64,000 nt of DNA from Leucoraja erinacea (GCF_028641065.1 NC_073387.1:12524001-12588000); one strand, 5' to 3'. Positions 1 through 64,000 are shown, numbered from the stretch's first letter. The notes: generated by a model from the sequence alone, not told the origin. Translations and numbers: made by a program.

Positions 1-445
1 CTGGATAGACTTGGGTTATACTCTCTAGAATTTAGGAGATTGAGAGGGGATCTTATAGAAACTTACAAAATTCTTAAGGGGTTGGACAGGCTGGATGCAG
101 GAAGATTGTTCCCGATGTTGGGGAAGTCCAGGACAAGGGGTCACAGCTTAAGGATAAGGGGGAAATCCTTTAAAACCGAGATGAGAAGAACTTTTTTCAC
201 ACAGAGTGTGGTGAATCTCTGGAACTCTCTGCCACAGAGGGTAGTTGAGGCCAGTTCATTGGCTATATTTAAGAGGGGGTTAGATGTGGCCCTTGTGGCT
301 AAGGGGATCAGGAGGGTATGGAGAGAAGGCAGGTACGGGATACTGAGTTAGATGATCAGCCATGATCATATTGAATGGCGGTGCAGGCTCGAAGGGCCGA
401 ATGGCCTACTCCTGCACCTAATTTCTATGTTTCTATGTTTCTATG
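1..445 (+). mobile_element. CR1-clade LINE 3' end (ORF2 C-terminus, 3' UTR, (TTCTATGT)n tail)
   Basis: ORF 40..351 RGDLIETYKILKGLD...TRGHSLRI...FFTQSVVNLWNSLP is the typical CR1 ORF2 C-terminus; tandem octamer tail at ~423-445. Confidence 0.9.
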
Positions 446-3010
446 CAGACCATCAGGCCGAGGGGATTTATCATCCTTCAGTCCCATTAGCCTACCCAAT
501 ACTATTTCTCGCATAATGAAAATTTCTTTCAGTTCCTCTACCCCCTTAGATCCTCTGTCCTCCAGTACATCTGGGATATTGTGTCTTCATTAGTGAAGAC
601 AGATCCGAAGTACCTGTTCAACTCTTCTGCCATTTCCTTGTTCCCCATAATAATTTCACCCGTGTCTGCCTTCAAGGGACCCACATTTGACTTTGCTATT
701 CTTTTTCCCTTAACTTACCTAAAGAAGCTTTTACGGTCCTTCTTTACATTCCTGGCCAGCTTCCCCTTCGTACTTATGTTGTCCTATGAAAGTTTCCCAA
801 TCCTCTGTCTTCCGGGTACACTTTGCTGTGTTATACATCTTTTATTTTAGTTTTATTCTATCCCTAACTTCTCTTGTTAGCCACAGTTGCCTCCTACTCT
901 CCTTAGAATCTTTCTTCCTTTTTGGAATGAAATGATCCTGCGTCTTCCGGATTATGCCCAGAAATTCCTACCAATGCTGTTCCACTGTCATTCCTGCCAG
1001 GATCCCTTTCCAGTCTACCTTGGCCAGCTCTTCTCTCATGCCTTCATAGTCCCCTTTGTTCAACTGCATCACTGACACTTCCGATTTAACCTTCTCCTTC
1101 TCAAATTGCAGATTAAAACTAATCATATTATGACCACTACCTCCAAGCGGTTCCTTTACGTCGAGTTCTCTTTTCAAATCTGGTTCATTGGACAACATTA
1201 AATCCAGAATTGCCTTTTCTCTGGTCGGCTCCAATACAAACTGCTCTAAGAATCCATCTCGGAGGCACTCTACAAACCCTCTTTCTTGGGGTCATGAACC
1301 AACCTGATTTTCCCAGTCTACCTGCATATTGAAATCCCTCATCACCACAGTGGCATTACCTTTGTCCTGCTGCAACTTACACCCTAGACCCGGGCTACTA
1401 TTTGGGGGTCTGTAACACCAATTAGTGTCTCCTTGCCTTTGCAATTCCTCAACTCAATCCACAGTGACTCTATCTTGTTAGTCCCTATGTCGTCCCTAGC
1501 AAGGGACTGAATTCCATCCCTTACCAGCAGAGCTGCCCCCCCCCCCCCTCCTCTCCTCTACCCACCTGCCTGTGGTTTCTATAGGATGTATAACCCTGAA
1601 TATTAAGTTCCCAGGCCCGATCCTCCTGCAGCCATGTCTCAGTAATCCCCACAATGTCATATCTACCAACCTCTAACTGAGCCTCAAGCTCATCTACTTT
1701 ACTTCTTATACTTTGCGCATTCAAATACAATACTTTTAATTCCTTACGCATCTCACCTTTCACATCGATCACTATTACACCTGGCCATACTCTCCTATCC
1801 CTTTGTAAGCTTTCTTTCACGTTAATTCTGGGGTAATTAACTATCCCTTTACTCCCCTTCCCTTTAACTAGGTATGTTGCAAAACCTACCTTAAGCGTCG
1901 CTGCAGATCTGTCCCAGCCCGTGTGTGTAATTATGGTGCCGTTTAGAGGGGGGCGGGTTTAAAACGTGATTTCCTCTAGGCTGGTCAAATCGAGCTTGTT
2001 CAGCCTACCTCAGTTGCTGACGAAAAATCGCTTGAAGTTTCACTCGCTGGAGTTATTTTTACATTTTACGGGTTTATTTAATTATTATAGTAAGTTAAAA
2101 ATTAACCTCTAAACCCGCGACTGCCGACAACAGGTCGGATTTCATACAGGGGACAACGGAAGGTAGGTTGTTTATTTTTACATTAAAAAGCGCTTCTTAA
2201 GATCCCTTTATACAAAGTTTAATGTTGCGAGTAGCTAATTTGGGGCCCCATTAAATCCCGCAGTATTTTTCTGGGCATATGGGGTACAAATCCACCGCAA
2301 TGTGAACGTTCTAAACCAACGCGTTCTACAGGATCCCACTCGAAAGCTGATTTAAATGGCCATTAATTTACAGCAATTGAACACTAAATTCCTTCCATTT
2401 GGCCTATAAATTAATGTAAATGAGATTTAAAAATCATGTTTTATTGTGAATTCTTTGTGAATATTATTTGGACACTTAGGCTATTTAAAAATGTTAATCA
2501 TTTCTTAAGAAATGGATAGATGTTTAGATCTAGTAATTGAAGTTTGGAATTAGCTACAATTGGGTAACTAACTAATTATATGCTTTAATTTCAGGTCATC
2601 CAAGTAAGATTATTTTATATTTGTTTCAGAATTCTTCAATCTATGATAACTGAAAATTTCATTCAGTTCTCTTAATTTTTAAGAAAGTTATGGGCTTTTG
2701 ACTGTCCACGATCACAGCTTTTTTGTTATGTCCATAGAAAATCAATAGGGAACAAGATGCTAATTTCCGAGTATGAAAATGGCCATAACTTTTTAAATAC
2801 TTGAGATATGAAAGTGAATTAGGTGTCAAATTAAACTTCTTTTTATGCTTTATCTGATGGGATAAATTGCAGACTTGATTTTTAAAATCTCAAAATTTTG
2901 TAACATTGCTACTTTAACTCCGTCTTTGACTATCCCATTTGACACTTGTTTCTTCCCATTTGTTTCTTTTTTTCCATTGTTTTTGAAGAAATAGAGTGGA
3001 TTAGTTTTGC
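446..3010 (-). mobile_element. Decayed CR1 LINE, APE endonuclease region of ORF2, interrupted by a DNA transposon at 1869-2911
   Basis: ORFs 1521..1820 (LKVLYLNAQSIRSK..DIVGITETWL) and 968..1234 (PTREKAILDL..EPLGGSGHNMISF) carry APE-type endonuclease motifs; frameshifted. Confidence 0.85.
1869..2911. mobile_element. Non-autonomous DNA transposon (~1.04 kb), copy 1, imperfect 16-bp TIRs, 7-bp TSD
   Basis: Ends TAGGTATGTTGCAAAA ... TTTTGTAACATTGCTA; flanked by CTTTAAC (1862-1868 and 2912-2918); second copy inverted at 34788-35827. Confidence 0.9.
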
Positions 3011-3606
3011 TGACAGTCATTGCAAGACAATGGGACAAATGGCCATCTATGCTGGAACAAGTCTATAATCAAAATGATTTTTAACACTCTTGCTGAATTC
3101 CAATTCAATGCACCATGCTGGATAACGTGCCAAACACCTTGAAGGCAATGGATATGAAAGCACGGAACATACAAAATATTTTTTTGTATCATTAACTGAA
3201 GTGCACCGACAATGTAATAAAAGAGTCTGCATAATTTTGGCCATTATTTGTCGAATATTTTTATTTTATAATCTATTTATCGTGGCATTTTAGTTCACAT
3301 TATCTTCCCTCTACATTGAAAGCCAAATGGGCACCACGTGTTTTTAGCATTTTATAGTGCATGGGAAATAGCCCCGAAACTTCATCAATTCCTTTTCCCC
3401 AGAGATGCTGCCTGAGTTAATCCAGCTTTTGCATCTATCCTCTAGCCATTAAATAACTTTAGTTTCCTATGAACAAACCTGACAAGACAAGTATGCAAAT
3501 GGCCAGAAATCCTTGAGTGGGTGGCAGAACAATTATCTCACCATCGGCAGATCAAGTGAGGCCAAGAGCTGCAGCACATCACACTACATCTTACGAGCCG
3601 GAGTAA

Positions 3607-4065
3607 AGGGGCTGTCCCACTTGGATTGCCCTTGACTCATAATCGCAGCATGGTCGATACGAGGTCGTAGGAGGTATTTGTAACTCTCCTTCATGCTCGA
3701 GAGTAGTCCCCATGTACTCAAGGCCTCAGCTAGGTCGTGGCATATTTTTCAACACGTTGAAAAATGCCCGCGAGGAAAAAAAAGGTCGCCATGGAAAAAA
3801 TCTATACTTTTTTTACTCGTAGGTTTAGTCATAGTAGGTCGGTATGTTAGTCGTAGGTAGTCGAGGATAGTCAAAGATAGTCTTCATCATAGTCGAAGGG
3901 AGGTCATCTTCACTCTCCACTATTCGGTGTCCAATTTTCCTGAAGTTAGTTGTAGCTGTCTTCAACATAGTCGAAGGAGGTCGAAGGAAGTCTTCTACAA
4001 AGCCGAAGGAGGTTTTAAAACTCTTCTAAACTCGCCAATTAGGTCGCCCAAGTGGGACAGCCCCT
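3607..4065. mobile_element. PIF/Harbinger-type MITE
   Basis: TIR AGGGGCTGTCCCACTTGG / CCAAGTGGGACAGCCCCT, TAA TSD (3604-3606, 4066-4068), no coding capacity. Confidence 0.85.
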
Positions 4066-4251
4066 TAAGATTGTACAGAGTAAGATTTTCATTCTTACTC
4101 AGAAAGTTACAAGATATAAGCTATTTAAGGTTTAACTTTTAGATTGGGAAATGTTTTTGAGAGGTGGGGGTTGGTAAGGGGAGAATGGTTCGAAGAGAAA
4201 TATTACAAACTTTTAAAATAAAAATATTGAAATAATTCTGATCTAATTTAC

Positions 4252-4290
4252 ACTGACAGCCTACTGTATGCACTTCAATGGTCATGTTGC
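4252..4290 (-). other. Candidate small exon of the left-hand minus-strand gene (contains ATG, MTIEVHTVGCQ)
   Basis: ttttttactgtattag acceptor, GCAACATGA start context, weak gtaaat donor; peptide not recognised. Confidence 0.25.
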
Positions 4291-5154
4291 CTAATACAGT
4301 AAAAAAACATAAAACAAACAATCTTAAAAAAAAATCTGTCAACAATCTCCTCCATGCGCAGCCCTGTTAAGCACAAAGCAAGGTCCAACAGTCAACAGTA
4401 ATTACTGCTAATCTATCACACTGGATAGTCTATGCCGGCATCATTCCTGCTCTGAAGTCCAAGCTTTGTGCCTCAGTCACCTAGATTGATTGCCAGAGTG
4501 CAAAGGCTGTGTGAAAAGGTTCTAACACTCAAGTTGTGCACTCACAAGCTTGTCTTGTACAATCATTAAGACAGCACTGGAAGATTTCCCATGGAAATTA
4601 GTTGGCCCGATTGCAACTGACGTTACTCTGGGGGAAATGATTAAAGATAGCTTGTTCTGTTGGTTCTTGCACTTCAGTATCTAACACCAATGGTTCTGTG
4701 GAATCTTGTAACACCATCCCTAAACCCGAGGCTGTTAAAAGTTTACCATAATATATCAACTAGTATTTTCTCAGTCGCAACACAACCAAGCTATAGGGTT
4801 CCAGAATGTGCAGTTATAAAAGTTTTAGAAATTTTAAATCCCAATTAGTGTAATGCAATTTTTCAAGATACAACAAAACATTTGTCAACGTTGCCAATAA
4901 AAAAAATAGAAAATGCCTATTCTGATCAAGAATCTCACTCAAAACATTGGCCAGTCTTTGTCTTTCCCTTTCCAATATTTTGCAATTTAAAAATGGTGTG
5001 AAGAGCAACACTGGTGGATTTAATGACTATAACAGCAGCACATCATGCTTTAACCCACTGATGTTTTGTTCACACTAGAACCTTCACTCCCAAGAAAACC
5101 ACCGCTTTCACATTTACAATGTGTACTCCAAACAGAATAATAGATTAAATATTA

Positions 5155-5812
5155 CAATAGACAATAGGTACAGGAGTAGGCCAATCGGCCTTTAGAGCCA
5201 GCACCGCAATTCAATGTGATCATGTCTGATCATCCCCAATCAGTACCCCGTTCCTGCCCTCTCCCCATATCCCCTGACTTTGCTATCTTCAAGAGCCCTA
5301 TCTAGCTCTCTCTTGAAAGCATCCAGAGAACCTGCCTCCACCGCCCTCTGAGGCAGAGAATTCCACAGACTCACAACTCTCCGTGACAAAAAGTGTTTCC
5401 TCGTCTCCATTCTAAATGGCTTACCCCTTATTCTTAAACTGTGGCCCCTGGTTCTGGACTCCCCCAACATCAGGAACACATTTCCTGCCTCTAGCGTGTC
5501 CAAACCCTAAACAATCTTATATGTTTCAATAAGATGCCCTCTCATCCTTCTAAACTCCAGAGTGTACAAGCCCAGCCATTCTCTCAGCATATGACAGCCC
5601 GGGAATTAACCTTGTAAGCCTACGCTGCACTCCCTCAATTGTAAGAATGTCCTTCCTCAAATTAGGGGACCAAAACCGCACACAATACTCCAGGTGTGGT
5701 CTCACTAGGGCCCTGTACAACTGCAGAAGGACCTCTTGGCTCCTATAGTCGACTCCTCTTGTTATAAAGGCCAGCATGCCATTCACTTTCTTCGCTGCCC
5801 GCTGCACCTGCA
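5155..5812 (-). mobile_element. CR1 LINE 3' fragment
   Basis: ORFs 5550..5813 (LYRALVRPHLEYCVRFWSP) and 5240..5503 (TRGHSLRI..LWNSLP). Confidence 0.9.
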
Positions 5813-7677
5813 TGCTGTACTCGCATAACTTTTCCCAGTGATTATTCTTTTAATGAACATCACACATATCACACACGCATTGAGCCTAAACACAATTATT
5901 ATTATTATGACCACTTCATCAACCTTCAAATAAGACAACTGGCTTAAGTCATCGAGCCTTACATTATCATCAGCAGTTGAGCAACACAAAGAATTTCCCA
6001 GGTTGAGCTCAGAGTTGCACTTCCCTGTTATAGCCTTCGGTAAATCCCTCATTTGGCCCCAGACTTGAAGAATCAAATTTATGAGTTTGCAAGGATTTTT
6101 GGGGAGAAACCAAAAGGAGAACTACCACTAAGAAAAATTAGGTAACTGCCATTCTCAATATTATGCTGAACTAAATACAAGTAGATTGATTCGAATAAAT
6201 TATATCGTTGAAAAAACATACGTCTATGTATTTCTCATGAACAGAATAAATGTCAGTCTAAAAATCTACATTCAAGCAGCTTTTATTTACCCTTCATATC
6301 GTTGCTGCTTTATGGAGATATTTTTTACTGCATGTTGAAGGTGCCATTGGCAAACTATCACATTGAACCATCACAGTCCTTCTGTTGGACTTCAAATGGC
6401 ATCCTTCAGTGCTATGTACTGCAAATGTTGGAAATCTGAAATAAACACAAAAATAAATTTGCTGACCATATTCAGCAGCTCGTCGACGCAGAAAATGAAT
6501 GAATGCTTCAGGTTGATGATCTTTAGTCAGAACTCAGAAGAGATAGGTGAAGAGAAAATCATCTGCAGAGGAGTGTATCAGAACAGTCATCTTTTTATGT
6601 GAGAAGAGATAGTAGAAAGGAAAAAAGATTGGAGATAATATTCCCTCAGTTGTAGTGCAATCTCTGGAAGACAAATCCTAATAGCATTTTAACTGAATAG
6701 TGATTAGGCCATTGGTGAGCAAGTAACACTAAATAGCGCTGTTGTTGATACCTTTCTTCCATGTGATGACCAACTGGTGGCTGGTTAAGTAATAATGGAT
6801 TGGATTTGTCAAGATTTTTGTGGCTTGAACCCAAGTGAGCAACTGTCCACATTACTAGTTGATTCAAGCGTTGTAATTGAATTATAAGAGCTAAGTCAAA
6901 GGTATGGTTAATTCTAGATTCCAATACATTAGCCTTTTCTATATCCAGTGCTGTCAGCAGTTTCGTGGTAGCACACGAGTCAAATTGGCCGGTGCCTAGC
7001 TTTTATGAATACCAGGATATCTCAGGCTGAGGTCAAGAATCTCGGAGCATATGTATAAAAGCATGAGCCAAAATAAGGTGAATACTCTCTTCCCCAGGAT
7101 AGAGGAGTCAGATTACCGGAGGGCATAGGTTTAAAGCGAGAGGAAAAATATTTAACAATTTTGTAATTTCACAAAGAGGTTGGTGTGTATATGCAACAAG
7201 CTGCCAGAGGAAATAGTTGAGGCAGGTACAATAATAACATTTAAAAACCATTAAAACAGGTACATGGGTGGTAAAGGCTTGGAGGTATGTTGCAGGCTAG
7301 CTCCATTAAGCAACTTGGTCAGCAATGGATGAGTTGTGCCGAAGGGTCTGTTTTCTTGCTGTACAGCTCTATGTGGGGTGTCATAGTGGTTTAACAGTTA
7401 GCACTACGCCTCACATTGTAACTCTGGGTTCAATCCGGGCCTTGGCAGTTGTCCATGTGGAGTTTGCATGCTCAACCTGAAATTTGTTCTCAATTTTTCG
7501 CCGACATCCCCAAAATACGTTGGTCGGTGAATTTGCTATTGTGTAATAAATGGAAAAAGAATCAAAGGAGAACTGATGGGTATGTGAGAGAACATTGCAG
7601 GATTCCGAGCAAATGGGAAGGGGGGTGGAAGTGGTACTGATGGGAGTTTTTTCTGCTGGAAGCTGACATGGACCCAA

Positions 7678-8668
7678 TGGCAGTTGTATCATCAATGAAG
7701 ACAAGTGAGCCAGTACCTTCAGCAGCCAAACATGCCCAGGCCATAACACCCCCACCACCGTGTTTCACAGATGAGGTGGTATGCTTTGGATCTTGGGCAG
7801 TTCCTTCTCTCCTCCATACTTTGCTCTTGCCATCACTCCGATATAAGTTAATCTTCTCCTCATCTGTCCACAAGACCTTTTTCCAAAACTGTCGTTGCTC
7901 TTTTAAGTACTTCTTGGCAAACTGTACCCGGACCATCTTATTTTTGTGGCTAACCAGTGGTTTCATCGTGCAGTGTAGACTCTGTATTTCTGTTCATGAA
8001 GTCTTCTGCGGACAGTGGTCATTGACACCTGACTCCTGAAGAGTGTTTCTGATCTGTCGGACAGGTGTTTGGGGATATTTCTTTATTATAGAGAGAATTC
8101 TTCTGTCATCAGCTTTGGAGGTCTTCTTGGGCCTGCCAGTCCCTTTGCGATTGGTAAGCTCACCAGTGCTCTCTTTCTTCTTAAAGATTTTCCAAACAGT
8201 TGATTTTGGTAAGTCTGAGGCTTGGCTAATGTCTCTAACAGTTTTATTCTTGTTTCTCAGTCTCATAATGGCTTCTTTGACTTTCATTTGCACAACTTTG
8301 GTTCTCATGTTGATAAACAGCAATAAAAGTTTTCAAAGGTGATGGAAGGACTGGAGGAAAGACTAGGTGCTGAGTTCTCTTATACCTGCATTAAGGAGGC
8401 AATTAAACACACCTGAGCAATTACAAGTGCCTGTGAAGCCATGTGGCCCAAACATTATGGTGCCCCAAAATGGGGGTGGACTAAGTGTAAACACAGCTGT
8501 AATTTCTACATGGTGAAACCAAAATGTATAAAAATGGCCTTTAATAAAATCAGATAATGTGCACTTTAACTACATGTGATTTTTTTTCTATTACAAATCT
8601 CAAATTGTGGAGTAAAGAGGCAAAAAAAAAATGATGGGTCTTTGTCCCAAACATTATGAAGGGCACTG
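7678..8668 (-). mobile_element. Tc1-family DNA transposon, frameshifted and truncated at the transposase C-terminal side
   Basis: ORF 7994..8323 (HTH, GRPKK) and ORF 7562..7966 (VLWTDEEK..VWR..SVKHGGGGVMAWAC); TIR CAGTGCCCTTCATAATGTTTGGG ending at 8668 followed by TA; inner direct repeat at ~8446-8464. Confidence 0.92.
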
Positions 8669-9042
8669 TATATATTCACAAGGACAACTTTGCTGTTGTA
8701 CGAAGGAAGCACTAAGTGCAGAATACAATTTAAGAGCAGTCTAGAGGAGGAGAGTGAGTGGTAAAGAGGAGCACTGCCGGGTCAAAAAATTAAATGGGTT
8801 GATCACAAGAGAGCTTACAATTATTAAGTAAAGTCTCTCTGCACCAGAGATACATATTCACTGCATGCCATAGTGGCAATTTTCATAGAAGCATTAATAA
8901 CATTTTTTTAGCAGCTTCCCCCATGTGTCCCTGCTGACTACCAGGAATATGAAGGTGTCTGATAAGCTACTGCACCTCACCCTTTAGTGGAATGAACAGA
9001 TCCGATGTATTTACCATATATTAAAATCATATAATAAAATGT

Positions 9043-9335
9043 CAGCATGGTGGCACAGCAGTAGTTGCTGCCTTACAGCTTCAGAGAACCGGGTTCGATC
9101 CCAATTACGGGTGCTTGTTTATACGTAGTTTGTACGTTCTCCCAGTGATCTGCGTGGTTTTATCCAGTGTGGGAGCTTCCTCCTACACTCCAAAGACAAT
9201 CAAGTTCGTAAGTTAATTGGCTTGGTAAAATTGTAAATTGTCTCGTGTGTGTGTGTGTGTGTGTAGGATAGTGTAAGTGTGCGGGGATCGCTGGTCTGTG
9301 GGGAAAGGGCCTGTTTCTGCATCTCTAAACTAAAC
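9043..9335 (+). mobile_element. tRNA-derived SINE (HE1/V-SINE type)
   Basis: A-box TGGCACAGCAG and B-box GGTTCGATCC, conserved core, CR1-derived tail ending (ctaaa)n. Confidence 0.8.
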
Positions 9336-9762
9336 TGTCACCTTTGGACTTTTACTTTCACTAGTGTACAAGAACAAGTTAGATAGCAGTAGTAAACATT
9401 CATTACACATCTACTTCGTTACTAGATTGAAGAGATTTGGTATGTCAATGAATACTCTATTTACACTTTCATTTAGTCTACAATTAATCAAATTTGTCAG
9501 GGTCTTGATCAACAAAACCCATGGCCTCCACAGGTAAGCATGGCATCAGTGGAGACTTGGTTCAGCTAAAGGGCCACAGTTCTCATCCTGGCCATACCCA
9601 AATTATCTAATTGCAAGCACGTGACGAAAACAAAATCACCAAGAATCATCATTCATGGACTACTGCTATACAAGAGCATATCCCCTAGCTAACTCAACCA
9701 ATGAAAGGCAGCAGCACAGCCAAGCCTGTTCTGCCTGTGCCAAAACAGGAATATTTCTGTGA

Positions 9763-10217
9763 AGGGCCTGTCCGAGCATGCGACTGCAGGCGGCAAGCGT
9801 GACCAAACCGGAAGCGGGGGCCGCACGGAGGTCAAGTGATCCCCGTACAGGGCCGGTCCCACCAGCATGCGACTGCATGCGGCGAGCACAACCAAACCAG
9901 AAGCGGGGCCGCGCGGAAGTCGAGTGAGTGACGTGAAGTTCGAGCGAAGTCCGCGGGAAGATCGCGCATGACGCACGGCGTCAAGACGCTGCTTTTCCCC
10001 TTCGAGGCGGTGCGTACAGCATTCAACGTGGCTGCGGGCCGGCAGGCCATTGCGGGACGGAATTTTTGAACACTGTCATTTTTCCGGAACCCCGCGCGGT
10101 GTCGGGACCAGCTACGCACAACTCCATACGGCGATCGAAGTGGGAACGGCCCCGCGAGGCCGTACCGCTCAAGTGACCACATTAGGTCGCGCTTGCCGCG
10201 CTCGTGGGACAGACCCT
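9763..10217. mobile_element. PIF/Harbinger-type MITE with internal ~60-bp duplication
   Basis: Ends AGGGCCTGTCC.. / ..GTGGGACAGACCCT, related to the 3607-4065 TIR; flanks TGA/TAA; internal repeat ~9775-9838 vs ~9865-9926. Confidence 0.7.
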
Positions 10218-10309
10218 TAAGATTGATGAATAGTATTACGACCATGTGAACTATGGCACTGTTTCTATGACAGTGACACACAAAGAACTTGGAGGACCTG
10301 TGAGAACGG

Positions 10310-10890
10310 ACGGCATGGTGGCGCAGCGGTTGAGTTGCTGCCTTACAGCGCCAGGGTCCCGGGTTCGATCCTGACTACAGGTGCTGTCTGTACGGAGTCT
10401 GCACGTTCTCCCCGTGACCGTTTGGGTTTTTTCTCCGGATGCAGAACTATAGGAGCGCTTTAATTAAATAGCAGAAGCTAGCTTATCACCATTTTCACAC
10501 ATCAATCAAAACAAAGGCCTCGTCATTCAAATCAAATAAAAATAAAAGCCTAACCAACAAATGCAGATGTGTAGGAAGGAACTGTAGGGCGGTCACAGTG
10601 GCGCAGCAGCAGAGTTGCTGCCTTACAGCAAATGCAATGCCGGAGACCCGGGTTCGATCCTGACTGCGGGTGCTGTCTGTACAGTTTGTACGTTCTCCCA
10701 GTGACCTATGTGGGTTTTCTCCGAGATCTCTGGTTTCCTCCCACACTCCACAGGTGTACAGGTTTGTAGGTTAATTGGTTTGGTAAATGTAAAAATTGTC
10801 CCTAGTGTAGGATAGTGTTAATGTGCGGGGTTCACTGGTCGGCATGGACCCGGTGAGGCGAAGGGCCTGTTTCCGCCCTGTATCTCTAAA
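10310..10890 (+). mobile_element. Two HE1-type SINE copies (truncated ~10310-10440; full ~10588-10890)
   Basis: TGGCGCAGC A-box, GGTTCGATCC B-box, shared core and tail. Confidence 0.8.
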
Positions 10891-10969
10891 AAAACTTTAA
10901 AAAAAAGAAACTGTTTGTTTCCTGTGGTTGATTGGTTTAATATTGAAAGGGCATGTGTAAGATATTATT

Positions 10970-11300
10970 TGAATCTTATTGAAACATATAAGATTATTAA
11001 AGGTTTGGACACGCTAGAGGCAGGAAACATGTTCCCAATGTTGGGGGAGTCCAGAACCAGGGGCCATAGTTTAAGAATAAGTGGTAAGCCATTTAGAACG
11101 GAGATGAGGAAAAACTTTTTCACAGAGAGTTGTGAGTGTGTGGAATTATCTGCCTCATAGGGTGGTGGAGGGTGGTTCTATGGATGTTTTCAAGAGAGTT
11201 AGATAGAGCTTTTAGGAATAGCAGAGTTAAGGGATATGGAGAGAAGGCAGGAACTGATTGTGCTGGCTCAAAGGGCCAAATGCACCTATTGTCTATGCTG
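10970..11300 (+). mobile_element. CR1 LINE 3' fragment
   Basis: LIETYKIIKGLDTLEAGNMFPMLGESRTRGHSLRI. Confidence 0.85.
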
Positions 11301-11480
11301 ATTTACACCGAAGATAAACACGAAATGCTGGAGTAACTCAGCGGGTCTGGCAGCACCTCTGGAGAAAGGGAATATGTGATGTCAAGACCCTTCTTTCTTC
11401 AGACTGAGAGTAAGTCTGAAGAAAGGTCTCAACCCAAAACATCATGTATTCCTGTTCTCCAGAGATGCTGCCTGACCGAC
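11300..11480. repeat. Penelope-derived repeat pair in inverted orientation with decayed hammerhead motif
   Basis: Reverse copy ..acccttctttcttcagact followed by forward agtctgaagaaaggtctcaacccaaaacatc..tctccagagatgctgcctgacc. Confidence 0.7.
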
Positions 11481-11971
11481 AAATCCAGATGCCATCTTCT
11501 CATACCTTTCATTTGCAGGAAATTCCACTAATAGTCATGTCAATGAAAGGGGAAGTCAAAGGGATACCAATATCTTGTTGTGCTGCAACCTAAAAAAAGA
11601 CTGGCTTTCAGGAAAAGTAACAAAAAATTAGAACCAAATGTAGACTTCTACTGAGAATAGCTCCCACCCCCATCTATACCTATCCTGAAACAATTTGAGC
11701 ATTGCAATGTAATCAATTCCTGCCAAACAGAAGCACATTAAATAGTAAACTCCAAAATGTGACACCATTTGATTTGACAAATTGTTTAGACCCACCCACC
11801 ACACCAAACCTACATAGGAACCTCAATGACATGATTAATGAGATCAAAGGTGGAATCTCCACTGTCCGTAAAGGTTTCCAAACGCCAGGCTAGCTAGATA
11901 GGCAATACAAGTCACACAAAAGAAAAAGGTATAAATATTAAGAGAGATATCCTACAATAGATATTGTATGT

Positions 11972-12270
11972 GGCGGCACAGTAGCACAGCGGTAGAGTTT
12001 CTGCCAGAGACCAGGGATCGATCCTGACCACAGGTGCTTGTCTGTATGGAGTTTGTACCTTCTCCCTGTGACCTGCGTGGGTTTTCTCCGGGATCTCCAG
12101 TTTCCTCCCACACTACAAAGACGTACAGGTTTGTAGGTTAATTGGCTTGGTATAAATGTAAATTGTCCCTAGTGTGTGTAGGATGGTATAAGTGTGCGGG
12201 GATCGCTGGTCGGCGCTGACCCAGTGGGAGAAGGACCTGTTTCGTCGCAGTATCTCTTAACTAAAAAAAA
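11972..12270 (+). mobile_element. HE1-type SINE
   Basis: tRNA head, core, tail as in other copies. Confidence 0.8.
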
Positions 12271-12689
12271 CTAAATTAAGATATATAGCAGAATGAAGCA
12301 ATATTCAACTTCATGTCAGGATTCAGAGCCCAGAAGTGAAAGTAATTTATACAAATATAATATTAAACAGCACGAAGTACATCATTTACATTTCTGAAAA
12401 CGTCACTGAAAAGAGGAGAGGCAGGGTGGGGTTAACAGGGAGGACAGGCAGGAGGTCGGGCCTACATGGGTTGCAAAGCCAGGGAGGTGGAAGGGCAAGC
12501 GAATGAAGGGAATGAAGTCTGGGGAACCAAATTGAAGGGCCAGTAGGGACATTGTAGAGGAGGAACAACCAGGGATGAAGCAAACAGAGGGGGGTGACAG
12601 AGGACAAGGTAGAGGGGAGGAATGGGCAAGGGACCAGGAGAGCAGAAAAGGCAGTGATGGTGGGACCACAGCAGAGGAGAAGGGGACAA

Positions 12690-13705
12690 TGTACTTCTAG
12701 TTATTGATTATATCTCTGCCTTGAACACCATTTCGCTAATCAAATTAATCTCCACACTTCAGGATTTACGATACAGCATCCAACTCTGCATTGGATCCTT
12801 GACTTCCTGACCCATTGACCTTAATCAGTGAGGACAGGTGACAATACATGCTCCAAGATGATTCTCAACACCAGCAGTATGACTCCTTGTATGCTCAGGA
12901 CTGTATGGAAAATCCTGATCCTACTCCATTTACAAATTTGCAGATGGCACCACCCAAGGTGAGCAGGATATCAAACAATGATGAGATGGCGTACAGGAAG
13001 AAGGTAAAGAGTTTGGCAACATGGTGTCAAGGCAACAACCTCTCACTTAACGTCAGCAAGACAAAGGAGCTGGTCATCGACTTCACAAAATGGGGTGGTG
13101 TCAGCATCAATAGTGCTGAAGTGGAGATAAGTCGAGTTTCAAGTTCCGGAGAATAAATATAACCAAGCATTCTATCAGAATACATCACAACTTGGTTTGG
13201 CAACTGCTCTGCCCAACACCGCAAACAATTGCAGTCGTGAACATAGCTGAGTCCATCACACAAACCAATTTCCCTCCCCACCCCATTGACTTAATCTATA
13301 CTTCACTGCCTTGGGAAAGCAGCCAACAAAATCAAGGGTCATTTGCAACTCGGGTTTCATTCCCCCTTCTCTCCTTTCCTGTTATGCAAAATAAAACTGG
13401 AAAACACGTACCAAAGGGTTTGAGAACAGCTTGTTCCCTGTTATCAAAATATTGAACAGGCCTTATGAGACAAGGGTATAATCCTGTGCTTCCAACCTAC
13501 CTCAATACAGCCCTTGCACTTTTTTTTTCAACTGCACTTTCTCAGTACCTGCAATACTGATGCTGTAATGTATTCTACATTCTGGTGTTTTTCTCTTTAC
13601 ATTTTCTGTTGTACTTGTGTGGGCCTTAATGGTATAATTCGACTTGACTGGATAGCATGCAAACAAAGTTTTTCCACTGTATCACATGTGACTATGATAA
13701 ATTAA
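12690..13705 (+). mobile_element. Decayed Rex1/Babar-clade LINE fragment
   Basis: ISNNDEMAYRKKVKSLATWCQGNNLSLNVSKTKELVIDF (ORF 12848..13156); Rex-type 3' end. Confidence 0.75.
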
Positions 13706-13899
13706 TGGACCCTCCGGCAACATGGACACTGTAGGTTTAGTAGATATGTAGAGGAAGGAACTGCAGATGCTGGTTTAAACCAAAGATAGACACAAAAAGC
13801 TGGAGTAACTCAGCGGATCAGACATCCCTGGAGAAAAGGAATAGGTGATGTTTCGGGTCGAGACCCTTTTTCATGATAAATCATGACCAATACCAACAG

Positions 13900-14495
13900 A
13901 GAAGCAGAGAAAGAGGGAAAGGGCAAAAGGGCGAGGTCAGAGGTGGGGGACACACCCCAAGGGAGAAGGGGGACAACAACAGTAGGCTGGAAAGATCGGG
14001 GGGGGGGGGGAGGAACCAAGTGTCGATTGGGCACAAAGAGAGCGGGGGGGAGCTGGGGTTCAGCAGGGAGGGGAGAGAGGTGGTGGGGGGGGGGGGGGGA
14101 AGGAGGGAGGAAGGTGGGGGGCAAGGGGGAGGGAGGAACCAAGCGAGGATTGGGCACGGGGGGGGGGGGGGCAAGGGGGAGGCAGAGGGTTAAGGGGGAA
14201 GGGGGCAAGGGAGAGGGGGGCAAGGGCAAGGAGGGGGGACAAGAGGGGGGGGGGGGAGGGGAGGGGGCAAGGGGAGGGGGGGGAAAGGGGAAGGGGGGAA
14301 AAGGGGAGGGGGGGGGGGCAAGGGGCAAGGGGGGGGGGGGCAAGGATTTGGGGGTGAGGGGAGGGGGGCAAGGGGAGGGGGGCAAGGGGGAGTGGGGAAA
14401 GGGGGAAGGGGGAGGGGGGGCAAGGGGGAGGGGGGCAAGGGGCAAGGGGAGGGGGCAAGGGGGAGGGATGAAGGGTGCAGCATGCAGGGCGGGGT
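13900..14495 (+). repeat. G/purine-rich low-complexity tract (GGGGCAAGGGG-like units)
   Basis: Almost only G and A on the + strand; repeated ggggcaagggg. Confidence 0.9.
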
Positions 14496-14591
14496 AAACA
14501 GGGAGGATGGCAACAACTGATACTATGGAAAAGTGAGTAGGAGTGAGACTTTGAGGGAGATCGTTTACGAATGATTGAAAGCGACATCTTG

Positions 14592-14607
14592 TGCACCTCC
14601 TGGTGGC
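14592..14607 (-). promoter_or_regulatory. Candidate CTCF site
   Basis: GCCACCAGGAGGTGCA resembles the CCASYAGRKGGCRS core (2 mismatches). Confidence 0.35.
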
Positions 14608-14994
14608 TTTTGACGGGGAGAATTGGCAGAGGCCTGCTGCATCTTTATGTATGCGTGTAAATTAAAGGAACATCTTTACTCCCCCCTCCTTTGCAATTCT
14701 GTGGCAAAATCCATTCCTTCATCTGTGCTTGCAGCACAAATTACAGACCGACAGCGGGCAATTTCAGGCCGGAGCAGAGTGGAGATGAAGAAGTGAGTGT
14801 ATCCTCCTACCCACACCATCCCCTCCCCAACACCACCCTGGGCTGCAGGTGGTAGGGGTAGCTGGCGGGGTCATCGGTCAGTGCGGATGATCAATGGGCC
14901 GGACAGCACGGCATTAGGGGACAAGGGGGATATAGTTGGCAACAAGTGGTCTCTGGCCACCCGCTCACCTCTGCTACTGCAACGGGCCTGGGGA

Positions 14995-15648
14995 TTGGGA
15001 GAGGAGGGGTGGTTGGGGGAGGAGTGGGGGGGTTTGGAGAGGAGGGGGGGGGTTGGGGAGAGGAGGAGGGGGGGGGTTGGAAAGGATGGGGTCTGGAGAA
15101 GAGGGGGGGGGTCTGGAGAAGAGGGGGGGGGGGTCTGGAGAAGAGGGGGGGGGGGGGTCTGGAGAAGAGGGGGGGGGGGGGGGTAGGGGAGTTAAAGAGA
15201 TGGGGGGTGGGGGAAGGATTGGGGAGGTGTGGTTGGGGAGACAAGGGGTTAAGAGAAATGAAGCAGGGGGAAATTAGGGAAGGATTGCCGAATGTTTTAG
15301 AGGGGAAATTGGGGGGGAGGGGGAGTGGGGAATCGGAGGAACGATTAGAGAATTGGGGAGGGGGGCGGATTCTGGGGAGACAGGGGGGTGGGGAGAGGAG
15401 AGGGAGAAACTGTAGGAGACACAAGCAGGGAGAAAAAGTAGGGAAGGATTGCCGAATGTTTTAGAGGGGGAATTGGGGAGAGGGAACAGAGGGAATTGGG
15501 GGCACGGTGGGCCGGTATTCTGGGGAGACAGGGGGTGGGTCCCGGAGGGACTGTAGAGACACCACACAACCTGTGTCTCACACACACACTAACAAGGGTA
15601 GGTGACCCAGGAAAGGCGGGGGGGGCCAGCAGTAGCCTGGTGTTTTCT

Positions 15649-15680
<32 letters not shown>
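14995..15680 (+). repeat. Second G-rich tract with tandem ggtctggagaagagggg units and a duplicated ~40-bp segment
   Basis: Tandem units ~15090-15180; tagggaaggattgccgaatgttttagagggg at ~15275 and ~15439. Confidence 0.85.
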
Positions 15681-15681
<1 letters not shown>

Positions 15682-15716
15682 ATCAGCCGCGGTTGTTGAG
15701 GGGCTCCCCGCCAGCT

Positions 15717-16035
15717 GCACGGTGGCGCAGCGGTAGAGTTGCTGCCTCACAGCACCAGAGACCCGGGTTCGATCCCGACTACGGGTGCTGTCTGTACAGA
15801 GTTTGTACCTTCTCCCCGGACCTGTGTGGGAGATCTCCAGTTTCTTCCCACACGCCACAGACTGGTTCTGGTTGTGGTTCTGGTTGATCGTGCAGGTTTG
15901 TAGGTTAATTGGCTTGGTGTAAATTGTCCCTAGTGTGTGTGTGTAGGATGGTGTTAATGTGCGGGCATCGCTGGTCAGTGCGGACTCGCTGGGCCGAAGG
16001 GCCTGTTTCCGCGCTGTATCTGTAAACTAAAGTAA
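15717..16035 (+). mobile_element. HE1-type SINE, CpG-rich copy
   Basis: gcacggtggcgcagcggtagag...ccgggttcgatcccgactacggg; tail ..ctgtaaactaaa. Confidence 0.85.
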
Positions 16036-16065
16036 ATGACTAAGCTGAGAAGCGGATGCACCCAC

Positions 16066-16330
16066 CGCCACCATCAGTGTCCTCTCTCTCTCTCTCTCTC
16101 TCCTCCTCGCCGTCGCCTCCAGCACAGCCACAGCCGCCGCCACCGTCTCCTTAGCAACGCGCTCCAAGCAACTGAGCACCGGGGACCACTCGGCCCCTTA
16201 TATAACCACCGGCCGCTACCACCCGCTGCCCGCCCGCAGGGGTGGCCGCCTCCCCGCCGCCCACTACAAACCCACCTCCCTCCATCCAACCTCGCATTCT
16301 CCCGTCACTTCGCCACTGCAATGGAATAAA
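16066..16330 (-). promoter_or_regulatory. CpG-island TATA promoter and probable first exon of a minus-strand gene (possibly FAM53C by synteny)
   Basis: TATATAAG at 16197-16204 on the minus strand, GC boxes upstream, GC-rich leader, donor GCG|gtgggt at 16066/16065; gene identity is inference only. Confidence 0.6.
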
Positions 16331-16859
16331 AACATTTAGAAAGTAAATGGAAACCAGGAGAATTATTTTATCTTCTGTAAATATGTGTGAGACATCAACC
16401 CCCCCCCCTTAGCTGCAGGTTTCGGAGACCCAAATGGCGGCGCGCTGGGAAAATGGGCGGGGACATGCGCCCTGGGAATAGAGGGGGAGTCAACTTTCAC
16501 TGAGCGAATCAGCATCAGCACAATCGTTCTTATTCCCTCCTGCAAAATAGACTAAGAAGAGAAATATGTTACATCAGTGTAGTTAGTTTTACAGCTTCAG
16601 GTGAATGAAATAAATGAAATTGGCGTGAAATTTGACATTGCAACGAGTTTGGATTACCCCCGATTATGTCAATGGTCGAGTCCGTGCGAGTCGAGCATCG
16701 CGGATCAAACCATTACAGCGCAGACTCGAGGGGTGGGATAATAAATAAATATATTGAGAACGATGATAAACTACATTGTACCCAGATATGAGTGCATGCT
16801 TCTGTATTGTGATCATGAACACATGAGGTAATGTCTACAAAGTACAATGCGAAAGTTTT

Positions 16860-17070
16860 CAGTGGCGGAAAGTGAAAGAGGGGCAAATGGTGCTCCCCTC
16901 GCTGGTTGCCCGTGGAGAGGGCCGGCGCGGGGTGTGCTGGGAATTGTAGTCCTGTATCCGCGCACCCAGAGCCGCCACTTCCGCCCCGCGGCAGCGCAGC
17001 CCCACTCCCCTTTATTGCACCCACTCACTTGCTCCATGGTTTGGTCACCTAGTTGCATGGCCAATGAGTC
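16860..17070 (-). promoter_or_regulatory. Second CpG-rich promoter module (ZNF143/THAP11 motif, ETS/GC box, CCAAT)
   Basis: GGACTACAATTCCCAGCA at 16935-16952 (minus), GGGGCGGAAGTG at ~16976-16987, CCAAT at ~17061. Confidence 0.6.
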
Positions 17071-19149
17071 GCTTTTGGTGGGGGCTCAATAAATGCTTTT
17101 TTTTTTAAATTGCAAATTTCCACTCTACAGCATGTTGAAGTTTTATTTAAACTTTGACCATGTTTTCTCGAGTTGAACATTAATTTCATGTGCACCCCCT
17201 TGAATGCAATGCACAATTCGCAACTTGCACTGACTGCACGGAAAATGAAACAACCCAATGTCTCAATGACTTTCCTAATGTTTGTAATTGAATTTGCATC
17301 TGGGTCATAAAGCAAGCTGATAGAATTGGATTCTTCCAATTTGTGAATTAATCATCGCACCGTGTTGCTTTGGCTCATTTTCACTTTTCATTTTCTTTAT
17401 AAATGAATATGTGATGATTGTAGCACGAGATTCTTTTGTCCCCTTTCAGAAGTTAACAGAAAGTCTTCGAAAGAATGGGAAAACAACAATACAAGTGTTC
17501 TCTTAAAAATAAATATCCTAGTTTCTCGTCATTGGCACAAAAGGAGTTTCAATCACAGATCAAAACAGCTGGTTGGTCACATGGTTCGATTCCATTGCCA
17601 TTTTAAACATCCAGTACCATTGTTCTATATTGGCTGAAATTTATATTAAAATGCATTTCCCACTGTTCAGTTTCAATAAAGGAAACTTCACAGGAATTTA
17701 GATAATTGATTAATGTTTGGATCACAATGTGTCTGCCCACATGTCAGCAAGAGTAAGGTTGCTTCGCTTGAAAAAACAAAACTCCGTTTTAATAACATGA
17801 GCAATGTGATATGGAATTTCTCAGCACTTGGTTTAAAGACAGGGTGGGGGAGGGAACTAGAAGAAAGGGAAGTAGCACTGCAGAGCTCCACATTGTAGCT
17901 CTTGCTTTCCTAAAGGGCACTGGATTCTAGTATAAATATACATTTTAAAATCATAACACTATCCATAGACAATGATTAAATTTTCAAATTTCTTTCAAGA
18001 AATCATTCCAACTCAGTAAGTTTTTATATTTTCAACAGTTCATACTGCTACTATTTTTTATCTGTCCATGAACCGTTTAATTGTTAGGCATCCTCTCCAA
18101 GTAAAGCTCCTCTTGTCACCAGCAATGGTCAGCGAGTAAATCGTGATTTGCTCATCCTTACACACATTCATTCAGTCACCAGCTTCATAATGTATACAAT
18201 GACCCAGTTACAAAAATAGGCACAAAGAAACTGAAAAAAAGTGTACACTCATAAGACCTGGGCATTGAACCTGAAGTTCCAAATGGATTTTATTTTAAAT
18301 AAGATGATGATTTAATTTTGAAATCCAAAGTTCATTTTCATGATAAATACAATGGCAACTCCTTAATGGAATAAAGTTTCCTGTATAGCGTGATAAGATT
18401 GCGAGCTCATTTACAAATTTCTGTTCATAGCCACTTCCATTTTCTTTTCTGGTACTCAAAGGCTGAACAATACCCATAATGATATTTATCGCTTGGATTA
18501 ATCAGGGATGTAATTTTTTTTTTTTTTACAGAAACTTCAAGTTCTTTAGACAGCTAATGTTTCAGTTGGTATGTGATTCACACAAAGTGAGCACAAATCA
18601 GATTAGTGATTTAGAACTTATTGACCTTTGTACCAATTTCAAAAGATGACGCCCAAGCCAGGCGACTGTGCTGGTCCCAGAAGCGGATCTGCAATCACTC
18701 ATTACAATCACTCCACTCTTTGAAATATCTACTCCAACAGCTGTACACTGCGAATGGCTTGATTATGATCATGTACCGTCTTTCTGCCAACTGGATGGCA
18801 TGCAACAAAAAGCTTTTCACAGTACCTTGATACACATGATAATAAACTAAACTATGGTTCAGAAGGTATTCATGCACCAACCAGCTAGTATCTCACACAA
18901 AGTATTACTCTCTACAGCTGAACATAGACCCCGAGGCAGTTGATTCCAAGTGTGCATAATGATGCAGTTAAGGATAATCTGGAGCCCACTAGACCCCTAC
19001 AGTGCACAGTACCAGGAAAAATGCATTTGCATAGCATAGTTCACAAACCTTCAACCATGTTCCAAAATGTTCTACACTGCCAATGTAATGCCAGATTCTA
19101 GTCCTAAAGAAGAAACAAGAACTATCTTTGCTTTATTAAAAAAATACAT

Positions 19150-19420
19150 TCTTCAGTCTTAAAAAGGGTCCCAACCCAATCACCCATCTAATCTGAAGAA
19201 GGGTCTCCCTCCGAAACATCACCTATTCCTTCTCTCCACAGATGCTGCCTCACCCACTAAGTTTCTCCAGCATTTTTGTCTACCTTCGATTTTCCCAGCA
19301 TCTGCAGTTCATTCTTAAACCTATCTAATCCATGTTCTCCAGGGATGCGGCCTAATCAGCTGAATTACTGCAGCACTTTGTGTCTTTTTTTTTGTAAACC
19401 AGCTTCTATAGTTCCTCGTT
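19150..19420 (+). repeat. Tandem Penelope-derived pseudo-LTR repeats with hammerhead-like cores
   Basis: ctgaagaagggtctccctccgaaacatcacc..tctccacagatgctgcc; several partial units. Confidence 0.7.
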
Positions 19421-19668
19421 TCACCATTGTGTATACTATTTCCACATTTGAACTAAAGGTAGGTTGTTTTGCTATTTCTAGAATGTTGGCATCCATGGAA
19501 AACCTTGATTTATTACAAATCCCCAATTGCCCCTCAGACTCCATTGAACTGTTCTCTTCAACAAATGTCACCTCTTCGGTGACCCTCGGATGATCCTTGA
19601 TCGGATTTCGCTGACCTTACCTTGCACTATTATTCCCTTATGTTATCATGCATCTATACACTGTAATG

Positions 19669-19808
19669 AAGGCGAGTCTTCTGAAGAAGGGTCTCGACCC
19701 AAAACGTCACTCATTCCTTCTCTCCAGAGACGTCACCTGGCCGGCTGTGTTATTCCAGCTTTGAGTCTATCTTGGGTTTAAACCAGCACCTGCAATTCCT
19801 TCTTACAT
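19669..19808 (+). mobile_element. Short Penelope-derived insertion with hammerhead-like motif, inside a Rex1 3' end
   Basis: CTGAAGAAGGGTCTCGACCCAAAACGTC; flanked by tatacactgtaatg (19655-19668) / tatacaccgtaatg (19809-19822). Confidence 0.75.
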
Positions 19809-21254
19809 TATACACCGTAATGGGTCGATTGTAGTCATGTATTATCTTTCTACTAACTGTATAGCTTGCAACACGAGTTTTCACTGTACCTCAGTACACG
19901 TGACAACAATAAACTAGACTAAAATGTGGAGCCACAAAGAAAGACTGGGAACTCTGTAGAAAGTGACTCACCTCATAACACCTCAAACCCTTTCCATTAT
20001 CTTGTAATGCCCTGTATTCCAAGGCATACAGCGCAAATGTGATGGAATATTCTTCACTTCCCTCTATGTGTGCAGATCCAACAACTTAAACTCCAACTAA
20101 TTGGCACCCTATCTATAAACGTTTATTCCCACCCCGGCAGTGGTCTGCAGGTATAATGTGCACCTCCTACTAAATTTACTCACCCAAGCTCTGCCCAAAA
20201 CTGTGACCTATACCATCAGGAGGAGAAGGACTTCAAGCATGAGAAGATACTCAAAGTTAGACAAAGTCCAGACATGGAAATATATCATTATTTATTCATT
20301 ATCATTGGAACCAAATCCTGGGTTTCCATGTCTAACAATAATGTAGGAATAACTTAATCAAAAGGCAGCTCATTACCAAAGGCAATTAGGGATGGAAAAT
20401 AAATGTTGATCTCACAACATTGTCAATCCTAAAAATAGGAACTGCTAGGTGGTGGCCCATTCTTCCTGCCCTGTTTGATGGACAAGGTCAAATGTTAGCA
20501 AGTGCTGTCAAAGTTGGTTTGGCTAATAATAAAAATAGACATTGCAGCCTCAGTGCCCCTCTGTCGAAAGGAGTGTCATTTTAAAATTGTGATTTAAAAA
20601 TGGCAACAATAAAGTATAATCATAAAGTGATACTAATTAATGCGTCTTGAGTGTTGTTGGACAAGCTCACATCCAGGAGCATGCAACTGCAGTCCTGACT
20701 TGCATCTTGTTGAAAGCTTAGGGATTCAAATGGTTGTGCATGGGATAACTAGCCTCTAACCACCCTTTAAATTCTCAGTTGACAATATCAGTGTATATGT
20801 CAAAGGTAGATCATTAAAATCTTTTGTTTAAAACGCTGTTGCTTGGAACAGGTATCAGAATAGAAGAAAATCCACAACAAAGAAACTACCCTTTCGCATA
20901 ATTTAACTCGGCATTACCCAGTTATTGACTTGCTAATGCTGCATGGAGGCACAAGTGAAATTGAGATTAAAAGCATATCAGATTATTTGATCATTGAGCA
21001 AAGTTGGGAGGCAGTGTGGGATGGGGGCAGGAGAGAACATTGGACTTGGAAGAAATTTTCCATCGCCTTAAAAAGTGCCAAGGGATTGTTTGCTCCTGCT
21101 CGAGAAAGGAAGACAGGGCTGCCCAACGGCACCATCAGTCTGGCAATCACAAAACTCACACTGGCAAATCAACCTTGCTTAGTGCTCTTGGGCAAATGGA
21201 TTTAGACTCATGTCTGCAATGTTAGAGCACAGGTTAGGAGGGTTTTAAAAAAAA

Positions 21255-22340
21255 AATTAAACCGATAGAACATGGAAACACACCCTTTGGACCACAGAGT
21301 CCATGCGGACCAATCACCCATTCACACTAGTTGTCTCACTCCTTAAATATTGCCGGGTATTTTTTTTAATTTCATTTTTTAATTAAATGTAAATACCTTC
21401 ACATTTTTGAAATGTGGGAGGAAACCCACATGGTCACAGGGAGAACATGCGAACTCCACACAAACAGCACCAGACATAAGTATTGAACCTGGGTCTCTGG
21501 CTCTGAGGCAGCAGCTCCACCCCGTGTGCCGCCCAGATTGGGAGGGTTACAAGCAACCCATTGTTGACAAAAATAAATACAATGTTGCACAGAGCACTAG
21601 TACAGAGAACATTCTACCACACATTTGCCCATCGTTCCAAAGGTAAATCAACGTGCCCAAACTTTTTCCCATTCTTCACATTATTCCTATTGCCCATGAA
21701 CACTGTATGCAATTGAATGTGTTGACACCCAACTCACAATTCCTTTTATTCTGATTATTCTGTTGAAAGGCTCTTGGATTAGCCTCAGATTGGATCATCT
21801 AATACATGAATGTTTTTCATCATGTTCAGGCCCCAGTAGCTCTCAGTGCAACTCATTCAGAGCTACACTTTGTGATCACGTCAAGATCCACTCCGTCTCA
21901 ACATCCGTCTCAGTCCAACCCATTTATCATCAAAATTATTCTGCTTTTATTCATCTCCAGACGTTTATTTCAAAGCTGCTTACTTATCCTTGTTAGTTCC
22001 TTGTACTATATTTCATACTGTCTTTAGAGAAACAATTTGGGAACAAACCATCCTCAGCCCACTGAGTCTTCGTTGACCATCGATCACCCCCTTCACACTA
22101 GTTCTACATTATCCCACTTTCCCATCCACTCTCTACATTCTAGGGGCAATTTATAGAGGTCAATTAACCGACAAACACACACATCATTAGGATGTGGGAT
22201 GAAACTGGAACACTTGGAGGAAATCCACAAGATCACAGGGGAATGTGCGAACTCCACACAGACAGCACCTGAGATTAGGATCGATCCCAGGTCTCTAGCA
22301 CTGAGATGGCAGCTCTACCAGCTGTACCACTGTGCTCCTC
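21255..22340 (-). mobile_element. Two decayed HE1-type SINEs (~21255-21530 and ~22030-22340)
   Basis: Reverse complement of SINE head/core (..gaactccacacagacagcacc..ggatcgatccc..). Confidence 0.7.
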
Positions 22341-24587
22341 TGCTATGCAATTAGCTTCTCTGCTTTTCCTGCTGAATTGGCTTGGTGCTTGTATTTGGGA
22401 CCGGGATTATGGATATGGGTTGTGAGGGTGAACATTACAACCCCAAGAACAATTAGAACACTATAAGCAATGGTAAATGCAACACAAGCGTAATGTTAAA
22501 GCAGGTGCATAAATGGCATTCCCCTTCTCTGAAGCAACATTAAATTACTGGTGAAAAAAGTTTGATTCACAGACGTTTCACAACTTAAAATGAATTGTAG
22601 GATCCTTCTGCCTCTGTCTCCATATTACTTTTGGATTTTTTCAACCATCTGCAAGCTCACTTGCACACCTGGTATTCCCCCAGTGAGGAGTAGTTTCTTG
22701 AAACTGTGAACCAGCCTTTAGAGACAGACTCCAACTCAGGACCCATATACTGGTAACACCAGACAAAGTGTTGGATAGCTAAGGAACTGCAGATGCTGCG
22801 ATCTTGAGGGAAATGCTGGAGGAACTCAGCAGGTCAGGCAGCATCCGTGGAGGGAATGGACAAGTGACATTTTGGGTTGGGACCCTTCTTTTGACTGATT
22901 GTAATAATGGAATGGATCACAAGTGTTAATTGTCCATTATTCAATGGCTGAGGCACCAGCAAGAATAAAATCTCAGATAACTGGCTTCACCATCTTATGC
23001 CGAGTTTCCGGAATAAAATATGGGAAAGAAAGAAATGAAGAGGGGTCTCCTGAAAGAATCGACAGCAAATGCAACCAATGGATTGAAGTGAAAGATAAAA
23101 ATGTCCATACAATTTTAAAACCAAGGCTTAAAAAGGATGAGATGTTGTTTGAAGAAATGCACTGGCCATAAAACAAACTTCTTGCTCATTTAGTGATAAA
23201 AGGGCTCAATTATGTGCTGGTTTACCAAATTAGATTATCCTTGGCTGACTGGCTAATCCTCCACTACATGAAGTGCCTTGCTCCTGACAGTATACTGGTT
23301 GGCATTGTTTTACAACATCTCCCCCTCATTCCTCCGACTCCACCACATAAATATCCAAACTCCATATCTTCATTCATTTCATGTCCAACACATTAGAATC
23401 AGACAATGCAGAAACAAGTCCTCTCAGCTCGCCTCTTCCACGGCAACTGTGATGCCCATCTACACGGCTACCATTTGCCCGAAGTAGGTCCATATCTCTA
23501 TGCCTTTCATATCTACGTACCTGTCCAAATGTCTTTTAAAAGTTGTATTCTCTTTTTTTACTTTTAATACATCTTCTGTTCTCTTTTTCTCTGGCTTGCT
23601 TCTTAACTCTTTTTCAAGTTTTTAGTTTCTAAACGTCTCTCTTGATCACTCTTTCACGCACTTACTATCCTATCCAACTCTTTACCTTTCTTCTTTTTAA
23701 AGTTTAAAATACGAAGTGGTACAGGAAATGTATTCTGTTATTTTTGGCTTATATCACTGTAATGTACACTACTTCTAATAAATTAAATTTTTTTAAAAAA
23801 AAAAGTTGCAATCAAATCTGGACTCAAACTCAGTCTCATTCTCCACATCTGGTCAGGCAGCATGTCTTATTCACCCAGCAGCTCACATTGACCTATTACA
23901 CTCCCAGTTAAATTCTCATATGTACAGATCTTTCTCTGGTCTTGCTACCTTCAATCTCCACCCTGTTCCAGCTTTCTAATTATTCTCCCTTGCTCTTATT
24001 ACAGCATCCAGTGCAACCAAGTTTCCTTCACTGATTTAACTACCTCAATCGCCTCTGCCCATGGTTTGTTCTTTCACAGTGAAAGGAACTGCACAATAAA
24101 AAAAGTCTGCTTTCGAAGCAGTTTATGAAATATATCCAAATCGGGATGGAGATGGAGTTATTCAATATTTTCCTCCCCTTCCAAGATGCCAAGGCAAGTG
24201 CAATGCCCCAAATGGGCTTTTATGGGGCGAAAGTAAAATCCAAATCAATAGTTAATGGGATTTTGACTTCATATAAACACACCATAGAACATGTTTATTT
24301 TCAATTGCCTTCTGCATGCAAAAGGAAACCTAAATTGAAAGTTGGTGCTACTTTAGGCACAATGTATCTATAAATGTCAAACAAAGATAAATGCAAATGG
24401 GTTGCTAAAATGTGGTAGTGGCTTTCAAGTTTTGACAGGAAGGCTTGCCAAAAGAAGTTTATATCAACTGTGTTGTTTCAAAGGGGAAGTATTCCAAATA
24501 TTTTGCAGATGGGGCAAAAAAAAAAAAAAAAAAAAAAAAAAAGCAGTAACATAGCAGCTGCTGTCTATGGCGAGACCAGGCACCCAA

Positions 24588-25360
24588 GTTCAAGTTCACA
24601 TTTATTGTCACATGCACCAACTAAGGTACAGTGATATTTAAGTTACCGTGCAGCCATACAATTAAAACACAATACACGATAGAACTTAACATAAACATCC
24701 ACCACAGTGATGGAAGGCAATAAAGTTCAGTCAATCTTCTTGTTCACCCGTGTTGACCCTCCGTGGTTGGTTCTACGGACGGCCTGATGTACAGGCCCTC
24801 TCGTCGGGATGATCGACGCTCCGACGTCAGGACGGATGGAACAAACTCCGCAGCTTGGAGTGCCCGAATCAGCCACTTTCTTACCGAAAACCGCGGCTTC
24901 TCTATGTTATAGGCCGCAGGCAAGCCAGCGGTCGGAGCTCTTTTCTGGTGATCCCCAGCAAGGGATCCCAGGCTCTGGGATGGCAAGTCCATGCCACGCC
25001 CGCGGCTAGAAGCTCTGCAGACCGCAACTTCACAATGTCAAAGTCAGCAGGCCGGCGGTCAAAGCCTTTCTTCTGGCTCCGCGATGGAAGTCCTCGCTGT
25101 GCCTGCTGCTGAAGCTCTGGGCCATCTCCGGGAAAGGCCGCTCCAATCCAAGTGGTTAGGCCACAAGGGAAGCGCAAATGCGACTGGGAGAAAAGTCTCA
25201 TCTCCATCGAGGTAAGTGACTGGAAACAGTTTTTCCCTATTCCCCCACCACATAAAAACATACCCAGAAACATTAACACATACATTTAAACATACTAAAA
25301 AAACAAACGTCGAAATGACTGACAACGGTGCTGGCGAGGCTGCCGCTCACGGCGCCACCC
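24588..25360 (-). mobile_element. Non-autonomous retroposon with Rex1-like 3' end
   Basis: On minus strand gccttccatcactgtg...stem-loop-TGACAATAAA-(tgaact)n; GC-rich non-coding body; related to 30791-31540. Confidence 0.6.
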
Positions 25361-25399
25361 GATGACGAAAACAACATAAATGCAAAATGTATTAATACA

Positions 25400-26130
25400 T
25401 AAAACATAGAGCAGTTCAGCACAAGAACAGGCCCTTCAGCCCACAATGTCTGTGCTGAAAACTATGCCAGGACCATCTCTTATGTACCTGTGCATAATAC
25501 ACATCCCTCAATTCCCTGCATATCTATATACCGATCCTAAAACCTCTTAATGCCATTATCATATCTGCCTTAACCACCAACCCTGGGAGTGCATTCCAGG
25601 CATTTGCCCCCCTCTTAAAGAAACTTGCTCCACACATCTCCTTTAAACTTTGCCACTCACTATAAATCTATACCATGTAGTCTTTTATTTTTCCATCTGG
25701 GGAAAAGGTTCTGACCATCTACTTCATCTGTGCATCTCATAATTCCACTTACTTCTACCAGGTCTCCCAACAGCATCCAGTGCTCCAGAGAAAACAATCA
25801 AAGTCTATTCAACTTCTTCCAGTAGCCAATACTCTCAACCAGACAATATTCTGGTAAACCTCTTCTGGACCCTTTCCAAAGCCTCCTCATCCTATCTGCA
25901 AATGGGGGTGACTGGAAATACACGCAATATTCCAAATGTGACCTAATGGCATTTCCATAAAAACTGCATCATGACATCTTGACTCTTGTACACAATATGT
26001 TAATTAATGAAGGCAGCTATGCCATACAGTATGCTATCTTTACCACTGTCTGCTTGTGATGCCACTTTCAGTGAGCTATGGACTTGGTCTGTAGATCAAT
26101 GCCATTAATTGTATATTTTCCCCTTGCATG
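25400..26130 (-). mobile_element. Old CR1 LINE 3' fragment
   Basis: Degenerate reverse-strand CR1 ORF2 end and 3' UTR. Confidence 0.65.
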
Positions 26131-28684
26131 TTAAAAACACTGACTTTTTGCTAAAAGCCACTGTACAAATACCAGAAGTTGATAGAATGAAGCAGAGGTA
26201 CCTGTTGGATGCATCCTGCAGAATACTTTTGACAGCTTGGGCCAAGTGTACCTTGGTTTATCAACATGTGTAAAAGGTCAACCACAGCAGAGAGATGCAC
26301 CAATATTTATAAAAATCAGGCTTTATTTGACAAGTCATGTAGGGATAGTTCAGTTTACTCTGCAATGTGTGCTACACTTATTATTGGCTCACTGTACAAG
26401 AATCACCAAGCACTTGTGAATGATAAGTATTCTATTTCCCCATCATATTTTACCAGGGAGTGTAAAATTTAAACAATAAATGGCAATTTGTAAAATTAAT
26501 GAAAGTGCAACTACATAACGAGGGAAAAAAATGATTATTGAACTCGTGTCTCATTGTCATTAAAATCAAACATGTCATGATAACTAGGTTTATTTTATAG
26601 TCTTACAATTGAATACCTACCAATACATGGTTGTCCAGGCTGAGCAGGTGAATGCATCCCATGGTGTTTTGTGGTGGATGGGTTCCAGGTTTTAATAGAT
26701 GCTTCTACAATGGCAGTAAATCCAAGATAAAGTGTCAGGAAAATTCCCAATTAGCCTTAAATACAAACCCAAATTGATTGGAAAGGAATGAGTTTGTAAC
26801 AAAATGTAAATAGTGAAAAATCATCCATTCTCCTTTCCATTTTTAGAAAAGTGCAGAAATCAATAACATTGATTGTGCTGGTGCCCCCCCAAGTAATCAC
26901 AAACATTTATCATTACAAGTTATGCCAAATAACAAGACTCTGGAATGAAGAGTTACTTTAATGTATAGTTCAAATCAGAAGGCAATGAGTCATTTCCTTC
27001 AGTGTAGAGGGATGAAGTTGTGCAAGATGAAAGTTAAATATAACAAATGCGTGCATTTACAGGAAAGGTTCTCTGCAGGAAGCTTAAGTCCATGCTTACA
27101 TTATAGAATTACTTGTGAGATTGATCAAGGCATTAATTAACACTAATAAAAACAGTAACACAACAAACTCAACTGGATACAGAGCTGCTCACCCCAGTGC
27201 AGTTTCATGTTAAAGTCAGCATTTACAAATCTGCCTGTGCTTTGGTGTTATCCATAACTGCTTCCAGAAACACCATTAATCTAATTGCAGGAACACCATG
27301 AGCAATACGTTTAGGCACTTGCTCCACTTTCAGAAATGCAAGTTAGCTTGGGCAATTTCCCTTGGCACACTAACACAGTTTCACATTATATTCAACACTA
27401 CAACCACGTTCAGGATCTGACACCTCATGAACGGTGAAACAATCCAGTCTCCTCTGCGTACATTATGAATCAGTCCCTGCATTTGAAAATGCAATCATTA
27501 ACATGGTGGGAACTCTAATCCACCGTGACAGAAAATGCTGAATTTATCCTCCAAGGCCATTCACTTACCCAGGAAACCTTCAAATGGGAGAAAAATATAT
27601 ACCCTGTTTACATGCAATTCTGATTGAAGTCCTTATCTATTAAAGGTAGGAAATAAGCTAGCAAGTCAATAACCTAATAATTGACATATTTACTTAATAA
27701 TTGACCAGTCTGAAGAAGGGTCTCAATCTAAAACGTGACCTATTCCTTTTCTCCAGAGATGCTGTCTGACCTGGAGTTACTCCAGCTTTGTGTCTATCTT
27801 TGGTTTAAACCAGCATCTGCCGTTCCTTCCTATACATCTCTAATAAATCCATCGAGTCCTTGTTGCCAGAGGGTCAATTAATTGGTAATTGCCATCTGCC
27901 CTTTGATTTTCCCTCCCAAATTAATGACATTGAACGTTTAACTAACAATTGTGGCCATTGCACATGCTGGACAGGTTTGCAAATCCTCCTAATCCGTTTC
28001 CTATTCCTTAATGGGTTGTGCTGTATCTCTATTGACCAGAAGTCCTGAACAATTGAAGGTTGTAGGAATAAGAATGGATTTGGAATGCACTTAAAGAGAA
28101 AAGTTAACGCTAGGGTGGAAACTGGGAGAATCAAAGTGGCGAGTTAGTTTCCGGGCTTCATCATCAAGCAGTTGATAGATTTAAGGTATAATGGAAATCC
28201 AGAGATAGTCAGGATAATGGGATACAGCTGGTGTTTTAACAGTTGACAGGTTCTATTTGGGTCCAGGCTCAATGAATGAATATATGATGAATATAGCCTC
28301 TGATAATCCAGGTGAATCTACAGTAGGAGTCAAATCCAGGGTCTTCTCATTGGAGCCAGTGGCACGAATGCATTTACAATTTAAAAAACATAGCAGAGAT
28401 CATTACTCGAGAGCTGATGCAAAGTTTCTTCTGCCTTATCGCTATAACCTTCAAATACAATTTTAACAAAGAATTGTTTTATGTTAACCAGACCTTCAAG
28501 AAAAGGGTGTGGAGCTCAGAAATCAGGTCCTAATCCACAAGTACTGTTGACTCATGTGCTGAAATACTGAACCTGGAGAAAGGCTTGTTTGTTCCTGATA
28601 ATCAAAACTGACGATGCTGGAAATCTAAAATAAAATGTTGTCAATATGCAGGTCAGGCCACATCTGTAGGATAAGTAACATAAT

Positions 28685-28972
28685 TTAGTTTGGAGATACA
28701 GCATGGAAACAAGAATCCGGTCCACACTAACCATCGATCACCCAGCCACATTAGTTCTATGTTATCCCACCTTCCCACATATTAGGTGCAATTTACAGAG
28801 GCCAAATAGTCTCCAAACCAGCACACCTTGAGTTTGGGAGAAACCTGGAGGAAGCCCTGGACTCACAGGTAAGAACGTCCAAACTCTGTACAGTCAGCAG
28901 CAGAGGTCAGGATCAAAGCTGAGTTTCTGGCCCCGTGAGGCAGGTCTACCATCTGCACCACTGTGTCACCCC
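28685..28972 (-). mobile_element. Decayed HE1-type SINE
   Basis: Reverse complement SINE head and tail. Confidence 0.65.
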
Positions 28973-29435
28973 ATTAGTTAGTTCCCCACCTCCTTCCCAG
29001 TGATGGCGTCACATACTCTAAACTCAGTTATTTTGTTATTGTACCAGTCCAGATTACAGTACAGTTTTGCACCATCCTGATATTTTCCACTCATCATTGC
29101 ATTTATCATCGCTGTTTGTATATATAACATTTACTCAGATTTCATTGCACCCTTCTGGAGAAGACAAAATAACCAGAATTTGATTCAACACTGGTTCAAA
29201 TTGATTCAACCAGTCACAAAGGTTGAGAAGATAACTATCGTTTCCATCATCTCCACGGCTAAATACTTCAGTTCCTTGGCTTGTCATTCATCAGATCCTG
29301 GAGATTGTTAGTGGTCAGTTCCACATCCCTACCACCTTAAGTAAAAAATACCAATTGCCTCTGATTAGCTGATTATAGAGTGCTGATTCCCTCCCATTTT
29401 TATGAGGTTTTTTTGCATTCTCTTTAAGAACATGT

Positions 29436-29661
29436 TTTAGCGGTCTGAGAAACGACTACTGGAGTTTAACAGATCTTTATTCGAAAGTTCAAGTTGCAGC
29501 ATCCAGGCTTATCAGACACGTCTGCCCACAACGGTGGTCAGCGCTGAACTAATGCGCACAAGGGAAAAACTGGGCGAAAACAACAGCCCTTCCCGAGTCA
29601 CGTGACCACGGCTTCCGAACGCCAGGTTCGATATCTGCGTGCGCTAGCAGGCGCCGCTACA
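29436..29661 (-). repeat. 3' LTR of the Gypsy element
   Basis: Aligns along its length with 36001-36225; adjacent to the PPT. Confidence 0.9.
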
Positions 29662-29815
29662 TGGCCTCCCCGGAATCCGCGGTACGGAAATGCACGGGCA
29701 AACGGACGGTACATCCGGAACGCATAGTCTGAGGTCGCGGGGCGAGGGTAACATTTGGGACCGGTAAAACAGTACCGGAGGGACGCGAAAAACGCGAATG
29801 AGGGACTGTTATGCG

Positions 29816-30339
29816 CTCGCTCTGCTGGTGTTATAGGGCACTCACCTGTTTCTGTTTTCTCCTGAGTGCAGGCGTGGCTGTGAGTCAGGAATCACGGGGT
29901 TGAAGGCTCCTGTACCCAATTGGCCAAGCTGCGTCAGGTGACGGGCGACTGATCTGAAGCTTAAATACCAGAATCTCCCAGGATTCTTTCTCTTCTTCGT
30001 CGACCCTGACCTGTGAGCAGTCTGCTGGTGTGAGCTGCAGAAGGCCTGGCCACATGGCATAGAACTTTGTGTACTTTCACCATTCCCTGTTAACAAATAT
30101 TGAATTGGGACGGATAAGGGCTGACCTTAGTGTTTTTGTGTATTTTGTTTCAGGGTTATATCTCTTTAGGCAGGTTTTAGAGTCTCCGGTTCGACGGTCC
30201 ATCACGTGGCTGGCTGGAGCATTGTTAAATTGTTTGTCAGTTCATCCATATCCCTGACTGGGTTGTTTGAATCAGGTTTGGGTTTTCGTGTTCCATTGAA
30301 TAATTAAAACTATTTTTGAACCTGGTTTTTTTTGAATTA
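29816..30339. mobile_element. Unclassified 524-bp insertion in the Gypsy 3' region
   Basis: Flanked by tgttatgcg (29807-29815) / tgttacgcg (30340-30348); composition differs from the CpG-rich host element. Confidence 0.55.
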
Positions 30340-30790
30340 TGTTACGCGGCTCTGAAGTACCTGCATTCGGGAGTCGTAACAGGAACAGGCGTAACAAAGG
30401 GGACCGGAGATACCGGAGGCAACAGGTGCAGAGGGCGGCAAAACAGCAGGTGGACGTCCTCTACACCGTGGAGTAGCCACTGTCACTGGGCTATCCTCGT
30501 CAGCCTGTGCAGGCTTAAGGCGGCTCACGGAGACAAACTCTTCCTTACCACCCATGTCCAACATGAACGTCGAGACACCTGTACGGACCCTCGTATACCC
30601 GCTGTAACGGCGAGCGATGAGCGTCTCTATGGAGAAAAACACAAGCACAATCCCGTAACATAGTAGGCACATGTACCGAAGACAAACCATGCCGGGAAGT
30701 GGGAACCAGGACCAAAGCGTGCACCCAATCGAAGGTCCGCCAACAACTGCGAGGTGGAAACCTCCTGGTCTGGAAGGACAGGCAAGATCT

Positions 30791-31540
30791 TAGCGGTGGC
30801 GCGACTCGCCCGTTGCAGCGGCCCCTACAGCCTGTCTGTCTTTTTTAACATTTTTTGTCTAGATAAATGTAGTGTTGGTGTTTTTTTTAACACTTGTTTT
30901 AAATGTATATATGTGGTGGGGAGGGGGGGGGGGGGGGGGGCTGCGGAGCTGTGGACTACTCACCATCGTGGGGCTGGCCGGCCTCTGAGCGTGGGGAGCG
31001 GTGGTGACTCACTGCTGCAACTCGACTCCTGGGGCTCGGAGGCTCCAGCAACACAGCCGCAGGTCCGGTGGACTGGGACATCGGGAGCTCGCGGGTCCGG
31101 GGGGGAAGAGACCGCTTTCCGAAGCTCCCGCAATGCGACTTCTCCAGCCTGTGTCGCGGGGTTGGAACGACCTGGAGCGGGGCCGTACATCGCCCGGCAC
31201 GGCTTCATGGCCATGGGACATTACAGCGCCCACCGGGGGCTCCAACATTGTGACTTTTAGATCGGGAGCGGGGCCGTAAATCGCCCGGCATGGCCTAAAA
31301 TGGCCGTGGGACTTAGCATTGCCCGCCTGGGGCTTGGACATCGGGAGAGAAATGAAAAACAGGGGAGAGAAAATACTTTGCCTTCCATCACAGTGGGTTC
31401 AGTGTGATGGATGTTTGTGTGAATTAAATTGTGTGTATGTCTGTAGGAAATTGTCTTTGTTTGTATGGCTGTGGAAACAGTATTTCGTTTGAGCCTCACT
31501 GAGGCTCAAATGACAATAAATGGTATTGTATTGTATTGTA
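30791..31540 (+). mobile_element. Non-autonomous retroposon with Rex1-like 3' end, inserted in the Gypsy integrase
   Basis: gccttccatcacagtg...tttgagcctcactgaggctcaaa-TGACAATAAA-(ttgta)n; internal ~80-bp duplication; splits the integrase reading frame. Confidence 0.7.
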
Positions 31541-31559
31541 ATACATCACCTGGAACCTG

Positions 31560-34170
31560 CAAAACCGAGCCATAAACCAACTCGGCCGAAGAGGCTTTGA
31601 GGTCCTCCTTAGGCGTTGTTCTGATGCCGAGGGGGACTCAAGGTAACTGGTTGACCCAATCAGGGCAGGCGAGTCGGGCTTTTAACACCGACTTAAGGTG
31701 CCGGTGGAACCGCTCAACCAACCCATTGGACTCCGGGTGATAAGCGGTAGTCTGGTGCAGCTTCGCCCCGTACAGCTGCGCCACACCACACCACAAAGAC
31801 GTGAATTGGGCCCCCCTATCGGTGGTAATATGCGAAGGGACCACAAAACGAGCGATCCACTGGGATACCATGGCCCTTGCGCATGCATCAGCAGAGGTAT
31901 CCGCTAATGGGATTGCCTCCGCCCACCTGGTAAACCTGTCTACGATAGTCAGTAAGTGGGTAGCCCCGCGTGAACAAGGCAAAGGACCTACCAGGTCTAC
32001 GTGGATGTGCAGGAACCTGCCGTCCGGGATGGCAAAATCAGGACTGAAGCTGGTCGATGGCACGTGTCTCTGCATTTTAGAGGCCTGGCATGGGATGCAG
32101 GAGCGAGCCCATGCTGCGACTTGCTTCCTTAACCCGTGCCAGACGAACTTCGCCGCGACCAAGGGAGAGGTGGCGCAAATGGACGGGTGCACTAGGCTGT
32201 GGATGGTGTCGAAGATCTGACGCCGCCAAGCGACCGGGACAATAGGACGGGCTCTACCGGTGGAAATACCACAAAGTACTTGCACGCCGGAGGCGCCACA
32301 TGGCACTTCGACCAGCGTCAGTCCCGATTCAGCATTGCAATAAATCTCCATACCGGAATCTGCCCATTGGGCGGCTCCCAGCTCCTGGTAATCAACGCCA
32401 AGACTAAGCGCTGAAACTTCGGGCAGCGCGGGACGGGACAATGTGTCGGCCACAACATTCAGCTTCTCTGCCACATGCCGAATGTCAGACGTGAATTCGG
32501 AAATGTAGGCGAGGTGCCGTCTTTGTCAGGCAGACCAAGGGTCAGACACCTTGGTCAAAGTGAATGTTAGCGGCATGTGGTCAGTAAACACAGTGAACGT
32601 ACGCCCTTCCAGGAAATAACGACAATGGCGGATTGCTAGGTAAAGTGCAAGGGGCTCCCTGTTGAAAGCGCTGTATTTAACTTCATGGGCTCGCAGTTGC
32701 CTGCTGAATAATGCCAGCGGCATCCAGCGATTACATCTACGCGCTGTTCGAGGACGCCGCCTACCACGACGTCTGAAACGTCCATGGTGAGTGCCGTTTG
32801 GGCTGACACCATAGGGTGTTCCAGCATAGTTGTGTTGGCCAATGTGGTCTTTGCACCCTCGAACGCCTTCTGTGCCTCCTTGGACCAGACCAGGTCCTTA
32901 GCCTGAACCCGCTGAGTTTCTCCAGCATTTTTGTGTACTAGGTCCTTAGGCTTACCGGCCAGGCATTGAAACAACGCCCGCATAATGGCGGCTGTAGATG
33001 GGACGAATCGGTGGTAGAGGTTAACCATCCCGATAAACTCTTGCAGACCCTTGACTGATAGAGGCCTGGGGAAGCGACGGATAGCGTTGACTTTCTCGGG
33101 CAGTGGCTGCGCTCCGTGAGAGGTGATGCTATGACCCAAGAAAGAAATGGAGCGCATTCCGAACTGGCATTTCTCAGGGTTGATCACCAACCCGTGTTTG
33201 CGCAGCCGTTCGAAAAGTAGGCGGAGGTGCTTGGCATGCTCCGCCTGCGAGCTCCTGACTACCAGGATATCATCCAGGTAGATAAAGATAAACGACAAAC
33301 CCCGGCCGACCCGATCCATTAGTCTTTGGACGCCTGAACAGCATTGTTCAAGCCAAAAAGCATTCCGAGCCATTCAAACAGGCCGAAAGTGGCCGTTTTA
33401 GGGACGTCATCGGGGTGGACCGGCGGATTATACCCGCGGATAGTCGCACCTTCCAGATGAACCGTGAAATCCTGGATGTTCTGGACTGGATACCAATCGG
33501 CTGTAGTTACTGCGATCAAACGCCTGTAATCGACGCAAGGTCTCCAGCCCCCAGACACTTTGGGCACCGTGTGTAATGGGGAAGCCCAAGGGCTATCTGA
33601 CCGACGGACAATCCCCATGTCCTCCATAAGTTGGAACTAGTCTTTGTGCGATGTGCAGTTTATCAGGCGGGGGACGGCGCGCGCGGGCGTGTACCGGTGG
33701 TCCCGCGGTGGGAATGTGGTGGGCCACGCCATGATGGGGCACGGCCCCGTCGAACCGGGGCGTGAGCAACCCTGGAAAGTCGGTGAGCAGGGCTGCGAAA
33801 GGTTGCTGGATCTCAGCTACCTTGACAAATTGCTGTAGGGGCGTTGACTGATTGCGCTGCTTGGCCGGGCGTGGGTTCGACACAGGGACCATACGACCAC
33901 CTCGCACATCAACTAACAGGGAGAACTCGCGCAAGAAATCGGCCTCCAGGATCGGTTTGGGCAACGTCAGCAACGATAAACTTCCACATGTACTGGTGGG
34001 AGTCGAAATTTAGATTCGCGGTCCGCGTACCATAGGTGCGAATATCGCTCCCATTAACAGCCGAGATGACGGTCCCACCTTACCAGCACGAACGTCCTGG
34101 GTGTTGGAGGCAGAATACTAGCATGTGCACCGGAATCCACCAGGAAACGGTGACCGGAAAGGCAATCGCG
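31560..34170 (-). pseudogene. Gypsy pol (PR-RT-RNase H-IN), multiply frameshifted
   Basis: ORFs 33593..33973, 33319..33627, 32636..33373, 32526..32723, 31638..32474 carry successive pol motifs in different frames. Confidence 0.9.
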
Positions 34171-34787
34171 GATGAAGAAGCGTACGTTGGGGCCGATCGC
34201 GTTCGCCTTTATGGACGATCAGCCGGGACATTTCCCGGAAACGAACAAGGGTTCCGACATCTTCGGGCTTCAGATCCGTATCATTGGTGGTAGTAGCACC
34301 ATCTGTTGACTGTAGACCACTGGTCGCGGCGGTTCCTCTTCGACGCTGGGCTGGGTCTTTTCTACTTGATGTCAGCTCGGCTGCACGCATTGTGTGACCA
34401 GGGGACGGGCGACAGCGTAAACGTCCCGCCGTCTGTGCGCCCACAGTTCGTTGGCTCTTTCCGTGAGCCGCTGAAATGGGCTCCCACTAGCATCAGCTGT
34501 ACTTCGTTGGCCATCTGCTCTAAGAACGCCTGTTCAAAAAGCAGACAGGGGCAGTGCCTGTCCATCAGGGCTAACATCCTTGCCATGATCGTCGATGGCC
34601 TTCGGTCGCCGATGCAGTCCATATGTAGTCCTGTAAGACCGTAAGCGTGAAATAACAGGGCCTTCAACCCTTCGTACTTGCCGCTGGACGGAGGGTCTCT
34701 GATATAGGGCAACAGCCTCGAGGCAGTCCTGTGGTGATACTCCTACCACATGAAAATACATAGTGTCATCGTGGTCGATGCTGTGTA

Positions 34788-35827
34788 TAGCAATGTTACA
34801 AAATTTTGAGATTTGAAAAATCAAGTCTGCAATTTATCCCATCAGATAAAGCATAAAAAGAAGTTTAATTTGACACCTAATTCACTTTCATATCTCAAGT
34901 AATAAAAACGTTATGGCCATTTTCATACTCGGAAATTAGCATCTCGTTCCTTATTGATTTTCTATGGACATAACAAAAAAGCTGTGACCATGGACAGTCA
35001 AAAGCCCATAACCTTCTTAAAAATTAAGAGAACTGAATGAAATTTTCAGTTATCATAGATTGAACCATTCTGAAACAAATATAAAATAATCTTACTTGGA
35101 TGACCTGAAATTAAAGCATATAATTAGTTAGTTACCCAATTGTAGCTAATTTCAAACTTCAATTACTAGATCTAAACATCTATCCATTTCTTAATAAATG
35201 ATTAACATTTTTAAATAGCCTAAGTGTCCAAATAATATTCACAAATAATTCACAATAAAACATGATTTTTAAATCTCATTTACATCAATTTATAGGCCAA
35301 ATGGAAGGAATTTAGTGTTCAATTGCAGTAAATTAAAGTCCATTTTAAATCAGCTTTCTAGTGGGATCCTGTGAACGCGCTGGTTTAGAACGTTCACATT
35401 GCGCTGGATTTGTGCCCTCAAATGCCCAGAAAAATACTGCGGGATATAAAGAGCCCAAAATGAACTACTCGCTATAGTAAACTTTGTATAAAGGGGTCTT
35501 AAGAAGCCCCTTCTAATGTAAAAATAAGGTACATACCTTTAATTGTTTGCTTTATAAAACCCTGGGGCTGCGAGAGGTCACGGGTTGAGAGAGTGATTTT
35601 AAAACTATTATAACTATTATTCGAGGCCTATAAAACTAATAATACCTTTTGCGACCGGGTCTTTCAGCGATTTTTCATTAATGATTTACTAGGCTGAACA
35701 TCTTCGATTGGAACAGCCTAGTAAAAATCGCATTTTAAACCCGCCCCCTCTAAACAGCGCCAAAATCACACACACTGGCTGGGGCAGATTCTCAGCGATG
35801 ATTCAGGTAGGTTTTGCAACATACCTA
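34788..35827. mobile_element. Non-autonomous DNA transposon (~1.04 kb), copy 2, inserted in Gypsy gag
   Basis: Ends TAGCAATGTTACAAAA ... TTTTGCAACATACCTA; TSD CTGTGTA (34781-34787 and 35828-35834); inverted relative to 1869-2911. Confidence 0.92.
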
Positions 35828-36000
35828 CTGTGTAGATGAAACTGTGCCTCCACATGGGCGAACCACACCGGAGGTTGATCAGGCCAAAAGGCTGGCAGTT
35901 TGAAGGCTGGTGCACCATGCCTAGTGCTGGCCGATTCTGCGGGAACACTCTCCCTGCATAATTCTTCTTGTCTAACAGCTAGACAGGTCGGGGTCACCAA

Positions 36001-36225
36001 TTTAGTGGTCTGAGAAATGACTACTGGAGTTTTCAACAGATCTTTATTCGAAAGTTCAAGTTGCAGCATACAGGTATATCAGACACGTCTGCCCATAACG
36101 GTGGTCAGCGCTGAACTAATGCGCGCAAGGGAAAAAACGCGCGAAAACAGCCCCTCCCGAGTCACGTGACCACAGCTTCCAAACGCTGGGTTCGGTATCT
36201 GCGTACGCTAGCAGGCGCAGCTACA
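36001..36225 (-). repeat. 5' LTR of the Gypsy element
   Basis: Followed on minus strand by PBS TGGTGACCCCGAC at ~35987-35999. Confidence 0.9.
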
Positions 36226-37554
36226 CAGTTTAATATCTTTCTGCCATTTCTTCGTGTCCATGTGTGAATGCAAAAGATCTACATTTGCCTTCACTAATCT
36301 TTTGATCTTTACATTTGCATCTTACATTACATTGGCACATCTTCCCACTCCTAAATTTTTGTTTTTCCTTTACAAAATTCTAAACTGTCCCCAGTATTTA
36401 AGCCAGCTGCATTTGTTCTAGCAATTTAACTGCATGAAGCTTCAACTGTTAGCTACATCTAGTTTTTTACTTAAAGAAATATCATGTCGCAACAATTTGC
36501 TTGGGTCCCGTTATCCAAGTTAATTTCTGGATCGATGCAAATATCACTTGTATTAAATTTGTGTATAGCTTCAGCTAACCTCACCCACCGATTACTGGTG
36601 TGTGCAGTTACAAGATACAAACTTGGCTGCCACATTTCCTTATAATTACGTGCAGGAAAACAGATATCAAATACTGCTGAGGTCCTGATAAGCAAGTTTT
36701 TAATTTGCAAGTCTATCTCCCTGGGTTTGAACTTCTTGCCCTTTACAATATTCATCAACACATGTACCTTAAGCTTTTCATACCAACATTTATTGCAATT
36801 CAGACATGAAATTGCAGAACTGGCTTACACAAAAGTGCTGAAGTAACTTAATGGATTAGATAGCATCTTTAAGTCATTGATCGGCAATGTTTCAGGTTGG
36901 AACCCTATTTTAGACTCAAGAAACGTCATGTATCCACATTGTCCAGAGATGCTGCCCGACCAGACAAGTTACTCCAGCTCTATGGCTTCAATTACAGTTC
37001 AACCAACTAACAATACTTTTGTTCCCCCCACCAGTCTAGTACGATCAGTTAATAACCATAGCAGCTTCACCAGGCACCGCATTTGTAACAATGTCCAACT
37101 ACACTCTACTTCACAATCCTTATCCATGCTTTTGTTACATCTAGTCTAGACATTCATGGCCAGTCTCACTAGTTTTCACAAACTGGATTTTTCCAAAATT
37201 CAATTTTTTAGCATCCTAGTGATCCACAGCACAAGAGTAGTCTTTCTTGGACAAGAACACTTAAGCAAGACTATACCTGTAATAGGAACCAGTGTCTGGT
37301 CTCCCAACCAAGGGAAGCATACAAGTGCAGCAGAGTGAAAATACTTTTCTCATGTTGATTGGTGTGGGAGGAAAGGAAAATATATATATATTTTATTCAT
37401 CATTCAAGAGGTAGAAGGGTCACTTGAACATGTGTGGACACCATTTTTTGGATATTAAGAGAATCAAGGGATATGGAATGAGTGCACCAAGACAAAGTTT
37501 CTTCCCAACACCCTCCCACTCCTCACCGTATATCAATATCTCAATGATAATATT

Positions 37555-37970
37555 ACCATATAACAATTACAGCACGGAAACAGGCCATCTCGACCTTTCT
37601 AGTCCGTGCCGAACACATAATCTCCCCTAGTCCCATATACTTGCGCTCAGACCATAACCCTCCATTCCCTTCCCATCCATATAACTATCCAATTTATTTT
37701 TAAATGATAAAAATGAACCTGCCTCCACCACCTTCACTGGAAGCTCATTCCACACGGCCACCACTCTGAGTAAAGAAGTTCACCCTCATGTTACCCCTAA
37801 ACTTCAGTCCCTTAATTCTCATGTCATGTCCCCTTGTTTGAATCTTCCCTACTCGCAGTGGGAAAAGCTTTTCCACGTCAACTCTGTCTATCCCTCTCAT
37901 CATTTTAAAAACCTCTATCAAGTGCCCCCTTAACCTTCTGCGCTCCAAAGAATAAAGCCCTAACTCCCGT
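37555..37970 (-). mobile_element. CR1 LINE 3' fragment (young subfamily, near-identical to 41615-41925)
   Basis: LGLYSLERRRLRGHLIEVFK..TRGHDMRI. Confidence 0.9.
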
Positions 37971-39964
37971 TCCAAATTCTGAAATCCTTCTTCCCAAACC
38001 TTTTAAACCCAAATTTGCCCTTTTATCTCAGTCAACGAGGGCTCTCCCTGGGAGCATCTTGATGACATTTTCCTGGTAAAAGTACCAGGCAGAATGTTGG
38101 CAATATTGAATTGGCTGCAGGATGCTTTACAATGTTGGTGCACAAGACACTGTGGATATGGAACCTGGCAACTTGCCATTTCAATGTAGGAGTAGATAGG
38201 TGTTGGGGAAAGGGGATTAGTCGATAGTGAAGGCATTGCCACATTAAATCTACTTCAGTGAGAATTCTCAACCCAATCTGATGTCTCTCAATTTCTCAAT
38301 ATATACTTGCATGAGAACCGTTTTTGAAAAAAAGATCCAAGGACACAAACCTTCTGATCATTTTTACTGTTTATCAAACTTACAGAAACTTGCCCTTACA
38401 GCAGAGAATCAAACATCATTTAAAACAGAACATTTATACAGACTCCAGAAGTGACACACTGATCCTGATCCCAGGGAGACAAAGAGGACCACAGGACATA
38501 ATGTACACTTCGTACACAATTTCATGTCGGCTAATGCAAGGAACTATGAGGCAGTACATATGCAAAAAAACTCATTTCACATCTACACTCATTGGCACAG
38601 CTTTAGCAGCATTTCATTTTGTTCACGAGTTCAACTCAATGGCTGAATGTGGGATCTGATCATTTTAATCAGTGACGATCATCAAAAAAAATAAGTGGCA
38701 GGTGAGAAACACAATTTCAATGTAGGAAAAGTTGATAGGTGTTGGGGGGGGGGGGGAAAGGGGGTGCACCATAGGAATTGGTCAATAGTGAAGGCATTAA
38801 AGAAAAGCAAATTATTAAGAATAAATATATCTACAAGTGTGCAAGATAGTGTTAATGCTTAGTTAAACTTAATACAAGTGGATAAAAATATACAGATATG
38901 GTGATCATACATGTGATGATTGCTACAAGGAGCAAATACTGGCCAACAATTCTAATGTGACGAGAGGTTCCTCCCGAGTCACGTGACCACATCCAATTAG
39001 TTACGGAAGAAAGAGATTTAAACATGTTTGAGAATTTCCAGTATCTAGAAGGGGGTTGGAGATTTGTTAACCAAGTGAAATCAATGCAATGTTCCCTAGG
39101 AGGCAGCTCAGTCCCAAATTTTCCAAGTTGATTTGATCCTCACTAAATTAGAGTACGTCAAATGTAAATAGTCCGATTGGAGGCACCAGGTGGTATGGTT
39201 AGGTTTGAAATTCAAGTAAATTAAGGGGACAGGAGGGCAGGGTCAGTAGAGTGGTTCGGGGTGGGGGGGGAATCAAACCGCCTGTTCTGTTTATATTCTT
39301 CCATTCATGAAGAACGCAAGTAGAAAGTGATATCTATTAACTGTCAAGGAGCAGTTTCTCTTCCACACACCATGTAGAGACTAATTTTCATCAATATACA
39401 CAGATTGCCAGTAGCGGCCTTAGCCACTGTTACTTCACTTTAAGCAAAAAGTGAACTTCAAGATGTGTGTTTAATATCTAGTGTGCACGAGGATCAGAGA
39501 TAGCAAGTTTTGATATGACAATGATATCTGGAAAAATTGAATTCTGCAGAATTAAATAGAAAAAAAATTCAGCAATTTCTGATTTAAAACCTTATTGAAA
39601 ACAGTCTCAGCTAAACTCGTAACCAAGAGATTACTACCCACGGATGTTTTTAGGCAGGGCTGGGGAGACATTTCAGCTAGATCAACTTGCAAAGGTATAA
39701 CAAGCACTTGGGCATTCCCCTGTAGAATGCTGTAAACATCAAGAAGTTATTCTCTCCATTCTGCCCCACCACATTATCTAAGCTGTAGATCTCGACAGCC
39801 AAGAGAAACTGCTGAATCTTTTAGAAAAAAAATCACTGGACTAACCAGATACAAAATTCACAAACCAAAATCATATCTCATCCTTTTACTCTGCATAAAG
39901 CAAACCCTTCCTCTATGGTCCGGACTGAAGTCCGTTCTGTCAGGAAAGTATTCGATGTACTTTA

Positions 39965-40087
39965 TCATTGTGTCCAGTGTTTACCATGGCCTCCCCTCAA
40001 GTACCTGAGCAGTTCAAAGGGATCCTCGTCTCCATTTTGGGACGAGCCAAATTGGCATGATTGGCGAGAACCTTGGTCATCTGGCAC
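39965..40087 (-). CDS. slbp2: SLBP2-like gene, last coding exon (VPDDQGSR...DPFELLRYLRGGHGKHWTQ*)
   Basis: Acceptor ttgcattttacag|GTG, phase 0, in frame with exon 42328-42445, TGA at 39965-39967. Confidence 0.7.
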   Translation of the reverse strand: MPDDQGSRQSCQFGSSQNGDEDPFELLRYLRGGHGKHWTQ

Positions 40088-40279
40088 CTGTAAAATGCAA
40101 CACACCTTCAATGCTACAGCAGCCTTTTGTAACTTTAGAATACAATATTGTCAAGTACAAAGTTGATCATTTGGCTGTGTATGCAACAGATATCTTGCAT
40201 TCTTTAAAAGTTTAAATGTACAATCAACAAAAATAATTAGCAATTATAGTAACAGCACTGCGATAGGGTGGACGTCATT

Positions 40280-40760
40280 AAGCTGGAATGAGTTGAGAAG
40301 ATTTACAAGGATGTTGCCAGGACTAGAGGGGCTGGGCTTCCGGGAGAGGCTGGGCAGGCTAGATCTTTATTCCAGGAGGTTGAGGGGTGATCCTGGGCAT
40401 TATAAAATCATGAGGGGGAAATAGATAGGGCAAATGCAGTCTTTTCCCCAGAGTAGAGGAATCGAAAACCAGAGGACCTAGGTTTAAGAGGAGATGGGCA
40501 AGATTTAATAGGAATTGGAGGAACAACTTTTCCACCCCCCCCCCCACACACAGCGAGTAGTAGGCATTTGGAATGAGTTGCTAGTTGAGGCAGCTCCTGT
40601 AACAGCATTTAAGACACTTGGACAGATAAATAGATAAGAACATTTTAGAGGGATATGGGCCAAATGCAGGCAATTAGACTAGCTTACATGGAGCATTTTT
40701 GTCAGCATGGATGAGTTGGGCCAACAGTCTTATTTCTATGATTGTGCTGTATGATTATAA
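40280..40760 (+). mobile_element. Decayed CR1 LINE 3' fragment (intronic)
   Basis: agaagatttacaaggatgttgccaggactagaggg..accagagga..; CR1 3' UTR. Confidence 0.75.
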
Positions 40761-41614
40761 CTAGTGTTGGGCATTCCAGCCAATGTTTACAAGTCTACAG
40801 GAGCAGAGGCATCTCAGCACACATCCAATTTAACAATATCTCTCACTATAGGAAATTCAGATGCTGGGTTCCAAGAAAAGTGCTGTAGTAACAATGAGTC
40901 AAGAAGCATCTCCAGAGAACATGGGTAGTGATGGTTTAGGAGCCTTCTACAGACTGATGGTGGGGGGTGGGGAAGGAGGGAAGAAAGAGAAAGGAAGCTG
41001 GAAGAGAGGCTGGACAAGGCCTGGCAAGTCACAGGAGGGGGGGGGGGGGGGGGACCTTTGACCAACCATTTACTCCTGACAAATCCTCCCACACCTGTAA
41101 CCTGCCAGGATTTGTCCTTCCCCTACCCTCTTTCATCATTCTTTTCCCCTCATGTACAACCAGTCTGAGAAAGAACACGAACCTGAAACGTCACATGTCC
41201 AGGTTCTCCAGAGATGCTGTCCAACCCACTGAGTCACACCAGCACTTTGAATATTTCTTACTGCACAGTTTTTGGCTCTCTACACACCTTCAGAGTTTGT
41301 AGTTACTTAATACATGACCTCAAGTCATTCCGAGTTGACAGAACAGGACCGCTCCCTATTCCTTAATCCTCAACTTCTCCATTATTCAGCTGCCAGCCTT
41401 CACTCACCCTAGTCATCTTTCCTAGAAGATATTACTTGAGAAAATATTGGCAGAAGTAGGAAACCAATAGGTTTTCCTTGAAACGTAGTATAAACCACAA
41501 TTAAAAAGAGACCAAAATTAAATAAAGGGAAGATGCAAACCACAAAAATGTTTTGTCATCCAATGATATTTGGATTTGAGTACACTCCTCTCCTTTGATG
41601 CACTATTGAGATGT

Positions 41615-41925
41615 TATAACCATATAACAATTACAGCACGGAAACAGGCCATCTCGACCCTTCTAGACCGTGCCGAACACATAATCTCTTCTAGTCCCAT
41701 ATACCTGCGCTCAGACAATAACCCTCCATTCCCTTCCATATAACTATCCAATTTATTTTTAAATGGTAAAAACGAACCTGCCTCCACCACCTTCACTGGA
41801 AGCTCATTCCACACAGCTATCACTCTCCGAGTAACGAAGTTCCCCCTCATGTTACCCCTAAACTTCAGTCTCTTAATTCTCAAGTCATGTCCCCTTGTTT
41901 GAATCTTCCCTACTCTCAGTGGGAA
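41615..41925 (-). mobile_element. CR1 LINE 3' fragment (intronic)
   Basis: FPLRVGKIQTRGHDLRIK..VWNELP. Confidence 0.88.
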
Positions 41926-42327
41926 GATGTTATGTTGAGGCATGCCCCAAATTACACCCCTCCTCAACCCCTCATACACATACACCACCCTTTGGCTTTA
42001 CATTTCACTCCTTTCTTTAGCCGACCCCCTCTGTATCATTGTCACCTCCAGCCTGTCACTTACTCCACCCATCTGCTAATCAAACCCCACCCTACCAATA
42101 TCCACCCATCGAGTTCTTCCAGCACTGTATTTTGCAGCTGTTCTTTGATGCCCTTCAGAAAACTAGCAACTAATTACCCTAATATTTCCTCCTCTCACTC
42201 AGCATCTTTTTGTTTAAGTCTCCAAAAGCATTTGACATGTTTAAGAACACTGCACAAATGGGATTAGTGCATTAGACACACCAGACGTTGGATCCAATCT
42301 TTACAGGAGATCAAAACACCAGCTTAC

Positions 42328-42445
42328 CGATGGCAAAGTATGCCTTGCATTTAGGCTCGCATACCCCAGGGGACCAAACCATTGTTCAAATGGTCTCTTG
42401 GTCATGTTCATGCCATGGAGCGGAGTCCATATACCCATGCCAGGT
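42328..42445 (-). CDS. slbp2: SLBP2-like gene, coding exon (PGMGIWTPLHG...RHTLPS)
   Basis: cattttcag acceptor and gtaagc donor; 118 nt, phase 2 to 0, keeps the frame open. Confidence 0.72.
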
Positions 42446-43249
42446 CTGAAAATGAATTGTGGCAGAGAGCTTAATCTACTTGATTAATTACAGGAACAAA
42501 CAAAAAGCAAGCAATAAATTAAATTACAAGCTTCAGTCATAAACAATGTGCTGAAAACACTCAGCAGTGCTGGATGCATCTGTGGGAAGAAACAGTTGAT
42601 GTTTCAGTTCCAAGATCCTTCAGAACTGGGAAAGAGAAACAGGTCAGTTTTCAGTATCAGAAAGTTGGAGGGATGCATAAAGAACAAAAAATCCCTGATA
42701 AGGTAAGACTAAATGAGCTAACGTGGTAATTAGAAAACCAACCTCCTGAATTGGCTGCATCTCCAGCCAACCTGTTACAGAACAGTTATAGTGAAGGCAT
42801 CTATCCAGTGTGATGTCAATTTCAAGAAGCCACATAAACCAATCTGAAGAAAGGTCCCAACCCAAAATGTCACCTATCCACTTTACTTTACTACACAAGT
42901 TACTTTAAAAAAAACAAAAACAATCCCTAGTACTACTAGTTAGACAGCTTGGGCAATATTTTCAGATCAGCTAAGTGAAAACGTTGACAGACATCAACTT
43001 CACTCAATAATCTACTCATTGTTGCAAGAGTTTGTTTTGTGAGGGCACTGCTTGAAACATTAGTCTAAGCATGGGCCAAATTCTAGAAGAGAAAGACATT
43101 TGACAGCAAGCCATCATGGGGGTCTAATATTGGAATTATAGCCCCACAGATAGTTGTAATACAAGGTTAACCATTCCACTCCCCACCTACACTGCACTAA
43201 TGCCTCAGGTCAATATTTGAGATTTTTTTAATTGGCTTCAGTGATCTTC

Positions 43250-44095
43250 CATCACAATGCAAGAGGCGAGTGATGTTTGCACAATGATCAATTCCCTTCA
43301 TGGCTCTCAGCAAGCAAGCTGCAGACAGCATTCAGAGTGAGCTGCAAATGGCAGGCAATATCTATGCTGCTGAAGTATGGGACAATGATAATCTCCAATC
43401 AGAGGGAGTCTCATCACCCACCTTTGATATTTATCAGAATCACTATTGCAGATATCTCCATTATTAGCATCCAGGATTGTGCCACAACGAGAAACTCACA
43501 TGGACCAACTATGGTGGCTATAAGAGTGGGTTGGACACTGGGCAATATGTGCCAAGTAATTCACATTCAAATGTCCAAATGAAAAAATAAAATCAATCCA
43601 TCTACTAAACAAATCAGGATCATTCAATATTTTCACTTGGCTGAACGAATGAAATTCAAGATTCAAAATTCAAGAGAATTTATTGTCATGTGTCCCTGAT
43701 AGGACAATGAAATTCTTGCTTTGCTTCAGCACAACAGAACATAGTAGGCATGACTATTCAGCCACATCATGGACATAGATTTCTTGATCGGTCTCCCATC
43801 CACAACCAAAAATCACTTGTACCACTGCCACAGTGCCTACAGCAGGTGAATGGGGGGCAAGGGAGTGGGGTGGTGGAAGAAATAAACAAACACTTTGAGG
43901 TTGTCCACCAAGTCATGCACCATTCAGACTCAAAAATGCATCTCAAGCTGTTCAACATTACTGGATCCCAAATTCTGAAACTCATGCCCCAGTGGGAATG
44001 TCTTCACCAGAATGACTGCAGCTGTTTAAGACATCATCTCAACACTATCCAAGAACATTGATTGACAGGCAATAAAAACTAGCGTTTTCAGCAGC
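43250..44095 (+). mobile_element. Highly decayed L2/CR1-group LINE relic (similar relic at ~19930-20420)
   Basis: Degenerate RT-region and 3' UTR similarity, recognised by eye only. Confidence 0.4.
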
Positions 44096-44603
44096 ACCCT
44101 ATCGCAGTAAAATCAAAACACCATTACTAAGTGGCAAAGAGCAAAGGTCGCAGAAATCTAAGCAGCACAGACAAACAAGTACACTTCAGAGGAATTTTCC
44201 AGTTACACTCCCAGGGTTGTTAGTTTTGGCACTTTTCCAGTTACCACCTGCCTGAAGGCATTACAATGCAATGGGAGGAGTTACCCATCCTTTAGAATAG
44301 CATGCAGAGAAAATTGTTTTGGATAAATGGGGCGCAGAACAAGAAATCCAACCTTGAAATGAGATCAGGCATTCAATAGCAAAATGTTGAGGAGGCATGT
44401 AATGTAAAGAATGGTGGCAAATTAGGTCTTAATCCACCCCACACCCACTTTCAAAAGGTATGCCAATAAGAGATGGTGGAATGAAGCCCAGTTAAATGTG
44501 GTTAAGATAACCATTAATTATCCAAGACTAGCATTCCAAGTTGCTCACTCCTTTCCAATTGCTCTGCAGATTAACATTCATCTCCTAACAATATTTTACA
44601 TAC

Positions 44604-44753
44604 ACTGATTTCAGGCTGTCCTCTTGCTCAAATGGTGGGTCCCAAGTATGAAGCGCCTTCCTCCATAGTCGGATCTGCTTATCCCAGGAGCGGCGGCTGT
44701 ACTTCTTGTACTTATTAGGAGTCTGTGGGTGTATTCCTGGCACTCGGAGTCTC
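44604..44753 (-). CDS. slbp2: SLBP2-like gene, RNA-binding domain exon 2 ([40 protein letters not shown]...)
   Basis: Unmistakable SLBP RBD motifs HPxTPNK and YSRRSWD..I.LW...LH.WDPP; acceptor ttttgaaag, donor gtatgt; 150 nt. Confidence 0.95.
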
Positions 44754-45454
44754 CTTTCAAAAGTAAAGGAAAAATATTTTCAACTCCATGTTGTTATAAA
44801 GTTAAAAAGCCAGCACTTGCAGGTAACAGCAATTGATTATCTCATCTTTATCACAGCTGCAGATCGCAACATGTAACTGAGCAGATCAAATGGTACTCCT
44901 ACACAACTTGCCATTCAATCTTCATGTGCAACTCCGACAACAAAGTAGATGCCACATTACAGATTAGATAAGGAATCGGCTTGTTGGAGGGAAGATATTA
45001 ACATTAGTGCTAGCTTAGGTACTCGTTCAATTTTCCTTATTTATTAAAAAATTAAAGACATTTTGAATCCTCAGGAATGTGAAAGGTTATCCTGTTCAAC
45101 TGCAGATATAGTCATTTTTCTCCCACCCAATTTTGATATCTTATAACACAAAGTTAACCTACAGTGATCAAGATATAGGGATAGATATTTTAAAAAAAAG
45201 ACAAAACAAGCTTTTCGCATCTGTTGATAAACAATCCATGTAATCAATGACCACAAAAGAAACATTCAAGAGACTTGAATTGCTACTGCAGTGCATCAAG
45301 GGCGGCACATGTTCAACATCATCCCAACCACTATTTTCCATGTCAGTCCCAGGTATCACAATTCCCCAGAAGTAAAACACAATAACGATTTTGTCATGCA
45401 ACAGAATCTCCAACCAAAAGGCCCTTTATTTAAAAAATTAAAAAAAAGACTTGC

Positions 45455-45613
45455 TTCTGAACTTCTTGCTGATATCTTGGATAGGCAGGTGTGTTCTTCC
45501 CGTAATCGATCTGCTTCTGTCGTCTCTTCAGCACAGTGTCATCAGTTTCAACGTCTGCTGGCTCATATCCTACAGCTGCAGAGTCACAAGTCTGTGATGA
45601 CAAACTCCAGCAT
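45455..45613 (-). CDS. slbp2: SLBP2-like gene, RNA-binding domain exon 1 (..[32 protein letters not shown])
   Basis: SLBP motif ETD..VL.RRQKQI.YGKNT; acceptor catttacag; frame requires a GC donor (AA|gcaagt); 159 nt. Confidence 0.93.
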
Positions 45614-46918
45614 CTGTAAATGCAGGGGAGAAACCACCTTAAATAGGCCTCAATTTCAAGCAACACATGTCAGATTTGTGCAGCAAAATACCATCTCGTT
45701 AGTTCTCACGGAGGCCTGGATCGCCTCAGCACAGAGGGAGAGCAGAGAGGGAAGAGACAATAAGACTTTAAGAATTTTGCCTTCCATCACAGCGAGGAGG
45801 TGCCTGGTGAACTCACTGTGGTGGATGTTAAATTTGTGTTTATTGTGTGTTTTGTTATTTTATTATATGTATGACTGCAAGACAACATTTCGTTCAGACC
45901 GTAAGGTCTGAATGACAATAAAGGATACTTTGACTTTGAATCAGCTTGTGTGGGAACCAAATGCATGTTCTTATTTTTTCCTCAAGTGATGGTATCACAC
46001 AATAGATACGTCATGCCATTGATATTGTGCATGAAGTGTTCTGTGCCAACCGATTTCAAGCAACCGTGATGATACACTGACCTTTGCCACTGGTCACTAT
46101 CAATATGAAGTCCCAGTGTTGATCTTATCCAGAGTCAATATTAAAAATAACAGTATTTACAGCTCAAATCACATCAAGTTCACTAGGACACCATGGACGA
46201 TTTTTAAAGCATGAGCATCTCAAAGTGGTGTGAACATTTGTGCATGTTTGAGGTGGTATGTTAGCTATGCTAGCACGAGGACTTGACGATTGGAAGCCTC
46301 ACACTTCATTCTGGAGAGAACGCAGTCAAATCATTCTCAGTTGGCTAATCAAGCTAAATACATTAGGAATGGTATTTGCCACCAAATAACCAGAGAAAGT
46401 TTAACCCAGGATTAGATGTGCAGGAGGGAAGTGCAGATGCTGGTTTACACTGAAGATAACTCAGCAAGACAGAGATACTCTAGCATTTTGTATCTATCCC
46501 CAGGATTAGATTTTGGCTCGGATGCAAGAACATTGTGATTTTGACAGAACGATGTCCTATTATGGGAAAGCGCCCGACATCAAAAGGAAAGCAAAAACAC
46601 TAACTTTTACTCCAACCAAGTATAAAAAAAAAACCCCTTTCCCCTCCTCTCCCCCCCTTCTCCCCCCTCTCTCTGTTCCCTCCCTTTTCTTCCCTTCTCC
46701 CTCCCCCTTTTTCCTCCTCCCCTTCCTCCCCCCCCCCTTCTCTTCCCCCATTTCCTTGCTAAATGGAGAAGTGCAATTTTCCCCATTTCAACCACGTCAA
46801 TGGCAGCAAAACCTGTTCCAACAGTCACCCTTACTCTGTGGGCATAACCAATGCTCTCTACTTAAAGTCAAGACATACAGTTTTTATTAAATACAGCAAG
46901 TGTTTGAGACATACTAAC

Positions 46919-47002
46919 TTTTTCTCCCAGTTCCATCCTTGGTTGGGTTCAGTTTCTGTACCTACTCCAATGCTGGCTGTTCGTGGGGTATAAACTTCTG
47001 GC
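46919..47002 (-). CDS. slbp2: SLBP2-like gene, coding exon (PEVYTPRTASIGVGTETEPNQGWNWEK)
   Basis: ttgttcattag acceptor, gttagt donor, 84 nt phase 2-2; RPEVYTP resembles SLBP RPESFTTP. Confidence 0.7.
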
Positions 47003-47413
47003 CTAATGAACAACATTTACAGGTTATATCCGAGGGGACAACAGCAAATTCTACCTTAAATAACTTATCAACATTCATAATGAAGCATTTTGGGGAAAAG
47101 TTTCAGATTCTAATTTTCTTTTCGAGTAAAGTTTTCCCAATATGTAGGGCTTGATACCCAGGTGTAATGAAAATGAAGTACCTTTCCGATATTATATACA
47201 GTGAATAGAACAAGTTCTGAATTACTCCAAGCTGCTGGAATTACAGTATCTATGCAGCCGCAATTTCTACCCCCACCCAAATTATCTTTTGCAAGTAGAT
47301 TAGGATACATTTAGCCTTTTAAAAACAAACAGCAAACAAGCTCAAAAAGAAGGTACACAAAAATGCTGGAGAAACTCAGCGGGTGCAGCAGCATCTATGG
47401 AGCGAAGGAAATA

Positions 47414-47447
47414 GGTAACGTTTCGGGCCGAAACCCTTCTTCAGACT
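47414..47447 (-). ncRNA. Minimal type I hammerhead ribozyme motif in a Penelope-derived repeat (best-preserved copy seen)
   Basis: Minus strand: AGT-CTGAAGA-A-GGGTT-TC-GGCCC-GAAAC-GTT-ACC; catalytic core and stem II intact, very short stems I and III. Confidence 0.6.
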
Positions 47448-47683
47448 CCGAGTAACTCCGAGTTACAAGCACGATGATAAATGTGATATTAAGCTCAAAA
47501 ATAAATCCTTTTCATGGAATACACCAGACGAGACGGAATTCCTCATCAACACTCAGGATATCCAAAGTTACCATACATTTGATTTGCCTTCACCTTACTT
47601 TGGATGCAAACAGAACCCTGTTGTAAAACAAGTAATATGTTGAGCTACACCATCACTGTCCAAAAAAAAAAATCTTCCCCTTT

Positions 47684-47721
<38 letters not shown>

Positions 47722-47737
47722 GGGAGAAAGTCACCAG

Positions 47738-48160
47738 CTTAGTTTTGTGAAACAGCATGGAAACATGCCCTTCAGCCCACCGCGTCCGTTCCAACCAACA
47801 ATCCCTGCACATTAATACTATACTGCACACACTAGGGACAATTTACACTTATACCAAGCCAATTCCCAACTCAAACAACAATCTGAACTTTATAGCGTAT
47901 TGCACCATATATACATACATTCAATGATATATGGACCCACTGATCTGTTCTGAATGTATTTATGCCTACAATATTCTGTTGTGTTGAAGCAAAAATGTCA
48001 TTGTCCGATCTGGGACACATGACAATAAACTCCTGAATCTTGAATTAACCTACATACTTGTATGTATTTGGAGTTTCGGAGGAAACCAAAGATCTCTGAG
48101 AAAACCCATGGAGGTCATCGGGAGAACGTACAAACACCATACACACAGCACCCGTAGTTA
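47738..48160 (-). mobile_element. HE1-type SINE interrupted by a Rex1-type 3' fragment (~47865-48042)
   Basis: SINE tail at 47738-47863, SINE core resumes ~48043; insert ends stem-loop-TGACAATAAA. Confidence 0.65.
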
Positions 48161-49078
48161 AAAACAGTCTGAATCTTAACTTTTCAGTTTATAATTATTT
48201 TATCAGTCTTAACTAGTCATTACATCCATTGACCATATCATATTTGGATGAAGGAGGAAATACACTAAATCTATTGCCTGTAGGAGCGCCAGTCAAATAA
48301 TAGCCAAGATGACAACAGTCATTCTCCAAATAGACTGTCCACCATCAATGGGGTGCACTAACCAAAATGACCAGTGTTTACAAAACCAGTAAGATAGACA
48401 CAAAATGCTGGAGTGACCCAGTGGGTCAGGCAGCACCTCTGGAGAAAAGGAAGAGGTGATATTTCAGGTCGAGACCTTTCTACAAACTGAGAGTCAAAGG
48501 AGAGGGAAACTAGAGGCATGAACAAGAACAAATCAGAACAGGCACAAATGGCCAAGGAGCCCACAATGGTCCTTTGTTGGCTGTGGAGGAGGAGATAAAA
48601 AAGATATTCGAACAGTGAAACTAGCAGGACAACTAGGGTGGGGGAAGGGACAGTCTCTTAAGAGACTGGACATACTGCAGTTGTAAAAAAAAAACAAAAA
48701 CTGGGGAAATGAAAGACATTAGTCCTTTACAAAATATAGAATTTTGGTCTGAAGAAGGGGGCCCCGACCCAAAACATAACCTGTCCATCCCCTTAATGGA
48801 TGCTACCACGACCCAGCATGTTCCTCCAATACTTTGTGTTTTGCCTAGAATTCTACTTGTCTGCTGGCTTATGTCACTGCTGAGCTCCGAGTTGCAAGCA
48901 CAATGATTAATATGATGTTAAACACAGGTGAAATAAAGAGTTCATCGTGAATATCTGGTTAGTTTTCAAACAAAAAAACATCCATGGATTTTTCTGGTAT
49001 ATTCAGAATTAGTTACATACTGATAATGCAAAAGCACACTGAAACATTCCTGATTAATACAATACATCATTTTAATAC

Positions 49079-49177
49079 CTTTTCACTGCCCAGTGGGCAG
49101 GGTTAACTTCTGGCATTGCTGCCGCACCAATACTTCCAAAGTCCAGCCATGGAATGTGGGCATTTCTAATAGGGAGG
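49079..49177 (-). CDS. slbp2: SLBP2-like gene, probable N-terminal coding exon (LPIRNAHIPWLDFG...HWAVKR)
   Basis: gatttttgcag acceptor, AAG|gtatta donor, 99 nt phase 2-2; only this frame is open and it joins the next exon in frame. Confidence 0.6.
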
Positions 49178-50018
49178 CTGCAAAAATCCAACACATTTTT
49201 ACATTAGTTTCTTGGGTGATATATAATTTTTTTTTAAAGGGGATAAGTTTAAATGTTAGGGGATCAGAACTGAAGTAGCTGCATATCAGTCAATTGCTGA
49301 AGATACTCAGTGAAGGGCAATGAGATGATAGTGTAAATTAACCGTTTATATAATTGGTGATGTAGGTAGGAACTACAGAACACCAGCATTTCCCAACTCT
49401 TCACCCACGGAGTCTGTCAAGTTGTACGACTGACTCATACAACAGGAACTGCTCACAATTCTTTTAAACTCCTGTCACCTGGAAAATGTTTTGCAGTCAT
49501 CAAGTTTTAAACTGTCATCGAACATATAATCAAAAGGAGATGAAAGATCAGAACTCCACTATTTTACTGAATACATATTTTGAAGTAGATTTCACATAAT
49601 ACAAACCGCAAGAGCTACTCAGTCATCATCTTTTATCACAAATCTCTTTCTTGCTAACATTTATTAGTCCACATGCAAGATAGTAGGTGGCATAAGTGGA
49701 GGAGTCAAATCACTTGGAGTTGGTCACATTGCACAGAAACAAGCCCTTCTGCCCCACTTTATCAATAGTCACAAATTAGACTAATCCTTAAACTCTTAGA
49801 GAGTCAATAACTAATTCTGAGCCAGAAGAAAAATCAAGGTAATTTTAATAATTTCCCGTCTTAAAAGACAGATTTCATTAGCAAAGCAACAATTAAATTA
49901 AAACTACCCACTAGGTGGTAGCACTGCTTGAAATTACAAGGTTGCTGCAGATGAGTACTTTATGTGAAAAATTACTTCAACCAATTCATAACTCAACAAC
50001 TGCCAAGCACAAAGATAC

Positions 50019-50129
50019 CAAGCAGGACAAGGTCTAGGACCAGTATAACATCCAAGTGGATGGAGCAATCCACCCACATTCGATAACAATACACACAATT
50101 CACTCCATCTCAAATTGCTCAAGGAAACA
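50019..50129 (-). CDS. Possible further N-terminal exon of the SLBP2-like gene (VSLSNLRWSELC...PRPCPA)
   Basis: Polypyrimidine acceptor cttttcttatttctgttcaag, TG|gtatct donor, 111 nt, frame-preserving; no recognisable homology. Confidence 0.3.
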
Positions 50130-51379
50130 CTTGAACAGAAATAAGAAAAGTTTCTTTAGATACCCCATAACCCCTGCAGATAAATCTCATAAATAATGCA
50201 TTATCAAGCGAGCCACTTTCAATGCCAGCAATCCCAATCTAAAAAAAAGTTAAATCTTGTTCATTATTTTTTATCCTGGTCTACCTTTGTCCCCAATCTT
50301 AAATACAAACTTAACAAGTTATTTTAAAAAGGCTTATCATTTAATGTTAAGTTAATTAAAAACAAAACAAAAAATAGATAACTAGCTGCTAAGTTCAAAG
50401 TCACTACAACCTCTCAGCATGAGGATCATGAGCAAAAAGGCTGGACTGCATTATAATGATTATTACTCCCTCCCTCTATCTTCTTCACCATTATTATTAA
50501 GTGAGAGCTGCAGCCTTTAAATACCATACCATCATCAAGGGGTGGGCTTTGACTCACAATTCAACCTATTGTGCTGCTTCACAATAAATGACAAGGGTCA
50601 AGAGTTTTAATTTCTTTCATGAAATTTGTCATAAAGACCTGAAGAGATATTAAAATGTATATATTGCACACTAAAATCATATCTCTTCAATGGCTGATCT
50701 TTAAAAGTGAATTTATAAAATGCACAATGTTAAGATTCAATTGTATCTCGTTAGATGTTTAACCCTTCCCTGGCACACACACACAAAATTCGGATGCTCT
50801 GCTCACATTTTAAAATTTTAACTTTGATTTGCAAACTGATTTTTTAATTTGTCTTACAGTGTTTAAAGAAAGTTAGTGAACTTTGAATGTAAAATGTTCT
50901 ATTAGAATGCGGGTTCTATCTGAGCTAGATTAGTGCATGCTGGGATATCCAAAGTCCACAATCTTAACTTTCGAAGTGCATCCTAACTGAGAGAATTAGA
51001 GTGAGTTAATTAATATACTTCTTTCCTACAAGAAGTACTGTGTTGAAAGAACAATGGCATTTATAGATGATATATTTAGTGGGATCTTGTGACTCGCAAC
51101 ACAAAGCCTCTAGAATTACCTAAAATACATCTTCTCCTTTTAAGATGTCTTTAAAATCCACCTCCTTATTTCCTTCTTTGATTTGTATCTGATTTTTTAA
51201 TCAGATTTTGCCCTTATGAAACCTCTTATGTTTTACTATGCTTGTAGTGCCATGTAATAATACAACTTATCATTTGCATTGTGGCATGTTACGGACTTGG
51301 ATCTTTTCAGAGGTTTTTTTTTCCCAAGACACTGTAGTTAAAAGTGGATTACAGGAAACTAATTGACACTAAGGTATAT

Positions 51380-52155
51380 AAACAAACAGGTGCTGGTTTA
51401 CAAAAAAAACACAAAATGCTGGAGTAACTCATCAGGTCAGGCAGCATTCCTGGAGAACATGGATAGATGACATTCCAGGTCAGGGCCCTTTTTCCGACTC
51501 CTTCAGTCTGAAGAAGGGTGCCGACCCAAAACGTCACCTATCCATGATCTCCTCCAACCTCATCTACTGTATCCGGTGTTCTCGGCATGGACTCCACTCC
51601 ATCGGCGAGACCATGAGCTGACTGGACAACCATTTTGCTGAACATCTATGCTCAGTTCGCCTTGAGCTATGTGATCTCCTGGTTGCCAAACCTTTTAATT
51701 CCCCTTCCCATTCCCATTCTGGTCTTTTTGCCCTGGGCCTCCTCGACTGTGAGAGTGAAGACAAATGCAATTGGATGAACAGCACCTCATATTTCACTGT
51801 GGTGTGTATTTTGATTTCTCTAATTTCAAATAACCCCTGCAATCCCCCTCTCCGTTCCTCCTTAGTCGTCTTGCAAATTTCACTGTTCTTATCCCTTCAT
51901 TTTCACCTCCTCCTCAGGTGGTTCATTGTGGGCTCTTTGGCCATTTGAGCCTTCTCTGCTTTGTTTTGTACCTTTTCACATCTCTAGTTTCCCTCTCCCC
52001 TGACTCTCAGTCTGAAGAAGGGTCTCGACCTGAAAAGTCACCTTTTCCTGTTCTCCAGGGAAGCTGCCTGACCCGTTGAGTTACGCTAGCTTTTTATGGC
52101 TTTCTTCAGGGATGCTGCCTGACCTAATGTATTACTCCAGCTTTTTGTGGCTTTT
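51380..52155 (+). mobile_element. Penelope-like element 3' part: decayed GIY-YIG endonuclease with flanking pseudo-LTRs
   Basis: From ~51566 YCIRCSRHGLHSIGETMS*LDNHFAEHLCSV..VAKPFNSPSHS (GIY-YIG); hammerhead-like pLTRs at ~51505 and ~52009; inverted pLTR at ~51380-51495. Confidence 0.8.
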
Positions 52156-54329
52156 TTAATACTAAGGTATAACAGGTTAATTACTATATTGTATACCTTT
52201 TCAGCAGACTAGTCTTTCTGTATGTTGTGTGTAAGGCTGCATATTTGTATCAAATTAGGAATAGCATTATGTTGCTATTCATGACCACTGAAAAAATGGA
52301 CTAATCACATCCATTTCAAGAGGGACCTTTCCTGGCAGCAAACAAGACCTGGGTGAAGTTGCTTTGAATTCATTGATATCACACAATGAAGTGTAAATGT
52401 TGGCTACAACTAAATTTCACTTCATCTGGCCCAATATGCTCCCAAGTTTGGATTAGTTGTTGCCAAGGTTAGGACCTTGAAGTGGAAATTCCAGCCAGGT
52501 AATTCAAGCTTCCATGGAGTTGTGTAATTGTTCTGCTCTGCATAATCACGGATACCCTTTGTAATTTATTTTGAAGTTATTATAAATTACCGTGTAATGA
52601 TCTGGAGCATATTTAAATAATATGAATTATTCAAATTGAGGAAAAAATGAAAACTTTCAGATGATAATTATACCCTGAATCAATTGTCTAACTATTCCGA
52701 GTTCATCTCCTTTCCCTCATTCAAACCTTCGCTTCTCTCTGCAAGACTCTGACTGTCAATATGGATAGTTCATTGGTCATGATTAGCTCCCCTTCACTTG
52801 AGCCAACCATAAAAAAATCTTGGTCAACCTTTTCTCCACTGTCTCTAAAACTTTCTTGGCTCTCTAATGTGTGGTGCCTAGAGTAGAATGCACAATTTGA
52901 ACCGGGGCAAAACCTTGGGACTATATTTATGAAGGCCAGAAATCCACATGCTTGATTAACTGCTTTGTTGAATGTTCTTGGATATTCAAAACTCAGGTCC
53001 CTTCCATCGTCACCTTTTTAAAATTATAACACTTGGCCTGATTTTGTTTAACTCCCATTTTTTTCAACCAACTGACACCAGCCTCAAATATTTTGGCTGC
53101 CAGGAATGATGCATTAAAGATAATGCTCAATGGCTCAATAGTTCAAAGGTACTTTATTGTTATTCCCTTATCATACACTGTAAATTGCTCGATTGTAATA
53201 ATGTATTCTCTTTCTGCTGACTGGATAACACGCAACAAAAGCTTTTCACTGTACCTCGGTACAAGTGACAATAAACTAAACTGAAGTAAAAGCTCACAAT
53301 CATGAATAAGTCTAAAAGTGCAATGATTGTAGTGTAAAATTAGTAGATTTGACCGAGGCAGTGTACAAAGAGTCGCCATCTTGTGCCCTTCGTGTTTCAA
53401 GTTCTTAAAAGTAGAATCTAATCTTGACCTTAAAGGCCCATTGAGCTGCACTGAGTCGTTGTTGCAGGGGTCGGTCTTGCCTGGCGATGCTGTTGAAGTC
53501 CTCCACTGCGGCTCCACCACCCTGTGCTGTTGCAGCTGCCTCCTGCCTCCTGCCTCTGCACGCTCGGCCTCTGCGGTTCTCAATCCACATGATCCCCAAA
53601 CTCCTGCAGGGCCTCCAGCTGCCCACTCCATGGACACATTAACCCGCAAACTCATCATCCCCTCGCCTCCCGCAGTGAAAGCCTTTAGCTGCAGGATTCT
53701 ATTATACATAAAGTCCAAGACATTGTAAGCAATAAAAATGCCTTGCATATCTAATGCATTCCAAGGCCCTCCATCTGCATGCTTTGTCATTGTGGAGAAA
53801 ACAAGTCCTAGTCATGAGAGTAGGGTATGGGAAGAGAGTCCCTAAAATTGGACATGTCACATTGGGGTCAAAACTCAAGAGTTGTATGGGAACATTGGGC
53901 GACCATTGGTCATTATTTGCTGTTGGGAGGTGGTGGAGAGTGGTGAGATTGGGAGTTGCCATCAGGTGGGAAAGCAGTTGCGGATCTGACGGAGAACCAA
54001 AATGAGATGTACATTTTTAGCATTGGGGAGATTACTTAGACCCTGTGTCCATGTTGATATGTGCTATTTGGCCCAGCCCTGCAATACTAGCCTGAACATG
54101 TCAATGAAATTCATAAACATGGTACCCAAATGTGATTGCCATTGTGCAGATCTGGTTGATAGTGTGTCATATATAAGAAATAACTTAAAGCAAAATCACA
54201 TACAGGGATCAATGCACTAAATTCCAGATTATGTTTAGCAATGCGGCAATAGTAATGAAAACTCCCCACCTTCTACAGGTGCACGGTAGGGAGTATTTTG
54301 CTTTGTTCCATTGTGACCTGGTTCGGGAA

Positions 54330-55470
54330 CTCGAAAGCCTTGGATCAACGGGAATTCCAAATGTAGTGGACACCTCCCCGCCCATCTTGGGTACTGACAT
54401 CCCCACCATGGAAGGGATCTATAGGAAGCGCTGCCTCAAAAAGGCAGCCAGCATCACGAAAGGCCCACATCACACTGGCCATGCTCTCATTTCACTCTTA
54501 CCACCTAGAAAAAGGAGAAGGAGTCGGAAATCTGTGACCACTGGGTTCAAGAATAGCTTCTTCCCAACAACCATCAGGCTCTTGAACGCTAGACCACACT
54601 AACCTATGACCTGTGGACTGTCTTCGGTTGCACAAAGAACTTGCACTAAGAACTTTAGATATTAATGGGGTTATTCATTTATTAAAGTTTGTTTATCATA
54701 AATTATTTACGTGTATTTTGTCACAGGCCCATTAAGCAGCTACAAGTTCTATTGTCTATGCATATGACAATTAAACACTCTTGACTCTTGAATTTGTTTT
54801 CAAATTAAATTTCATCCAGAAGCACAAATAATATTAACAAATGTGACAGCATTTCTTGATTATGACCACATTTTTAATCTGCCATATGCCCATTCATCCC
54901 AACTGTCCTTTTACTCTTGAAGTCTTTACCCATCTTCCAGTTCATTCATTATTTTTCCTAATTGTGTATCATGTGCAGGTTTTGAAATTGTGCCTTGAGG
55001 TCACATTTCAATTCCAAGCCACTAATGATTCACTGTGGAGGTTTGCCAGATAGGTCCCCGGTACGGCACTAGGTCAACTAGTACTGGGTCCAAGTTGGCC
55101 CCCGAGACCATCTACACTTCCACCTGCCTGGGCAGGGACACCAGCATAATCAAGGACCCTGGTTACTCCCTCTTCTCCCCGCTTCACTCAGGCAAGAGGT
55201 ACAGAAGTTTGAAAGTGCATACCTCCAGATTCAGGGGCAGTTTCTTTCCAACAGTTATCAGGAAACTGAACGGTCCTCTCATCGGCTAGAGTACGGTCCT
55301 GACTTCCCATCTATCCCATTGGAGACCTTTGATCTGTCTTTAATATTATAACTTCCACTGAATGTGTATCCTTTATCCTATATCTGTGCACTGTGGACAG
55401 TTTGATGGTATTCACATAGTATTTTCTCTGACTGGATGGCAGGCAAACAAAGCTTTCAGTTTACCTCGGT
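54330..55470 (+). mobile_element. Two Rex1/Babar LINE 3' fragments (~54330-54790 and ~55100-55470)
   Basis: IYRKRCLKKAASI..HTGHALISLLP..FKNSFFPTTIRLLN; PGYSLFSPLHSGKRYRSLK..SFFPTVIR. Confidence 0.8.
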
Positions 55471-55604
55471 NNNNNNNNNNNNNNNNNNNNNNNNNNNNNN
55501 NNNNNNNNNNNNNNNNNNNNNNNNNNNNNNNNNNNNNNNNNNNNNNNNNNNNNNNNNNNNNNNNNNNNNNNNNNNNNNNNNNNNNNNNNNNNNNNNNNNN
55601 NNNN
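55471..55604. other. Assembly gap (134 N)
   Basis: Run of n characters. Confidence 1.
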
Positions 55605-58574
55605 AGAAGAATCAGAGGAAATATTATCAAAACACACAAAGTTCTGAAGCAGTTTGATACACTGTATATGGGAAGGATGCTTCCCCTGACTAGGGGGGTT
55701 TAGAATGAGGGGAAATTATACTGGAACCTGGAGTAAAGAACAAAGTCACCCTGTCACCCAGCATCTAATGAGTTAAAGAAATGGATCATAAAGAAGGATC
55801 AACAATTTAAGTCGAGATCTTACATTCTTATACAAGACCTTTATGTCTGAGATGAAGAGAAATGTCTTCAGTCAGAACATGGAATCCCCATGGAATTTCT
55901 CCACAACAGTGGGTTGTGGGGGCTAAGCCACTAAATGTGTTTGAGAAAGGAATAAAGTGAACAGCCACAAATATATCAAATCGTGCCAGTGCAGAGTAGG
56001 GACATGGCATTGAGGTATAGGATCAGCTACGATTATATTGAATGATGGAACAGGCCAAGTTCTTACTCCAATTTTCTTAAAGCAAAATTCAGAACATTTT
56101 GGGGAAGGTAATAAAAATATCTTGAACAGATCCTTTTCATTTTATCAGGCTGCGTTGGATTTGAGCGTACAGTATATTCTAGAGTTGAACGGCTGATGGA
56201 AAAACTCCTTTCCCTGAATATTGCTCTTTAGCTGAAATCGGGACTTTGCAGCTCAATTTTTGTAAATCATGACAAACTAAGGAAAGATACCAAGGATTTG
56301 AACAGAATACGATTGAAATTGAAAAACGAGAATTAAAAATAGTAAATAGTAAATACTATTTATAAATAATAAAAAAAGTAAATAGAGTAAATCGGGGGAT
56401 GGCTGGCTACAAATGCTTAGAGATTAAAGAAAGCAATTGAGGCAAGTACAGGCTTTAACCATTCTGAACTGCTCTAAAATTAGGATTAGCATGGAAGATG
56501 TTGCCACAGCCACACTCAGCAGGTCAGACATCATTTCTGGAAAAATAAATTGTGTTAACATTTCAGGTCATTGAGTCATGGAGTCATCGTGCAGACAGCA
56601 CAGGAACAGGCCCTTTGGCCCAACTCATCATTGCCGACCAAGATGCCCCGTTAAACTCGTCCCATTTTCCCGTATTTGGCCCATATCTCTCTAAACCTTT
56701 CTTATCCATGTTTTTGTCCAAGACCATTCTTAAGAATTTCACCGTCTGCAACTTAAAAAATGCTTGTTTTGTTTTTAACTCGTGGCAGTTTCAATGGAGC
56801 ATCTTCATCCTGAAACATTAACTCCGATTCTCTTCCCACAGATGTTACCTGATCTGAGCGTTTCCAGTATTTTACATTCACACATCTGATCTCGAGCACT
56901 TGCAGCTTGTTGATTTTCAAAGCAATTAGGAAGTTACACAAGCCAAACGTTATGCAAAATGGAGAAGAAAGAATGTAAAATATTTTGAGGAGGAATATTT
57001 TGATAAATTTGAGGCATTAAGGAACTGGGAGCCAAGACACATGAGGAAGTTCAAAGATCATAATGGGTGTGCCATAGGTTATTGAAATTTGGATCAATCT
57101 TTCTGTTAATGCAAGGATGACTGAGAATAATAGAATATGTAGTCTAATAATTGATAGTTTACAATTAAAAACACAGGATTAGGTGCTACACCAATTATTT
57201 TTCAGCACCCTTGGTTCCAGAGCCTTGCCGTAATTTGTGTTTTGCTGGACAAACAACGGTCACAGGCTTTGGGGCCGAGATACTGGCCCACAAAGCCAGC
57301 CGTGGAAGTCGGCTATGGGAATGGATTTGCCGGGTCTGGCTGGGCCAGAGTTCCAGGGCCCTGGCCACAAGGGGCAAATTCAACCTGCCAATTGCCATGG
57401 AAGTCCCGATGATGTTGAGATCGGTTTCCTCAGCCGGCCTGGGCACCACATTTTCGGGGGAGCTCCAGGGGGATTACAAGTGCGCTGTTATAATTTTGTC
57501 TGGATTAAAGGAGTGCCCGGACCATCTGTTGCTGGAAAATCGGTGGTGGTTCTGTATTGGGATCTCGAAGAATATCTTCAAATAACATTGGCGAAAATTG
57601 GTGGCTGACACTAAATGTGATTAATGTGATTAATGTTATGATTAACAATAGTTTCAGTACTTTTCTCCTTCATCGTGATAAAGACAATGATTTGTACCAG
57701 TTTCACAGACACATATCTTGCCCATCTACCTATCTCGAACACTGAGGAACAATTTGACATGTGAAGATTCAATTACTGCTGGACACATGTTGATGTAATT
57801 ATTGCAAGTTTAGTAAATGACAACTGTTTATTAGCTCTGAATTTAGACGATTTAATTGTTTGACCATATCACAATGTTAATGAACTTTGGTCAAACCTAT
57901 CTTATTCCAAACAAAGTATCCTCAGTGCCAAACTAACTATTTTATTTTTCTTCCTCAAAGATCACTGATACTCCCGTGATCACTCCTGTGACTTTCAGTC
58001 TGAAGAAGGGTCTTGACCCAAAACATCGGCCATTCCTTCTCTCCAGAGATGCTGAGTTACTCCAGCATTTTGTGTCTATCTTCGGTTTAAACCAGCTTCT
58101 GGAGTTCCTTCCTACACATCACTGAATCTTTTTTTGGATAGACATGGTAGCCCCATTGTTTCTTCATTCAATTAGTTTATTCTTCTTTGATAAACAGTCT
58201 GATGTTGTATATCACAGTAGATAAGCTTAACCAAATTAGGACAACCTGTTCTGATCAAATTTGCAGAAAACCCTGGTGAATGATGTAACACAAGGGACTG
58301 CGGCTGCTGGGTAATAAAATGCTGTATTAACTCATCGGGTAAGGCAGTATTTCTGGAGGACATGCATAGGTAACGCTTTGGGTCAATACCCATCAGTTTA
58401 ATTGTAGGGGAGATGACTGGAAAGGAGGTGGGGGCAGTTGCTGGTTTAAACCGAAGGTAGACACAAAATGGTGGAATAACTCGGCGGGACAGGCAGCATT
58501 TTTGGCTAGAAGGAATGGGTGACTTTTCTGGTCAAGAACCTTCTTCAGACTTCTTCAGATCTTCTTCAAGACTG

Positions 58575-58920
58575 AGTGGCGCAGAGCCTGGAAAAATGCC
58601 AACACCAACAACGGAGAGGCTCTCACAGACCTCACAGTGAAACCACCGGGTTTTGACCTCCATCACATGCAATGGCTAACCCTGAGCGGAATCTGCACCA
58701 TCCATGCAAGAACAGTCCACCACCTGCATAAGTGGGGGATGACAGACAGCCCTGCTTGCAACTGCGGACATCTAGACCAGACCATCCCACACATCGTGAG
58801 TGACTGCTCCCTGAGGCATTTCCTTGGTGGCATCAAAGCCAGTAACTGATGCTGTCCTGTCCTGGCTGTCTACCCTTGATCTACAACTTTAGGCTGTGCA
58901 CGCCATGCACAAGAAGAAGT
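58575..58920 (+). mobile_element. 3' end of a non-LTR retrotransposon (Ingi/Vingi-like) with C-terminal zinc knuckle
   Basis: KPPGFDL..W..LHKWGMTDSPACNCGHLDQTIPHIVSDC; ends in (aag)n; clade assignment from memory. Confidence 0.55.
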
Positions 58921-59919
58921 GATAAGTGGATACAAGTGAAGGGTTTTAATTGGCAGATGGGGAGACAAAGGGCAGGGATGGAGTGAAGACAAAAGATAAA
59001 GATAAGGAAAGATAAGGAAAGAAGAGGAGTGAAAATATGATGCCAGAGGAAGGCACTTATTGAATATTGTGCCAGTTATAACAACTAGCAACATTTTCAC
59101 CGGCATAGAGTCATACTCTTACTTCATGCACCTGTGCAGAAACTTGAGTTACTATAATAATTGAAACACATGGAATTGCAGATGCTGGAATCTTAGGCAA
59201 AACCGAAAGTGCTGGAGTGACTCAGCATTCCTTCTCTCGAGAAATGCTGCTTGTCCTGCTGAGTTACTCTTTTGTCGCTAACTTTGGTGTAAACCAGCAT
59301 CCACAGTTCCTTCCCACACATTATTTCAGCTAAAGTTGTTCAAAATTCTCCCATAAGAAATCTTTCCCTTTAAATTTCATATTGACTATCAACTTTGATG
59401 ACAGTCCCTAGTATTCTGATGGTGATCAAATATCCCATCATTGTGGTTCCCCCTTGATTGCTGATGCTCATCTCACCTACACCCCTGCTTCCTCTGCCTC
59501 AATGTTCATGACAGCATTTAACTAAATCTCGCGACTTAAAACTGTGCTCATGAAATGTATCAATTTCCAGTTACCCCGTTGTAATTTCCTCAGCCCTGAT
59601 TTAACATCTTTTTCCACAAATGTATATGAGGACCAATTTATGATAATAATTTTTCAAGCCAAGATACCGTTTGAAAGTGTTGGTAGACACAAATTGCTGG
59701 AGTAACTCAACGGGACAGACGGCATCTCTGGAGAGAAGGAATGGGTGACATTTCGGGTCAAGACCCTTCTTCGGACTGATTTTTAGAAAGTAGTTTACTT
59801 TTCAAAAGGAGTATAATGATGCCCTGTGGTGAACCTGCATGAGAGGTGTGTGCATAAGCTGCTCTCTAAATATTCTACTTTGGGACTCCACCATTCCAGA
59901 AGCCAAGGTAAGTTTTAAT

Positions 59920-60390
59920 TTTACAAGAATGATCCCAGGAATGAGTAGGTTAACATATGATGAGTGTTTGATGGCACTGGGCCTATACTGGCTGGAGTTT
60001 AGAAGAATGAGGGGAGACCTCATTGAAACAAACAGAATAGTGAAAGGCTTGGATAAAGTGGATGTGGAGAGGATGTTTCCACTAGTGGAGAGTCTAGAAC
60101 TCAAGGTCATAATTTCATAAGTAAAGGACGTTCTTCTAGGAAGGAGGAGGAGGAATTTCTTTAGTCAGGGTGGTGAATCTGTGGAATTTTTTGCCACAGA
60201 AGGCTATGTAGGCAGTCAGTGGATATATTTAAGGCGTAAATAGATAGATTTGTGATTAGTACAGGTGTCAGAGTTCATGGGGAGAAGGCAGAAGAATGGG
60301 GTTTCTAGGGAGAGATAGATCAGCCATGATTGAATGGCGGAGTAGACATGATAGGCAGACTGGCCTAATTCTGCTCCTATCTCTTATGAA
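59920..60390 (+). mobile_element. CR1 LINE 3' fragment
   Basis: FTRMIPGM..LGLYWLEFRRMRGDLIET. Confidence 0.85.
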
Positions 60391-60964
60391 TTAAAGAAAA
60401 TATATTTTACTTTTTGGTCTCACGGCAGAGCGAGATGTCTGTCAGGGAATGTTGTCGACTGGCCCATTCCAGGAGCACATGCTTTGGTGCAGCCAATGCA
60501 AAGGCTCTGTGGGGTAGGACCATAGTCTAGGGTCCTGGACATTGAGGGGCAGAGTCCGTTGGGAACAAGGGATGGGATTTCACCCCATGGAGCAACATGA
60601 GTAGCAGTGGTGTATTTTTGAAAGGGATTTTGTATGTTCTCCCTGTTACTGCGTGGGTTTTCTCCAGGTGCTCCTGTTTCCTCACACACTCCAGAGCAGT
60701 AGATGTTTGTATGTTAATTGGCTTCTATAAATTGTAAATTGTCCCTTGTGCGTCGGAGATACTAGTATATGGGCGATCGCTCGTTGGCACGGATACAGTG
60801 GGCTGAATGGCCTGTTTCCACGCTGTGTCTCCAAAGTCCAAAAGTATGAGCACTATTGAATGCATAGAAAATGTATGAGGAGTTTTTGGAGTTTTTATTT
60901 TGTATATATTTTTTATTTTGAATGCAGCTTATTTTTGATTATATCAATTGCACACACTGCTTTA

Positions 60965-61990
60965 TTAATAATAATAAATAATAATAATCTTTATTGTCAT
61001 TGTACAAGACAACAAAATTTTGTTGGAGCAGTCCTCCAGCTGCACAGGAATATGAATATAGAAATACGTTTAAAAAAGAACTATTAAAAAAATTTAGACT
61101 ATAAACATATAAGAGTATGGGTGGGTGTATGAGAAAGAGGGGGGGAATCAGTGTGGGAGGGGATAGAGTTCAGTAGTGTCACAGCTCTATGGTAGAAGCT
61201 GTTTTTTAGTCTTGTCGTGCAGGCGTTCAGTGTCCTGTATCGTCTTCCTGAGGGCAGGGGGGTGAAGAGGCAGTGTCCAGGGTGTGTGCTGTCTCTAATG
61301 ATGCCCTTGGCCCTCCGGATGCAGCGGGTCCGGTAGATGTCCTCCAGTCTGGGGAGCTGGGTGCCAGTGATCCTCTCAGCAGTCTTAATGACGCGTTGGA
61401 GAGCTTTCCTGGTCTCTGCGGTGCAGCCAGAGTACCATACTGTGATGCAGTATGTGGGAACTGACTCGATGGCTGACCTGTAGAAGCTCACCAGCAGCTG
61501 TTGTGGGAGACGTGCCCTCTTCAAGCACCTCAGGAAGTGAAGCCTTTGAAGTCCTTTCTTGGCCGTCGCCGTGATGTTGACGGTCCAGGTCAGGTCGTGG
61601 CTGATGTTGACCCCGAGGTACCTGATGTTCTGCACAGCCTCCACTGTCTCGCCGTTAATGGTGATGGGCTGATGGACGAAGGTCTTCGGTCTCCTCCTGA
61701 AGTCCAGGATCATCTCCTTTGTTTTTGCTGCGTTGAGGATCAGGTTGTTCTCACGGCTCCAGCTCACCAGGTTCTCTACCTCTGTCCTGTAGGCGGCCTC
61801 GTTGTTACTCGTGATCCTGCCTACCACGATGGTGTCATCTGCAAACTTTAATATGGTGTTGGCCTCGTGGGTGGGTTTGCAGTCGAGAGTGTAGAGGGAG
61901 AAGAGGAAGGGGCTCAACACACAGCCCTGTGGTGCACCGATGTTCAGGGTGATGCTGGAGGAGACCTGCCTCCCCATGCGTACAGTCACA
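60965..61990 (-). mobile_element. 5'-truncated Rex1/Babar LINE with uninterrupted 296-aa RT C-terminal ORF
   Basis: ORF 61099..61989 GAPQGCVLSPFLFSLYT..KFADD..NAAKTKEMILDFRR..YLGV..LPSGRRYR; 3' end TGACAATAAA-(att)n. Confidence 0.92.
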
Positions 61991-62399
61991 TTTCAGCAGG
62001 CCATGATGTTTGTGAGATTGTAAGACAGCAGAAAGTCACCAAACTCCAATGATCAAGAGTCAATAGTGTTTTATTGCCATATGTCCCAGATAGAACCATG
62101 AAATTCTTACTTGCAGCAGCACAACAGAATATGTCTAGTCAAGTTTTATTCATCACTTCCACACAAAGTGCAGTGAAATGAATTGCAAAGATTTGTCACT
62201 TGCACATAAAGTGCAGTGAAATGAACTGTAAAGATAGTACTCTGTGAACAATATAATAAACAAGATAATATTTAAATATACTGTTTAAGGGAAGGAGCTG
62301 CAGGAGCAGCATATGCTGCTTTAGCTATAAGATCTTTGCTTTAGACTGAAGACATATTTTGTATCTACCCTTTGTCGAAGGGGAACTGAGACCTGATTG

Positions 62400-62580
62400 A
62401 CACTCATCCTGTCCAATCATGTGGGCGACTGAGCCGCAGCCAATCGGCGCCGCCGCTGGGGAGGCAGGTCCCGCCCCCGTGACGCATAGGAGGAATCGGG
62501 CCGCGATTGGCCGCCTCGGATAGCAGGGCTGGCATTGGCTGCTGGGGGTTCGGCGTCACCGCGGGAGATTTAAAATCCAC
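62400..62580 (+). promoter_or_regulatory. CpG-island cell-cycle-type promoter (4 CCAAT boxes, GC box, CRE-like sites, CDE-CHR)
   Basis: CCAAT 62413 and 62440, ATTGG 62506 and 62534, CCCGCCCC ~62470, TGACGCA ~62480, CGCGG-gaga-TTTAAA 62560-62574. Confidence 0.75.
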
Positions 62581-62774
62581 CAGAAGCCGGAAGTGAGCGG
62601 TGGCGGCGGCGACAGCGGGGGCTGCAGCGGGTCCTTGTGTGCTCGTTCACTCGCAGCAAGAGGGTGGCTCTGGGCCCGGTCGCAGCCGAGGAGTGTGTTT
62701 AGTCCAGCCCAGCGGCGTCCACAGTCGCAGCAGATTTGCCTCGTACAGAGGGGAAAGCCTCTGCCCTGCGGGAG
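62581..62774 (+). other. Probable non-coding first exon of a plus-strand gene (CDC25C by synteny inference)
   Basis: GC-rich, ETS motif CCGGAAGT, no ATG, donor GAG|gtgagg at 62774/62775. Confidence 0.55.
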
Positions 62775-62809
62775 GTGAGGCTAAGTCGGCATAACATGAA
62801 CTGGCAACT

Positions 62810-63150
62810 TAGAATAGCCTCGCTAAGATGCACAGGGTCTCTTGCCCCAGAGTTGGTGAATCGAGGATCAGAGGACGTAGGTTTAAGGTGAAGGGGAAAC
62901 GATTTATAGAAATCTGGGGCGTAACGTTTTCACACAAAGGATGATGAGTTTATGGAGCAAGCTGCCTGAGGGGGTAGGTGAGGCAGGGACTATACTAACG
63001 TTTAGGAAACAGTTAGATTGGTACATGGATGGGACAGGTTTGGAGGAATATGGACCAAACGCAGGCAGGTGGGACTAGGGTAGCTGGGACATGTTGATTA
63101 CTGTGTGCAAGTTGGGTCAATGCGCCTGTTTCCACATTATCACTATGACT
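62810..63150 (+). mobile_element. Decayed CR1 LINE 3' fragment
   Basis: ..cagaggacgtaggtttaaggtgaagggg..tttcacacaaagg..; CR1 3' UTR. Confidence 0.75.
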
Positions 63151-64000
63151 ATTAAGACATGAAAGATAGGCACAAAATGCTGGAGTAACTCAGTGGGACA
63201 GGCAGCATCTCTAGAGAAGGAATGGTGATGTTTTGGGTCAAGACCATGTGAGGGAGATCATGTCAAGTAGGAGTCGGAGGGAGCGAGATCATTTGGAGAG
63301 AAAAATTAATCTTCCTTCTCTGAGACGAAGGATCTAGTTAGAATGAGATCCTATTTGCTGGGAATTTGGGAAGGAAACCTAATGTCTTTCCTTTTCAAAC
63401 AATGTAACTCTCGGCAAAAGGATCTAGAGTGAGATTGTGTGTCATGTTCTCCTGAGATGCTGACTGATATGCTGAGTTACTCCAGCACCCTGGGTTGTCT
63501 CTGGTTAGCGTGGGATCCTGTTTACTGGAATTTTGGGAAGAAAAGGATAAATGAAAGCTTTTTGTTTGTTGTGAGTTAGCATGAGAGTGAGAAAGGGAGA
63601 CTTAATCCTGTTTACTAAAAGGCAGACTGAGTGAAGAACTCAATCCTCATTACTGGAAGTAAGGCTGAGAGGAACATCCGCTTTATGTGACATTAGACAG
63701 CTTGAGCTGGAGTGAGGCTAGATCTGTTCTTGTTGGGAATTATAGTGTGAGAATGAAGCAGCCTAGATCTTTTTTTGCTGGGAGTTATGGTGTTGGCGAG
63801 GGGAAGAGAGTAGTTGCTTATTTTTCTAGGGAGAATGGATCAATGTCCACTAGGAAATGGGGCTCAATTTGCTTTCTCTCAGGGCTTGAGTTGAGACGTA
63901 TCAGCAACAGCAACATCTTAATGGGAGGTTGGGTTGAGAAAGAAAGTGAAAAATATTGGATGCTGCCAGCTGCATTGATCAGTATATGCAGTGAACTTTC

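What the first reader, a model, noticed from the sequence alone, without database searches (positions are those of the whole stretch)
11380..63245. Window-wide family of minimal hammerhead-ribozyme motifs in Penelope-derived repeats
Seen: more than a dozen copies on both strands of CTGAAGA-A-GGGTC-TC-GACCC-GAAAC-GTC-ACC (e.g. ~11414, 13845, 19192, 19681, 22864, 27709, 42843, 47414, 48746, 51505, 52009, 57997, 58518, 59744). This is the CUGANGA/GAAA/NUH core with a stem II hairpin, a vestigial palindromic stem III (ACGT) and an extra A after the CUGANGA box. Stem II varies but keeps pairing (GGGTT/GGCCC, GGGT/ACCC). Established: Penelope-like elements carry minimal type I hammerheads in their pseudo-LTRs that cleave as dimers. 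Inference: this genome holds a very large retrozyme-like hammerhead family, with most copies inactivated by CpG decay (CGAAA to CAAAA).
Basis: partly seen in the sequence, partly recalled or inferred. Interest (0 to 1): 0.7.

Follow-up and report, generated by a model that had tools for sequence, protein, structure and literature searches.

The report
Penelope end stubs with minimal hammerheads
These repeats are the end pieces of a known kind of jumping gene (a Penelope-like retrotransposon) that carry a known miniature self-cutting-RNA motif; the genome holds about 60,000 intact and an estimated half-million mostly decayed copies, which are likely dead by-products copied from uncut RNA rather than a family of self-spreading ribozyme circles.

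Summary
Observation confirmed: all 14 listed sites hold the motif (14 at ≤8 mismatches, 0 in 50 shuffles); only one (47414-47444, minus strand) is intact. The motif is the minimal type I hammerhead in the pseudo-LTR of a Neptune-type Penelope-like element: one insertion in the window (51379-52160, 11-bp target duplication) joins it to a GIY-YIG remnant, and near-full RT+GIY-YIG copies lie elsewhere. Genome-wide there are 60,218 intact cores and an estimated 575,000 core-spanning copies. Corrections: helix II is 4 bp plus a tetraloop; helix I is only 2 bp; copies show no covariation; an off-hairpin is predicted 5-8 kcal/mol more stable; G12A hits 26% of copies and CpG decay alone explains 20 of 179 broken ones; tandem (retrozyme) layout is rare. 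Copies start in a cluster just before the core, not at the cut site, so they were likely copied from uncut RNA beginning there. RNA reads show no cut ends. The kind is published (Cervera 2014), and this scan noted this family before on other DNA (119 notes in this genome). Side find: 44-nt hammerhead arrays confined to one 4-Mb region.

The parts
51379..52160 (+). One complete 5'-truncated Penelope-like insertion: inverted pLTR piece, endonuclease end, 3' UTR, hammerhead, tail; flanked by an 11-bp direct repeat (51368-51378 / 52161-52171)
51403..51500 (-). Inverted pLTR arm with broken hammerhead (head-to-head with 51503)
51503..51552 (+). Short pLTR piece, hammerhead with G12A, joined to the endonuclease remnant
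51549..51830 (+). GIY-YIG endonuclease C-terminal remnant (stops and a frameshift)
   Evidence: tblastn E 3e-18 to a genomic GIY-YIG frame; 71% DNA identity to near-full element L133; 15 of 21 residues to P0001
52007..52154 (+). 3' pLTR with hammerhead (core intact, helix III palindrome broken) and a duplicated 51-nt tail piece
47347..47448 (-). Only intact copy in the window (youngest subfamily; motif 47414-47444); short type
11299..11478 (.). Head-to-head pair (11299-11407 -, 11411-11478 +), both hammerheads broken
13770..13874 (-). Short copy, core front changed
19190..19292 (+). Short copy, core intact, helix II/III broken; a second tail piece follows at 19328-19389
19680..19786 (+). Short copy, G12A
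22811..22898 (-). Short copy, old subfamily, core broken
27705..27813 (+). Short copy, G12A and C17G
36825..36999 (.).
40873..40957 (-).
41161..41258 (+).
42840..42880 (+). Hammerhead-only remnant, G12A
48390..48641 (-).
48745..48851 (+). Short old copy, G12A, 2-nt insertion in helix II
57995..58095 (+). Short copy with long tail, G12A
58441..58552 (-). Copy with reiterated 10-nt front piece (58540-58573), core intact, helices broken
59673..59779 (-). Short copy, U4C
63159..63245 (-). Copy truncated inside the core (starts at helix II)
3373..3442 (+).

Best explanation
The repeats are the pseudo-LTR ends of a Neptune-type Penelope-like retrotransposon, each carrying that element's minimal type I hammerhead motif, and they are likely dead-on-arrival reverse transcripts of uncut element RNA rather than an independently spreading ribozyme family. 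Shown: the motif sits about 95-130 nt behind the stop of an RT + GIY-YIG frame and, in tandem copies, about 130 nt ahead of the next frame's start; insertions have target duplications, two 3' end points about 35 nt apart, and frequent head-to-head arms; most copies are decayed. Inferred: the element's enzyme nicks DNA, starts copying at the two 'tail' sites behind the hammerhead (as measured for the anole element) and runs 5'-ward; two thirds of the copies that reach the front of the core stop or turn there, likely because the template RNA begins there (an initiator-like TCAGTC lies at that spot). Inferred: the motif is kept by selection only in the few master elements, where it would cut tandem transcripts weakly, as a dimer and with the element's protein as chaperone; the dispersed copies drift neutrally and would rarely cut host RNA.
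For: Link to the element: 18 of 20 fetched GIY-YIG regions show a same-strand motif 95-140 nt behind the frame's stop or are read as such from sequence (17 by the pattern, L053 by eye; L055, L057 and L071 lacked a match at that place), one insertion in the window itself, tandem junction motif-tail-ORF start in L105, L109, L112, L121-123, L125, near-full copy L133 with a 16-bp direct repeat at both ends (read from sequence). Protein: DKG, YIDD, CX4CxxC linker, GIY-YIG with two cysteines; nearest Atlas clusters carry RVT_1 + HTH_animal + GIY-YIG at score 0.97. Motif fits the published consensus. Neutral decay: no excess pairing or double changes at any of 10 pairs in 210 random copies. Master-level constraint: the five changes that define subfamilies inside the motif are all structure-compatible (two loop changes, two U-A to U-G, C17 to U) and none hits the catalytic core (chance about 0.02 by a hand estimate). 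5' ends: of 225 random copies reaching the core front, 99 begin there, 52 turn into an inverted arm, 74 go on; 17 of 83 short copies show a direct repeat >=8 nt against 4 in a control. No pile-up at the cut site: 2, 0, 3, 1 of 386 hits at the four positions around it; no read begin/end pile-up in two lays. Papers: protein-assisted cleavage, uncut RNA as main substrate and internal start at the tail for the anole element (PMC11167929); low dimer activity (PMC4209133).
Against: No cleavage, start-site or protein-binding experiment exists for this family; the mechanism is borrowed from a Poseidon-clade element. Helix I is 2 bp (third pair in 19 of 210 copies) and the active fold is 4.6-8.3 kcal/mol above an off-hairpin in 68 intact copies, so the motif may not cut at all. 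Pfam hits for RT (E 1.4e-4) and GIY-YIG (E 0.013) are below the curated cut-offs. No intact full-length ORF was found among the regions fetched. The start-site reading lacks a cap-G signature (G before AGT in 6 of 16 non-C cases), the 5' ends are spread over about -13..+2 rather than one base, and the RNA runs laid are of a coded organism not shown to be this species.
Confidence: 0.82

Rival explanations
1. The motif is mainly an internal RNA polymerase II core promoter (initiator plus downstream elements) and a landmark for the reverse transcriptase; in this lineage the hammerhead is vestigial and does not cut.
For: Counting the A of TCAGTC as +1, CGACC sits at +18..+22 (revised MTE 'CGANC') and CGTCA at +28..+32 (DPE 'RGWYV', 4 of 5) (chance of the MTE match about 0.006 at the exact register, post hoc). 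5' ends cluster there. Penelope of D. virilis has an internal Inr/DPE promoter (PMC2377424). Helix I is 2 bp and the off-fold dominates. The Inr consensus TCAKTY is recalled, not found by my text search.
Against: The youngest subfamily changes CGACC to CGGCC, which breaks the MTE match but keeps helix II; the DPE-like letters are forced by the hammerhead consensus itself; MTE +27..+29 matches 1 of 3; no cap-G excess; in D. virilis the promoter lies about 120 nt upstream of the hammerhead; 2-bp helix I also occurs in published PLE hammerheads (D. virilis, Culex, Oikopleura rows).
Confidence: 0.2
2. The copies are a non-autonomous retrozyme family: tandem transcripts self-cleave, circularise and are re-inserted by the Penelope enzyme.
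For: 44% of core-front copies (99 of 225) are short and protein-free with their own target duplications; rare 38-51-nt tandem arrays with up to 8 intact motifs exist; a 2026 preprint derives animal retrozymes from pLTRs (10.64898/2026.07.22.740005).
Against: No tandem array of the motif in the window; 8 of 223 neighbour pairs are same-strand and <250 nt apart; 237 tandem matches against 60,218 intact cores; copies do not begin at the cut site; short copies share the subfamilies and both tail ends of ORF-linked pLTRs; 5 of 22 arrays examined by pattern with 38-43-nt units have no intact motif; a 44-nt dimer folds 23 kcal/mol away from the active form.
Confidence: 0.07
3. The pile-up of 5' ends at the motif's front comes from the enzyme stalling or jumping at RNA structure (the off-hairpin or the TCAG/CTGA palindrome), not from an RNA end.
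For: 52 of 225 copies turn into an inverted arm at this palindrome-rich spot, and 5' ends are also raised inside the core (47 and 39 in the first two 9-nt bins); front pieces of 10-12 nt are reiterated in several copies.
Against: Ends fall off sharply upstream (44 ends over -13..-60, about 0.8 per nt, against 99 within about -13..+2), which a single stall would not require but an RNA end predicts; part of the in-core starts are local-alignment trimming.
Confidence: 0.25

Closest known systems
Minimal type I hammerheads in pLTRs of metazoan Penelope-like elements (Cervera and de la Pena 2014, PMC4209133; read: main text parts 1-2 of 4, supplement parts 1-2 of 3)
   Same: Core CUGANGAH...GAAA...NUH, extra nucleotide after A9, G10.1-C11.1 pair, palindromic C-G stub for helix III, location in the pLTR, mostly dispersed single truncated copies, opposite-strand pairs. 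The Acropora Neptune row (3-bp helix I, 4-bp helix II, tetraloop) is nearly the same layout.
   Different: Helix I is 2 bp (their consensus shows 3); 60,218 intact cores against about 4,000 (coelacanth) and 9,000 (Xenopus) reported there with another descriptor; no cartilaginous fish among the rows of their Fig. S3 or Table S1 that I read.
EN+ Penelope-like elements, Neptune clade (Craig et al. 2021, PMC8557442; passages only)
   Same: [quoted passage not shown]
   Different: Nematis shares the linker and was not excluded by a tree; no microsatellite target bias was tested.
Poseidon element of Anolis carolinensis, PAc (Frangieh et al. 2024, PMC11167929; parts 1-2 of 4)
   Same: Hammerhead at the pLTR-ORF junction, two 3' end points giving a tail, no RNA-seq reads ending at the cut site.
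   Different: Other clade; in PAc the ORF starts at helix II, here the likely start codon is about 160 nt behind C3; PAc activity was measured, this family's was not.
Animal non-LTR retrozymes (PMC7229834, passages; bioRxiv 10.64898/2026.07.22.740005, parts 1-3 of 5)
   Same: Type I hammerhead, pLTR-related, protein-free, co-occurs with Penelope-like elements.
   Different: Retrozymes are tandem repeats (150-450 bp in the 2020 paper; 51-972 bp in the preprint) with mostly canonical hammerheads and circular RNAs; here nearly all copies are single and minimal, and the rare arrays have 38-51-nt units.

Membership tests
EN+ Penelope-like element | One frame with RT followed by GIY-YIG endonuclease | tested here: met
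   601-residue stop-free frame P0001; Atlas neighbours with RVT_1/HTH_animal/GIY-YIG, 0.97; Pfam hits below cut-off; endonuclease remnant in the window
EN+ Penelope-like element | Pseudo-LTR from partial tandems, with the hammerhead inside | tested here: met
   3' UTR-motif-tail-ORF start junctions in 7 of 30 loci with upstream UTR, more with the motif alone; pLTR-ORF-pLTR copy L134
EN+ Penelope-like element | Inverted 5'-truncated arm, optional 30-40-nt tail, variable target duplication | tested here: met
   52 of 225 copies in inverted junctions; 3' ends cluster near +90-96 and +113-131, duplications 8-15 nt in 17 of 83; 11-bp duplication in the window
Neptune clade | DKG motif and CX2-5CxxC linker before the endonuclease | tested here: met
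   DKG in L063 and L133 (read from sequence; a stop replaces K in L053); CX4CxxC in P0001
Neptune clade | RT phylogeny grouping with Neptune rather than Nematis | not tested
   No named reference proteins were in hand
Minimal type I hammerhead of PLEs | Catalytic core, extra nucleotide 9.1, G10.1-C11.1, palindromic 15.2-16.2, NUH | tested here: met
   All subfamily majorities keep them; 60,218 exact descriptor matches, 0 for the reversed control
Minimal type I hammerhead of PLEs | Helix I of 3 or more base pairs (published consensus) | tested here: not met
   2 bp; third pair in 19 of 210 copies; published exceptions with 2 bp exist, so this lowers expected activity rather than excluding membership
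Minimal type I hammerhead of PLEs | Compensatory covariation in helices I and II | tested here: inconclusive
   None among 210 dispersed copies, as expected for neutral copies; five one-sided or loop changes between subfamilies, all compatible; no related species' masters were compared
Minimal type I hammerhead of PLEs | Site-specific self-cleavage as a dimer or with protein | not testable with these tools
   Folding predicts an off state; no cut ends in RNA reads, which these libraries may not keep
Non-LTR retrozyme | Tandem repeats with a hammerhead in each unit | tested here: not met
   None in the window; 8 of 223 neighbour pairs; 237 against 60,218 matches; met only by rare arrays elsewhere
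Non-LTR retrozyme | Abundant linear and circular monomer RNAs ending at the cut site | tested here: inconclusive
   No begin/end pile-up and no cut-site back-joint among the 15 best-supported joints shown per lay (233 and 314 not shown); poly(A) and single-cell libraries are poor for circles
Rfam hammerhead families | Match to a curated covariance model | tested here: not met
   0 of 10 matches at E<=10 are hammerhead families

The most novel reading that the evidence does not exclude
The element starts transcription on the hammerhead's own doorstep: a 40-nt stretch is at once initiator-type core promoter and ribozyme, the transcript folds into an off-hairpin so that it is copied uncut, and the enzyme's internal start at the tail turns every such transcript into a 100-135-nt 'start-to-tail' stub; these stubs, not retrozyme circles, make up about 4% of the genome and record the start site half a million times. 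Bare 44-nt hammerhead arrays then spread within one chromosome region by DNA-level copying into older stubs.
Probability: 0.3. Interest if true: 0.55.

Novelty: new member of a known kind. Interest (0 to 1): 0.3.

Why it matters
The kind is in print, so the finding is not surprising in itself. It matters as material for an open question, what the hammerhead does for Penelope-like elements: a young vertebrate Neptune family with tens of thousands of intact motifs, only 2 bp of helix I and a predicted off-fold offers a direct test of protein-assisted cleavage, and the pile-up of copy starts predicts where the element's RNA begins. It also warns that motif counts in such genomes count passengers, not working ribozymes.

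Tried and rejected
Rfam scan: no hammerhead family. PDB sequence search with P0001: 0 matches. Splicing at CAG|TCTGA (as for the D. virilis intron) or at the later pyrimidine tract: no GT..AG joint among the joints shown (15 of 248 and 15 of 329); branch-point-like words lie only 4-7 nt from the AG; not supported, not excluded. Cap-derived extra G at short-copy starts: not seen. Class of copies starting at the cut site: in a targeted search (2,001 matches) 15 of the first 100 listed break there by my eye count, as many as at two other of the ten positions, several explained by microhomology joints; no clear footprint. Strand bias in single-cell reads (about 6:1) looked like element transcription but poly(T) loose ends show oligo-dT priming on antisense read-through RNA. 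Run search: no RNA holder listed on record. Copies with a 4-bp (2,756) or 7-bp (56) helix I: by inspection of 12 and 10 loci they come from front-piece reiteration, fold-back joints or chance flanks, not from a separate active family. A note that both pLTRs of L134 share one deletion was wrong: the deletions differ. Lower divergence of core than tail sites (5.7% against 7.8%) was not taken as selection because detection and subfamily differences bias it. The dimer-cleavage paper by Lunse et al. is not held; I saw only its citation and a summary in a review (PMC6765202, passages and part 2 of section 11). Searches for a published description in cartilaginous fish listed none by title or abstract start; Repbase/Dfam and the preprint's supplementary tables (closed) could not be seen and may hold this family.


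Full report
1. Observation. The 31-nt motif is at all 14 listed places; 14 ungapped matches at <=8 mismatches against 0.00 per shuffle in 50 dinucleotide shuffles. It is the front of a 100-135-nt repeat; a profile built from 30 genomic copies finds 30 pieces in the window and 0 in reversed control DNA. Of 19 window copies spanning the motif, 5 keep the catalytic letters, 9 carry G12A and 1 (47414-47444, minus) keeps core, helix II and palindrome. Rfam gives no hammerhead hit.

2. What it is. Upstream of several exact genomic copies lies the end of a GIY-YIG frame. A search with that frame gave 103,275 candidates (150 scored). In 20 fetched regions a same-strand motif lies 95-140 nt behind the frame's stop in 17 by pattern or by eye (L053 by eye); L055, L057 and L071 lacked a match there. 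One region holds a 601-residue stop-free frame with YIDD, a CX4CxxC linker and GIY-YIG; Pfam hits are weak but the Atlas places it with RT/HTH_animal/GIY-YIG clusters at 0.97. DKG and the linker are the published marks of Neptune/Nematis (PMC8557442 passages). L133 is a near-full copy with a 16-bp direct repeat at both ends, and tandem junctions show 3' UTR, motif, tail and then the next frame's start. In the window, 51379-52160 is one insertion with an 11-bp target duplication that joins an inverted arm, an endonuclease remnant, the 3' UTR, the motif and the tail. The motif matches the published consensus for minimal PLE hammerheads, extra nucleotide and palindrome included (PMC4209133). That the genome is of a cartilaginous fish is my recall from the repeat, not a call.

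3. Scale and decay. The exact 32-mer occurs 9,287 times and an intact-core descriptor 60,218 times, control 0. In 80 evenly chosen 10-kb regions (800 kb) there are 373 pieces covering 4.1% of the DNA; 210 span the motif, giving about 575,000 genome-wide (bootstrap 480,000-680,000). Of the 210, 31 keep core, palindrome and helix II and 179 do not; G12A is in 55, a helix III CpG hit in 78; 103 broken copies have a CpG hit but only 20 are broken by CpG changes alone. CpG decay is the largest single cause, not the cause for most.

4. Is it a working ribozyme? Against: helix I is 2 bp (third pair in 19 of 210); no pair shows excess pairing or double changes against 1,000 shuffles; in 68 intact natural copies helix I has median probability 0.000, helix II 0.01, and the active fold lies 4.6-8.3 kcal/mol above a hairpin that pairs the core with the pyrimidine tract behind the cut site (no tertiary or Mg2+ terms). 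RNA reads cover the motif deeply (about 15,000-fold in 5% of a poly(A) run) but show no begin/end pile-up; the runs are of a coded organism not shown to be this species, and the single-cell strand bias is oligo-dT priming on antisense read-through. For: the catalytic letters are the majority in all subfamilies except G12 in the oldest (24 copies, CpG decay), and the five subfamily-defining changes within the motif are all structure-compatible. Published relatives cut weakly as dimers, only with protein, or in 1 of 9 dimers; 2-bp helix I occurs in published rows.

5. How the copies arose. Of 386 random hits, 225 reach the core front with enough flank to judge: 99 begin there, 52 turn into an inverted arm, 74 continue into the pLTR; 155 start inside the repeat and 6 were not judged. 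Ends upstream are about 0.8 per nt (44 over -13..-60) against at least 6 per nt at the front; diverged subfamilies without a partner would inflate the short class. The cut site is not a start point (2, 0, 3, 1 hits), and a targeted search gave no clear peak (15 of the first 100 of 2,001, eye count, equal to two other positions). 3' ends cluster at two places about 35 nt apart and 17 of 83 short copies have target duplications against 4 in a control. With the internal start measured for the anole element, the simplest reading is copying of uncut RNA from the tail to an RNA end just before the core. An initiator-like word lies there, with MTE- and DPE-like words at the expected spacing, but the youngest subfamily breaks the MTE match and no cap-G excess is seen. 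The start-site step is inferred.

6. Retrozyme reading. Retrozymes are tandem repeats with a hammerhead in each unit. The window has none; 8 of 223 neighbour pairs are same-strand and under 250 nt apart; two tandem patterns give 237 matches, many overlapping. Rare arrays of 38-51-nt units do exist; all 34 matches to one 44-nt array junction lie in C35:9.5-13.8 Mb. The 10 such loci fetched have 4-13 units, unrelated flanks, their own target duplications (read by eye in 6) and arms from different subfamily variants, which fits local DNA-level copying into older fold-back insertions better than spread through RNA circles; an earlier scan note on a 66-nt unit (e1-8848157) moved me to that reading.

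7. Verdict. Real, and a new member of a published kind. The scan has noted this family on other DNA many times (119 notes in this genome, 1,681 in at least 59 genomes); those notes are unchecked and not used as support; two of their claims from other genomes (cut-site footprints, cap-G) were not reproduced here. Papers seen: PMC4209133 main text parts 1-2 of 4 and supplement parts 1-2 of 3; PMC11167929 parts 1-2 of 4; bioRxiv 10.64898/2026.07.22.740005 parts 1-3 of 5 (supplements closed; its one cartilaginous fish may be relevant); PMC8557442, PMC7229834, PMC5580651 passages; PMC2377424 passages and section 15; PMC6765202 passages and part 2 of section 11; Lunse et al. not seen. Interest 0.3.

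Noticed in passing
G000:C35:9499404-13798100 (L246-L255): All 34 matches to one junction of a 44-nt hammerhead-only tandem array lie in 4.3 Mb of one contig, on both strands, inside fold-back pLTR insertions with separate target duplications; up to 8 intact motifs per array. The unit is shorter than the shortest retrozyme unit (51 bp) in the 2026 preprint.
   Followed up: partly
L256-L258, L261 (C38, C17, C30), L259, L260, L233, L235, L241: Other regional array variants with 38-51-nt units; the 38- and 40-nt ones on C17, C30 and C38 lack the start of the catalytic box, so array formation does not need an intact ribozyme.
   Followed up: partly
window 44630-44750 and about 45460-45615, minus strand: Two exons of a histone stem-loop-binding protein (SLBP-type) gene (Pfam SLBP_RNA_bind E 3.7e-9). 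The one intact hammerhead copy (47414-47444) is sense to it, 1.8 kb upstream of the first of these exons; gene limits not mapped.
   Followed up: partly
window 31641-34742 (-), with 1869-2911 / 34788-35827 as an 88% alike inverted pair of 1-kb repeats and 29436-29661 / 36001-36225 as a direct repeat: Decayed LTR-retrotransposon-type element: integrase, RT and RNase H domains in broken frames. Observed only.
   Followed up: no
window 61102-61992 (-), 7565-8332 (-), 1524-1958 (-): LINE-type RT fragment, Tc1-like transposase fragments, and an endonuclease/exonuclease/phosphatase-like fragment.
   Followed up: no
L074, L078, L081, L094, L097, L101 (about 1030-1500 orientation): A repeated element with a shared sharp left end that has captured an internal piece of the Penelope ORF; the end looks like a DNA-transposon terminal repeat (recalled).
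   Followed up: no
L112, L125, L076 junctions: In one subfamily the hammerhead and tail read without a stop, in frame, for about 55 codons into the likely start codon, and an out-of-frame ATG behind the cut site opens a short frame overlapping it; other subfamilies break the read-through.
   Followed up: no
window 58540-58573; L032, L067, L267, L272: The first 10-12 nt of the motif are often reiterated in front of a copy, as if the enzyme re-aligned at the template end.
   Followed up: partly
L274, L279, L281: Fold-back joints at the GT/AC microhomology that create a hammerhead with a long perfect helix I (3 of 10 loci viewed among 56 pattern matches); candidates for the most active natural copies.
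   Followed up: partly
window 14093-14479 and 14990-15179: G-rich degenerate tandem arrays (periods 7-57); 55471-55604 is a run of 134 N.
   Followed up: no
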